Shown one piece after another: positions 1 through 64,000 of a stretch of 64,000 bases of DNA (position 1 is the stretch's first letter; every line of letters begins with the position of its first letter). The translations under genes were made by a program, and so were the position numbers. The stretch lies in NCBI GenBank assembly GCA_001643675.2, contig LSRY02000013.1, forward strand, positions 1,488,001 through 1,552,000, given 5' to 3'. Source of the stretch: Monocercomonoides exilis PA203 (taxonomy: Eukaryota > Protista > Preaxostyla). The notes under the pieces were generated by a model that worked only from the letters and a program-made list of their open reading frames with translations, ran no database searches and was not told where the DNA came from.

Positions 1-497
1 GTGAAGAGAGAGCAATTGATCAGCAGACAAGTGGAAGAAAGAGAAGGTGAATGAAGAAAGACTCATCATTTTTGAGCAATTGGAAAGGATTCATTTGACA
101 ATTAGAAAAAACACATTCAACTGGTGATTTTAATATCATTTTTTTTGATGAGAGACTTTCACCTTTTTATAACTTTGCTGGACAGCAATTTCTTTTTGAA
201 AAGGTTTTTTTTTTCAATCTTTCATTCAGTTTCATCCTTTTTAAATTTTTTATTTTATTTTATTTTTTGAAGTGAAAGAATTTCATGTGCATCAGCAAAT
301 ACCGATTCATGCCTGACAAAAACCAAAGAAAGCCACATGCTTTGGATGCGCCCCAGATGTATTTTAAAAGCCCACAAAATGATTTGCTGAAAGAAAGATT
401 TTTTCAATTTTCCATTTTGATAAAAACCATTATTTATTTCTATTTGATCATCTGGAAAATATTAAATTTTTAAAGTCAAAATTAACATTCATTCCGC

Positions 498-3400
498 ATG
501 AGAATGCTTTTGCTCCTTTTTGCAAGTTTGATTCTTGGGAAGGCATTTGAAGCACAATATGTCTCTGGAAGTGCCAGATTTCAAAACAAAGGTATTCTTT
601 CGAACTGTTATTTTTTCAATAATTCTCTTTATTTGGGTTCAGGTTATTCTAATGATGCACAACATCTATCAGAGATTGATATCAATTTCTTATTTGAACA
701 GATTTCATTGTTGGAAGTGAAAAGATTCCAGTCAGGACTTTCTACAGTGAAAAACACATTTTTGGGATTGCACAATTCTACAGTTGGACTGAAAAATGTG
801 GCAATTGAGCATTCTTCTTCAACATGTGTGCTAATAACAGGCAAATCGACTGTAACAATGGATTCCTGCATCTCTCACCAAAAATCGGAATCTCCGTTTC
901 TTTTGCAAAGTGGGTCAATCTGTTTCACAAATATGAGTTTGATCCCCCAAAAGAATCTTTGCCCTTCCAGCCTCATATTTTCATCTGATGATTCAAATAT
1001 TGTTATTTTGAGAAATTCCATCGTTGCAGATCTGATTGCTTCATCATCAGACTATTTCCTGCTGTCTGGAAAGAGCAAAAGAGAACAGATTGATCATTGT
1101 GCCTTCAGGAACATGTCAGTGAAATATGACAAGAACAGTGATTGGAACGTGGAACATTCATGTTTGTTGAGTTCAATGGAGAACACCATCATTCATTCTT
1201 CTGTTAATGTATTTGAAGGAGGGATCTCAGGTGGATCCTTTTCTTCAGAGAAATTTGTTTGCAAAAACACATCAATATGCAACGGAAAAAGAGAAGCAAA
1301 TGCTTTGAAGAAAAAAGTGCATATTGATTCAACAGCAAATGAATCATTTTCTTTATGTGAATGGATTGATTGCACAGCCGAACAAGGAGGTGCACTTTAT
1401 GTGCATGACAATGAAAAAGCCATCCTTCGAGTTGAAAATTCGTCATTTACTCGATGCAATGCTTCATCCACAAGAGGCGGAGGAATATATGCATTGAAAA
1501 TTGCTGAATGCATTGTGCTTCATTCATCATTTACTCAATGCACATGTGCTTCATTAAAAGGAGATGGCGGTGGAGGAGGAATTAGGGTGGAGAATGTGTA
1601 TGTGCAATCAATGGTCGACGATTGCTCCTTTCGAAATTGCTCATCCGGCAACGATGGAGGGGCAATGGAAATTCGTCCCACAAATACAAAAAGTCAGAAA
1701 AAATGCATCATCAATTCATTGTTTGATAACTGTCGAAGCAATCACTCAACCAACGGGATCGGAGGTGCGATAGATCATTGGGGTTGCACGGATCAAGTTA
1801 TTTTTTCAAATTGCAAATTCTGTAACTGTTATTCAATGAATGGAGGAGGTGCTGTTGGTATATTAATTAATAGTTACAATAATGGAACATTGTTTTATTT
1901 CTGCTTTTTCCACAACAATTCATGTGTAAAAGGAGGTCATGACATTATGCTTCAAGATTCAACATCAAACAACATTGATTCGACATGCTATTCAACAAGG
2001 AACACAACAAATAGAGTTAGCACAGATGCATATGTTGTGATTGATAAAAGTGTATGGCTTCGAAACAATTTTGGAATAATGAGATTTGTTTCATCCACCG
2101 AAACGCAACCTAATGCAATTGATACATATGCATGTGGGTTGAATGAAATTCATCCTTGTGGAACTATCAGGCATTGCTTGACTCAGCTTATTCCTGATAT
2201 TGTCACAGATATTGAGATACTTACAGGAACGATCACAGAAACCAAGAATGTGGATTGTGGAATTAACACTTTCACAATATATGGCCAAAGTGATTTGAGT
2301 TCAACAGTTCAAATAGAATTTGAAGCATCTGGTTTGTCTCTTTTTTCTGTATCAGTGGGAACATTGACAGTCAGAGATTTTATCCTTGTGCATAACTCGG
2401 TTCATCCGAATAACCGTGGGTCAAGGCTGTTTGAGATCACTGGAGCAGGAGAGATGCATGTAAGTGGACTGAACATTTCAACGGGAAGTGAGTATTCTTT
2501 AGAAACAGCGTTCACCACTGAGCTGATAAATGTTCAGAGTGGGATGTTTCAGATGGAAAATGTGAACTGGGCAAAGACTATCTCTTCAACTTCGTTGTTT
2601 TCGCTTTCTTCAACAAATGAGATTTCATTGACACTATCAGAATGCACCTTTGATGGGATTGAAAGAACAACCAGCGGAGCATCTGTGATGTCGTTTTCCA
2701 ACGATAAGGCAAACATCGATCTGGATTCTTGTTCCTTTTCAGGATGTGGAAGCACATGTTCGGAAAATGGAGGATCGATGATGCTTTGTGTGGGAGAGGC
2801 GAATGAAGTGAAAGTGAAAGGTGGGACCTTTAATGAGTGCTTTTGTTCGTCATCCAATGGTCTTGGGGGAGGAATTCTTCTTCGATTATTCTCTGATAAT
2901 CCAAATTTCCTGATCTCCTCTTCATTTGGAACAAACACAGCCAAGTGGGGAAGCGATATCTTCGTCTTATCACCAAATTTGGAAATGACTGCAAAATCAA
3001 AAAAGATCTCGTGTGTTACAGATTCATTGGATTCTTTTGACAAAGTTCGAGGATATGATAATGGAAATACGAGTGTGGCCATTCCTCCGTGTATTTATCT
3101 CCTTCCCACCCCAGAAGAAATATATGTGAGCAATTCTGAGGCATCTGATCATACGCATTGCGGAATAGCCCAATTCCCTTGTTTGACAATAAAACATTCG
3201 CTCACACGGTTGACAGGAACAAAGAAAGTTGTTGTGAGTGGAATGATTCAGATGAGCGATGAATTGACCTTTGCTGGACAAAAGCATGAAATCAGAGGAA
3301 ATGATGATCAAAGTGGCTGGACAGTCTTTGATTCAAATTCAATTTCCAATTCAACGATGATAACAGCAAGTATAGAAACAGAATTATCAAAACTCATTTT

Positions 3401-6400
3401 CTCTCTTCCTTCTTCTCTCTCATCGCATTCCACTTTTATTTCATCATCTTCACAACTGTCTTTGTCTCATTGTTCTCTTTCTCTTCAAAATCATTCATCA
3501 GAATTATCTTTTCTATTCTTATCTGTTGAATCAGGAATCCTGACAATTGATTCGTTTTCTGATTCGTCTATCACTTTGAGTGAAAATCCATTGATTTCAT
3601 TGTCTGGAAGTGGAACAAATACCGAGTCAATGAGCACCAAATGGTTGAACATGACGAACTGCACTTTTTCAGAAATAGAAAGAGCAGCTGGAAGTGGAGG
3701 CTGTGTGAGCATTGATAATGGCAACGATGAAAATTCAAATGGTGAAATAAATATTGAAGAATGCATTTTTGATGAATGCTCTGTATTGGTTGATGAAAGC
3801 AGAGGAGGGGCTATCAATGCTCAGTTGAAAGGGAGCATTCAAATGAATGTCATTTCATGCACATTCACAAAATGCACTGCACCAGCTGGAGAAGAAGGGA
3901 AAACTGGCTTTGGTGGAGGAATGGCGCTGAAGCTGATTGATGAATATTCTTCATTTGTGATTTCATCACCTGTTTTTGATTTAGAAAAACCAAATATTGC
4001 AAAATATGGAAATGATCTTTTCGTTGAAGCATTCAACTTGACAAAGTGCATCACAAATGACACACTTCCATTTGTATCTGGGCATCTTGCTGATGTTTCC
4101 TTGGATTCCATGAGAGGCTTTGATGGGAGTGACACAACGAATGCCATCCCGCTGGTGTATTTCTGGCGAACATTTGGCTCAGAGATATTTATTGAGGGAG
4201 GTGGAAAAGACGTGTGCATTTGTGGACTTTCAGATTATCCTTGTCTTTCAATTGGTTATTCATTGGATCGATTGCCAGGAGGAAATGAAAGGAATATTTA
4301 CATAATTAGAAAAGGAATTCTTCAGAAGAGTGTTGATCTCAGTGGAATTTCAATAAAATCGGATGATACAAATAAATGCTCTTTGGAATGTTATTCATCA
4401 CTTGAAGGAACAGATGAAGCTGTAATGAAGATTTCTGGAATCACAAATTTCGAACTAATTGACTTTGTGATCCCAACATCATTTGAAAATCGTATGAACG
4501 TTTTGATGCATGTTGATTCAAGCGAAGGATTGTTGACTGTGAAAAACTGTTCATTCACTAAAATGGAAGAAAGCGGAGAAGAAATAATTAACTACAGGCT
4601 GATCAAGGCAGATGGTGGAACAGTTCAATTGGAATTTGTGACAATGCAATTACTATCTTTTTCAAAGGATGTTATTTCTGTGTTATCTTCAACGATTTTG
4701 AACATTAAAAACTTGACGATGAAGAATGTTGAGCTGGATGGAGCAAGCGGATTGAGCATTTCAAAGAGTTCAAGGAGAGAAAAATATGAAGAAGAACAAG
4801 ATGTTGTTATCGAGTGGAGCTCATTCGAAGAAGTCACTCAAAACACAACCAATGATATTCCAGTCATCCAAAATGACAATGATGATGAGCCTTTGAAAAT
4901 GGTGATAAGAAACACAACGATGAAGAAATGTGGTGGAACGAGGTGCGGAAAAGGAGGAGTGATGTTTTGTGTGTTGAATGAGGGAGGAAGATTTGATTGC
5001 TCATTTTGCACGATATCTGAGTGCTTCTGCTCAACCACAGGAAGAGGTGGGTGGCTGTTTCTGGAATGCGTATCAGTGTCTGAGCAGCCTCTGAATTTTG
5101 TTCTCTCAAATATCGCATTCAAAGACAACTCTGCATTCAGAGGGAGAGATGCGTATGTGAGATGCCACTCAATTGAAACACAAATTGTTGAAGAGCAATT
5201 CTTGCTGGATTTCAGAGCACCATTTGTGAAGGAGCTTGCAATGTGGGGCTGCACAACAGATTCGTTTATAAATGAAGAAGATCTTCTGCTGAGGGTTGTA
5301 AAATACCAGAGCGAGACGATATTTGTATCTTCTGTTGCAGATAATCACTCAGACAGCAAGCAATGCGGAGAGTTCAGTGCGCCATGTCAGTCAATGGATG
5401 TTGGAGTGCAACATATCATTCCTTCATCATATTCTCAACTGCTAATCGCAAACGAAACAGTTGTTGTTGGGGAATGCAGTGCTCATAATGTCAGCATACA
5501 CTCGCTTGAATCTCCTTCAGCTTCTTTTGTTCATCTGAACTCAACAATAACCAACGAGGGAAGTCTTATCACAACCTCAGAGAGTGTTCGGATCGAAAGT
5601 GTTAAGTTTTCCTTTGGCAAGTCGTTTTCTTATTCTGGAAGTTCTATCATTCATGAAGCAAATGGACAGCTTTCTCTTTCAATTGTTGATTTCTCTACAG
5701 TTGTGGAGTCAAACAGCATTCCATCTGTTGCTCTCAACTCAACTTTGCTGAGCATTGCAAATGGAATTCTGCATGTTGACAACTGCTCAGTGTCACTCCT
5801 TTCGTTCAAGAAGCCTTCGCTTCTGTGCAATGGAGATGAGATTAACATCACAAATTTCAAACTGGAACAAATTGAATCAATAACAGATATATTTGTGATT
5901 GATCAGTGCAAAGAAGTTGCATTTAATTGGGTTGTGGCTGATGAAGTGAAGCTATCTGAGGGCTGCATCATTGCGATTCATGGTTCGAATTCAGGAACAA
6001 TTTCGATTGGAATCTCCTCATTCAACAACTGCTCGAGAAATTCAGAAGGATCTTCTGTTCTCTCTGTTTCTTCAGCTTCTGCTCAAATAACACTTTCAAA
6101 CTGCACTTGCACGAATTGTATTTCATTGTCTGAAAAAGGGAGCATAATCCAAGTGAGCGATGCAACGAGTGTTTTGATAGATTCATGTCGATTTGTAGGA
6201 GTTTTTGAGAAAGAAAGGGAAAATGACAGAATTAATTCTTTTGAAGAAATTTGCAAATGGAGTGGATCACTTGTTCATTCAGCGAATTCTTCACTGATGA
6301 TGAAAGACACAACAATATCGAATTCACCAGAAGGTGGAATAACAATGAGTGGAGGAAATGTTATAATTGAAGCCGGGAATTTCTCAAGCAATAATCCTTT

Positions 6401-8270
6401 TGTTCAGAAATATCCCTCTCTTCGTCGAAATATCATTTGCTCCGATTCTGCCTCATTGACTATTTCGAGCTTGAAAGGTGGAGATGGAGTGAAAGATAAC
6501 TCTTCTCTTTGGGTCCTGAATGATGGATGCACCCTTGGAGGAATAGCAGGAGAAAGGCCATCTCCTTTCTTCATCCCAAAGCTCGAAGAGGCATCTCTCA
6601 TTGATAATGGAAACAATGTTTCAATAAAATTCAAGGGAACACTTCTTCTTCCTTGTGATTTGTCATTCAAACTGGTGTATAAAACAGGGGATGTGGAGTT
6701 GGTTGAGACATATCATTTCGAAGAAGATGGTTTTGTTTCAGAAACGGAAGTGATTGGAAGAATCCCATCAGAAAATATTTCAACGATTGCAGATGAGACA
6801 GAGGTATCAGTGATGATTCTGTTTGGAAAACAATTGGCTGCGACTTCTCCACAGATACTGAAAAACAGAAGTGAGTCCAAGGTGAATGGAGATGAAAGGA
6901 TTTCCGAAGGAGGAAAAGAAGGAAAATCTTACTGGTTGCTAATTGTTATTATTATGGCATTTATTCTTCTTATCATTCTGATTATTGCAGTGGTATTCAT
7001 TGTTAGATGGAGAAAGGCAAAGAATGAGAATAAAGATCTGAGAGAGATTGTGAATGATACTGTGAGAAAAGATCCAAAGCTGATTGAGATGACAACAATG
7101 GAGATGTCTCCAGAGGAGCAGTGGAGGAGAGCAGAAAGAGAGGCAGAGAAGAATAATGATGAGAGGATCAAGAAGAGGGTATATGCGAAAAGCCTTCAGC
7201 ATTCAGAATCGTCAGAACACTTGCTGGCTGAGAGTGGATCGACTGAATACATCTTGGGCAGAGACTCAGACAAGATTCCTGAATGGGCATTGGAAAAGGT
7301 GGATGAAAAAGAAGAAGAGACAAGAAAAAGAACACCTTCACCTTCCATTTCATCTATTTCATCCACTTCAACAACTGATTCAGATTCAACATTTGTTCGA
7401 TCGGAGAATCTGTGCCCAACCACCTCATCGATGTCAAATCTGGTGGATGCAATGGCGTGCTCATCACCACATGATAAACTTATTGTGGATTTGAGGGATT
7501 CACTTTTCATGCTGCTTCATGGGCTGAATAAGACAAAAGAGATGGCAATTGGCACTCTTCAGGAGAGGGAACAGACAGCTGCTCAGATCCTGTTCTGGGT
7601 GGCCAATCTTGCACTTCACTCTTTTGATGAAATGGAAAACCCACTTCAATCATTATCCAACCTCAGTCCTCACATTGTATTATTCTCTGAGCATATGGTC
7701 ATCTGCATTGTGATGCATTCGGACTTATTATCAGATGACTCAGATTCATCATCGATCTCATCAACAACAGTTGTGACATCTGTCAGTGATGATGATGATG
7801 AAAGTGACTCCCTTCCTTCATCTGCCTTCGAGGATGAAGATAGCTTCAAAAAAGAGTGTTTGAGGTGGAAGGCGCCAGAGCTGCTGATCAACAAGAACAT
7901 GGGGGCAACAAAGAAGTCGGTGGTGTTCTCGATCGGGATGATGCTGTGGGAGTGCCTGACACTCCAGATCCCGTTCGGAGATTACGAGGCAGAGGTGGCT
8001 GGACAGAAGATAGTGAATGGTGAGAGACCAAAAGTTGAATGCATCCGAGAGCTGTCAATGGGAGCGATTTCGGAGAGGTGCTTGTTGGAAGAGGGTGGAA
8101 GCAGACCGACGCTTGTTGAGCTGAAAAGAGAATTCATCCAACATTTCCCAGCTGGAGCTGTGATGCTCACTGTTTCAGATGCGATAGACATCAGCAGAGA
8201 GACAGACAATGGAAACAGGGAAAGCGGGACAATATCAGAAGGGAGCATTCTTGGTTCAGTGAAGGAGTGA
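498..8270 (+). CDS. Large single-pass membrane protein: signal peptide, Cys-rich GGA/beta-helix-like ectodomain, TM helix, degenerate C-terminal protein-kinase-like domain
   Basis: Uninterrupted 2590-aa ORF. Hydrophobic N-terminus; repeated F..C.A..GGA and CG...PC motifs; TM segment WLLIVIIMAFILLIILIIAVVFIV followed by RWRK; C-terminal LRWKAPE..SVVFSIGMMLWECLTLQIPF..GERP matches kinase subdomains VIII-XI. Confidence 0.9.
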   Translation: MRMLLLLFASLILGKAFEAQYVSGSARFQNKGILSNCYFFNNSLYLGSGYSNDAQHLSEIDINFLFEQISLLEVKRFQSGLSTVKNTFLGLHNSTVGLKNVAIEHSSSTCVLITGKSTVTMDSCISHQKSESPFLLQSGSICFTNMSLIPQKNLCPSSLIFSSDDSNIVILRNSIVADLIASSSDYFLLSGKSKREQIDHCAFRNMSVKYDKNSDWNVEHSCLLSSMENTIIHSSVNVFEGGISGGSFSSEKFVCKNTSICNGKREANALKKKVHIDSTANESFSLCEWIDCTAEQGGALYVHDNEKAILRVENSSFTRCNASSTRGGGIYALKIAECIVLHSSFTQCTCASLKGDGGGGGIRVENVYVQSMVDDCSFRNCSSGNDGGAMEIRPTNTKSQKKCIINSLFDNCRSNHSTNGIGGAIDHWGCTDQVIFSNCKFCNCYSMNGGGAVGILINSYNNGTLFYFCFFHNNSCVKGGHDIMLQDSTSNNIDSTCYSTRNTTNRVSTDAYVVIDKSVWLRNNFGIMRFVSSTETQPNAIDTYACGLNEIHPCGTIRHCLTQLIPDIVTDIEILTGTITETKNVDCGINTFTIYGQSDLSSTVQIEFEASGLSLFSVSVGTLTVRDFILVHNSVHPNNRGSRLFEITGAGEMHVSGLNISTGSEYSLETAFTTELINVQSGMFQMENVNWAKTISSTSLFSLSSTNEISLTLSECTFDGIERTTSGASVMSFSNDKANIDLDSCSFSGCGSTCSENGGSMMLCVGEANEVKVKGGTFNECFCSSSNGLGGGILLRLFSDNPNFLISSSFGTNTAKWGSDIFVLSPNLEMTAKSKKISCVTDSLDSFDKVRGYDNGNTSVAIPPCIYLLPTPEEIYVSNSEASDHTHCGIAQFPCLTIKHSLTRLTGTKKVVVSGMIQMSDELTFAGQKHEIRGNDDQSGWTVFDSNSISNSTMITASIETELSKLIFSLPSSLSSHSTFISSSSQLSLSHCSLSLQNHSSELSFLFLSVESGILTIDSFSDSSITLSENPLISLSGSGTNTESMSTKWLNMTNCTFSEIERAAGSGGCVSIDNGNDENSNGEINIEECIFDECSVLVDESRGGAINAQLKGSIQMNVISCTFTKCTAPAGEEGKTGFGGGMALKLIDEYSSFVISSPVFDLEKPNIAKYGNDLFVEAFNLTKCITNDTLPFVSGHLADVSLDSMRGFDGSDTTNAIPLVYFWRTFGSEIFIEGGGKDVCICGLSDYPCLSIGYSLDRLPGGNERNIYIIRKGILQKSVDLSGISIKSDDTNKCSLECYSSLEGTDEAVMKISGITNFELIDFVIPTSFENRMNVLMHVDSSEGLLTVKNCSFTKMEESGEEIINYRLIKADGGTVQLEFVTMQLLSFSKDVISVLSSTILNIKNLTMKNVELDGASGLSISKSSRREKYEEEQDVVIEWSSFEEVTQNTTNDIPVIQNDNDDEPLKMVIRNTTMKKCGGTRCGKGGVMFCVLNEGGRFDCSFCTISECFCSTTGRGGWLFLECVSVSEQPLNFVLSNIAFKDNSAFRGRDAYVRCHSIETQIVEEQFLLDFRAPFVKELAMWGCTTDSFINEEDLLLRVVKYQSETIFVSSVADNHSDSKQCGEFSAPCQSMDVGVQHIIPSSYSQLLIANETVVVGECSAHNVSIHSLESPSASFVHLNSTITNEGSLITTSESVRIESVKFSFGKSFSYSGSSIIHEANGQLSLSIVDFSTVVESNSIPSVALNSTLLSIANGILHVDNCSVSLLSFKKPSLLCNGDEINITNFKLEQIESITDIFVIDQCKEVAFNWVVADEVKLSEGCIIAIHGSNSGTISIGISSFNNCSRNSEGSSVLSVSSASAQITLSNCTCTNCISLSEKGSIIQVSDATSVLIDSCRFVGVFEKERENDRINSFEEICKWSGSLVHSANSSLMMKDTTISNSPEGGITMSGGNVIIEAGNFSSNNPFVQKYPSLRRNIICSDSASLTISSLKGGDGVKDNSSLWVLNDGCTLGGIAGERPSPFFIPKLEEASLIDNGNNVSIKFKGTLLLPCDLSFKLVYKTGDVELVETYHFEEDGFVSETEVIGRIPSENISTIADETEVSVMILFGKQLAATSPQILKNRSESKVNGDERISEGGKEGKSYWLLIVIIMAFILLIILIIAVVFIVRWRKAKNENKDLREIVNDTVRKDPKLIEMTTMEMSPEEQWRRAEREAEKNNDERIKKRVYAKSLQHSESSEHLLAESGSTEYILGRDSDKIPEWALEKVDEKEEETRKRTPSPSISSISSTSTTDSDSTFVRSENLCPTTSSMSNLVDAMACSSPHDKLIVDLRDSLFMLLHGLNKTKEMAIGTLQEREQTAAQILFWVANLALHSFDEMENPLQSLSNLSPHIVLFSEHMVICIVMHSDLLSDDSDSSSISSTTVVTSVSDDDDESDSLPSSAFEDEDSFKKECLRWKAPELLINKNMGATKKSVVFSIGMMLWECLTLQIPFGDYEAEVAGQKIVNGERPKVECIRELSMGAISERCLLEEGGSRPTLVELKREFIQHFPAGAVMLTVSDAIDISRETDNGNRESGTISEGSILGSVKE

Positions 8271-9889
8271 GATGATCACGCACAGACTGAGAATAGAAAG
8301 CATTCACCATATGTGGATATTGGAAGTGGTGGCTTCTGTTTGAGCTCATTGGTGATTAATTAACAAAAGGAATTTTTGACGATATTCACAAAGCAGGACA
8401 AAGGAAGCAGCGAGATGAATAAGGAGTGAAGAAATAAAAAGGAATACCGTGAAAAAGGAAAAGAAAAAGAAAAAAAGCAGTGTGTCAATCATGCGGATGG
8501 CGTTGCCACAACTGTGAATTATGATAATAGTTGTTCTATAGAATATTTAAAGCTGGCTTTTGTTATTTTTGGTGAATGAATAAGATATTTCATCATTTTT
8601 TTTAAAGTTGATCAATTTTGAAATGGATTGTTTTCTATTGTTTTCTGAATCCTTGCTTTTTTCAAAGAAGTTGTAACTCTGGCTTCTATATATAGCTGAA
8701 AATGATTCTTGCAGAGACAAATATTGAAATTATAATAATTTTTTATGTTTCAAAAGTTTTCACCATTTGTATTTGTATTGTTCCATTTTGTTTCAATCCT
8801 ATTCAAAGAATTCCATTTGAATTAGCTTTTTCTCACTTTTGTTTTCGTTCTTCATTTTTTGATAGCCAGCCTTTTTCGTTGTTTCTTGTTCTTCGCATGT
8901 GTATATATTCATGTTCCTCACAAGAATTTATGCAATTCAGTTGTTTGTATTTCAAATTCATTTCATGTTTGTATTCATCCACTGAATTTTTGGAGAAGAA
9001 ATATCATTTTTCAAATCCCCAACAAATGAATATGAATTGCATCACGATAATTCATCAAGCATGTCTCTGCTGCAAACAAACAGATTCTGACAATCTTTTG
9101 AGAGATTTCGGAGACAAATAATTTTCATATTCCACTTTTTCATCTGTTCTTAACTTATCTGAGAAATAACTCCAAAACAAATTTAACAATCAATTTTTTA
9201 GCCAGAAAAAAACAAAGTCCGAAACTTTGATTGATTCAAATAAAAAAACTAATATTTTGTCATTCTTTAATAATTATTTCATCAACAAATATTTGAGAGA
9301 GAAGATTTTTGAAGTTTTTTCAAAAACTTAAGCAGAATAACAAAATCACCACTCAAGCTGTGAGACTCAACAACTCCAAAAAAAGAATGAGAATGGAATT
9401 ACTGATAAACATTTATCGCCAAGGGGATGAATTGACTCAATCTCATCTTCTCTTTCTCTTCTCCTGATCAAATGATCTGACTTTTTCTCCATCCTCTTTG
9501 TTCTTCCTTCACCAAAAAATTCTCCTTTTCTTTCCATCCCATTTCTTTTTATTGTGCATCTTCAGTTGCTTCCCTTCCACAAAATGATTTCACTTTTCTT
9601 CTTCTTCTTCTTCCTTTCTTCTGGCTTTCTCATCTTCTCCAACAACACAACGAGAAGTATTGTCTCATCATCACATTCATAACAAACTACCACTGGATAT
9701 CCACACTTTCTTTCACACACAAAGTTCATTTGATTCTGCATGAACCGGTTGGCGAAAGAAGGAGGAAGATGAAGAGGAAGATGAAGAGATGTGTATTTTG
9801 CGTGTGAATCCCTTTTCGCTTCCGTGAACAAATCATCCGTTGCTTTCATGAGAGACATCACTCAGAAAAATAATTCGGTTGTTGGGCAT

Positions 9890-12130
9890 GACAGAGCAGA
9901 AACATTCAGATGCCGAAATGTTGGACTGTTTGTTTTTCTCAATGGATATGCATCTGGAAATGAACATGTGGACCGAACTCTTGGAATCAAAGCAATTTAT
10001 TGCAAGTTGAAAAAGACACTTTGCAAGAACACATTCAACGATATGAGTCTTCGGAATAAGGTGCAGATCACAGGGCTGATATTATCAGATGCGCTGATGA
10101 ATAGTGAATATGTGTGCAAGTGAAGGCAGAGTCGATGAAAGTTGTGGAGATGGAACTTTAGAAAGAAGAAATCGCAGAAAAATAGCATTTGAGGACAAAT
10201 CATAAGATATATGCTGTTTATTCAGCTGTTTTATTGAATTTTCCTTCAATTATGAATGTTCATCCAATTCATTCTCCTTCATCGATTCATCTTCTGTGAC
10301 AAGTTGAAGGCTCGTAACATTGCCAAATCTGAAGAAAATCATTTCAGTCATTTATTTTGTCCAAGAATTGTTTTGATAACAAGTTCTTTAAATCTGTACC
10401 TCATTAATCTTCCACATGAAAAAAGTCAGGGTTGATCTCCATTCCTTGTTGCACGCCTTTTGATCAACTTTTTTCAATAAATGTTGAATTGTCACCATTC
10501 TCATGCATTTTCGTCTGAAATAATGTGATTGAAAGAATATTCGTTATGTGTGGATGAAAAGAAATGAAAGAAAAAGAACATTGTTGAATTCGAGTGGAGT
10601 TGAATGAAGTGAAAAAAAAACACCAATTTTTGTTGTCTGTTGAAGGAGTTGAAGAAGATGTTGATAAATGAAATGAAATGAAATGGATGTGAACAGATGA
10701 CATTTTTCCATCAGAATTGTGAATGAAAAATGAAATGAAGACCCACCTATTAATTGATCTGCTCAAAGGAAGGAAAGCGAAAGAAACTATTTCTGGTTCA
10801 TGTGGTGGAATTGTTGAATTGTTGGACAAAAATATATCAGAGGATTGATGATTAATTAAAGAAGTGACAGAAATTGACAAAAATGTTGAAGATGGAAAAA
10901 TCAAAAAGAAAATGAAGGAAACGATGAGGAGGGGGAAGAAGAAGAAGAAGAAGAAGAATCTGAAAGAGAAATGAAAAGAAATGAGTTCGATGATGCTCCT
11001 CAGAAATAGCAAAACAACAAATGCGAACAAGAATCATCTGATGAAAATGCATTCATCATGCACAGATTCAAATTTCATAACAGCCAACAGCAACAACAGA
11101 AGGAAGATTAATTTTGTGTTGCACCGTGAGACTTTGATGGCTATTCAAACAACAAATTCTCAAATACAAAGAAGGCCTTCTTTCCACCAGCTTTGTTAAA
11201 AAAACTATCATTAATGAAGAGATCGAAGGAGAAGGAGAAGGAGAAGAAAACTCATTGCTCACAAAAATGCAACTTCATATGGATTGCATTTGGGAATGAC
11301 GTTCAAAATAAAAAATCTGTTGTTAGGAACGGAATTATAATTTTTGAAAATACATAAAAAATTATTAGTTTTGCATTGATGAAAAAAATTCTTCAAAAGA
11401 ACACACATGCTTTTCCTGTTCCAAAAACAGAAGATTGTCCAATCACTGATACTGTCAATCTCATTTTTCTTGTTTCCATGCTCCTTTTTCCGTCATCCTT
11501 TTTCACCCTAAAATATCATTCTTTCAATGTTTTCATTCACATTTTTTTCCTGAAAAATATATCTCCGAATTTCATTCTTTTCAAGAGCCTTCCAATTGTT
11601 GGAATATTTCTTTTCGCTCTCATTCAAATGCTTTGAAATCGAATTTGTTTTTCTTCTCATCACCCAATTGAAAAAGGAAAATATGCAATTCCCATCTGCT
11701 GATTGTCTCTCAGCATCCAGCACTCTTCTGATGTTCCCCTCAGAAAGGCAAAGGATTGTTCATAAACATCATTTATCAGATTCTTGGACTCTGAGAAGGC
11801 CACAGATGGAAACATCTTCAAAATGAACAAGAACAATAATATATGCAAACATGCAAATATTTTGATTTTTTGAAAATAGCTGAATTTCTTTCCAAGATGC
11901 TTTTCTTAACAATCATCTTGCCCAATTCCATCAACGATGTCCCTCCTTCGCTGTCTCGTCCCTTCAAGCAAATTATAACTGCCCATTTTGCAAAAAATTA
12001 TTCATTCATCGATTTCTCATTCATCCTGTTGCAATTCTTGCACAAAATATTGCTTTTGATCAAAGCATCCATAACAACAATACTGAAAAGATATTGTGTT
12101 ATTTCTCTTTGTTGCACCTTCTCAAAAATG
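9890..12130. pseudogene. Degenerate fragments of multicopy genes (several frames, many stops)
   Basis: Coding-like composition in broken frames on both strands; no intact ORF. Boundaries approximate. Confidence 0.3.
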
Positions 12131-12279
12131 CAAATGAAAAAAGACACGGAATGGATAAATATTTTTTCGTTTCTATTTTGATAATTTATTTTTCACCAAT
12201 TTCTTCCATCTGTTCATATGCAAATTCAATGTTAATGATAAAAATGGTATTGTTTTTTTAATGCAATGGATTTTCAAAA

Positions 12280-13719
12280 ATGCAGAAAACGAACAACACA
12301 AAAAAGTTCACAGGTCTTCAATTGCAGTTGCATTTGAATTTTTGATTATCGTAATTTTATCTTTGTTTTTTTCATCAAAGAATTGCTTTCTGCGCTGGAA
12401 CAGTGTGGCGAGGAAGATCAAAATCAGAAAATCGAAGAATTGAATGGAATAATTGATGAAATGGATGGAATTGCAATTCATCGGACTTTCACAAAAGAAT
12501 TGTTCAACAAAATTTACAAAATGATTGAAGAAAAGAAAACATCTGTGGAAAATATCATAAGATTGTTAAAGCATGTTGGATTTTGCAAAGTTCTTTTGAA
12601 CTTGCGATGTTATGGCTTTTATTGTTCTTCACTGTCCATGAGATTTGAGAAAATGATTGTTGAAAACGAGAAAAATGAAGAAAAGATCGAAAAGTTAATG
12701 GCAGATCTTTGCGAATGCTGTCTTTTGCTGAATGAGCAATTTTCTGAAAAATTGATGTTAATCAGCGTGACTTGTCTTCTGAAAGCCGTCTTTGACAAAG
12801 AAGAATGCATGGAGAATCAAAAAGATGTTGAAACATTATTTCTTGCGTTGTCTTGTGTTCGTAACTGTGCTGTTTGAATTATTCACATGCTTTTTAATTT
12901 TGTTTTGTTTTATTTATTGAATGTTATTATTATTATTATTTAATGTTTTTTAATAAGAAACTTCCAACAGAATTGTATTTGAATGAAATCAAAGATGTTA
13001 TCCAATATCATCAGGAGCATCATCACCTCACTCTGCTTGCCTATCAATCAACATGGGATTTTTTGATATTCAGATTATACATGTGTAAAGAAGTGGAAGA
13101 CACTATTGTGAATGAACTGCATTTTGGAAGAGAGGCAGAAAGAGAGTTGGAAGAACAGATGAAATGTGTGGATTGGAAGAGAAAAAAAGAAGATGAAAGG
13201 GGAAAAGAGGTGAAAGAAGAGCTTGTTTTAATCAGATGGCTCACAACATTGGCGTCTTTCTTCAGCATTTGTTGTTTGCGGAATGATGAATGCTCAGGGC
13301 TTTTAAGCAGAATAAAACAGGTCTTTCGAGCAGCGAAGGACAACAATGGAGAGATTTGCAATAATTGCTTTTATTGCTTTGTGGTTGCTGTGTCAAGTGA
13401 ATCAATGAGTTCTGATGATATACTGAACAGTGGAGCCATTGAACTTGTTTTTGCGGAAATGAACAGCTCGAATGAAAGAAATACTATATTGAGAAGTTGC
13501 AAGCATTTTTTCGAAAATCTGTGCGAAAGATTGAAGGGAAAGATGGAAAAAAGGGAAGATGAAGAAAGGCGAAAAGAGATCAAAAGAAAGATAATTGAAA
13601 GGATGGAAGAAGAAGGTTACGAAGATTGCATAATTGCATTTTGTTTTTTCACTGCTGTGGATTCATTAGGAGAAAGATATGTGTTTCGATTTTTTGATGA
13701 TTCCATTATTTGTTGTTAA
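12280..13719 (+). CDS. Member of an expanded lineage-specific helical (ARM-like) protein family, 3 exons
   Basis: ATG 12280 gives MQKTNNTKKFT; intron ~12314-12380; then ELLSALEQCGEEDQNQKIEELNGIIDEM; second intron ~12870-12957; ORF to TAA 13719. Clear paralog at 60273-61682. Confidence 0.75.
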
Positions 13720-14394
13720 GTTATGTTCTGTTCTCGTTGAATTCTTCGCTTGCAGGCATGATATTTCTTGTAGACAGACAAGTCAAGAAATTTTTCAACT
13801 GAGAAATTATAATTTATTCCTTATTATGGAAAAATAGATAGCAACAGCTTAATTTTATTCTTTCCTAATTTGATGTTTGAAGCAAAAAATAATAATAATG
13901 GATTTAATCAACTTCACACTTGTTTTTTTGACTTTTCACATTGCATGGAATCATTTGCAACATCCATTGATTCATATGGAGCAATAATTATTCTTCAACA
14001 TTTAATTTGAAATTATTTGAACTTTAGATTTCATTTTTGTTTTGAAAAAATAATTTCAAAAAATGAGTTTCTTCTTTTGAACGCAGTAAAAGCCATGACA
14101 TCCTTTGATAAAATCGTTAATGAACTCAAAAGAATGCAATGTTTTATATAATTTTTAATTTTGAGTGAGTTTCATTATGTTTTTCAGTTAACGAAGAAAT
14201 TAAGGCATAAAGTCATGGACAAAACCCGGGAAAGGGACAAAACCCGGGAATGTCTAATGAAAAACTCAAAAAAGAAAAAGTGAGTTGAAGAATTTGATAT
14301 TGAAAAAATCAAACATCTTCCTTTTGTTCTTCTATTGTGCAATATTTAACTTTTTTTAAAATGATGAAATTTTTGAATGAAATAATTAAAATGA

Positions 14395-15584
14395 ATAGAT
14401 CGTAAAGCCATCATATTTGCTTTTTCTTTCAACACGTCTTCTCTTCCTTCGTCTTCAGAACTTTCAAAGGTTTTAGCCACCGCAGAATTCAGAAGATTAA
14501 ATTCAAAAGTAGAAAAAATTAATTTTCTTCTTTCAAGAAAAGATATTACACGCAAAAGCATTATTTCATCTGGCTTAGTTTCTTCTTCAGCTCTATATCG
14601 ACATATCTCTTCTTTAAATCAGGGAAGAGATCCCCAACACAATGGCAGACCGAATTTGTTCAACAAAGATGAACAATAAGAAATAGAAGACTGAACTAAA
14701 TCTCTTTTTCTTTCAACGAATAAAATTACATTCAAAGACATCATTAAAATAGTTTGGTTTTTGTTTAAAAATATGAATTAACTTTTTTGATGTTGTATCT
14801 TCAGGCTGAACACGTGCTGCAAAGAAAAAACCGAAACAAGGATGACAACAGCGAATTGGCAGAAATTAATGAAAAATGGGCAAGACGATACATAAAAAGA
14901 AGCAATGCCTTGCAAATGGTAAAACCAAAATCCATTGATGTGAAAAGGTTGCTTGCATCTTCAACGGAAAACATTTCAGCGTGGTTTTCATTGCTGGGGG
15001 ACACAATAAGAACGAACAAAATTTGCGCTGATCTGATATTAAATATAGACGAAACAGGAGTCAGTTTGTGTCTATCTGATAACAATTTCATAATCAAACG
15101 ATCAGATCAAGAAGACCCAATGTTGCACTCCCAACAACATCAGCCCAACGCAACATTGGTTTTCGGAGTTATTGCAGATGGATCTTCTATTAATCCAGTG
15201 ATGATTTGGCCCTCAAAAACTGTACCAAAAGATCTTGCAGGATTGAAATATCATCGACTAGAAATAGTGGCCAACGGAAGCGGGTGGATGTCAAAAAATG
15301 ACTTTGAAGAAATCATGATGAAAAACATTTTACCAATAGTTAACAAAAAAAGAATTGAACTTCATGGATCGGAAGCATCGGCGCTTATTATAATGGATGG
15401 GCATTCATCTAGGCTTTGCTGGACTGTTATCACATGGTGTCGTGAACATTCAATCGAAATTATTATTCTTCCTTCGCACACCACACACTTGACACAACCG
15501 CTTGATCGCTATGTGTTTGTGCAATTCAAAAAAAGACTGTATTCATCTTTTCAGCCTCCAACCGAAAACGGAATATCGTCATAT
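14395..15584 (+). pseudogene. pogo/CENP-B-type DDE transposase, 5' part
   Basis: Motifs ILNIDETG, NGSGWM, LIIMDGHSSR, LPSHTTHLTQPLD. Upstream HTH-like exon (ALYRH..GRPNLF) carries TAA/TGA stops; intron ~14752-14804; frame broken at the ATAT insertion site 15581-15584. Confidence 0.9.
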
Positions 15585-16276
15585 GGGTGATTTTTTTTGA
15601 TATCATAAAAAAAGATCAAAAATCCAAAAAAAAATAAAATTATGGGCAGTTGTGATCAATCAATTTTTTTGGAAAGGATTAATTGTTTTTTGAAAATATT
15701 CCAAAATATCAACAAAAGATCAATTTGCATTATTTTTTTGTCAAATTATATTTTTTTTGAACATTATTGAATGATTCACTTATTCCCAACAAAAATAGAA
15801 CCTAAAAAAATTATTTTTCAGGAATATTGTTTTTCAAATTTTTTCATCACTAAATGTTTTTTGAACTATGTTTATTAATGAAATAAACATGACATTATTT
15901 ATTTATTGATTTATTTTTTCTTCGTTCAGAGATATATATTTTTTAAGTTAAAAAATGTTTATTCATTAAAAATCAATTTTTCTTTCATATTAGTACTCTT
16001 TGAAGGAAATATTATTTTTGAAAACAACCAATAACCTAAAAATTGATGTTAATAAAGAAAAAAATAAATAATAAACAATTATTCACAGAGTAGAATTAAT
16101 TTTTCATTTTGATTTATCAATTTTTTCAAAAAAGAGTTATAAAAAAAAATTTCAAACAATGATTTGTTATGATGATATGAAAAAAACAAAAAAGAAAAAT
16201 AATAAATCGAAAAAACAAAATTTTTTTAATTGAGAAAATACTCAAAAATAAAATCAAAAAAAAAAAATGAAAAGAA

Positions 16277-18322
16277 TTATGATTTTTCTATTTTTTTGAA
16301 AAAACAAATAGAAGGATGAAAATTTTCTGAAGCGAGATGATTCCAATAATCATTCCATTTTTCAGGAATAATTTCTGAAACAACATGATCATTACACTCA
16401 ATAAACTTTGAAATGGAACTAGGTTTAGAAACATCTTCTTTCACAATGGCCAAAAAATGCCCTTGCTTATAAAGAATACTTGAATGAATAACACATCCAA
16501 CAAATTCATAAACAACAACATCATCTACAGAACAAGAAGATAAGAATGAATCTTCAGAGGAAACCGTTGGATCAAATATTCTTAAATCCTCAGGCCCTAA
16601 CCCTGAATTAACAAAATGAATAGAAAGAGGAGGAGCTGTTACAGTGAAAAAATCACCAACGTTGAACAAAATACTTAACACTTTTGGAAAATACAAAAAA
16701 CGAACATATTTCAAAAATTGTCTATCTTTGTGACATGATACGCATTCTCCTTCTCTCTTCTCAACAAAAAAAGAATTACAAGTTAATAAATCTTGAAGAC
16801 CAGAAACAACATCTGATCCTCTAATTGTGACAAAAAACTGATCATCCCTTTTTGAAATAGAGTAATCATTACAATGAACACACATTAAAACATTTTGTGA
16901 AATGATAGAAAACATATCGTTTATTTCATTACAATTTTTGGAAAGAACTTTGAGAAGTCTTTCAAAAACAACAGACAGTTCTTTTGGCTGATTCTTTCCT
17001 CCAAGATAAATGTCGTAAAATTTATTAATCTGACCTCCATCCCATACATTAAAATTAAACGAAGAGATTCGAAGAAGATGAAACAGCTGCATGAATGTTT
17101 TTTGCATACTGTTCATTTTTGAAATGTCTATAAATTTAACATCAAGAGAAGCCATGCATTGACAAATGGCAGAAAGAGAGCACACACTGCCATTGTTTTT
17201 CAATCCTCTTTGTGAAGAAAGAAGCATGACAACGCAGGATCTTGAATTTGCTTTTGAAGATAATGAAGAAAAAGATGATGATAAAGCATATTGCTTTTTT
17301 GTTTGTTTTGTAATTACTGAAGAAAAAGTCGAATGTTTTGTGTATTTCTTTGCTTCTTTTGTATTTATTTGAAATGGAGAATTAGCTTTAAAATAAATAC
17401 AAAATTTATCGAAATGATGTGAATTTGTGGATGAAATTTTTTCTTCCTTTTCTGTATTGATGTTTGTGAAGTTTGAAAAAGAAGTCTGTTGCTGTTGCTG
17501 CGGTTGAAGAAGAGATTGAGGTTGATTTTGATTTTCAGGTTGAGGTTGATTTTGAGGTTGAGTCTGAAAAAGTGATTGCGCAGAAGACATAAGCATAGTC
17601 TGTTGTTGTTGTGGCTGCTGCTGCTGTTGTTGTTGTGGCTGCTGCTGCTGTTGTTGTTGTGGCTGCTGCTGCTGTTGTTGTTGTTGCAGTTGAGGAAGAG
17701 AAGATTGCTGCCCTGCACCGACTTGCTCCTGAGGCTTCCCAGTCATCTGCAGCTGATTCTGTTGTTGCGCTGACTGCGGGACTTGTGTGCGAGGCATGGG
17801 GATATTTGGCTGCAGCTGGGGCTGTGGCAGAGAAGCACCGCCCATCTGAGGATTGAGCTGGGTGCTGCCTGGAAGAGATGGATGCCCTTGAGACTGCTGC
17901 TGCTGCTGCTGAAGAGAAGATTGTGTCTGTGCTTTTTGTGAGGAGTTAACGAGAGGTAAAAAAAGAGCAGAATTTGCTAAATGTTGCACATCACTGACTT
18001 TTTGAATAACAGTCGCTTGTTGATAAACATGTTGTTATTATATTTATGTAAAAATATTAATTGTTGTTTTGAAAAATTAAAAAACAAAAATTAAAAATTA
18101 AAATAAACATAAAAAAGCAAATTAAAAAATATACAAACGTAAACACGATTTGATAAAATCGTTGAATAGCTGCGATCCGAAAGAGTCTTCAAGCATTAAA
18201 GCTCGAAGAATGTGCAAAGCTCTTTCATATGGCATTTTTTGAAATATGCCAGAAATATGAGCTACTTCACGTTTTATTACTTTTCTGTCGAAACTATAAT
18301 GCACTTTGGAAGTGCTAAACAT
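16277..18322 (-). CDS. Ubiquitin-specific protease (peptidase C19/USP family) with poly-Q N-terminal region, 2 exons
   Basis: Exon 1 18322-18139; intron 18138-18016 (GTTTGT..CAAG); exon 2 18015-16277 in frame. Cys box GLKNNGSVCSLSAICQC, two CxxC, His box QGHFLAIVK..CNDHVVSEI. Confidence 0.82.
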
Positions 18323-19357
18323 GAAAAATTATATTAAAAAAATATTTGTAAGAACAATTATAATGGTAAATTCAATCTTTTCAGAAAAAAAAACACATTA
18401 AATAAATTAAAACAACAGTTATTTAATAAACATTCCATTTCTTCAAAAATTATATTTTTAACAAAACGACAAATAAAATCGCTTGCATTGCTTTGTTATT
18501 TCAGCTGATATTCTGTTATAAAATAAACATACGTTTTGTGCTTCCGAAAAGAAAATAAAAGAAGAAGATTGGAACTGAATTTGACGAAAGTTGAATGAAA
18601 TAAAAATGGCAATTTTTTGTTGTTTATCTAAGAAGAGAAAAAAGAAGAAGAGGGGAAGAGGGGAAGATGAGGAGGAATAAGAAGAAGATGGTTGAAGTTG
18701 AGGTTGGGCAGACTGCAACAGGGGTGATGGAGATGGCGATGACTGAGAAGGAGAAGAAGAAGGAGAGGATGAAGGAGAGGGTGAATGTGAAGGTGAAGGA
18801 GATACAGAAGGAGAAGGTTGTTTGACAGTTTCATGAAGTGGTGATTGTGCTTGAGTGGAATTGTTTCCTCTGCTCAGTTGAGATGAAGAGATGTATGAGA
18901 AGCTCTGGCTTGTCTGCAAGGGATGCTTAGCAGCTGCTGCCTCCTTGGCAATTTGAGAAGAAGCAGAAGAAGCAGCAGAGTGAGTGATGGCAGACGATGA
19001 TTGAGACTTCATGGAAACACGAGGAGGGACACGGGGACGAGATGAAGGTGAAGAAGAGGAGTTTGAATGGAGATGGAGGAAGTGGTGGTGCTGTGGAAGA
19101 AGAAGAGGAAGAGGAAGAAATGTTTGGTGCAGTTGGGGTTGAATTGGAAGGAGATTGAAGTAATTGTGATGTGTGAGATGACTGAGACTGAGAAAGAGGT
19201 GAAAATGTGGTTAGATGTGATGAATGCGCAGAAGGAGTAGCAGCAGAAGAAGAAGAAAGAGAAGAAGAAAGAGAAGAAGAAAGAGAAGAAGAAAGAGAAG
19301 AAGAAAGAGAAGAAGAAAGAGAAGAAGAAGAAGAAGACTTTGATAAAGAAGAAGAAT

Positions 19358-20400
19358 TCAATTCGATTTCTTCATCCATTCTGATTGTTTTCGATTGCAA
19401 TCACCATCATTTTGTGTTCTTATTCCCTTTTCTGCCTCTTCCTTTCCATCAGCACATTTTTCTTCCTCTTCATCTGGACGAACAATTTTGCTTATTATTG
19501 GGTGTCTGGCTCCGAGGAAGCACTCAGGAACATCCCATCTCTTCCCCTGTGCATATCGGATCACTCTTTTGCCGCTTTCTTCCTCCGAAATTCCGTTCAG
19601 TGCACAGAAAACACGCCATTTGTAGTACTCGTTCCCTTCTCCACCTTCACGCAGGAAACTGAACAACGGGAACTGCTTCTTCTCTTCCCGCATCTTTGTT
19701 TCAAACCCTTTTCCTTTCACCACAACATACATCGCCATCTTTTCAATCACATGTTCCAAATCAACATTTTCAAGAGGAGCTGTAGGAAAAATAGCGTTCT
19801 TGTTCTGATTCAATGAAAAGATCCCTTCTTTCATTGTGTGATTATGGTTGTCTTCCTTTTCATCCTTTTCCTCATTTTTGACTTTGTTCATTTTCTTCTT
19901 TTTTCTTGCTGAGTTGTTACTATGGTGATACAATGGAATAGTCTTTTTCGCATATCCAATATGCATACAGCACTGTTTTTCTATTTCTTGTTTGCCTTTT
20001 TCAATCACCTTTTCCTTCTCTTCACCTTCCCCTATCTCTTCCTTTTCGTTTTCCTTATATCCTTTTATCTCCTTCATCTCCTTCAGTGCTGCCTTTACTG
20101 TCAGCTTTGCACAGACTGCCTCCTCTGTCGTGAAGAACGCCACAAACGCATATCGCTTCTTCTGGTTCACTGCCACATAATCCGGCTGCCCAAGCTCCCC
20201 AAACAGCTGCCGCACATCCCGCTCTCCTGTGCCAGCGGGGAAGTTGCGGATCCACAGCGTGCTCTGCGCTTACCCCGCTTCCTACTCCGCCTCAACCACA
20301 GCCGTAGGGAACACCACTGAACGCAGCACTGCCTCCGTCTCGCTGATCCGCCCGCAGCTGCACAGAAGAGAGAACCATCCGATCGCAAAGCTGAACGTGT
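19358..20400 (-). pseudogene. Captured RRM + SURP (U2SURP/SR140-like splicing factor) fragment
   Basis: STLWIRNFP..RQLFGELG..RYAFVAF (RNP2/RNP1) and IEKMAMYVVVKGKGFE..PLFSFL..YYKWRVF (SURP); in-frame TAG/TAA just upstream. Confidence 0.7.
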
Positions 20401-22496
20401 TGACGGAGTCTGGCTCTGACGTCAGTACACTCGAAGACGAGCTCTGTTCGGTCTCTGAACTACCGGTTGCGCTTTTTGACAGATTATCGCTGGATACAGA
20501 GGCTGCGCATGAAGAGGATTCCTCAAAGCAAGAAGAAGAAGATGATGATGATGACAATGATGAAGATGATAATGAAGATGACAGTGTTGATGAGGAAGAA
20601 GTTGTTGCTAAATTAACAGTTGAAAGTGGATTAAGCAGAGAAGATGCCAAATTGGTTGATGACGACTGCTGCTGTGGGTTGATTGCTTCAGCTTCCATTT
20701 CGTCTCCACTGATGTTCTGATCATTCGTTTTCATGTTTGCTCCCTCAACTTCTTCTGTCTTGTTCTCTTCCTCTCTGTTTTCTTGTTCTTCCATCTTTCT
20801 GTCCAGCTTCACCGACGCCACACGCGCATGCGAGGCAACAGAAGAAATGAACTTCTCCACTTTCAGACTCTCTCTTTTCCGCAGCAGCTCTACTATGTAG
20901 TTCAGCTGCAGCAGCATCGCTCCTTCTCCGCATTCAGATCTACTGAATCCGAAATCCGGCGCTTCAGCTCCGCATTCGCCTCGTTCAGCTTCTCAATCTT
21001 GCTTCGGAATGCAGGCATCTGCTCTTCATGCTCCTTCGTCCCTTCGATCGTCGCACGCACTGTCGTGTCTTTGTCTTCCAGCAATTTTTCCAGCTCTTCT
21101 TTCTCCCTTTTCAGCTCAGCATCCTGCGCCTCTTTCTCCTGCAACATCACCCTCTGCTGCGCTGCCAGTTCTGTCGTCTCCTTCATCCGCTGTGCTGTCT
21201 CAACGGCATCTTTGTCTCTCGCTTCACTCAACTGCGCCTCTCTTTCTTACGCTTTCAGCTTCAATTCTTCTGCCTGCTCTGCTTTTTCTCTAAGCTCCTC
21301 CACTTCTTTCTCCACCTTCTGCTTCGCCATCAGCCATTCCACTTGCTCCTCCGACTGGCTCGACATAAGCGACGTTGCTTGCTCTTCCAGTTCTGTTTTG
21401 ATCTGCTCGAAGCGCTTGATATCTGCCTTCGCTTCAGCAGCCTGCGCCTGCAGCGACTCCTGCTTCACCAGCACCTCTGCCAGCGCCCTCTCAAGATCTG
21501 CTATGTGCTCATCGCATTCCTTCAGCTGCAGAATGAGAGACGCATTTTCTGCAGCCAGGCGGTGGATCTGGTCGACAAGGGCGCTGTTGCCGCTCTGCTG
21601 CTGGAACAGCACAGGCAGGCTGGGCAGCGACAGCGTCTGAGCTGCAGCCAAACTTGGCGAAGCGGAGGGAGTTTGAAGTGTTGTGGGGTGAGAAGCGCTC
21701 TGAGGCATGTTCGTTCTCACTGTGTTATTTGCAGTGAATGTCCGGAGTGAATCGTATCCTCCTCCGCCAAGTGGCTCAGCATCCAGCTGCTTCCCCTTCT
21801 CCTCTGCAAATGGCACCCCAGCGAAAGGCTCCTGGGCATTCGTGCTTTGGCTTCTGGGTGACGCTGCAATGTTCGCCTCCGCCATCGCCGACGTCAGCTC
21901 TTCTTTGATCCCTTCAGCGCGGTTCTTTTCTTTCTCCAGATACGAAACACGCGACCGGAAAAAGAAGTTGCGTGGTGCCTGCCTCTCTTTCCTCTGCTCT
22001 GCTATCTTCCACCGCAAGCATACCTCGTTCCTCTCTTTGTGTGCGGAATGCCACGCAAAGAACACCCAATGCACCAGCCGGATGTCCGCCAGCCGCTGCT
22101 AAAGCGCCACAATTTGCATGTTGTGCGTTTTTCTATCCTTTCGCTCCTGAATGCTCCTCCTCCACTGGCAGAACAGAGACTTAACTCTTTTCAACTTCCA
22201 CATCTCGGCTGCCCTGTTCTCCTTCTGCTGCTGTTCGAGAAATGCGCCCCGCATAACACTCCAGCTGCTGGACATTCGGCGCCTCCAGATCAATTCTTCT
22301 GCTTTGCTCAGCAATTTCTCCTTCTCATTGAATTCTCTGTGATGCCGCTTCCACTCCTCATTACCATCGCTTTCACTTTGTAGCTTCTCATTGCAATCTT
22401 CGTGTTCATTAAAAGAAATGCAAACCGTTTTTTCCTGTCTCTTTCATCATCCATCGCTTCTTTCAACTCGTCCAGCTCTTCCTCTTTCTCATTCAT
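20282..22496 (-). pseudogene. Captured coiled-coil protein fragment with F..W repeats (Sfi1/POC5-like centrin-binding style)
   Basis: One frame continues through stops at ~22100 and ~21248 and a frameshift near 20915; SLFCQWRR and VFFAWHS motifs; long heptad region. Confidence 0.5.
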
Positions 22497-22578
22497 TTCT
22501 TCTTCTTTCTCTTTTTTCTCTCAACAAACCAACAAGCAAACAAAAAAAAAGAAATACCCATCATTCTATTACTTTCTC

Positions 22579-23486
22579 TCAAACAGTGGCGAAGCCAATT
22601 TTTATCACCTTTATGCCCTCCAAAGACAAATATTGTGGATCCTTCTTCATTAACATTATCTTCTTATGCTTCTTCTTCTTCTTCCTCCTCCTCCTCCTCC
22701 TCTTTTCTTCACATACTCTCCCCCGATCAGCAATCCCTCTTCCTTCTCTTCCACTGACTTCTTCTTCTTCTCGTCCTTCTTCTTCTTTTCCTTTTTCTTC
22801 CTCTTTTTCATTATCCTTCTTTTCACACTGCCCCAGCAGCACCCACAGCATGTCCATCGCATAACACACCACACTCCGATGCCTCCCTCTCTTCAGAATC
22901 TGCGCCACTGCCTCAACACACCCTGCCTCCACAACCACCCCCGCCGCCTCCTTCCCCAGCAGCCCCACGTTCCTCAGTTCCCTCAGCGCGTGGCACTTGG
23001 CGATGTGGCAGAGGGCGAAGACACACCTCGGCCGGAGGAGGGTGCGTGCCTGGGAGGAGGTGCCGGCGCTGATGTTGCAGGCGAGGAGCGCTGCCTAGTG
23101 GTGCAGACAGGACGAGGAGGAGGACAGGTGGGAGGCGAAGACGTCGAAAAAAGAGGGCTGCAGCAGAAGACCCTGGATGTCTTCGTCGCTGCCGCACGAG
23201 AAGTTCACAAAGAAGCGGAACGCCATCACTCGCAGAACAGACACAGAATCACTTTGAATGAAGGGGATGATCATTTCATTTGAAATGTCATTCATATTAT
23301 AATTAATATTTGTAGAATATGTAAATGAAAGTTCAAAAAGAATATAATCAAATTGATCAAATTAATAGAAAGAAAAATAGATAAGGCAAACCTCATCAAT
23401 TCCGCAACCAGCCCAAAGAGCACAGGATCAATGTAGAATTTGTTATTATTCGAATTCTCGCGATGTTGGTGAGTACTTGCATACAA
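22579..23486 (-). pseudogene. Captured armadillo-repeat (importin-alpha-like) fragment
   Basis: FFVNFSCGSDEDIQ, *AALLACNISAG, VVVEAGCVEAVAQIL; in-frame TAG at ~23095; intron-like AT-rich tract 23295-23380. Confidence 0.6.
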
Positions 23487-24365
23487 TACTCGATGACTGC
23501 CTTTTCTGTGGGCAGCTCATCGCTCTTCGTTCCTTCATTCTCTATCTACTGCTCTCTTTTTCAAATCCTTTCTTCTTCACTTCTTTTGGATTCTTCTTTT
23601 TCTTCTTCCTTGATTTTCTCTTCTCTTCTCATCTTTCATTCTTTTTATTCTTCTTCTCTTTTTCCTTCATCCAATCTCATATTATCCTCTTCAGCTTCAT
23701 TTTCTTCTTCTATTCATACACCATACAGCCCTCCTTCCATATTATTTCCTCTTCTTTCTTCATCCAACTTCCTCTTCCCTCTCTTCCCTCTCTTCCTCCC
23801 TCTTTCCATCTTCTCCTTAGTATCCTCTTCACCACTCTTCTCATCCACATTTCCCTCAACACTTCTTTCACAAACATGGCTATGCTGAAGAAGAGCTGGC
23901 CAGGCTGAGAAGAAAGCATCAGAGCTCCCAGAAGCTGAAGGAGATGAGAGGTGGTGGCAATGGATGGGAATGACGAGAAGAAGGAATTGCTTGAAAGATA
24001 GGTGGTGGAGAAGGAGAAGAAGAAGGAAGAGGAAGGAGAAAGCAGCATCGTTTCGATCATTCAACGAATAAGTGCATTCGGGGAAGATAAAAGCTCAGGC
24101 AAAGATGATGGAAAAGAAGATTATTTGTGTTTGCTTGTCGAAAGAGATGAATGTTGCGGAGCAGAAGGAATTTGCGAAGAAGAAAGAAAGATAAGGAAAC
24201 GAAGGATGTCATAATTGTAGGTGTAATAACAATTATGATAATTAAGAGGTTTAAAATGATGAATGCTTTTTTTCCAATTTTGTGGTGGAAATGAAGAACA
24301 GTATGCTTGAAAACAACGAGGAAGAAGAAGCATAAAAGAAGACATGAATCACATTTGAATTTTGC

Positions 24366-24580
24366 TTTCAAAAACAAAGTTCCTTTCCTGAAATATCAAA
24401 TTTTTAAAATTTACCAAAAACCCATTTCGAATTTTCATTTTTTCGTTGATCTGGAATTTGCAGAATTGATTATTTTTTAGTTCTTAATGGAATAAATGAT
24501 ATAAAGAAGAGATAAATATACGCAAAAACGATTTCTGCAAATTCCCGTGTAATTAAAATCTTTCATTGATCAATAAGATC
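24366..24580. promoter_or_regulatory. Internal site L: inverted GGAATTTGCAGAA pair spaced 67 bp plus flanking boxes
   Basis: GGAATTTGCAGAA 24453-24465 and TTCTGCAAATTCC 24533-24545; inverted counterpart at 29837-30053. Function unknown. Confidence 0.6.
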
Positions 24581-25162
24581 AAATCGGACAATTTTCAGAA
24601 TGAATATTATCAGAAACATTTTTTAAAAAAAAACAATCTTAATTTGTAAATTTCAATCGATGCAATAAATTTTCATTGTTTATTATTTGTCACTATTGAA
24701 AAAAAAATTTTTTTGCAAAAACTTATCATTTACAAAAAAAAAATTATTATTAAAAAAATCCTATTTTGATTTTAGTCATTTTTTTAAATAAACACATAAA
24801 TAACAATTATGTTCATTGAATTTTGATTGAGACAGTAATACTGATTTTTTGTTTTATAAATGATATTTTTAACAATTTTTTAAAAATTTTTTATTTTGTC
24901 GTTTGATATTTTTATTCTCAAATGATGTGGAAAACGAAATAAAATTCATGTCAGTTTTGACTTGTCAGCAAATTTTTATAGGATAATTTTGAATAATAAA
25001 AATTCATTTTTGGAAGCTCTTTGAATATTTTATTTGTCAATTTTTCTTTGAATAAACACAAAACCAAAAAAAAAAAATTAAAAAAAAGCGTTGTAAATTC
25101 AAACAATAACATATAAATTTCTAATATCATCAAACCATTATTAAAACACTTTCAATATAAAA

Positions 25163-27519
25163 ATGTCTTTTTCAAAACCTCAATCAACTCTTAATTCTCG
25201 ATGTAAAGTTATTTGGAACGAAATAAAACGAATCGGTGGAGATGACGTTGATTCATTGCTCATCTATCTTTTTTACAACTATAGGCAATCATCTTCTGTT
25301 ATTAACGATTTACTGAAGTCTTTGAATGGTTTGGTTCTAAATATTTATGTATTGTTTCAAAAATGTTATTTTGACTCTCAATTATTTTTTTCTTTTATAT
25401 TTGTTTATTATTTATTTTTTTGAAACAGAATATCATTTAAAGCTGCTGGAAGACCTGTCTGTGGTGTACAACAACGCTCCATTGCACACTCAGACAACAA
25501 TGCTGCAGGCGTTGTCTCGAAACACATCATTATCCGATTTACAGGACTATGGATATGATGTCACAGAGGGGAAATTTATTTATGCGAAGCAAACGCTCAA
25601 AAAGAACCAAGGATTTATCATTCCTCCACAAAAACCTCACCTTCCGTCTTGCAAAAGTGGTTTGTATTTGTATATTTATTTTTTTGAATAATTTTCTCTG
25701 TAAATTTAGGCTTAAATGAACAGGATTGGGAAAAGGGCAACAACTGGATGTTAGCCCATTCGACTGAAGCTTCAACTTCGCTTCAGTCAGCAAAGAAAAA
25801 GCAGCGAGCTGAGCCAGAATATGTCAGATACATCGAAGAAGAGGCTTGGGAAGAAGAGATTATTACTGAAAATTCATCTCAAAGGAAAAAACAATCTTCT
25901 TCCTCTTCAACATCGTCTCAACAAAATAAAAAATCTAATCCCATATCAGAAAAAAATTCTCCATCTTCAAATTCCTCTTCTTCTCAAGCTGTTGATGCTC
26001 CAATCAGTACTCCAACAAGGAGAGAAAGGGGTTCAACAAAAAGAAAAACAAAGAAATTACATCATAAACGTCATTCGTCTCCATCTCCAATTCCAATTCA
26101 TAAACTTTTCAAACAGAAAACAACATCATCCAATTCCTCGTCTTCCTCGTCTTCCTCATCTTCCTCATCTTCCAAAAAAAGACAAAAAGAAAATATGAAT
26201 TCTTCTACTGTTGAAGAATCTTCAACTTCCTTTTTCAACGATGATGCGTGGGTTAGTGATCAATTAATTGAATGTGCCACTTCACCCACATTAATTCCAC
26301 CTCAAGCATTTCAAACCCTCTTTTCTTCATTTTCAAAAAACAATGACACTTCAACAGTTCAACAACAAAGCATTCAACCTTCAAATAATGAAATATCTAA
26401 TAAAAACAATTCTTCAAAAAATATTTCAAAAAAGAATGCAAAAGAAAATTCATCAAAAATTCTTTTGCTTTCTCAATCTTCTTCTAATTCATCAATTTCT
26501 TCTGACACAGTATCACAAATAACAAAAGGATTGCTAAACTTAGGCAACACATGCTATCTTGCATCTCTTCTTCAATGCATGTCTTCTATCATCACGCAAA
26601 AACCATCTTTTATCAAAAAACAAACAGTTATGAAGAACACATCTTCGCGTGTAATAAGTGTTTGTCAACAACTGGTTAAAGATGGAATGGCAGTGCGTTC
26701 GTGGATCCCATCGCTTATCAACAAATGGGAAGACTTTTGTGGATATGGCAGCAGGCAGCAACAGAATGTGATAGAAGCATTTGAAAATCTTCATCAACTT
26801 CTTCAAATTAATAAGATATTTGAAAAGGATACCTTCAATCCTGTGCTCATTACTCATTTCAAATGTCAAAAATGTCAAAAAGTTTCTAATCATTTCAATG
26901 AAGCCTGCAGTAATGTTATCATTAATTCATCATCTCCTCATAAAGGTCTATCTTCTATCTTTTCAACTGAGATATTGAACGGAAAAAATGCTGTCTATTG
27001 CGATGAATGCAAGGAAAAATGCTGTGCTGCGAGATGGGAGGAAATGGCTGCATTTCCAGAGGTGCTAGCTCTCTGTCATGAATGCACTGATTCTGCTAGT
27101 TCTGCGCCTTCGAGAACGCTTCTAATTGAAACTGATCGCACTAACCAGCGCACGTTCTGCAAAGGGTTTTTAACAGAAAACATTCAACATCTTCAAGAGA
27201 GCAATAAGGAAACTATCATTTATCATCTTTCAGGACAAATACTATATAAACGTCTGGATCAAAGAAATGGACATTACATTGCTATTGTTAAAAGGAAGAG
27301 TGGAATCAACAGTTTTTGGAGTATTTGCAATGATGAAAATGTTTCTGAATTCGATTGTGACAAATGGAGTTCTTCATGGAATAATCTTTACTCACAAGGT
27401 TTCATTCCTTCACTTTCATTTTTCACAAAAGAAAAAACAAAGCCAACATTATCAGCAATTCAATTTGGTGGTTCTTCATCTTCTTCAGAAACATTAAATG
27501 AAAACACTTCATTCACCTT

Positions 27520-27551
<32 letters not shown>

Positions 27552-28915
27552 TCATCACACCACCACATCAAACTTCTTCCATTCCTCAACATTCTTCATC
27601 AATCACATCTTCATATGGATTGGAAGCACTGAAAGAAAGAAGAAAGAAAACGGGCATCTTTTCTCCCAATGAAAAGAGATTAATCTTCAAGCCCAAGACA
27701 AAATTATGGAGAGAGTTTTCAGAAGAAACGAATATCAAAGTTTCTCTTTCCCACTTCTACAAACTCACCACCAACTTTTCCAAAGCGAAAAGACGAACTG
27801 ACCTTTGTGGAATGTGCGAGAAGCTCAACTATCTGGAAAACAAATTAAAGTCATCGCAAAACAAAAATGGACTATCTCCTGCAGAATTTCAGACTCTCAA
27901 ACTTCTTCGTCAACATCGTCTTGTTGCAGAAATGCAACGAAAACATTATCAATCAACTGTTGATAATCTTAAAGAAGGTGAGGCAGTCTTCGTCTTTGAC
28001 TTCAAAGAAAAATGGAAACTCCCTATCAGAAAAAATCAACTTCAACAGGAATTCTTCAACTATCAACAAGTTTCTCAATTCACAATCATCTCACTTCAAA
28101 AAATAAACAATCAACAAATAAAAAGAACTTTCAACTTCTTCTCCGACTGCCTCTCAAATGATCACAGATTTGTCATTGAGTGTCTGGAATCTGTGATCAA
28201 AAGACACTTCTTCTCAGACACTCACACCTTTAAGTTCTTCTGCGATTCTGGACCACACAACCGAAATCGCTTCCTTCTTCACTTCATCCTCTCAAAACAA
28301 TCAAAACTTCTTAAAAAGAAAAACACTCAACTCAACTTCTTCGCTGAGCACCACGGAAAAAATATCTGTGATAGTGAATTTGGTGCGTTAGTGAATGCAA
28401 TCGACAACTATCTTTCGACTGAACATATCACCACACTTCATGACTTGATCAACTTCTTCGAAAACAATATGAACACTTCGACATCAGCTTCTTCAACTTC
28501 ACAATCGAACAACTTCTCAACATCATCATCAAACTCTTCACCATCTTCGACATCTGTCAATAACTTTGAGCATGAGAGGTATTTTGAAGAATATGTACCA
28601 TCTCAACAAATCTCATGGCCGTCATTGACAGTCCCTCACATGAAAGACTATTTGTATTTTGAGCGCAAAGGCTCATTTGTCTGTGCTTCAGCTGTTGGAT
28701 ATCTTCCTCAACGCTCTCTGGTTGCCCTCGAATCTTCGACAATGAAAGAAAAGGTTCAACGAACAAGAAAGTCATTTCACTCTGATATCACATCATCTAA
28801 CTCTTCTCTTCTTTCTCAATCTTCTCAAGATCTTCTTTCAAGGAGATTTGAGCTTCTTCTTGACTCTTCTTCTATTAATGAATCTCAAAATTGTTCTTTT
28901 GGTGTCCCCTATTAA
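25163..28915 (+). CDS. Sola2-like DDD transposase with embedded USP (peptidase C19) domain, 3 exons, ~1200 aa
   Basis: Exons 25163-25328, 25429-25659 and 25710-28915 join in frame (GTTTG..AG introns). USP: GLLNLGNTCYLASLLQC, NGHYIAIVK, CNDENVS. Transposase: VSLSHFYKL..RRTDLCGMCE, FVFDFKE (D 27998), FFCDSGPHNRN (D 28244), NFFAEHHGKNICDSEFG (D 28370). Confidence 0.88.
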
Positions 28916-28919
28916 GAAA

Positions 28920-29065
28920 CTAGTTGTTGTGTATGCTTAGCTGGCACTCTATCGGAAGGGTGCTGGACATGACTGTTCGTATTAGATATTGCAGCCTTCG
29001 GGCTGCTTTATCCGGACCTGGATACGACGAACAGCCTCCCAGGTGCACAACAGTTAGAATCCGAT
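28920..29065 (+). ncRNA. Candidate structured RNA element (multi-stem, possible pseudoknot), family unknown
   Basis: Five nested helices with G-U pairs that work on the + strand, a cUUCGg tetraloop, and a loop complementary to a downstream 6-mer; GC-rich island in AT-rich DNA. Confidence 0.65.
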
Positions 29066-29836
29066 TGTTTTCTTACTGTTTCTGTCCCGATAATGTCCCT
29101 ATAATTAATTTGGTTATTGTCCCGCATATATTTGTATTTATCGAGATTCATTAATAGAGAGAGTTGTGAGGGAATTCATTGATCTTTGAGTGAGGTTTTT
29201 GGAAGGGAGAGTTATTGAGAGTGTGAAGTGATGTTTTATCATTGTGTCTGTCTTTTTTCTTTGTTGGATTTGATCTTTTTGAGTCAAAGTTAGAGAAATA
29301 TCAGAAAGGGAAGAGTGGATTAAAAACAAAAGAAAAACAGTCAAGTTTGTTTTTGGACTTAAAATATTTGTAATCTTTTTTGTTTGGTATTGCCATTGAT
29401 TCCATGAATCAGCTGTTTTGGTGCGACCTTTTCTTTTTCCTTTCATTGTTCAAAATTGTTGACATTTAGTTAACATTTGGTGACTGTTTTGATGATTATG
29501 TGATGGAATTATGTTTTTTTGAAAGATATTGAATCTGATTAGAAAATTTCTGACTGTTTTCAATTTTTTTAATGATCAATATCATGAAGTACTTTTTGTT
29601 TATTTATGTCATTCTGATTGGTGAACGATTGTTAATTTTTAACGTATTTTTTTCATTTCATTGATATTTTTTCCATTTCGATTTTGACTCAGATTCGAAA
29701 ATATTAAATTTTTTTATCTTGAATTCAACTTCAGTTTTTTCCATATTACTTAAATTAACGTTAAAAGCAATTAGTATTTATTTGAAAGAAATGAATTTTT
29801 GCAAATAGATCAACAAACAATTAACTGTTTCACAAA

Positions 29837-30053
29837 AGATCTCAATGATCATAAAAAAATTTTCATTACTTGGGAATTTGCAGAAATCGTTATTAACCTA
29901 ATGAAACACTTCAACAATATATAAATATTATCTTGATATATCAAAAAAGCATTTCTGCAAATTCCTGATCAACAAAAAAAAATGAAATTTGAAATGGGAT
30001 TTCAATGAAGAAAAAGGTTTGATATTTCGTGTTGACACTTTATTTTCGAAATT
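29837..30053. promoter_or_regulatory. Internal site R: inverted counterpart of site L
   Basis: GGAATTTGCAGAA 29873-29885, TTCTGCAAATTCC 29953-29965 (67-bp spacer), GAAATGGG 29991-29998, TTTGATATTTC 30018-30028. Confidence 0.6.
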
Positions 30054-30392
30054 TTTCTTAATCTGCCAAAGACTCTATTATTAAATTTTGAATATTTCTT
30101 TTGCTTTTCTTTTTAGAAATTCTGTGGTTCTTTCTCAACTGAAGCCATAGTTGAATTTTGTTGTTTTCCGTTTCTTATGGAGAGAAATCAAATTATTCTT
30201 TGTTTGTCCTTCAAGGCATTTTATTTATTTATTTATTTTTTAATTTTAATTTTATTTCCAAGTCTTTTATTTTCTTCTTCTTCTGCTTCGTCAAATGCTG
30301 GTTTTCCGGCTTCCTCATGTCCGATTTCAAGTGATCAAACCAAGAATCCCTCTTCATCATCATTTTCTTCTTCTTCTGTTTCACTGCTGAGC

Positions 30393-33300
30393 ATGCCATC
30401 AACTGCATTCGGAAGAGCACTCAAACGAAGCGGAGGGAGAAAAGCGCTTGCTGCCTTCAAGCGGACAGTTCGTCTGAAGACATACACAAACTCAAGAATT
30501 GCTCCACCAGAGTTCAAATCAGAAGTGCTAGGGCTGACAAATAAGATGGGAGGAAGTGGAAATAACATCATTAATAATAATAATAGCAGTAAGAGGATGA
30601 AGCTATTTCGTGTGGTGATGGAACAAGTGTCGCTGGCTATTCCAAGAGGAAGACCACCGAAGATGCGGAAGAAGAAGATGATGACAGCGATGGGGCTGAT
30701 TCAGCAGGTGCAGAAGAGCGAAGGAGGAGCAAGTGCAAATGTGACTGTACAGTATTCGAGGTGTTTGGAGTCAGCTGCCGCGGCATTGGAGAGTTAGAGG
30801 AAGCTTGGAAACAAAGAGAAAGTGAAAGAAGATGAGAATGGAAAAAGGAAAAAGGAGAAAGATAAGGAAAGAATTATTTCAGTGTTTGATGAGCTTCCTT
30901 CAGATGAATAGGAGTTTTGAAGGCAAAGAGGAGCAAAGTGCAGAGGGAAAGCGGGAGTGAAAGGGGAAAAAAAGCGAAAGGAAAAGCATTCCAATCAAAG
31001 ACAAGTCCGATGATGGGTTCATAAGCTGTCCTAAGTGAGCTTCTTTCGAAAAAGTTGGAGCTGCTTTGTGTGGCAGATGGCAGCATCACATTTGACTCTT
31101 CTGAATCTGACACTCGTGAGACAAGTGGAAGAAGCAGAAGTGACATTGAGTGGAATGGCTATGACGAGGAAGTGGATGATAAGGAGGAGGAAGAAGAAGA
31201 AGAAGACGTGGAGTTAGACAGGATTCTTAGTGCAAAGATATCCATGACAAGCACACGGGCAAATCGGCAGACACCGAAAAAGATCAGATTTGTTTTTGAA
31301 TATGGCACCTCTACCACATTCAACTCAGCAAAAATAAGAGAAAACAGCTCAATCGAAGCAACATTTATAACAACTGAGATGAAGGACAGGGAGAAAAGAG
31401 ATTCACTTACGAAGTTGATGAAGAACACACTGAAGCAGACACATGGAAGGATCATTCCAACAATCAATCCAGCCGATTTTAGACTTTATGCAAATCTCGT
31501 GCAGGAAGAGGAAAGCAAGGCAAAGAAACAAAAAAGAAAGATGTGGCTAAGAGGGAAAGGGAAGAATGAGTATTATTTGAAGCGGAATGAAGAGAGGAGA
31601 GAGAGAATGAACGGAGCTGGTGCAGCTGACACTGAAGAAGCAAAAGAATACTATGAAGATAACGACAATTACGATAGCGATGATAGATACGTTAGCGGTG
31701 GTGAAGACAGTTTGGATATAACACGATTTGCTGATACATCAAATGCCGATGAAACAGAAAAGACAACAGAAAGAGAAAAAGACCCAAAAACACTCCTTGC
31801 ACTGCGCTTCTCTCACAAACAGCAAAAAGCTCTTTCATCGATATCCCAAAAGAGCTATCACAAGAAGTCGAGTTTTGTTTTCTCACCCACCTCAACCATC
31901 TCCAGTGGAGAGCTTTGTCCGATGCCTCTTCAGATTTCTTTTCCTTCAGCTAAGTTCACAAAGAAAAATGGAGAGAAAGAAGAATACAAGAACACAATTG
32001 GCTCAGACGGAGGCAGAGAAGCGCTGCAGAGCCCGCGCAGAAGACACAGCAATTACAGTTTATTAGCTGTTTCTGTGTCACGAAGACATCTTGTCCTGTC
32101 TGCCATCAGAGCAGCACTCGGCAGAGAATTGCAGGCGCATCTCAGAGCAGCTGCGGAAAACGGGTTTGCGATAGCTTCTTCTTCTGCAAGTGTGTCTTGT
32201 TAGACGGCATGCCAATGCAAATGGAGAAGATAGAGGAGGAGGAGTAGATGACCTTGGGAACAATTCTGTGTTTGGGGAGAAAAACAAACAGAAGACAGGG
32301 CCGAAGAAGCTGTTTGTGAGGTTGATGAACAGATTGGGTAGGATGAAGGCGCTTCTTTGCTTCACTCTCTCGGAAAGGCGCTATCCCATCTTTTCAACCA
32401 GCTCGGGTCACCTCAGCTTCCAAAGCCCATTACGATTCCATCATCTTATGCTGGGGCAACAGGGGGAATATTGGCGAATGATGCGAACAAGTTTCTGGCT
32501 CTGCTGTGTGGAACGAGGCTGTTCAGCTTGGGGGGAGAAGATGCAGTGAGAGATGCGCAACTGGTGGAGAACATGAGAAAGCAGATGAATGTATGGAAAG
32601 GAGAAGGAAGTGCAGCTGTGGAAGGAGGGGACAGTGCAAATGGTCGAAAAAGCTGTTCTGTGAAGAAAGGGGAATCTTCGGAACTGTTCCTGCTGTACAG
32701 AAAAAGATCAATAGGAAGAATGACGACAATAACTTCTCTTTGGATGCAATGGAAAGAGAGTTATATACAATCAATGCGAATATTCTGCTTGACCCACTTT
32801 TGTTTGCTTCGTCTGTCTTTTTCAAAAACCAACAACTTCTGCTGTCTGCCTCAGAAAATACAATTTTAGTTCCTCCTCAAAGAACGGCATATGTCCCATC
32901 CATCGGAGAAATTCTACTCGAACTGACAAATCCATCTTTTCAGTTTGCTCCGCCGCTCATTGAACATCCACAGAAAAAAGAGAAGCATTCAATTCTGCCT
33001 TCTTCTCTCAAGTTTTCATGAGCGCTTCTTGTCAACATGTGCCCTCTCCCTCTTTCTCATCCACTCACTCCAATCGTCCGCACTCTGCTTTCAAAGATGC
33101 TTTCAGTATCTTTCACTTCATCTTCCATGTTCTCCATCCCTTCTTTATTCACCTCCTTCGTCACTTCTATTTCCATTTCTCAGTCCATACCATCCTTCAG
33201 CGCAACGCCTTCCATCATCTCGTTCTCCATGCAACCCCTCGACCCTTCTGCCGCGTAGTCCAATCTCCAGCTGCTTCGTCTGCTGGCAACGCGGGCTGCA

Positions 33301-33627
33301 CTCACCGCTATTGTCACCGCTCTTCGCAAGCTGATGGTGAAGAAGGACTTGCTCCATTTAATATTAGCCATATTCGAGACACACCATGTCCAGAAACCTT
33401 CTTCTTCTCCTTCGATGTTCATTTCTGCCTCTCTCATCCAGCGATTGGAGGTTGTTGGCGCTGCATTCGCACAAGCCACACCTTCCGCTTTTGCTTCTGT
33501 CCAGCAAACATCTGAGTCTCAGTCAACTTCATTGGAATCGAATATAACAACAGATGCACTGGACCTGAGTGGATCTTCAAATTCTGCTGCTGATGAAGCT
33601 AATACAACTTCTGTTGGCATGCGATAA
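30393..33627 (+). pseudogene. Captured host gene fragment(s), unknown product
   Basis: GC-richer coding-like sequence that continues across TAG/TGA stops and frameshifts (ORFs at 30177, 31055, 32357, 32506, 33334). Confidence 0.55.
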
Positions 33628-34160
33628 ATGCATAAGGAACAGCAAGTGGAAGAAGAGGAGAACTTCCCTATCAGATAAAGAAAGACTAATTCTCAGCAAT
33701 TCTTCCACATCAGCTTCAGATAAGCGTAACCTCCTCTCAGTTTCCTCTCTTTTTGCTTTCGCAATCTCCTTCTCCTTCTCCCTCTTCTCCGTCATTCACA
33801 TCAATAAATTCTCCATCCTCAGTTTCCCTCCCTTTTCCTTCGACTCATTCTCTTCCACTTCAGAGTGGAAAACGAACATCTCCTTCTTTTTCTTTTCTCC
33901 CATCCATCAGGAACAATTCCTAAGAATTCGACGATGAGAAGTCAACTTTCTCGAATTCTCTCATTTGTTAAAGGATGCTCTATCATCTTCACCTGCAACT
34001 GTCCTACTTGCTCTGCTTATCTCACAGCTACAATCTAATTCATAATCTTCTTCTTCTTCTTCTTCTTCACCTCCTCCTCCTCCTTCTTCTTCAATAACAG
34101 AAATAACACCTTTATCATCATCTTCTTCTTCTTCTTCTCCTTTCAATAGAAGGTGATTCA

Positions 34161-36450
34161 ATGAAAGAATTTGGCACAACCGAAGACTCAGAAGCAGCTC
34201 TTCTGCAGCGTCTGGCATTGAACGAACTTGATTCCCGTCTCTCAGACGCAGAGCGAAGGTGGATTTATCACTCCAACTTATCCTATTCACTTGGGTGTTC
34301 TGCACTTCCTATTGTGTCGCCATCTTCTCTTCTCACACCAGGCACGCAAATTCACTCGTTTCCTGCGCCTTCTGTCTCCTTCTCTCTATTTCCCCCGCCG
34401 CCTCCCCCGCGCGTGTGCGAAAGATGATCCTGTCAGAAAGAGAAAGATTAAAACAGTTTGTGACCCTCCACGTGCGCAGCCGCCTCTTCCACATCTGCAC
34501 ATTCTGTGGGAACAGCAACAGCCACCTCAGCTCTGCTACCACAGACGTCCTCGCCTCTTTCTTCAGCGGCGGAGACAGCATCGACGACCCTGATATCACA
34601 GGAGCCAAATGGGCAAAAGAATGCCTGCGCATCAGTTCCCCCACTGTCCAGCACGCTGCTTTGCTCGCCCTCAACCGCCTGGCTGAAACTCACCCGCCCT
34701 CAAAGTACTTCGACTTGTGGTACCCGATCTTTCCTGAGCTACTGAATGCAGAGCAGATGAAGAGGTACTGCGAGGTCGACCGCTCCCTCTCCGCCTCGCT
34801 TGTCGCGCTGTTTGCATCGTCTGCTGTCAGCTTTGAGCACATTTCAGTTGCAATGCCTCGCATGCTCCTTTTATTGGGTATCCCAAACACAGCTCTTCAG
34901 ACAACCGTCCTGCAGATCCTGTTGGAGGCAACGAAGAGGGGAGAAAGCGAGCGTCTGTCGCTGGATTCCCTCAGAGCCATCGAGTGGGCGTCTGCAGGGC
35001 TGAGATCAGTTCCAGATGAGCTTATCTTTGGAGCCCTGCAGTTCTTTGTGGTGATGCTGGGCACGATACACAACCGGCCTGACGCTGACAGCGCCATCAC
35101 TTCTATCACACGAAGGAGGGAATATAATGGAGAGCGGTTTGGCTGCCCCTGCGAAATGCAGGCAGTGAAGATGTGCTCGTTCACGTTCGAGTCGATGCTG
35201 AAGCTGATCAACCCGCTCACGCACGCGCCACGCACAGTCTCTTTGGCTGTTGCTTGCATTTCGGCCTTTGCTGAACTGGGATTTGGAGCAGAAGATGTGA
35301 TGGAGGACAGGATTGCGCTGCAGCTGTATCAGAAACCGGAGGAAAGGGCGTCGTTTTTCTTTTCTCCGGCTTCTTCTCCTGGTGGGAGCGGGAGTGGGAG
35401 CGGAAGAATAGCATCAGCAGCAAATGCGACGGAGGCAATGTATTCTTCTTCTTCCTCTCCCTTTCACTTTCCCTCTTCATATTCCTCTTCCGACCAAAAA
35501 CTTCACTTCGACTCCGGCACCTGCTTCATCCGCCTTCTCATATCCCTCTTTTTCACCAAGTTCCCTTCCCTCACCTCTCTCTCTTCCCTCTCCTCCACCA
35601 GCCCCAACGCCTACCTCCGCCTCTACCCAACTCCTCCTCTCGTCCACGCCGCCCGCGCCTTAACCCACTTTGCCAAGCAAGACAGACGCATAGCACATTC
35701 TTTGTCTTCTATCAGAATCAGTTTCCCCTCCTGGCCTTCCACACATATCTTGCTCTCTTCTGTTGTTCCGCAGCTGCTGGAGACGATGGAGGGAATAAAC
35801 TTGGCGAATGTGCTGAGTTTTGTGGCGGTTGTGTTTGAGATTAGCAGGGCTTTTAGAAAGCAGCTGGTGGAGATGGATATCTTTGGGATCGTGCTGAAGA
35901 TGACAAGAATGGGAGGGGAGGCGTATGCGAAGAAGAGGAAAGAGGAAGGAGAAGAAGAAGGAAGTAACAAAGAAGTGGATGATAATAATAAAGAAGGTGA
36001 TATAAGAGAAACTTCCATAGATTCAGATAGAAAGCACGTATTCAGCCCAAGTCCGCTATCTCCTTCGAATTTTGCTCAAAACAATGCAACTTCAGAAAAT
36101 AATCCCTTCATCGCCCCGATCGCTTCCCCAACCCCTCCAGAACTAATTCCTGCAGACATCAAAAGCAGCTTAAATAGAAAGCATATAACACCGCTGGATT
36201 CAGAAGAAGCTGAAAATGAAGAGAATGAAGAAGATAATGACAACGATAATGATGAATGAAGTTCAAACGAAAGAGAAGAAAGAGACGATATTGTAATTGA
36301 AAATGAGGGAGAAAGAGAAAGAAGTTTAGAAGAAGAAGAAGTTGAGAATATCAGCAGACAAAGCAGAAGATGAGAAAGAAGAGAGGTAAGAAGAGCGATC
36401 ACTGCCGCATCGCGGAATTCTCGTCGGAGTGTGCAGACAGCTAGCCGTTC
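34161..36450 (+). pseudogene. Captured HEAT/ARM-like helical protein fragment
   Basis: 666-aa open stretch (VQHAALLALNRLAE, LQTTVLQILLE, LVEMDIFGIVLKM) with a frameshift near 34400 and a TGA at 36257 followed by more coding-like sequence. Confidence 0.55.
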
Positions 36451-37069
36451 AGTCGATGCTTTCTCAACAGCCTCAGCTGCTGCTGGCACACTCAATGCCT
36501 CATTCTCTGCTTCTTCTTCTTCTTCTTCTTCTTCTTCTTCTTCTTCAATTTATTCTTCTTCTTCTTCCTTTTCTTCTTCTTCACCTTCTTCTTCACCTTC
36601 TTCTTCTTCTTCTCCTTCTTTCTCCTTCTTGGATATTTCTTTTTCTACGCTTCTTCTTCTTCTTCTTCTTCTTCTTCACATTCTTCTTTGCCTTCTTCTT
36701 CTTCTTCTTCTTCTTCCTCTTCCTCTTTCTATTTCACTTCTACTACTACGATCACTTTTTCTTCTTTTCCTAATCGTATTTCTTCATTTTTTGCATCTTC
36801 ATTTGGGAAAATAGCAGAAATAAAAAAGAATGGAATTTATGAAGAAATCAACTTATTAAAAAAACGAAAAGAAGATGATTAGTGAATGAAGAGAATGAAG
36901 ATAAAGAGAAGAAGAATTTGATTTGTCAATAAATGATGATTGGAAATTTGAAAGAAAAAAATGAAGGTATTGATAAATGTTAAAGTTAAAAAGAAATGGA
37001 GAGAAGTTTGAAGAGAAGACGTCGACGAACAGTAACAGTACGCGACAACGAAGCAAGAAGAGTTCGTTG

Positions 37070-38785
37070 AATGTCAGAACCATTCCGTCCGTTTCTTCTT
37101 TTTCATATGCTCTTTGGAGCATTGCAACAATCATCATGGAAGGGAATTGATTGGCGAAGCAGAGGAAAGAATATCCACCGTTTCGTTTCTATGTGAGTAA
37201 ATGAAAGAGCATTCAGGAGCCTTTCCAGGGCTAGGCAATGAGGAGTACACAAAAGTTAGAGCAGTTGCTGTTGTGGAAGGTGGAGGGGAAATTCAGGATG
37301 GAGAGGCTGTCGTTGGTGAGTTGAAAGTGGCCTTCGAGCATGCTTCGACAGAGCTGGCCGAGAAAAATGATAGTAAAGATAAAGCGCATCATGATGAAGG
37401 AGATTTCTGACATTTTTATTCCAGAAAGATAAAGAAGAACTATGCTTTTGCTAACATTGGCGAGGACTGTTATAAAAAGATGTTCAAAAATGCTTATTGA
37501 TTCATCGTCAAGCATAAGCAAAGTTGAAGCAACTTTGAGAACTGAGAGGTTGATGTGGAAAAGATTAAGGGAGTAAGCAGTGAGAGTACAAGAAGCATAA
37601 GGAAAGAGGCGAAAGGGATGAACAGGTGCGTTGGAGAGGTGAGTGGTGTTTTTGCAGGCACAAAGCAGTTTTGAGTTGAGGCAGACATGTTGGTTGGAAG
37701 GAGAAAAAAGGGATAATTCGAAGGAACAATTGAAGCAGAGGTGGCTTAAAGGATGATGCAGCCATTGAGAAACACAACGGAAGCCAACTGATGGTGTTCA
37801 AATGAACAAGATCAAGACTTCTGGAGATAAACCAGAATCGGAATATGGAAAGAGAGATATGGGCTTCGAAAGAGAAGGAGGAGATCCAGAAGATATTGAC
37901 GAGTGTTGTCGATGCAGAGGATTAATGTGCAAGCGGGTGATCTGCTGGCTTTATCGACGAATATCTGTTGGACGCAGTAGAAGAAGAAGAGGATGAGATT
38001 GTGATCGACATCGAAGTTGAGGCCGGGACGGGAGGAGATGGCGTCGCAAAAGGAGGCTTCTGTGACGAGAGAGAGTTGGAAAAAGTGAAGGGAAAAGAGG
38101 AACTCGTTGTTTAGGCTTGGATGCTGCAGCACTGGAGAAAGATGCACTTGCCCGCAAAGGAGTTATTCAAGGCTCAGCGGAGAGCGAGGAAGGAAATGAA
38201 GTTGGCAGATGCGACAGCTTTGTGAGAGCAGTCGAGAAAGATTCAGTCGCTGTTTGTTGAGCAAGTGATGATGCACTGGATGAGGATGCAAATCGATACG
38301 CGCAACTGTTGAACACTCACGCCTCGGCAGCACAGCCTTCAGCACATCTCCTCTCCGCTTTCCCGCTAGAACTGTCCCGTTGCATGACAGCACGATGTTG
38401 GTGATGTTGGCAAAGTCCAAAGCGAAGACATTTCTAATGTCTGTGGCCGCCAACCTCGAGACAGTCTTTCCGGCCAGTGTGTGGGCTGAAAACATCGAGG
38501 TCAGCGACAGTGATCAAAGAAAACGAGACTGAGAGGGATTTGAGTTCAGAGGAAGTGGATGCAGAAACTGACACAATATACATGAAAAGGAGAGGGCGCA
38601 GTTGTTATAAGACACACGCACTTCAACCGCTTCCACAGTTGCATATGAAAAAGGTGTTTGTGGAGTCTGCATATAAAAAGAGCAGCCTGCAAAAGCCGAG
38701 CAACTGAGGAGGTAGTATCAGGATGAAGGATGAAAGACGAGGAAGATGATGAAGGATTGAGAGAGGGGAAAAAGAAAAAGTTCAA
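37070..38785 (-). pseudogene. Captured/decayed gene fragment, unknown product
   Basis: Chain of minus-strand ORF pieces (38495, 38147, 37801, 37688, 37521) separated by stops or frameshifts. Confidence 0.45.
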
Positions 38786-39398
38786 GTGAAGATTTTCGTT
38801 CTGTGGAAGATTTAAAATTGTCTGAATGAGAAAATCTTAAATATCATGTTGTTTCTTTTGTAATTTTTTTCAATAGCTTTGATCAATTAATTTAAATAAC
38901 TAATTTAAAGAATTATTAATTTAAATACAATTATTAACAATGAACAATTGTTTATTCGACAAATATTATGTGCTTCCATCATATTTCTCTATATGCGTTA
39001 ATGAAAATTATTCGTTTTCTATAAATGTTTCAAGATCTTCATAGTCAATTTATAAAATTCTTTGCATTAACATCATAAAACTAGTTTTTTAAATAAAAAA
39101 TAGATTGATTTCATATTGTTATTATTGTTTTCACGTTTAAAATACCAGTGAACATTTGTATCGTTCTGTTTATTGAATTATCGATATTTTCTATTAATTT
39201 TTTATGTTTTCTTCAAATTTTGTAATAAAAACAATTAAAATCAAATTAAAATCAACAAATTAATAATTATAATAATATATTAATGCATATTTTCGCAAAT
39301 TTTTTCTGAAATATTTTCTTATAAACCAAACCCTTAATAAAATAATTTTTTGATCAAACTTCGTAATTTTTTATGATATCATAAAAAATCACCCATAT

Positions 39399-39651
39399 AG
39401 AAAAGCTCTTGTGCCAGCATTGGCAGATGCTGTGAGTGCTGCGTTGGAACCTAGAACTATTAAATAATCGTTCAACACTTGCGGGATTGAGCCATTTGAT
39501 CCGTCAGTTGTTTTAGACCGACTGCCCAATCAGTCTTCAATTGCAAAAATATCTTCAATTAGTTCATCGGCCCGTGCTTCAAATGGAGTCTTTAACATGA
39601 AAGTTTTAACAAGTGATGATTTTGTTCAGGAGAACGAACCAAGTGAAAAAG
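39399..39651 (+). pseudogene. pogo transposase, 3' part
   Basis: RKALVPALADAVSAALEPRTIK*SFNTCGIEPFDP matches the I..SF..CGI.P motif that follows DDE_1 domains; in frame with the 5' part across the TSD. Confidence 0.85.
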
Positions 39652-40574
39652 GTTTGAGAAATTTCATTTAATTTGAATGAAATGATTATCTAATTTATTC
39701 TTATTTTATAATTCCGAGAAAAAGAAAAAAGCGAATCCAGAACCTTGAAAGGCAGAATGCAAAAGCAAATGTCAGAGAGGAAAGAAAAAGAGGATAAACG
39801 TGATGGGGAAACAAAATGCAAGATATCGGAACAAACTCGCGAAGAAGAAATAGATGAATCTTCTTTGTTTTCAGGAGAAAAACGAAAAAGAAAGCAAGTA
39901 TCTTAAACAAAATGGGGAAAACTATTTTATTTCAGCTGAAAGCGACTTTTCTTTTCAAACAATTTTGTTTTGCAACTTGTTGATAGAATTTTTTTCATTT
40001 TGTTCGATTATTTTCATATGGTCTCATATCAGCCAATGTTTCTTTTCGATAGTGATTTTGAATGCTCATTTCATTTATAATCAAGAAAAACATATTAAAA
40101 AAACATCGTATAAACATTTTTTCAAATAAATATTTATTTTTGTTAATTCAAAAAAAAAGAAAACAGGAAGCGGAGTCAATTGTTGAAAAACTTTTCAATT
40201 GATTGGACATTCCCGGGTTTTGTCCCTTTCCCGAGTTTTGTACATGTCTTTAAGTGCAAAGAAACATCTCCTCCAATTTCACGATTTCATTCATGATAAT
40301 ATGTGATAATAAATAACATAAAAAAACAACACTTTTGGGTGGAGTAGTTTTTTGAGATATCAACAAAAAATATCAAGAATTAATATTTGTGATCTGTCCC
40401 ATAATTAAATTTTCAATTCAAACTTTTTTGCTTTAAACTTTAATGCCCGTGAGTTGAAAGTTTATCTTAGGAATTAATAATGCAGTACTTAAAAATTTTA
40501 CAAATGAGGTGTGATATTTTCAATTTATCTCTGTATTAAAACCTATTTTTCTGATTTTTTAAATATGTGATTTT

Positions 40575-41440
40575 AATAGCGACTTCTTGTTCGTTCAACA
40601 ATTGTTCAACCAATAATCATGGTGGAGCAATATGTTGCGATTACCTACTTAACATAGACATCATAAAATGCAATTTCACAAACTGTTCGGCATTTCATGG
40701 AGGAGCAACTTGCAAGCTTATCCACAATCCAATTCTGTTTATTCATTCTCAGAAAACAAAGTGGAAAGTTGTAAAATCACAAGTACAATTGGAACTGGTT
40801 GGTATTTTGCTCTTGGAAATGATTATACAAATTTTCATTTCGTGTTTTCCAAATGCAAGTGAATCGCAAATTCTGGTGGAGATTCTGCTGGTTCTTTAAC
40901 ATTTTATAATCCTCCACAAAATAAACCAAGTCAGTTTTCAATCAATGATTGTCAGTTCATAAACAACAAATTGACATCAACTTCAACTTCATGGGGAGGT
41001 GCTGAGCTTTGCTGCACAGCAACTTATTCCTGGATGAGCGGAAATAAATTCATCACATTTTGTTTCTTCGATGGCAACTCCGCCAAAAATGGAAGAGGAA
41101 ACGATGTATTCTTCAGCGGTAATGCCATCATTCAGTCTCCATTTGAAAATTGCGGTTCAACAACTCCAACAAAAAGACTGTGGAATAACAATACAGCTGA
41201 TAGTGATGTGTACAATGGCTGGCTCCCCCTCGTTGCCCAGAATAAAATCGTTGCCAGCAATGGAACGAATTCTGATGCCTGTGGCAGACCCCAACAGACC
41301 CCATGTGCCACCATCGAGTATGTTCTCAACGGCTTCATTTCCCTCCTCCACGATGCCTCCCTCACCCTCCTCACCTCTATATTTATCCCAGCTCAAACAC
41401 TCTATTTCTGCGCAGCTGATGCAGAATATTCTGGAAATGA
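40575..41440 (+). pseudogene. Captured, frameshifted fragment of a Cys/GGA-repeat protein gene (paralog of 61988-63175)
   Basis: Aligns by eye with 62520-63130 (FNNCS..HGGA, SENKVESC, WGGA.LCCTATYSW, FITFCFFDGN, GRGNDVFF, QSPFENCGSTTPT); starts ~60 bp inside the left TIR. Confidence 0.85.
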
Positions 41441-43414
41441 AACAATTGCTTTGCCATTTGAATCTTCATGTAATGTCCATTGACATAACTCAATTTCATT
41501 GTCAAATTTTATTTTTATCATTTGCCTCTTCCTCCTCTTCCTCCTCTTCCTCCTCTTCATCGATCTCTTCTCCACCTTCTCCTCTCCTCTACTCTCATTT
41601 ACATCTTCAATACTCCTTCTACGACTTATTCGTGATCTTTTTCTCCTGTAATATCTCTCTTCTCCTCCCATGCCCACTTTCCTGAGTATTTGCTCTATAC
41701 TCTCCATCAAAAACCATTCCTTCAGAGCTAAATTCGTCATTTGCACAGGTTCTGCTTGCGAAACGAAGCCATGTGCCTGTAAGTCATTGACTTCAACATC
41801 AAAAAGAAGTCTCTCCCACACTTCTAACTCTTTCAAGCGGATTTCAGAAGCTCCTTGTGAAGTACCGACTTTGCAAGGTGAGTCAACTGTGGGAGTGTCT
41901 TTTGCTGAATCTCAAACTTTCACGATTCTTCAAGACTTGCCCACGCTTGCCTCGTCACTGCAGAACTTCCTCGCAACAATGAAATCGGCAGGGCATTCGT
42001 AATGCCTCGTTAACGACTTGATCCTCCTTCCAAACTCGCACTTTCAGCACTGTCTCTTCTGAACAGCTATTTCATTCAGTCAAGCATATTCAAGTTCGCA
42101 TCATGTTTATTTTCTCCACATTTCATTGAACAAAGATAGTCCAATTTTATTATATTATCTGTTCTATCAGAAAAAGAGATTGATATGGAGACAAAAAAGT
42201 TGAAGCAAAAGAAAGGAAATCAAAAGGATGCTATTAAAAAAGATGAAAATATGAAAAAGATAGACGAAATGATATAGTTTATGTTGTGGTTTGTTTAACT
42301 GTTTTCATTTTTGGAAAAATGTCAATAGTTGTTGAAAATTACTCATTTTTTGTTGTTCACTTGAGGTTTTAAAAAGCTAACATTGTTTTTATAACATCAA
42401 AAAAAAAACAAAAATTGCATCATTTTTTCTGTTTGTGAACATGAAATATATTCGTGTTTTCAAAAGTTTTTCATTTTAAACATTTAAACTTTATGCAACA
42501 TTAAAAAAATCAACTTGACATAATTTTCATATAAAATACTGAAATTAATTATCACTTAAAAAGACGATCACATACGAATGAAATGAGCTAAAAATCAAAT
42601 AAACAAAATACATGTAAAAACTTAATCAAATGGAACATAAATGATTATCTTCATTTCACTAATAATCTTTCTTATTAATTTAAAATAAACTTCAGATAAA
42701 CAAGGTTTTCACAATAAAAAATTAAAAGATTAATTTGATACGTTTACAACAACTTCTAAAGCTTAAAAAAATATTAAAATTTTCGAAAATAAATTGAATG
42801 AATATGTGGATGTTACAATTTAGAAGGTCATGAAAAAGTTTTTAGCATTGCACTTAAAAATAACAATAAAGTGTAAATTTCACACCTCATTTGTAAAATT
42901 TTTAAGTACTGCATTATTAATTCCTAAGATAAACTTTCAACTCACGGGCATTAAAGTTTAAAGCAAAAAAGTTTGAATTGAAAATTTAATTATGGGACAG
43001 ATCACAAATATTAATTCTTGATATTTTTTGTTGATATCTCAAAAAACTACTCCACCCAAAAGTGTTGTTTTTTTATGTTATTTATTATCACATATTATCA
43101 TGAATGAAATCGTGAAATTGGAGGAGGTGTTTTTTTACACTTATGCCGAAATTAATCTACGTGATTTGAAGGTTTAAAAAAAATTTTTTTTTACATATAA
43201 TATTATCTGTAACGTGAGTCATTCTTTTTGATAAATTGCAAATGTTTGGGTTTTACGTTTCAACGACTTTTTACATTTTTTGAAGCGTTCAAGCAATCTA
43301 ACAGTCAAATATGAAATGAATGTCAATAATTGCAAATCGGTAATATTACATTGCACAAAAAAGTGTGAGTGAAACTTTTCACATACTTATTTAAAGAATT
43401 CTTGAGAAAATGCC

Positions 43415-44312
43415 AACTTTCAATGAACCATAAAATAAAACATTTACGATTTCGCAAAAAAAAATATTCATATGAGTTATTATTTCAGAAATCATTGCAT
43501 ACACCAAAAATTATTTAAAGTCGAAAAACTTTCATTCAAAGTCGAAAATTTTCAACCAAAGTCGAAAAAGTTGCAAACGAAATCGAAAACTTTCAATGGA
43601 AATTAAAATTTTTATCATGAAAAATAAATGTTTTATTAATGTTATTAAAGAAAAGAAAATATTTATTCGTTTATTAAAGAAAAAATTATCACAATATTTG
43701 TGAATATGTTTTCTGCGAATTTTGATAGTTTCAAGCCAAAAATAAACTCAAAAATCAACTCGAAACGAAACACAAAATATTTGTTTCATTCCATAAGAAA
43801 TGAGTATTTTGTTTTATAAAACTCGAAATAAGAGACGTAATACTGTTTTCATCATTTTTTAAAATAAAGTTGGATTATAAGAAACAATAATTTTCTTTTG
43901 CAAATCTTCTGAAAAGCAATGAACAAACAATAGAAATGAGATAAAATGTGTTTAAATTCCTCTCATATTTTTTTTGCAATTGGACAAAAGGAAGTACAAA
44001 AATATTTAGGAAAAAGAGATGAAAAATCATTAAAATTACATATATTATCAATATATCAACAATAAATATGTTTTTTGACTTTTATTGAATATTGTCAACT
44101 AGCCGAAATTTTTGACAATTTCGAACTTTCGACTTCGATTGAAAATTTTTCAATTTTGGTTGATAGTTTTTCGATTTTGAATAATTTTTGGTGCATTTTT
44201 GGGTGTTGATAATTCTGAAGTTGTTAGTCTTTGACTTGAAAATATTTCTTTTAAATGAAAAATATTTAACATTTCTTTTTTGAGCGAATGTTTGAGATTT
44301 GTTCATTGAAAT
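43415..44312. repeat. Degenerate inverted repeat with ~21-bp AAAGTCGAAAA subrepeats (old MITE-like relic)
   Basis: 43498-43575 is an imperfect reverse complement of ~44120-44195; TTTCAATGAAC 43418 mirrors GTTCATTGAAA 44301. Ends and TSD not resolved. Confidence 0.5.
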
Positions 44313-45162
44313 TTTATCAACATATGGAAGATATATAGGTGATAATTTTTGAAATCATTTTTTTTGGAACAAAAAATTCGGTTCATTAATACATTTTTGA
44401 ATTTTTGTTTAAAAACTCAGAAAAGTGATAACTCAAATCAAAGAAAATCTCTTTCAAATAATTTCATCAACTATTGGCTTTTAAAACGATTGATAAACAT
44501 TTGACATTTGTTTGATAATTATTAAGCAAATGAAATCGAGTTTTTTAAAAAAAAACAACACCCAGAAAAAAGTTACGATTTCAAAAATAATCACCCAAAA
44601 TTTTTGTGATCATTTTTTCATATGAAACGCAAATTTTCTATCAGAAAATTTTGGCATAAAAAATCTGATATCAAAAATAATCATCCACATGGGGGAATAT
44701 TCAAACTTTCAATCTTATTTGTGAAAACAAAAAAAAATTATATCACTAATAACCGAAAGAAATGCTTTCTCATTTTTCTGATTATATTAAATTTACATTT
44801 TTCATTTGCAGTAATCATTGTTGTTTTCACAAGATGGTTTGTTACGTTCTTTATGTGACACAAAAATATATTCATTTTGTTCGTTAAAGAAAACAAATAG
44901 GTTGTTCACAACGTGAAAATTATACAAAAATCAACCTTAAGTTTTATTTTTTATCCCCTATTATTTTGGAAATGCATAATAATTCTATTTTATTTTTAAT
45001 GAGGTGCCTTTTTTATTTTTTATTTTTTATTTTCATTTTTTATTTTATATTTTATGTTTTTTTTATTTTATTTTATTTTATTTTTTTCGATAAGAAATGA
45101 TCTTTGAGCACACTAATAAAACAGATTTACAAACTGTGAGAAAGGTTGCGAAATTTCATATA

Positions 45163-45558
45163 CAGATATCTCATAAAATACAGGACATCGTACAAAATAC
45201 CGGACAAGATCGATTTCACAATAATTGCAAGAGGAATAATTCTGACAATTTTCCTCAAAACACACCTCATCAATGCAAACTCATTTGATATACAAATTTT
45301 TCAAAGCAACTTCATTTGTGCTCAGACAATAGTTATTATAAAATTCTCGTAGAAACAAAAAATCCAATTTCTCCGAGAATTAAATAATAATTTTCTGTGA
45401 GCACAAATGAAGCTGTTTTGAAAGTATCTTATTTCGATTGAGTTTGTATTGATGAGATATATTTTCAGGAAAATTATTAGAATTTTTCTTCTTGCAATTA
45501 TTGTGAATCGATCTTGTCCGGTATTTTGTGCGATGTCCGGTATTTTATGCGATATTTG
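45163..45558. mobile_element. Fold-back MITE, Tc1/mariner type (396 bp)
   Basis: TA on both sides (45161-62, 45559-60); CAGATATC..GATATTTG ends; the whole element is an imperfect palindrome with tandem AAAATAC(A/C)GGACA boxes in each arm. Confidence 0.85.
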
Positions 45559-45799
45559 TAACTATTCTTTTGTGACTTTTATTTATCCTCACTTATTTCT
45601 GTGAAATTTAAGTTGAAGCAATTTTATAAACATAAAGATTGACCAACATTTAAAAATATTCACTCCTTTTAGTTATCTGCCAACTTTCCCAAGCTATTCA
45701 TTAATAAGGTGTTAATTTTTAATACTTGAAAGTTATCAATTCTTTTTCTATTTTCAATCAATTATGGTTGATGACCATAATAGAGTTGTTAATCTCAAA

Positions 45800-47154
45800 A
45801 TGAAATTCTTTTGTCTTCTTTGTTGTGTTGATTTTTTTCGGCTGTCCAATTGTACTGAATTTTCCGCAATTGATGAATATGATAGTGAGATGCAATCTGG
45901 TTTGGTTTTTTTTGAAATGAAATATTTAAAATAAATTTTTTAAAGATGATCTAAAGTCGATATTATTCGCAATGGATGATACAAAAGAGGAGAAATGCAT
46001 TAAAGAACTCTTTCACTTCGTTAACGATAATGATTTGAAAGGATTGAATCGGTCATATTATGCAATAGGGTTATATAATTGTTTAACTGGTGCAAAAGGA
46101 ATGCCATTCATTTCATATCGAACAAACTTCAAGTTAATTTTTCTTTCTTTCTTTTCTTTTTCTGTTTTTGATGTTCAGTTAGTTGCGAGAAAGGCTTGCA
46201 CATCGAGAAATGCAGCACAGGACTTTCAATTTACCAAATGAAAACGATAAATGCTTTAAATAAGTCGCTTGGTTTTCTTTTTTCATTTTGGAAAATAATT
46301 TTATGTGTAATCTTTCATTTGGTACTTTTTTTATCATTTTGTATTTCATTAGATGCTGTGAAATTATATGCATCAGATGCTTCAAATGAGGAAAAGAGAA
46401 AACAATTTAAGAAAATTTTTGATGAAATGGCAGTGAAAGTTCAGATGATTTTGATTCATTCATATCCGATCTTTAAAGATGCAAAAGAAGAGAATATCCT
46501 GGAAATCGTGCACTTTCTCAAAAAAATATTTAGTTATCAATATTTAGACATTTACTTGAATTGCAATATGGTTTACCTTTTTTTTGCTGAAGAATACAGA
46601 AACTTTCATGAGATTTACGGTGTGCTACTAATGTTCAATCTTAATGTTCAGCAGCATTTTTCATTAACTTGAATGTATTAAAAATATCTGTTTTAAACTA
46701 AAAAACACAAATTCATTCAAAAAATTTTTTTAATTTTATTTTTAAATATTTTTATTTTATTTTATTTTATTTTATCTAATTTTATCTTATCTTATTTAAT
46801 TTAATTTAATTTAATTTAATTTTTACAGATTCATCATTTCTTTCTGATCCAACGAAGGAGAATGTTGAGTTTGTGTTGGCATTTATGGAATTTATCAAGC
46901 ACTTGTTTGAAACAGCCTTGCCTTTGGTTGAATCTTCTATTATTCCCTTTGAAGAAGCTGATAAAATGATTGATGAGGTTTATGAAAAATACGAAAAAGA
47001 AGGGGAAAAAGATAAAATGAATCAGAATTTAGCTGTTTTTTTCTGTGTTAAAGGGATGAGTCAATATTCAAAGATTATAAAGGAATTTATTGAGGAAACG
47101 ATTGTGGAGTTAGAGAGAGAAATAGAGAAAGTGCAAAAATTGAGATTGAAATAA
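45800..47154 (+). CDS. Multi-exon hypothetical protein, possible signal peptide
   Basis: ATG 45800 MKFFCLLCC..; GTTTGG/..AG introns; coding-like exons at 45946, 46179, 46353 and 46829-47154. Exact splicing uncertain. Confidence 0.5.
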
Positions 47155-47198
47155 TGGAAAAGGAAGAAAGGAAGGAAGGAAGAAGAAAGAGAGAGGAA

Positions 47199-47409
<211 letters not shown>

Positions 47410-48412
47410 AAGAAGAAGAATTTAAAGAAGAAGGAGGAGAAAATGAAGAAGAAGAAAGTGAATTTAATGAGGCCAATACATTGAAACGGACAGATTAATG
47501 AATTTGGATTCACGGTTTTCAATTTAATTTCAATTTTAATTTTTTTGGGGTATTTTTTTCCAAATTTTCATTGAAATGTCTTGATTTCAATTTAAAACAC
47601 ATTTTTATTTCAATATTTTTTTTTTGAATTTATAATAGATGAATATTGCGGTTTTGTTTGTTTATTTTTATTTTATTTTTTATTTTCTATTTCCTTTTAT
47701 TTTCGAGCGAAAAGTTATCTTTTGCACATGAGATAAAGAATTTCTATGAAAAAATGATTTTTTTTTATTTTTTTTGATTTTCTTTAATTCAATTCCGCAA
47801 TGAAGTCTTTTTCTGTTTAATGTTTTGTTGTTTATACAGTTACTTGTATGCATTTCTTCATTTATTTCAATAAATGTTTGGCCTTTTGAGAATTTTAGTT
47901 TTTTTTTAACCAAGTATTTTTAAATAGAAAAGAAAAGAAAATTTTTCAATTCGGTTCTGCATTTCTTGAAAATCATGGAAATGAAAACAAGTTTCCCAAT
48001 CTCGAATTGAAAATAAATCATGTGACATCAATCATGAAAAGAAAAACTGTTCAATTAATTTTTTATTCCTCAGAATCTTGTTTCTTTTTCATTAATGAAT
48101 GCTATATCCGTAAATTTTTGATATAAAATAACTCAATTTCTCTGGAATAATAGAAAAATAAGAGTTAATGAAGCAATACGCATTTTTAGAACAAATTTGA
48201 AACTTGTGCTTATAAAACTCTTACAAATCAATTCTTCATTAAAAATTGAAAATTGATAAAAAAAATTTAAACAAAAGTTTAACCATCAAACAAGAAAATT
48301 AACTTCAACAAAATCCAATTAATAAATGTTAACAACAAGATTTCTCTCATCCCCTCAATCAGTCATTTTTATAAAAGATCAAAAGATCAAAAAGCTCAAT
48401 AAATAAGACTTA

Positions 48413-51350
48413 TCAGAACCTCACATCAATTTCTCCTCCTTTTGACACCATTCTAAAACCCTTTGCCAGTTTCCACTCTTCCGGCGACTCGACAGAAATC
48501 GTTTTTATTTCAATCCCAGACAATGCCACGTCATTTAAAACAAAGCTCAGCGTGGCAGAAGGGCGTATATTTGAGTCAATGATTTTTTTACAAATATAAA
48601 TATTACTGTCACTTTCATTAATACTTTTACTTTCACGTTTACTGTCATTTTCACTATCATTTTTACTTTCACCTTCACTTTTTCTAACACTTTTGCTTTT
48701 TATGCTTTTAATATTTCTTTCACTGCCATAAGTGAAAGAAGGAGGGAAGTTAAATTGCCCGCTGAGTGAGGCTGTGGAAGAAGGAGGGAGTGTTTCAATG
48801 CTCCATCGGCCTTTCTGGAAGTTGTGAATGATGATGAATGATTGAGAAGATGGGCAATTATCATTGGTAGAAGAAATAGAAGAGGAAAGAAGAGGAAGTG
48901 GAAGAAGATAAAATGTTGTTGTTGTTGTGTGTATACCAATGGAAATGAATGAATATATTGATTTAGTTAAATTTAATCAAATTAAATTGAAGGGAATGGA
49001 AGGATCAAAGCAAAAGGAAGAAATAAAAAAAAGAGAATTATAACGAGAAGATGATGAATGAAAACGAACAAATTCATAAATAATAACAAAGCAAGCACAC
49101 AAAATCACATGCAACTATTTTGAAAAAAACAAATGCATTCAACAAACGAAAACAAACAAACAAACAAAAATTAATTTCATTTCATTTATCAATGATTCCA
49201 TCAACACTTCTTCTTCTTCTTCTTCTCTCTCTCTCTTTTTTCTTTTTCTTTCTTTCTTTCTATTTCCTCCTTCTCCCTCCCTCACACACTCACACACACA
49301 CAAACAACCAAACCTTTGAGATAGTGGAATAAGTGAAAGTGCCCATCGTGACTGTGATCGTGAGTGAATGAGAAATCTTTGGCAGTTTCAAATCGAGCTG
49401 GACATTGCGAAGTGGCTGGGAATGAGTGAATTGTGAAGTGAGCTGGGGAAAGGAGAAAGGAAGGGAAGGGAAGAGAAGAGAAGGAAGGAGAAGGAAGGAG
49501 AAAGGAGAAAAGAGGAGAGGGAGTAAGGGAGTGAAGAAAGAAGGAAGGAAATGATAGAAGAAGAGAGAAGAGGAAGAAAGAAGAGAGAATGAAATGAAGA
49601 GAAGAGAAGAGAAGAGAAAAACAAAAAAAATAAAACTGTCAACAGAAAATTTAAAGAAAATGAAAAAAATGAAAATATAAAACAAATAATTGTCTATTTC
49701 CTCCCCAAATAATAAGGTTTTAACAAACATAGACAGAAAATGAAGCTTTTTCAGGAAGAAGAGAAAAATTCGTGGAAACTGAAACTGGAGCAGGAATTTT
49801 CAGTTTGCGGCATCTGAAGATTGTTTTTGTGAAAAAAATGAAATTGGAAAAAATAAATAAATAAATAAATTTAGAAAAATTAAAATAAAATTAAAGAGAA
49901 AAATAAGAAGAAAAATCATTAAATGAAAAGAAAGAAAGAATGAATGAAATAAAAAAATATCAAATCGTTTTAAATAAAAATTTAAAAAAATAAATACTTT
50001 TTTTATTTTAAATAAAAAATAACAAATCTTCACAAAAATATAAATTTAACAAAATTTTCATACCCAGATCGATAAGAGAGCAAAACAAACTTTCCATCTG
50101 GAGGAACAAATGAAAGCACTTTCTGTTCTTTCCATCGAGGCAATCTTACACATGGATGAAGACTAAAAAAAAGAAAGAATTCAAAATATTTTTATTAACA
50201 ATTTGTTTTATTTTTTATTTTTTATTTTTTATTTTTTTTTTTTTATTTTTATTTTTTATTTTTTGGAATTAAAAAAAAAAATAATTCATCTTAAATAAAT
50301 GAATAAATAAAATAATAGAATCACACCTAACTTCTTCAAGCACATGTGGATTGTTGAAGGATACTGCCAAGTCTGGCATTCCACTGACTTTTGATGTTGC
50401 CTTAAGCTCTCCAGACACATATGACGTTGCGATATGTCCATTTCTATGAGTTAATTTTTGGGGTTTTATAAAATAAAATATTAAATATTAAAGAACAAAA
50501 TAAATATAAATATAAAAATAAAAATAGAGTTGAAACACAAAAATATGAAGGTAAAAATTCAAACTCTCTGCATATGGCATGATAAGACTCAACAATGTCC
50601 ATATAAAACTCATTTTGCATGTACTGAATGTCTCGGCTGCGCCACATCATTCCATCAAATCTGTCCAGAGGAAGATCATCTTTTGACTTATTTAAAAGAA
50701 AGATATAAGAATGAAATAAATATCTATAATGCCCTTATTCAAAATTTAACTGACAAACAATTTGCTTTCCTGGAAATAGACCTAATAGTGAAGGAGTTTC
50801 AAATAAATCCAGTAAAAATGACGGTTCAGTGCAATTTGGCATTCCCTTATCAAAAAATTCTTCGCACATCTTGCAAAAAATAAAGTGCAATAGAATAAAG
50901 TGCAAAAATATTTTTTCAAATTTGCATACAAGAAAAAGAAAGATATATTGTTGTTTAATCTTCTTTTCCAAATCCTTTTCACCAAAAAATGTTGTAATCA
51001 TTAAATCAATCCTTTCCAAAAGCGTCGTAATCAATAAAGGTGGGAACTCTTCCTCGGTTACCAAAGAATAAATGATGGAATGACGTTTCAAAACGAAAAT
51101 AAAAAATGAATTATCATCGCTTCGAATCAAGGGGAAATCTGCCATTTCTTCGTCAGACCACGTTATTTTATTTGTTATTTGCTGTAGTTGTGCATCTGTG
51201 AAAGTATCGGAATATAAGCGTTGAAAAAGGATATCACTAGCTCATGTGCAAAAAATCACAAAGATAAATGGGAATAATCGTAAAAGTTTATTTAATAAAC
51301 ATATAAAATTTAAACCCCTTTAATGGGCTTATGCTAAAACATGATATCAT
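48413..51350 (-). CDS. AP3M1: Adaptor protein complex medium subunit, most like AP-3 mu; multi-exon
   Basis: MISCFSISPLKG|DILFQR, FPPLLITTLLERI, WRSRDIQYMQNEFYMDIVE, VSGMPDLAVSFNNP, LHPCVRLPRWKEQKVLSFVPPDGKFVLLSYR, SGIEIKTI..KGFRMVSKGGEIDVRF*. Confidence 0.85.
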
Positions 51351-51533
51351 GCAAACTAGGCGTGAAATTGCAACAAATTATTGCATGATCTGTAACCTCA
51401 ATAAAAATTTTAACCTCTTTGGCAAAAATGTATTTCATCAATTTTCGTATTTAAATTTTGAAGTCTTTATATAAAAATAATTAGTGAAAAATTTGCCCCA
51501 TACAAATTTTTTTTCGATAGGGATTGATTTGGA

Positions 51534-52169
51534 ATGTCAAGTACTCCACCAGTTGTGACTGAAGAACAATTTGCAGGTGAAGATACACAAAAGAGTGAAG
51601 AATTTAATTCAACTGCAACAAGTGAACTTGAAAAGAGCAGAGACTCACAACAGCAATCACCAAAAGATTCGCCAAGAAGTTCAAGAGATTCAAGAAGAAG
51701 AACAAGGTCAAGATCATCGCACAGACGTTATAGATCATTATCTTATACAAGGGGAGATACAATGCGCTCGACAAGATCTAGACACAGAAACCCTGACCTT
51801 CCAAGTCACAACTTTCTCGATCCAACTGATCCTTCTTTTGACCATATTGTTGAAAAATATGAAAAATCGCCAGGCCCTATGTATGATACGGATAAAGCTT
51901 CTCTTATTCTTGCGAGGCGCACTGCAACCTGGAAAATACCAACCGAAGATCGTCTCAAGCATTTTGGAGGTCGTTCCATTTCTCCAGGGCCTGCTGCATA
52001 TACTGCAAGGAAACGTATGCTTATTCTTTTCTATGCAATATTATTTTTCGATATTATTTATGTTTTTTTAATTTTACGTTGTATTTTTTCAGTGGAAAGA
52101 ACTTCAAGTCGAAAAGGTTCATTTTCAAGGAATGAGCGTATCACCTCGTCGTGGTTGTTTTCTGTATGA
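51534..52169 (+). CDS. Sperm-tail PG-rich (SHIPPO/ODF3-like) repeat protein, probably flagellar
   Basis: SPGPMYD and SPGPAAY motifs; probable intron 52016-52091 (GTATGC..TTTCAG); divergent from the mu gene. Confidence 0.6.
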   Translation: MSSTPPVVTEEQFAGEDTQKSEEFNSTATSELEKSRDSQQQSPKDSPRSSRDSRRRTRSRSSHRRYRSLSYTRGDTMRSTRSRHRNPDLPSHNFLDPTDPSFDHIVEKYEKSPGPMYDTDKASLILARRTATWKIPTEDRLKHFGGRSISPGPAAYTARKRMLILFYAILFFDIIYVFLILRCIFSVERTSSRKGSFSRNERITSSWLFSV

Positions 52170-53157
52170 AATGAAAATATTCTTTCTCAAATTTTGATTG
52201 AATTCATTCTTATTTATTTCATTATTTTATTTTATTTATTTATAAAATTTTAGTAATTCTAATTGTTTAGTCATAAATCTACATGATTGAAGTTCGGTTT
52301 TATTCAGCAAATTATAAAAATTTCATTTTTTTTTAAAACGTCTAAAAAAACTTCTTTCATATTAAGTCTTGATAATGTCTTAGTTTTCATTTTATAATCC
52401 AAAGAAATCTATTTTTTTCTTTTTTTATTTTTAATAACCCAATATTTACTGTCTTCTTTTTTATCTTTTTTATTTTATTCATTGTGAAAGTGGTTTTATT
52501 GTTTTCTTCCATTTTTTACAATATTTTGTATGTTTTTTTATGTATTTAGCATATTTTTTATAAGACATAATAAAAAATACCTGAAGAATTTTATTATTCA
52601 GGTTGCATTTCATATCATAAAATATATGTGGAAGAAATCATAAACTTTGATTATTTTTTGTCATTTATCAATAATTGTGATTTCTTTCTTTCTTTCAGTT
52701 TTCTTCTTCTTTAAAAGAAAGATCTTTTCTTTTCTTTTCTTTTCAAAATAACATAAACTTCTTTAAAGATGCTTAAATATCTAGTTAGAACTTCCATTTC
52801 TTCTATGAATTCTAATCTTTAATGATTCTTTTCTTCATAACAAAAATTTGAATTTAGTCCCCCATTTTGATAATAAACACAATAAGTTGTTTTTTAACTA
52901 AATAAAATGAAATGACTTTGAACAATAAAAAGAAAAATCTAAAAAAGTTAACAATTTTTTGGAAAAGAAACAGAAACACTTAAATTACTAAGAAATAATG
53001 AGAACAAATCATTATCAATTGATTTCAGAAATTAAAAAATAATTTTTAAAGAGAATAAAACAAAAACTTTTTAAATCCAAAAATAAAAAAGAGGTTTAAT
53101 TTTTTTATAGAAGTCATCAGAAAATCTACTAAAAATTTTAACAATTCCCCCATAATT

Positions 53158-56100
53158 TCATCTGTTCTGCTTAATCTTTCTATACAACACAGAGAAAGAA
53201 GGAGCAATGTGAGTGAGCTGTTGAATGGCCTGAATCCATTCATTTGCTGTTTGCTCGTCTTCCACAATCAAATCAACCGTTCGATGCGAAAAACAGCAGG
53301 AAAACGAACGTAATTCGTCCTTCGCAACAGACGCAGGAATTGCCGGAGGAGGGAATTTTGCTTCGATTCCAACAGTTTGCTGAGAAGATTGGGTGTGATC
53401 AGACCCGTTTTTATTTCCTTTGTTATTTGCTTTCTTCTTTTCTTGTTCAATCTTCTTTTCCCACAATTCAACATTCTTTTCATATTTCTTTCTTTCTCCT
53501 GTTTGCGCTTTTTTAAACAGTTCTGTCATTTGCCCTCGCATAATTTGACTAAGCTCGCAAAGGGGGAATTTTTTTGCCGGCGCCGTTTTTGGAATTGTGG
53601 AAGGAGCGGCTTTTGAGTCAACCCATACAAGATATAAGTTCTGAGGAGAAAAAGAAAGAGAAGGGAAAAAGGGAGAAGAAGGAAGAGGAGAAGAAGGAAA
53701 TGGAGAAGAAGAAGGAGAAGATAGGGAAGATTGTCTTATAGGAGTGGAAAGTGAATTGGTTTGAGGTGTTTGAGAGGAAGAAGAAGAGGAAGAGGAAGAG
53801 GAAGCAGAAAGAGAAACAGAATGTTCCAATGGAGGAGTTAAAGCATTTTGTGAATGGATTTGCGAATTATTCAAAGAATTCAAATTATCATTCTTTTCCT
53901 TTGTTTTATTCGTTTTCTTCTTCTCCCCTTCTGTGTTTTCCCTGCTTCCTAATTTGGAATCACTGCATCCCATAACAAAAACCCATCTTTTTTGTTCTTT
54001 TGAATTTGTCCCGATTTTCCGGCAAAGACGCGGCTGGCAAAGAAAATTAAGGGAATTGAAAAGAAAAGGAGGAAGAGAAGAAGAAAGAGGGAGAAGGAGA
54101 GAGGAAGGAGAGAAAAGGAATGAAGAAGGAGAAGAAGGAGAAGGAGAAGGAGAAGAAAGAGGAGAAGAGGAAGAAGAGGAGGAAGATGATGATGAAGGAG
54201 TTGAAATAATTGAATTTGAAATGGAAGGAGAAGAAGAGGAAGAGGAAGAGGAAGAGGAAGAAGAAGAAGAAGGAGGAGGAGGAGGAAATATGGTGGAAGA
54301 AGGAGAAAGAGAAGGAGAAGGAGAAAGAGGAGAGGAAGGAGAAAGAGAAGAAGGAGAAGGAGAAGGAGAAGGAGGAGAAGAAGAAGAAGAAGAACTTAAC
54401 ATTTTCCTATTTGAAGAATTTTCAACTTTATTTCTGATTGCAATTTCTTTCTCTTTATTTGCTGTTTGTTTTGTTATCATTTTTTTTCTCTCTTTCTCTT
54501 TCTCTTTCTCTTTCTCTTTCTCTTTCTCTTTTTCTTTTTCTTCTTCTTCTTCTTCCTCCTCTTCTTCTTCTTCACTTTCTTCTTCATATTCTTCGCTTTC
54601 CTCCTCTTCTTCCTCCTCATCCTCATATTCTTCACTTTCTTCTTCTTCTTCACTTTCATTTTCTCCTTCTCTTCCTCTTCTTTCTTTCTCCTTCTCTTCT
54701 TTTTCATTCATTTTCTTCTCTTTCTCCTTCTCTTTCTTCTCTTCTTTCTCATTCATCATCATCATTTTCTTCTTCTTCTGTTGCATTTGTCTCAATTGGA
54801 TCATCTTCAGAATGGCTAACTGCTTCTGTGTGAGTGGCTGGTTGAGAGAAGATGGAGGAAGAGAAAGAGAAGAAGAAGGAGAAGAAGAAGATGGAGATGG
54901 AGAAGTTTGAGAAGAAGGAGAAGAGGAGGAGGAGGAAAACGATGAGGAGGGGGAAGAAGAAGAGGGAGAGGAAGAGAAAGAAAGAAGAAGAAGAAGAAGA
55001 AGAAGAAGATATTGAGGAGGAGGAGGAGGAGGAGGAGGAGGAGGAGGAGGAGGAGGAGGAGGAGGGAGAGGAAAAAGAAGATTGGAATGAGGAGGAAGGA
55101 GAAAGAGAAGAAGGAGAAGGAGAATGAGAAGAGGAGGAGGAGGATGAAGGAAGGGAAGAAGGGGAAGGGGAAGGAAGCGAAGCATGAGGATTTAACGATG
55201 AAATGGATGAAATGGAAGAAGAAGAAGCTGAAGCTGAAGAAAGAGAAGAAGAAGAAGAAGATGTTGTTGTTGTTTCTTCAAAAAGAGGATTTGAGAAGAA
55301 TGAAGAAGAAGAAGGAGAAGGAGAAGGAGAAGAAAATGATGAAGAAGGAGGACGAGGAGGAAGAGAAGAAGAAGAAGAGGAAGAGGAAGAAGAAGAAATA
55401 TCATTAAACATCAAATTATTCACATTTGAATCAACTTTTTCTTCCTTCTTTTCTTTTTCTTCTTTTATTTCTTCTTTCTTTTCTTCTTTTTCCTCTTTTT
55501 CTTTCTTTCTTTTCTTTCCTTCCTCTTTCTCTTTCTCTTCTTCCTCCTCCTCTTCCTCTTCCTTCTTTTTCTCTTCACTCATCATTTTATTTCTTTCCAT
55601 TTGTATTTTCTTTTCTTCTTCTTTTTCTTCTCTTTCTCTTTCTTTCTCTCTTTTAAATCTTTCTTCTTCTTCTTCTTTCCTTCTTCTTTCTTTCTCCTCT
55701 TCTTCAATTCTTTTTCTTTCTTCTTCTTCTCTTTCTCTCTTTCTTTCCTCTTCTTCTTCTTTTATTTTTCTCTCCTTTTCTTCTCTTTCTTTTTTAATTC
55801 TTTCTTCTTCTTCTCTTTCTCTTTCTCTTTCCTTTTCCTTTTCCTTTTCCTTTTCCTTTTCCTTTTCTTCTTCTTCTTTTCTTCTTCTTTCTTCTTCTTC
55901 TCTTCTTCTTCTTTCCTTCTCCTCTTCTTCTCTTCTTCTCTTCTCTTCTTCTTCCTTTTCTTGTTTCAACTTTTCCTCTTCCATTTTTCTTTCTCTTTCT
56001 TTTTCCTTTTCTCTTTCTTCTCTTTCTCTTTCTCTTTCTTCTTCTTCTTCTTTCTTTTTTCTTTCTCTCTCTTCTTTCTCTTCTTCCTCTCTTTTTAATC

Positions 56101-58004
56101 TTTCTTCTTCTTCCTTCTTCTTCCTCTCTTCTTCTTCTTTTCTTTTTCGTTTCTCTTCTTCCTCTTCTTCTTCTTTCTTCAATTTCTCTTCCTCTTTCTC
56201 TTCTTCTTCTTTTCTTTTCTTTTCTTCTTCTTCTCTTTCTCTCTCTTCTCTTTCTTTCTTTTCTTTCTCCTTCTTCTTTCTTTCTTCTGCTTTTATTAAT
56301 TCTTCTTCTTCTCTTTCTCTTCTTTCTCTCTCTCTTTCTTCTTCTTCTCTTTCTCTTTCTTCTTTTTCTTTTTCTTTTTCTTTTTCTTTTTCTTTTTCTT
56401 CTCTTTCTCTCTCTTCTTTCTCCTTCTTTCTTTCCTTCAATTTTTTCATTTCCTTTTCTATTTTTCTTTCTTTCTCTTTTTTGCTCTTCAAAATCAATCG
56501 GATGTTGTTTCGAACAAGTTTTATTAGAATTTCTTTTCTTTTCCTTTCTTCTTCTTCTCTTTCTCTTTCTCTTTCTCCTTTTATTTCTTTTTCTTCTCTT
56601 TCTCTCTCTTCTTTTTCTTTTTCTTTTTCTTTTTCTTTTTCGTCTTTTTCTCTTTCTTCTCTTTCTCTTTCTTCTTTAACTTTTAGCTTTTCTTTCTCTC
56701 TTTCTTTTCTTCTTTCCTCTTTTTCCTCTTTAACTTCTTTTATTTCTCTTTCCTTTTCCTTTTCCTTCCTTTTAATTTCTTCTTTTTCTTCTTCTCTTTC
56801 TTTTTTATTAGTTTCCTTCTTTTCTTTTAAATCTTCTTCATTTTCCTCATTTTCTATCAATTTTTCTGGTTTTTCGCTTTCTTCTTCAATTCTTTCTTCT
56901 TTTTCTTTCTCTCTTTCTCTCTCTCTTTCTCTTTCTTCTTCTTCTCTTTCTTCCTCTTTTCTTTGTTTCTTTTCATTTCTCTCTTCTTTTTCCTCTTCTT
57001 TTTCCTCTTTATTTCTTTCTCTTAATATAAATTCTTCAAATCTTTCTTTTTCCTCTTCTTCTTCTTTCTCTTTCTCTTCATGTTCTTCATTTTCTATCAA
57101 TTTTTCTGGTTTTTCAAATTCCTCTCTTTCTCTTTCTTCTCTTTCTCTTTCTTCTCTTTCTCTTTCTTCTCTTTCTCTTTCTTCTCTCTTTTTCCAATAA
57201 TTCCATCTTTCTTCTTCTTCTTCTCTTTCTTCTCTTCTTTCATATTCTTCTTCTTTTCTATTTTTCCTCTTCTTTTCTTCTTTCTCTTTCTCTTTTTCTC
57301 TTCTCAAATTTTCCGTTTTGAACGAAAATTTTTCATTTTCTTGCAAATTTCGACTGAAAAAAGGAGTTTTTCTTGTTTCTTTTCTCCAATTCATGCTTTC
57401 TTCTTCCTCTCTTTCTCTTTCTCTTTCTCTTTCTCTTTCTTCTTTTCTTTCTTCTTCTCTTTCTTCTCTCTCTCTCATTCTCTCCTTCTTCCTCTCCTTC
57501 TCCTTCTCTCTCTCACTCTTCTCCTCCATCTCCTTCTCCATCTTCTTCCTCCTCTCCATCTGCTTCATCTTCCAAGCAATCTTCTTCTCTTCTTCTTCTC
57601 TTCTTCTTTCCTTCTCCTTCTTCTCCTCTTCCTCTTTCTCCTCTTCTTTCCTCGCATTTTCACTCAATTTGATCGTTTTCTTCAGAAAATTAAGACGAAA
57701 CGAATCAGAAGAGGAGAAAAACGAAGAAGAATTCAGTTTTTCCTTGTCTGATTTTGGTGTGTTTAAATAAGAGGAAGAATTAAAAGAAGTATTAAAAGAA
57801 GAATTAAAAGAAGAATTAAAAGAAGAATTAAAAGAAGAATTAAAAGAAGAATTAAAAGAAGAATTTGAAATTGAATTTGTGGCAAAAGGTGAATTTCTTC
57901 GAAATGAGGAAGAAGAAAGAGAAGAAGAAGAAGAAGAAGAAGAAGAAGAAGAAGAAGAAGAAGAAGAAGAACGAGAAGGAGAGGTAGAAGAAGAAGAAGA
58001 AGAA

Positions 58005-58040
<36 letters not shown>

Positions 58041-58930
58041 GATAAATAAAGAGGAAGAGGAAGAGAAGGAGGAGAAGATGAAGTTTGAGAAATATGTGTG
58101 GTTTGTGAGGTTGGCCTGACTTCTGTAGCTCTTCTGGCTTTTGATGTTTGAGTGAATTGAAATGAAGAAGAAGAAGAAGAATAAGAAGAAGAACGAGAAG
58201 GAGAGGTCGAAGGAGAGGAAGAGAAGGAAGAGGAGGAAGAGGAGGAAGAAGAAGAAGAAGCATAAGGAGGAGAAGAAGAAGAAGAAAAGGAGGAGGAGGA
58301 GGAAGAAGGAGAGGTAGAAGAAGAAGAAGAAGAAGAAGAGGGAGGAGTAACTAGATTTACTGAAGTGATTGATCTAACTGAAGTAAGCGATGTGAGTGGA
58401 GTGGCTTGTGATGCTTGTGCTGTTTGTGTTGCTTGTGCGAATCGCCGAAAAGAACTGCGATATGCCGGCGGGGTGGGAGTAAACAGCGCTTTCTGGGAAT
58501 TCAACGGCTCAGGCGCGGAATCGAAGGATTGTCTTGCTAATGGAAGCGGAGATAATTCCTGCGGACTTTCGTGTCTACGTTCTTTTGATGCGTTTGAGAA
58601 AAAAGAAGTTGATACATTATCTTGTGTCATATCAAGAGTGTCAAAAAGTGATGAAATATTACGACTTTTATTAATGGTATTCCAACCACGTAATTGCGAT
58701 GGGGTTTGATAATTTTCTTCTTTGGTGAAGTATCCCAATGTTTGCGTTTGAATGGGAAAATTCATGCGAGATTTGTTTGATGAAGATAAAGAAAGTGCAT
58801 TCTCTCTTGTGGGATATTTCGAAAATATGTCATGCTTGTTTTTCTTCGAATATGCAGTCTCATTTTCGCTAGCATATTTTCTTCCAATTTTTCTGTCTTC
58901 CGTTTGAGAAAATAGCGAATAAAATTCCAT
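53158..58930 (-). CDS. Very long Ser-rich and E/K/R-rich coiled-coil protein with C-terminal PH domain (apparent frameshift near 54990)
   Basis: Two overlapping ORFs with the same composition; C-terminus KRWVFV..LYLVW..LSQIMRGQMTELFKK..SFSCCFSHRTVDLIVEDEQTANEWIQAIQQL is a PLC/Mcp5-type PH signature. Confidence 0.75.
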
Positions 58931-59264
58931 CACTTAAGTCACTGAAAATTTTGAATATATCCAAGAGTATAAATAAAAAACAGTTCTCCAGATTATTTAT
59001 AGTTTCTAATTTAAATTAAATTTAATCTATAAATTCAAAGAATAAAAAAAAATACCAATATTTAAAAGCAAATAAATTATTCATTTCAAATATTGCAGAC
59101 TTTCAAAAATAAGTTTTATAAAAAGTGTTGAAGTTATCTACTAAAAAGCTATAAAATTGTTTAAAAAGCAATTCTTATTTGGAATCTCGAATCCAATGAA
59201 ATAATATTCAAATAATAATTTTATTGAAATTGCATTACTATAAATGGTTTATTGATCAATTTTT

Positions 59265-59265
<1 letters not shown>

Positions 59266-59323
<58 letters not shown>
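59266..59323 (+). repeat. Poly-T tract (~58 nt)
   Basis: Seen directly. Confidence 0.95.
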
Positions 59324-59324
<1 letters not shown>

Positions 59325-60272
59325 AAATGGTATTTAATTTTCGTTATCTTGTTTGCCAGTCTTTTCACTTTCTAACAGTCTTTTCTTCCTTTCTTCTTCT
59401 TTTTTCATGTTCTTTTCTAATCGATTTTCATTTCCGTCTTCCCCTTTTTTGTTTTGCTTTTTATTCATTTCATTCTTCAATCCATAAACGCCTTGCTCAT
59501 TTGTTTGTCTGCCATTTGCGTTGTCCTTTTCCCCTTTTTCCTCGTTTTTTGACTCGAAAAAATTTGATTGCTGTGTTCCATCATTCATCAGTCCTCTGAG
59601 TTTGAAAAAGCGACGGACAGAATAATCTTCCAAATTTATTTCATCGTCGAAAAATAAACAGAAATTCAGTTGTTCACATTTAACTTTTCTGAAATGGTTT
59701 GAATTTGTTCTTCAGGCTGAATTTTATTATCAACGAACAGTAACGGAAATGTTATTAGCAGCATTATGAAATTCATGCTAATCTTTTGCAACATTTTTAT
59801 TGATGATCTTTCATTTGAGAAATAATTGTTAGAAAAAATGATAGTTTTCTCCATTATCAAATAATGAAAGTTGTTAATCGTTGTTTCACTTCCAGTCACT
59901 TGTCAAAGCCATCAATGTCAAGCAATGAGGTGTGATCACAGATGTTTTTATGACTGTTTTGATTTTTTATTTTTCACAAAATTTTTCTCTTTGTTGCGAT
60001 CTGTTTTTTTCTGTGAATAACAAAAATGATGTTTCTTCTTGTCATGTCTCGATGAAAACCATGAAGGTGGTTGCATGCACAGAAAAATTTCAAGGTTTTT
60101 GTACATTTCTGGACTTGAATCTTTAATGATAAGAATTTTTTCTTTTCTTTCTTTTTCTTTTGAAGTATTTCTTGATGAGCTGGGGCGTTGTGCAGAAATT
60201 GAGCAAAAGCAAATTATCAAAGAAATGAATGGAAAAATAGTTGTGTTTAATGGCTGCGATGTATTTTCAAAA

Positions 60273-61682
60273 ATGCAGGAAACGGACAGCACAAAAAAGA
60301 TCACATGTTTTCAATTACAGCTGCATTTGAATTTTTGATGACGTAATTTTTTCTTTATTTTTTCAGATTTGCTTTTTGAACTGAAACAGTGTGGCGAGAA
60401 AGATCAAAAGCAGAAAATAGAAGAAATGAATGGAATAATTGATGAAATGGATAGAAATGCAATTCATTGGACTTTCACAAAAAATTTGTATGACAAAATG
60501 GGCAAAATGATTGAAGAAAAGAAAATATCAATGGAAAATGTCGTTATACTGTTGAAACATTAGGGTTATAGATCAGTTTTGATTGGATATTTGTTCAGTT
60601 TCATTTGCTATTCTTCGCTGTGCAAAGAATTTGAGAAGATGATAATTGAAGAAAATGAGAAAAAAGAAGAAAAGAATGATAATCTTTTGACTGACCTTTG
60701 CGAATGCTATCTTTTATTGAGTCCCGAGGTTTCTTCGGAATTTCTTTCAATTAGTGTGCCTTGCCTTAAAAGCTACATTGAACAAACAGGAAGATAAAAA
60801 AACACAAAAAGAAGTGGAAATTGCATTGCTTTCTTTGAGTTGCTTAAGAAAAGGAAATGTATGACCTTATCTTTGCTTTTTAGAGTTAAATATTTTTCCT
60901 TTATTGCTTTTAAATAGGAGATCAAAAAAAAGAAGTATTTGGAAAAGATTACAGAAATTATCAAGTGTCATCAAGAGCATCGTAATCTGACGCAACTTGC
61001 ATATCAATCTGCTTGGAATTTATTAATCACAGAAAATTCTTTTGATTGAAGCTATGAAAAACTGATTGTGAATGAACTGCATTTTGTGAAGGAGGCAGCA
61101 AGAGAGTTGGAAGAGCTAATGGAACACTTGGATTGGAAGGAAAAGGAAGACACTTGGGAAAAAAGAGGATTAAAAACGAACGAGTTTTTAAATGTTGATA
61201 GGTGGTTGGACATATATTGCAATTTCTTTGAATGTTTCGAGATTTATAATGAAGAATTTGCTGATTTGATTGGTTGCATGACAAGATTGTGCCGGGAAGC
61301 AAGGGAGAATCACATCAAAGTTGTCCTTCGATGTTGTGAGATTTTTGTGAAAATGATAATTCACCATCAATTTTTGATTGTTTTCAATGATTTGCTGAAA
61401 GGTGGAGTTTTTGATTTCATTTTGGAGGAAATTCGCGTTCAAACGTTGAAGGACTGTATGGCAGGTGAATTCTTGATATTCTTAATAAATGTTTCAAGGG
61501 AATTGAAAGAAAAGGAGCGTTTTGGAATAGAAAAAGCGAAAACAAAAGAGAAGAAAAGGAAAGTGTTTGAAAAGATGGAAGAAGAAGGATCAGAAGATAT
61601 CATCGCAAGCATTCATGTAACATATAAATACATCAAAAATAATTCTAATTCAAAAAAAAAAATAATTCAATTTCGGAATTAA
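60273..61682 (+). pseudogene. Degenerate paralog of the 12280-13719 family
   Basis: Collinear similarity including intron 1; TAG at 60561 and frameshifts near 60770 and 61050. Confidence 0.8.
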
Positions 61683-61987
61683 TAATTCGATTTCGAAAAA
61701 AAATAATTCAATTTCGGAATTTTAGGAATGAACATATCCATGTTGAATAATGTTAGAATTCAACTTTGAAAGTTTGTTGATGAATAATTTTTATGAATTT
61801 ACTTCAACTTATATATATTTTTCCTAAAAATTCGAAATAACATAAAAAAAAGTTTATAAAACAAAAATAAAATAGACTTTGTCTGATGCAATTATTATTC
61901 GCTAATCTTTTTGTAATTTCCTTGATAAAAGCACATATGATAATATATTTTTCAAACTATAATTTAAAAAAAAATAACTAAATAACT

Positions 61988-63175
61988 TTGAACAATTTCG
62001 CTGTTTCTAAATTTTCCTTTCCTTTTGGCTTTTTCAATACAACTCTTCTTCTCATTTATTTCTTCTTTTTTTTCTTTTCTTCTCCCAAAACTAATCCAAC
62101 CCTTCCATCCCTTCCTTCTCCCTCACTCAATTCATTCATCTCAACAACAACCACTTCCACTCCCACCGTCATCAATATCAATGTGATCCCCTCCTTCTCC
62201 CTTCACTCATCTCTCTCCATCCACTCATCCATCTTCCTCCACACCCACAACTCCATCGATGGCGCCATTCTCCCAAACCTCAATGGCCCATCCACTTCTC
62301 TCTCTGCCTTCAATTCCTCTTTTCTTCACCAAACACGCTCTTCATCAAATGCCCCTGTTGTATATGAAGGAAATGAAACTCACAGAAAATCACCTGGAAG
62401 ATTGACTTCGTTTGATCTGAACAGCCATCGCTTCGAATGGTGCGAATGGAACGATTCAAATGGTGGAAGCGATTGGGGTGGAGCACTAAAAGTTAACTGC
62501 ACAAATGCAAATCTCACAATCACTTCCTGTACATTCAACAATTGTTCATGCACAGGTAATGGCCATGGTGGAGCGTTGTATTGTGAAAGTTCGTTAAAAA
62601 TTGATATCACAAAATCCAATTTCACAAGTTGTTCTGCTGCTCATGGAGGAGCAGTTCACGCAAGGAATCCGCAATCAAATTCTGTTTGGACATTCTCAGA
62701 AAACAGAGTGGAAAGTTGTTCAATAACAAACTATTGCGGAACTGGTTGGTATTTTGGGGTTGGTGGAATGCCATCAAATGCTCAATTCCTGTTTTCCAAA
62801 TGCAAGTGCATCTCAAATTCTGGTGGTGATTCTGCTGGTTCTCTCACATTCAATTACCCTCCAGGAACTAAGCCAAGTAAATTTTTGATAAATGATTGCC
62901 AATTTATAAACAACAAATTGACATCAAATTCAACTTCATGGGGAGGTGCTGCGCTTTGCTGTACAGCAACTTATTCCTGGATGAATGGAGTAAAATTCAT
63001 CACATTCTGTTTCTTTGATGGCAACACTGCGACGAATGGCAGGGGCAATGATGTGTTTTTCAATGGCAGTTCAATAGCCCAATCCCCATTCGAGAATTGT
63101 GGATCAACAACTCCAACACAAAGAGTGTGGAATTGTGGAACAGTTGAAAACGCTGGAAAAAATGACCAATTCTAG
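61988..63175 (+). CDS. Cys/GGA-repeat (beta-helix-like) protein, probably a truncated member of the large surface-protein family
   Basis: 395-aa ORF with FEWCEW, WGGAL, HGGAL and FCFFDGN..GNDV motifs shared with the N-terminal part of 498-8270; true start uncertain. Confidence 0.65.
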   Translation: MNNFAVSKFSFPFGFFNTTLLLIYFFFFFFSSPKTNPTLPSLPSPSLNSFISTTTTSTPTVININVIPSFSLHSSLSIHSSIFLHTHNSIDGAILPNLNGPSTSLSAFNSSFLHQTRSSSNAPVVYEGNETHRKSPGRLTSFDLNSHRFEWCEWNDSNGGSDWGGALKVNCTNANLTITSCTFNNCSCTGNGHGGALYCESSLKIDITKSNFTSCSAAHGGAVHARNPQSNSVWTFSENRVESCSITNYCGTGWYFGVGGMPSNAQFLFSKCKCISNSGGDSAGSLTFNYPPGTKPSKFLINDCQFINNKLTSNSTSWGGAALCCTATYSWMNGVKFITFCFFDGNTATNGRGNDVFFNGSSIAQSPFENCGSTTPTQRVWNCGTVENAGKNDQF

Positions 63176-64000
63176 CTTTTCTTTCCAAATTCTCCAATGA
63201 AATGCTTTTCATTCTTCCATCTCTTATTTTTTCTTTCTCTATCATCTCATCTCATCTCTTTCCTTCTTTTCTCTCTTTTTTCATATTTTTGATTTCTCCT
63301 TTAATTCAACGTTTTGTCTTCTTTGTTGTTCTGCTTTTCAATTTTTTCGCTTTTCAAGCATCTTCCTTTTCTTATCCAAATACATTTCTTTGTGTAAGTT
63401 GCTATTTCTTCTTTCCTCTTCTTCCTATTATTCTTTCTTTCTTTCGAAAAATCTCTTCAATCCTCAAAACCACATTTCCTTTCATAATTTTCAATAAAAC
63501 CAGGAACTGATTTCTCTTTATCTTCATTTGTATTTCTTCTGCTTCTTTATCTGATTTAGAAGAAGAAGAAGCCACAAAAGAGCAGGGCATTTCGACCAGT
63601 AAAGTTCAGCTGCCTCGCATTCAACTGTCTGTTATGACGATTGGTTAGAGGATTAAACAATAGAAGATATAAATTCTGGCTGCTAAATTGTTTTGGTGGC
63701 TGCTCTATCGAATTATTCAAATTTAGTGAATTAGATTGTTCATTCAATGCTTCTTCAAAAGATTCTGGTGTTTGTGCACTCGCAGCATCCTTCTCAGAAT
63801 CTTCTTCATTTTTCCTCCCTTTTCGTTCTCCCTTATCTTATACATCCTCCTTTCCCCTTATTCTCTTCTCCTCATTTCTCACCTTTCGATACGAGCACAC
63901 AGCCAAATGCGCCTGCATCTCTGTGTATTGTCGCAGCAAAGCCTCATCTTTCCCTTTCGTCTCTGTCACAACAGAATTTTTCATCATATAGCCTGAACTT

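Follow-up and report, generated by a model that had tools for sequence, protein, structure and literature searches.

Can 23.8 kb of protist DNA move as a single transposon and, if so, which enzyme moves it and what does it carry? The question is raised by an interval in the genome of Monocercomonoides exilis, at positions 15585-39394 of the window analysed here (a 64,000-nt stretch of contig LSRY02000013.1, to which all coordinates refer). The interval is bounded by two 28-bp TIRs, one at 15585-15612 on the forward strand (the A end, containing the palindrome TGATATCA) and its inverted match at 39367-39394 on the reverse strand (the B end). The two agree at 27 of 28 positions, the single mismatch (T/A) lying at position 13, and give the element GGG...CCC termini; no comparable match appeared in 100 shuffled sequences. 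A conserved TGATCA lies at about +69 from the A end and at -43 from the B end, and some 400 bp of subterminal sequence at the B end are common to most members of the family described below. The sequence ATAT directly abuts both termini (15581-15584 and 39395-39398), as expected of a 4-bp target-site duplication (TSD).

The genome was scanned for TIR pairs with 4-bp TSDs, and a large family with the same ends was found. About 396 TIR matches were obtained at two mismatches or fewer, against none for a control pattern. The ends form one asymmetric pair, A and B, built on the common 28-bp TIR. All 15 A+B pairs have an identical 4-bp TSD, and 28 of 30 sampled ends lie at AWWT. One further pair (E11, contig C18) was rejected as a single element, having two B ends with different flanks (ATGT and ATTT). 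Family members measure 4.4-23.8 kb and include transposase-less relatives of 4.4-12.8 kb. At least 101 copies of the transposase, at 80-100% amino acid identity, are present genome-wide, at least 46 of them in stop-free frames longer than 1,050 aa (counted from the table of copies). Had the gene been an independent insertion, it should occur with other termini, and these TIRs with a different transposase. Instead, an exact inward-facing TIR lies 7.8-14.3 kb from 30 of the 48 transposase copies on contigs C1-C35; the other 18 have none nearby, in a count restricted to exact TIRs.

The transposase is encoded by an intact ORF of 1055 aa (25748-28915, forward strand) for which no intron needs to be postulated. 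Its N-terminal half contains a UCH/USP domain (residues 261-538, nt 26528-27361) matching PF00443 with an E value of 5e-13 over profile positions 2-241 of 254. The Cys box (NTC(269)Y) and the His box (GH(509)Y) align to those of human USP36 (E 4e-7), and the domain is predicted to be catalytically competent. The transposase catalytic domain begins at nt 27677. In aligned homologues the triad is almost always kept: D751 in 159/160 sequences, D833 in 155/156 and D875 in 150/150. The HGK motif at 869-871 is present in 149-150 of 150 and is invariant in alignment A1. When sister copies were compared, dN/dS came to 0.06-0.09 in the transposase domain and to about 0.2 in the USP domain, and neither showed indels. 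Thus the transposase is not only intact, as the preliminary description had it, but under purifying selection, and the USP domain is under purifying selection too, across dozens of copies. None of ten transposase homologues from outside the family carries a UCH domain, the P. pallidum protein included, and no USP-transposase fusion was found described in the literature searched.

Homology outside the family points to Sola2. The transposase matches PPL_04538 of Heterostelium album (phmmer E 1.7e-15; BLASTP E 4e-23, 28% identity over 271 aa), residues 87-122 of which match the protein sequence given for Sola2_PPa-1 in supplement 3 of PMC3627910. Taken with its DDD triad, its HGK..CD motif and the 4-bp AWWT TSDs, this match identifies the transposase as Sola2-type by homology and motifs, and so upholds the original assignment. 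AWWT and ATAT are the TSDs given in the Sola2 literature, and the reported length of Sola TIRs ranges from 11 to 1124 bp. For the GRG termini attributed to Sola2 at the outset, the starting triplets observed vary: GGG in the present family, GAG in DFa-2 and TGT in the PPa-1 consensus (PMC3627910). A structure predicted for the transposase has a mean pLDDT of 74.7, with most of the catalytic core (model residues ~11-270) near or above 85. In the model, the first strand of the core sheet carries D751, D833 lies where the fourth strand ends, and the helix following the fifth carries D875; VIA-align matched it to the catalytic cores of PFV integrase (Z 10.6, rmsd 2.9 A, 140 residues aligned) and of the mariner transposase Mos1 (Z 10.4, rmsd 3.5 A, 182 aligned). 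The core as modelled thus has an RNase H-like fold. A word-indexed protein search matched only M. exilis paralogues, and the ESM Atlas gave no usable match.

Five nucleotides past the stop codon lies a GC-rich, hyper-conserved element of 146 nt (28920-29065, forward strand), which shows the lowest divergence within the conserved centre of the transposon. Its first 80 nt occur in about 115 near-invariant copies (some 100 copies being tallied by eye). The fold z-score is -3.68 in the sense and -2.92 in the antisense orientation, in keeping with the earlier mention of a structured-RNA candidate. Rfam yielded no match, whether at the gathering threshold or, over 28850-29150, at E<=10. A search for tRNAs was likewise negative, and a scan for sigma-70 promoters and terminators, inapplicable to eukaryotic DNA, stayed near shuffle level. 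We regard the element as a candidate structured 3'UTR RNA or DNA site. It is conceivable, though we put this forward tentatively, that the USP domain and the 146-nt element both contribute to transposition as functional components: the USP would let the transposase escape ubiquitin-dependent turnover or would act at the excision site on ubiquitinated chromatin or repair factors, a structured 3' RNA outside Rfam would control the transposase mRNA, and together they could allow a cut-and-paste element of 20 kb or more to stay active in hundreds of copies.

Gene and 3' element lie in a conserved cassette of 5.7 kb (24289-30002) at the centre of the transposon, and this cassette raises the most serious alternative to a single autonomous element. 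On either side it is framed by a palindromic unit of about 165 bp (24417-24580 and 29838-30002), and each unit contains a 13-bp inverted pair whose members stand 67 nt apart (24453-24545 and 29873-29965), so that the paired internal sites noticed at the outset are real. Genome-wide, just 15 sites carry the exact motif, and most of these can be shown to adjoin or flank transposase copies from the list. Together, the units' outer arms make up a 62-bp inverted repeat (84%), which in copy E01 extends at least 130 bp further out. Arm modules break at or near the cassette edges (on the left at 24289 or 24418, on the right at 30002), and the cassette is inverted in 2 of 12 copies with typed ends (E09 and a copy on C11). 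With inverted repeats of its own and module junctions at its edges, the cassette could be, or could once have been, a separate mobile unit. In that case, the 5.6 kb from about 24417 to 30002 would be an independent long-inverted-repeat Sola2 element that had nested in, or been brought by recombination into, a transposase-less carrier with 28-bp TIRs, and the giant element would not be strictly autonomous. However, a freely moving cassette would not be expected to lie so regularly within 7.8-14.3 kb of an exact outer TIR; about 128 bp beyond the left unit recur in four copies whose arms differ; the units lack a clear flanking TSD; and it is the outer ends that make the 4-bp AWWT duplication typical of Sola2. 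Moreover, the ORFs scanned from the transposase-less relatives revealed no other transposase, the only other one seen being a Tc1/mariner ORF in E15. We therefore judge an independent cassette to be unlikely. The Tc1/mariner ORF, in an autonomous copy, is a nested insertion. As for the question whether all members bracket one core with constant or variable cargo, arms do differ between copies sharing the cassette, but the 4.4-12.8-kb relatives lack the transposase.

The arms on either side are modular. The left one contains a stand-alone USP gene (USP2, 16277-17989, reverse strand), whose C-terminal 357 aa match PF00443 with an E value of 1.3e-6, bearing out the claim of a second USP. USP2 is paralogous to the fused domain (25% identity, E 1e-21) and forms part of a module at the left end that recurs in at least 20 copies, many of which have stop codons; in the present copy both the Cys and His motifs are intact, and long open frames persist in a few copies. 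Inward of it lie two host-gene fragments, both on the reverse strand. The first, a Surp-module fragment (19358-20215; PF01805, E 2e-12), is 92% identical in amino acid sequence to two loci on C59 whose open frames are 997 and 1488 aa long, the DNA match covering approximately 19246-20600. The second (20530-22512, with ORF 21247-22074) derives from a large host gene: it shows 89% amino acid identity to C64:410547-411380, in an open frame of 2017 aa, and 91% identity at the DNA level.

In the right arm, three modules follow one another. R1 (30272-34089, forward strand) is present in more than 20 copies and holds an old, decayed fragment of a giant host gene (31055-32203), 73% identical in amino acid sequence to C38:172309-173337 within a 3548-aa frame; stop codons interrupt this fragment in nearly all full-length copies of the element. 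R2 (34100-36600, forward strand) holds a recently acquired fragment of a giant host gene (ORF 34259-36259), with 96% amino acid identity to C43:738457-740286 in a 4056-aa frame. It is absent from many copies, where R1 abuts R3. The 666-aa frame of R2 is open in this copy and in two others, and bears 1-bp frameshifts in sister copies. A relationship of R2 to the kinase-type giant ORF of the window was considered and rejected, the two being unrelated. R3 (36600-39000) is common to at least nine other copies.

Altogether, four donor-like loci, on C43, C59, C64 and C38, confirm that the arms contain host-gene fragments. At least four modules are of this kind, and they differ in age, with amino acid identities to those loci of 73-96%. 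The direction of transfer, from host to element, is read from open-frame length and stop-codon counts alone. The fragments traced account for roughly 6-7 kb of the approximately 15 kb of host-gene pieces first proposed, which bears that figure out only in part. All arm segments recur in other copies (for example the closest sibling, on C68, and those on C82, C37 and at C7:1649k), and the arms are mosaics shared by subsets of copies. Since every module recurs in sisters, none of the cargo was captured by this copy: it was inherited from sister copies, which qualifies the gene-capturing role first inferred.

One could suppose that the arms hold functional accessory genes benefiting the element or its host, in the manner of Starship cargo. 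The intact USP2 motifs, the long frames surviving in a few copies, the open R2 frame and a dN/dS for cargo ORFs of 0.3-0.6, below 1, could all be read in this way. Yet every cargo ORF compared is broken in sister copies by 1-bp frameshifts or stop codons, no codon position is favoured by substitutions, and the pieces are internal segments of host frames of 1,000-4,000 aa. By comparison, no ORF but the fusion gene has stayed intact throughout the six autonomous copies. Functional cargo thus seems improbable; where sister copies can be compared, the fragments are frameshifted and evolve, to judge from their substitutions and indels, near neutrality.

That the 23.8 kb moved as a single unit follows from the insertion site. 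The element interrupts a pogo-like transposase gene, whose 5' part occupies 14787-15584 on the forward strand and whose frame resumes at 39399-39467; the left-flank ORF (14787-15590) matches DDE_1 (PF03184, E 7e-12). When the flanks are joined through a single ATAT, a frame of 288 aa is regained. Two uninterrupted paralogues, on C69 and C17, have a single ATAT at the insertion point and are 96.5% and 93.3% identical to the flanks over 600 bp; the gene also has matches at 22 other places in the genome. Movement of the whole, as first surmised, is established by the TSD and the empty-site paralogues. False pairs such as E11 do exist, but the notion that the TIRs come from two different elements and are paired by chance, bracketing an interval that never moved as one, can practically be dismissed, because this pair combines one A end and one B end with identical TSDs and the empty-site paralogues join both flanks exactly.

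We consider it likely, taking the evidence as a whole, that the locus is a single-unit Sola2-type element with a USP-transposase fusion and modular arms that include decaying host-gene fragments. In this reading, 15585-39394 is a full-length, probably autonomous copy of a high-copy family. The element inserted as one 23.8-kb unit into an AWWT site (ATAT) within the pogo-like element. We infer that the fusion protein binds both the 28-bp TIRs and the subterminal TGATCA motifs, cutting and pasting whole elements as well as, in trans, the transposase-less relatives of 4-13 kb. Host fragments would enter at the cassette edges, probably through repair or template switching, and would then spread by transposition and recombination between copies. 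The fused USP could protect the transposase, or could remodel ubiquitinated chromatin or repair factors; since purifying selection maintains the in-frame fusion in dozens of copies, whether ubiquitin signalling is tied to cut-and-paste transposition can be tested directly.

With more than 100 transposase copies and elements of up to about 24 kb, this is a very successful Sola2 family in a metamonad. Its share of the 82-Mb genome is plausibly a few percent; the published repeat annotation of that genome left 35% of the assembly unclassified (PMC8767320). For annotators of M. exilis genes, the practical consequence is that copies of the fusion gene, filed in databases as 'uncharacterized protein MONOS_...', are transposon genes.

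Neither large size nor modularity is new among Sola elements. Sola elements exceeding 15 kb and Sola2 elements of 10-15 kb with interchangeable modules have been published (PMC10741241, PMC3627910), so that the present one is a new family or variant and not the undescribed mobile system it was first taken for. Its closest counterparts are the Sola2-Fanzor elements of dictyostelids (DFa-1/2/3 and PPa-1/4/5; Bao & Jurka 2013, PMC3627910), with which it shares a homologous DDD transposase, 4-bp AT-rich TSDs (AWWT, ATAT), short TIRs, large size and a common region with the transposase, joined to remaining parts that are wholly different. The dictyostelid elements are, however, smaller (10.3-15.3 kb, against 17-24 kb) and present in 2-12 copies rather than hundreds. 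They also carry Fanzor, where the M. exilis family has host-gene fragments, USP genes and a USP-fused transposase.

MULEs with an Ulp1-like protease are known, and Helitrons and Helentrons can carry OTU or VTD deubiquitinase domains (PMC9741609). In these, as here, a transposon-encoded cysteine protease of the ubiquitin or a ubiquitin-like system is joined to, or lies beside, the transposition enzyme; unlike them, the present family has a USP (C19, PF00443) that continues in frame into a DDD transposase of the cut-and-paste type. The Starships of fungi are very large elements that carry functional genes and move by a tyrosine recombinase. The M. exilis elements resemble them in being very large and cargo-carrying, but differ in having TIRs, 4-bp TSDs and decaying fragments, frameshifted in sister copies, and the DDD transposase is the only transposition enzyme found, in place of a tyrosine-recombinase captain. 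Pack-MULEs and other Pack-type transposons hold host-gene fragments, mostly non-functional, between TIRs and amplify them by transposition. Fragments from several unrelated host loci likewise lie between the TIRs here. Pack-MULEs, however, belong to Mutator and this family to Sola2; its fragments reside in transposase-bearing as well as transposase-less elements, and the present copy, with its intact 1055-aa transposase, lacks the non-autonomy of Pack-type carriers. No description of Pack-like gene-fragment carriage in the Sola2 superfamily was found in the literature searched. Of the two analogies originally drawn, that with Starships thus fails, the element having no tyrosine recombinase and its cargo being in decay, while its decaying fragments are Pack-like.

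The 28-bp terminal inverted repeat (TIR) of the element has exact matches at positions 15585-15612 (+) and 39367-39394 (-) of the window, an AT-rich stretch of eukaryotic DNA; none were expected from shuffled sequences. The left and right arms differ at one position, and ATAT lies immediately outside each. An ORF with a DDE_1 pogo-type domain (14787-15590) enters the left end, and a genome search found 22 additional places matching the left flank. Two of these were fetched and aligned to the joined flanks of the element. Both are uninterrupted at the insertion site, with a single ATAT (96.5% and 93.3% identity over 600 bp), and the joined flanks restore a reading frame continuous for 288 aa. 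Therefore, the 23,810 bp inserted as a single piece with duplication of a 4-bp target, in agreement with the preliminary description of one 23.8-kb mobile unit. About 1 kb past the right end, a 26-nt stretch (40344-40369) is 77% similar to the TIR core; it is probably a chance likeness or a decayed end.

The M. exilis assembly (82,301,135 bases, 101 contigs) contains 396 matches to the TIR pattern with up to two mismatches, against none for the reversed control. Thirty sampled ends sort into two subterminal types, A (left) and B (right), and 28 of them are flanked by AWWT (ATAT 16, ATTT 8, AATT 4). Sixteen candidate end pairs were put together. All 15 A+B pairs have identical 4-bp flanks, and the elements they delimit range from 4,458 to 23,810 bp; the sixteenth, with two B-type ends and unequal flanks, was rejected as an element. 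The transposase domain occurs in at least 101 copies with 80-100% amino-acid identity (101 scored among 477 candidates), at least 46 of the scored copies having stop-free frames longer than 1,050 aa as counted from the table. An exact inward-facing TIR lies 7.8-14.3 kb from 30 of the 48 transposase copies listed for contigs C1-C35, against a background density of about one exact TIR per 500 kb. The nearest database proteins are M. exilis entries named "uncharacterized protein MONOS_..." (92-95% identity). By match coordinates only, the closest sibling is a copy of about 27.5 kb on contig C68 (~182900-210451), sharing both arms with this element, with a stop codon in the transposase and roughly 4 kb more in the cassette interval.

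The transposase forms the C-terminal part of a 1055-aa fusion protein (25748-28915, +). Pfam found no domain in residues 640-1055, and an exhaustive HMMER scan yielded 686 relatives. One of these, PPL_04538 of Heterostelium album PN500, is 28% identical over 271 aa (E 4e-23), and residues 87-122 of PPL_04538, the stretches compared, match the printed Sola2_PPa-1 protein (supplement 3, Bao & Jurka 2013). This homology connects the M. exilis protein with one already described as Sola2, the only Sola group in the comparison. Across about 150 homologues, the predicted catalytic residues D751, D833 and D875 are kept in 159/160, 155/156 and 150/150 sequences, respectively, as is HGK869-871 (149-150 of 150), with a CxxC pair upstream. 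An AlphaFold model (mean pLDDT 74.7, catalytic core mostly near or above 85) places the three aspartates and HGK on a canonical RNase H-like core, its predicted fold resembling the core of foamy-virus integrase (Z 10.6, rmsd 2.9 Å, 140 residues) and Mos1 transposase (Z 10.4, rmsd 3.5 Å, 182 residues). Sola2 duplications are 4 bp long, AWWT/ATAT, in the literature, and those found here are of the same kind. The assignment to Sola2 made in the preliminary description is supported.

Residues 261-538 of the fusion protein match PF00443 (E 5e-13), and the Cys and His boxes of this ubiquitin-specific protease (USP), at Cys269 and His509, align to those of human USP36. Among six full copies, the USP domain keeps its frame with dN/dS of about 0.2 (0.19-0.43); the transposase domain has dN/dS of 0.06-0.09 and zero indels. 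Low ratios and intact frame argue that both halves are maintained by selection. The fusion gene, claimed to be intact, is whole in all six autonomous copies, and no other ORF is. A UCH domain is missing from each of ten homologues scanned outside the family, among them the P. pallidum protein and a second M. exilis lineage (42% identity). A second, stand-alone USP was also confirmed, at 16277-17989 on the minus strand. This USP has 25% identity to the fused one, with which it has an unusual C-terminal motif in common, and is part of a left-end module. At least 20 copies have the module, and many of them contain stop codons; other elements hold more distant USP paralogues.

Five nucleotides past the fusion-gene stop codon begins a GC-rich 146-nt element (28920-29065) with fold z-scores of -3.68 on the sense and -2.92 on the antisense strand. 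It contains the 100 bp with the lowest divergence in the entire cassette: mean pairwise difference is 0.030, compared with 0.035-0.15 in the transposase coding region, and far under the synonymous divergence of the adjoining transposase domain (0.28-0.45). The first 80 nt are nearly invariant in about 115 genome copies (4 control matches), and the copies cross-checked adjoin the 3' side of transposase copies. As judged by eye, most variants in the stems are single transitions after which pairing is preserved (G.U to A-U or G-C), and no two-sided compensatory changes were seen; the UUCG loop varies, two copies having its reverse complement instead. Rfam gave no match even at E<=10. Judged from divergence, the element, a structured-RNA candidate in the preliminary description, is clearly constrained; it may function as an RNA or as a site in the DNA.

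The cassette lies between two palindromic units, each about 165 bp long (24417-24580 and 29838-30002), which hold the paired internal sites of the preliminary description: each contains the same 13-bp inverted pair at 67-nt spacing. Genome-wide, the exact motif was found just 15 times, and most of these sites can be shown to adjoin or flank one of the listed transposase copies. The main caveat to our reading comes from these units: the cassette may have originated as a smaller element with long inverted repeats, or may remain one. The outer arms of the units form a 62-bp inverted repeat (84%), the inverted similarity reaches at least 130 bp further outward in sister copy E01, and junctions of arm modules lie at or near the outer edges of the units, which may thus be vestiges of a long-TIR ancestor. 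However, free mobility of the cassette is at odds with its tight association with the outer TIR ends, with some 128 bp outside the left unit being shared among copies with different arms, and with the lack of a visible target duplication at the units. Relative to the A and B ends, the cassette is inverted in 2 of 12 copies with typed ends (C12:173492-190451 and C11:772645), which fits recombination between inverted units.

Comparison with 15 other elements resolved three layers: constant cassette and variable arms. The cassette (24289-30002) is common to all six transposase-bearing copies, the right arm of this copy is also in three of them, and the left arm is in none of the sampled copies but in others on C68, C82, C40 and C32. 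The right arm consists of modules R1 (30272-34089, more than 20 copies), R2 (about 34100-36600, some 8 copies, missing where R1 adjoins R3) and R3 (about 36600-39000, at least 9 other copies). Searching the genome at the protein level gave donor-like loci for an R2 fragment (C43:738457-740286, 96% amino-acid identity, 4056-aa open frame), a Surp-module piece (two C59 loci, 92%, 997 and 1488 aa), the 21247-22074 piece (C64, 89%, 2017 aa) and the R1 ORF (C38, 73%, 3548 aa). The R1 ORF has stop codons in nearly all full-length element copies, and the cargo ORFs of sister copies have indels of 1 bp, even substitution across codon positions and dN/dS of 0.3-0.6. Gene capture is supported by host-gene fragments with four sets of donor-like loci, but not as an act of this copy: since all its arm segments recur elsewhere, its cargo was inherited. 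Identity to copy E02 is widely uneven (USP domain 78.7%, transposase domain 92.2%, R1 ORFs 82.6% and 88.2%, R2 97.2%, R3 95.6%), implying recombination or gene conversion among family copies. Left-arm segment 22737-23759 has further matches at several loci on C80, C10 and C14 (74-87%); these loci may represent a repeat or gene family of their own. A nested Tc1/mariner (HTH_Tnp_Tc3_2 and DDE_3; L047:662-1690) lies in the B-end region of sister copy E15 on C24.

Elsewhere in the window, a 2590-aa open frame (498-8270) with a C-terminal tyrosine/Ser-Thr kinase domain probably belongs to the kinase gene family reported as expanded in M. exilis (PMC8767320), and a 1.9-kb CTT/CTTTTT-like polypyrimidine tract (55435-57304) accounts for extreme GC and AT skew.

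In conclusion, this is a genuine giant Sola2 element, probably autonomous, from a highly successful family that gathers host-gene fragments in a Pack-like way. The claim of an undescribed mobile system falls, because large modular Sola2 elements are already published: it is a variant within a known superfamily, for which 4-bp duplications, DDD transposases, TIRs of 11-1124 bp and sizes "over 15 kb" are on record. In the papers searched, no description of a USP fused to a cut-and-paste transposase was found. Helitrons are known to carry deubiquitinases of other classes (OTU, VTD), whereas the M. exilis element carries a USP.
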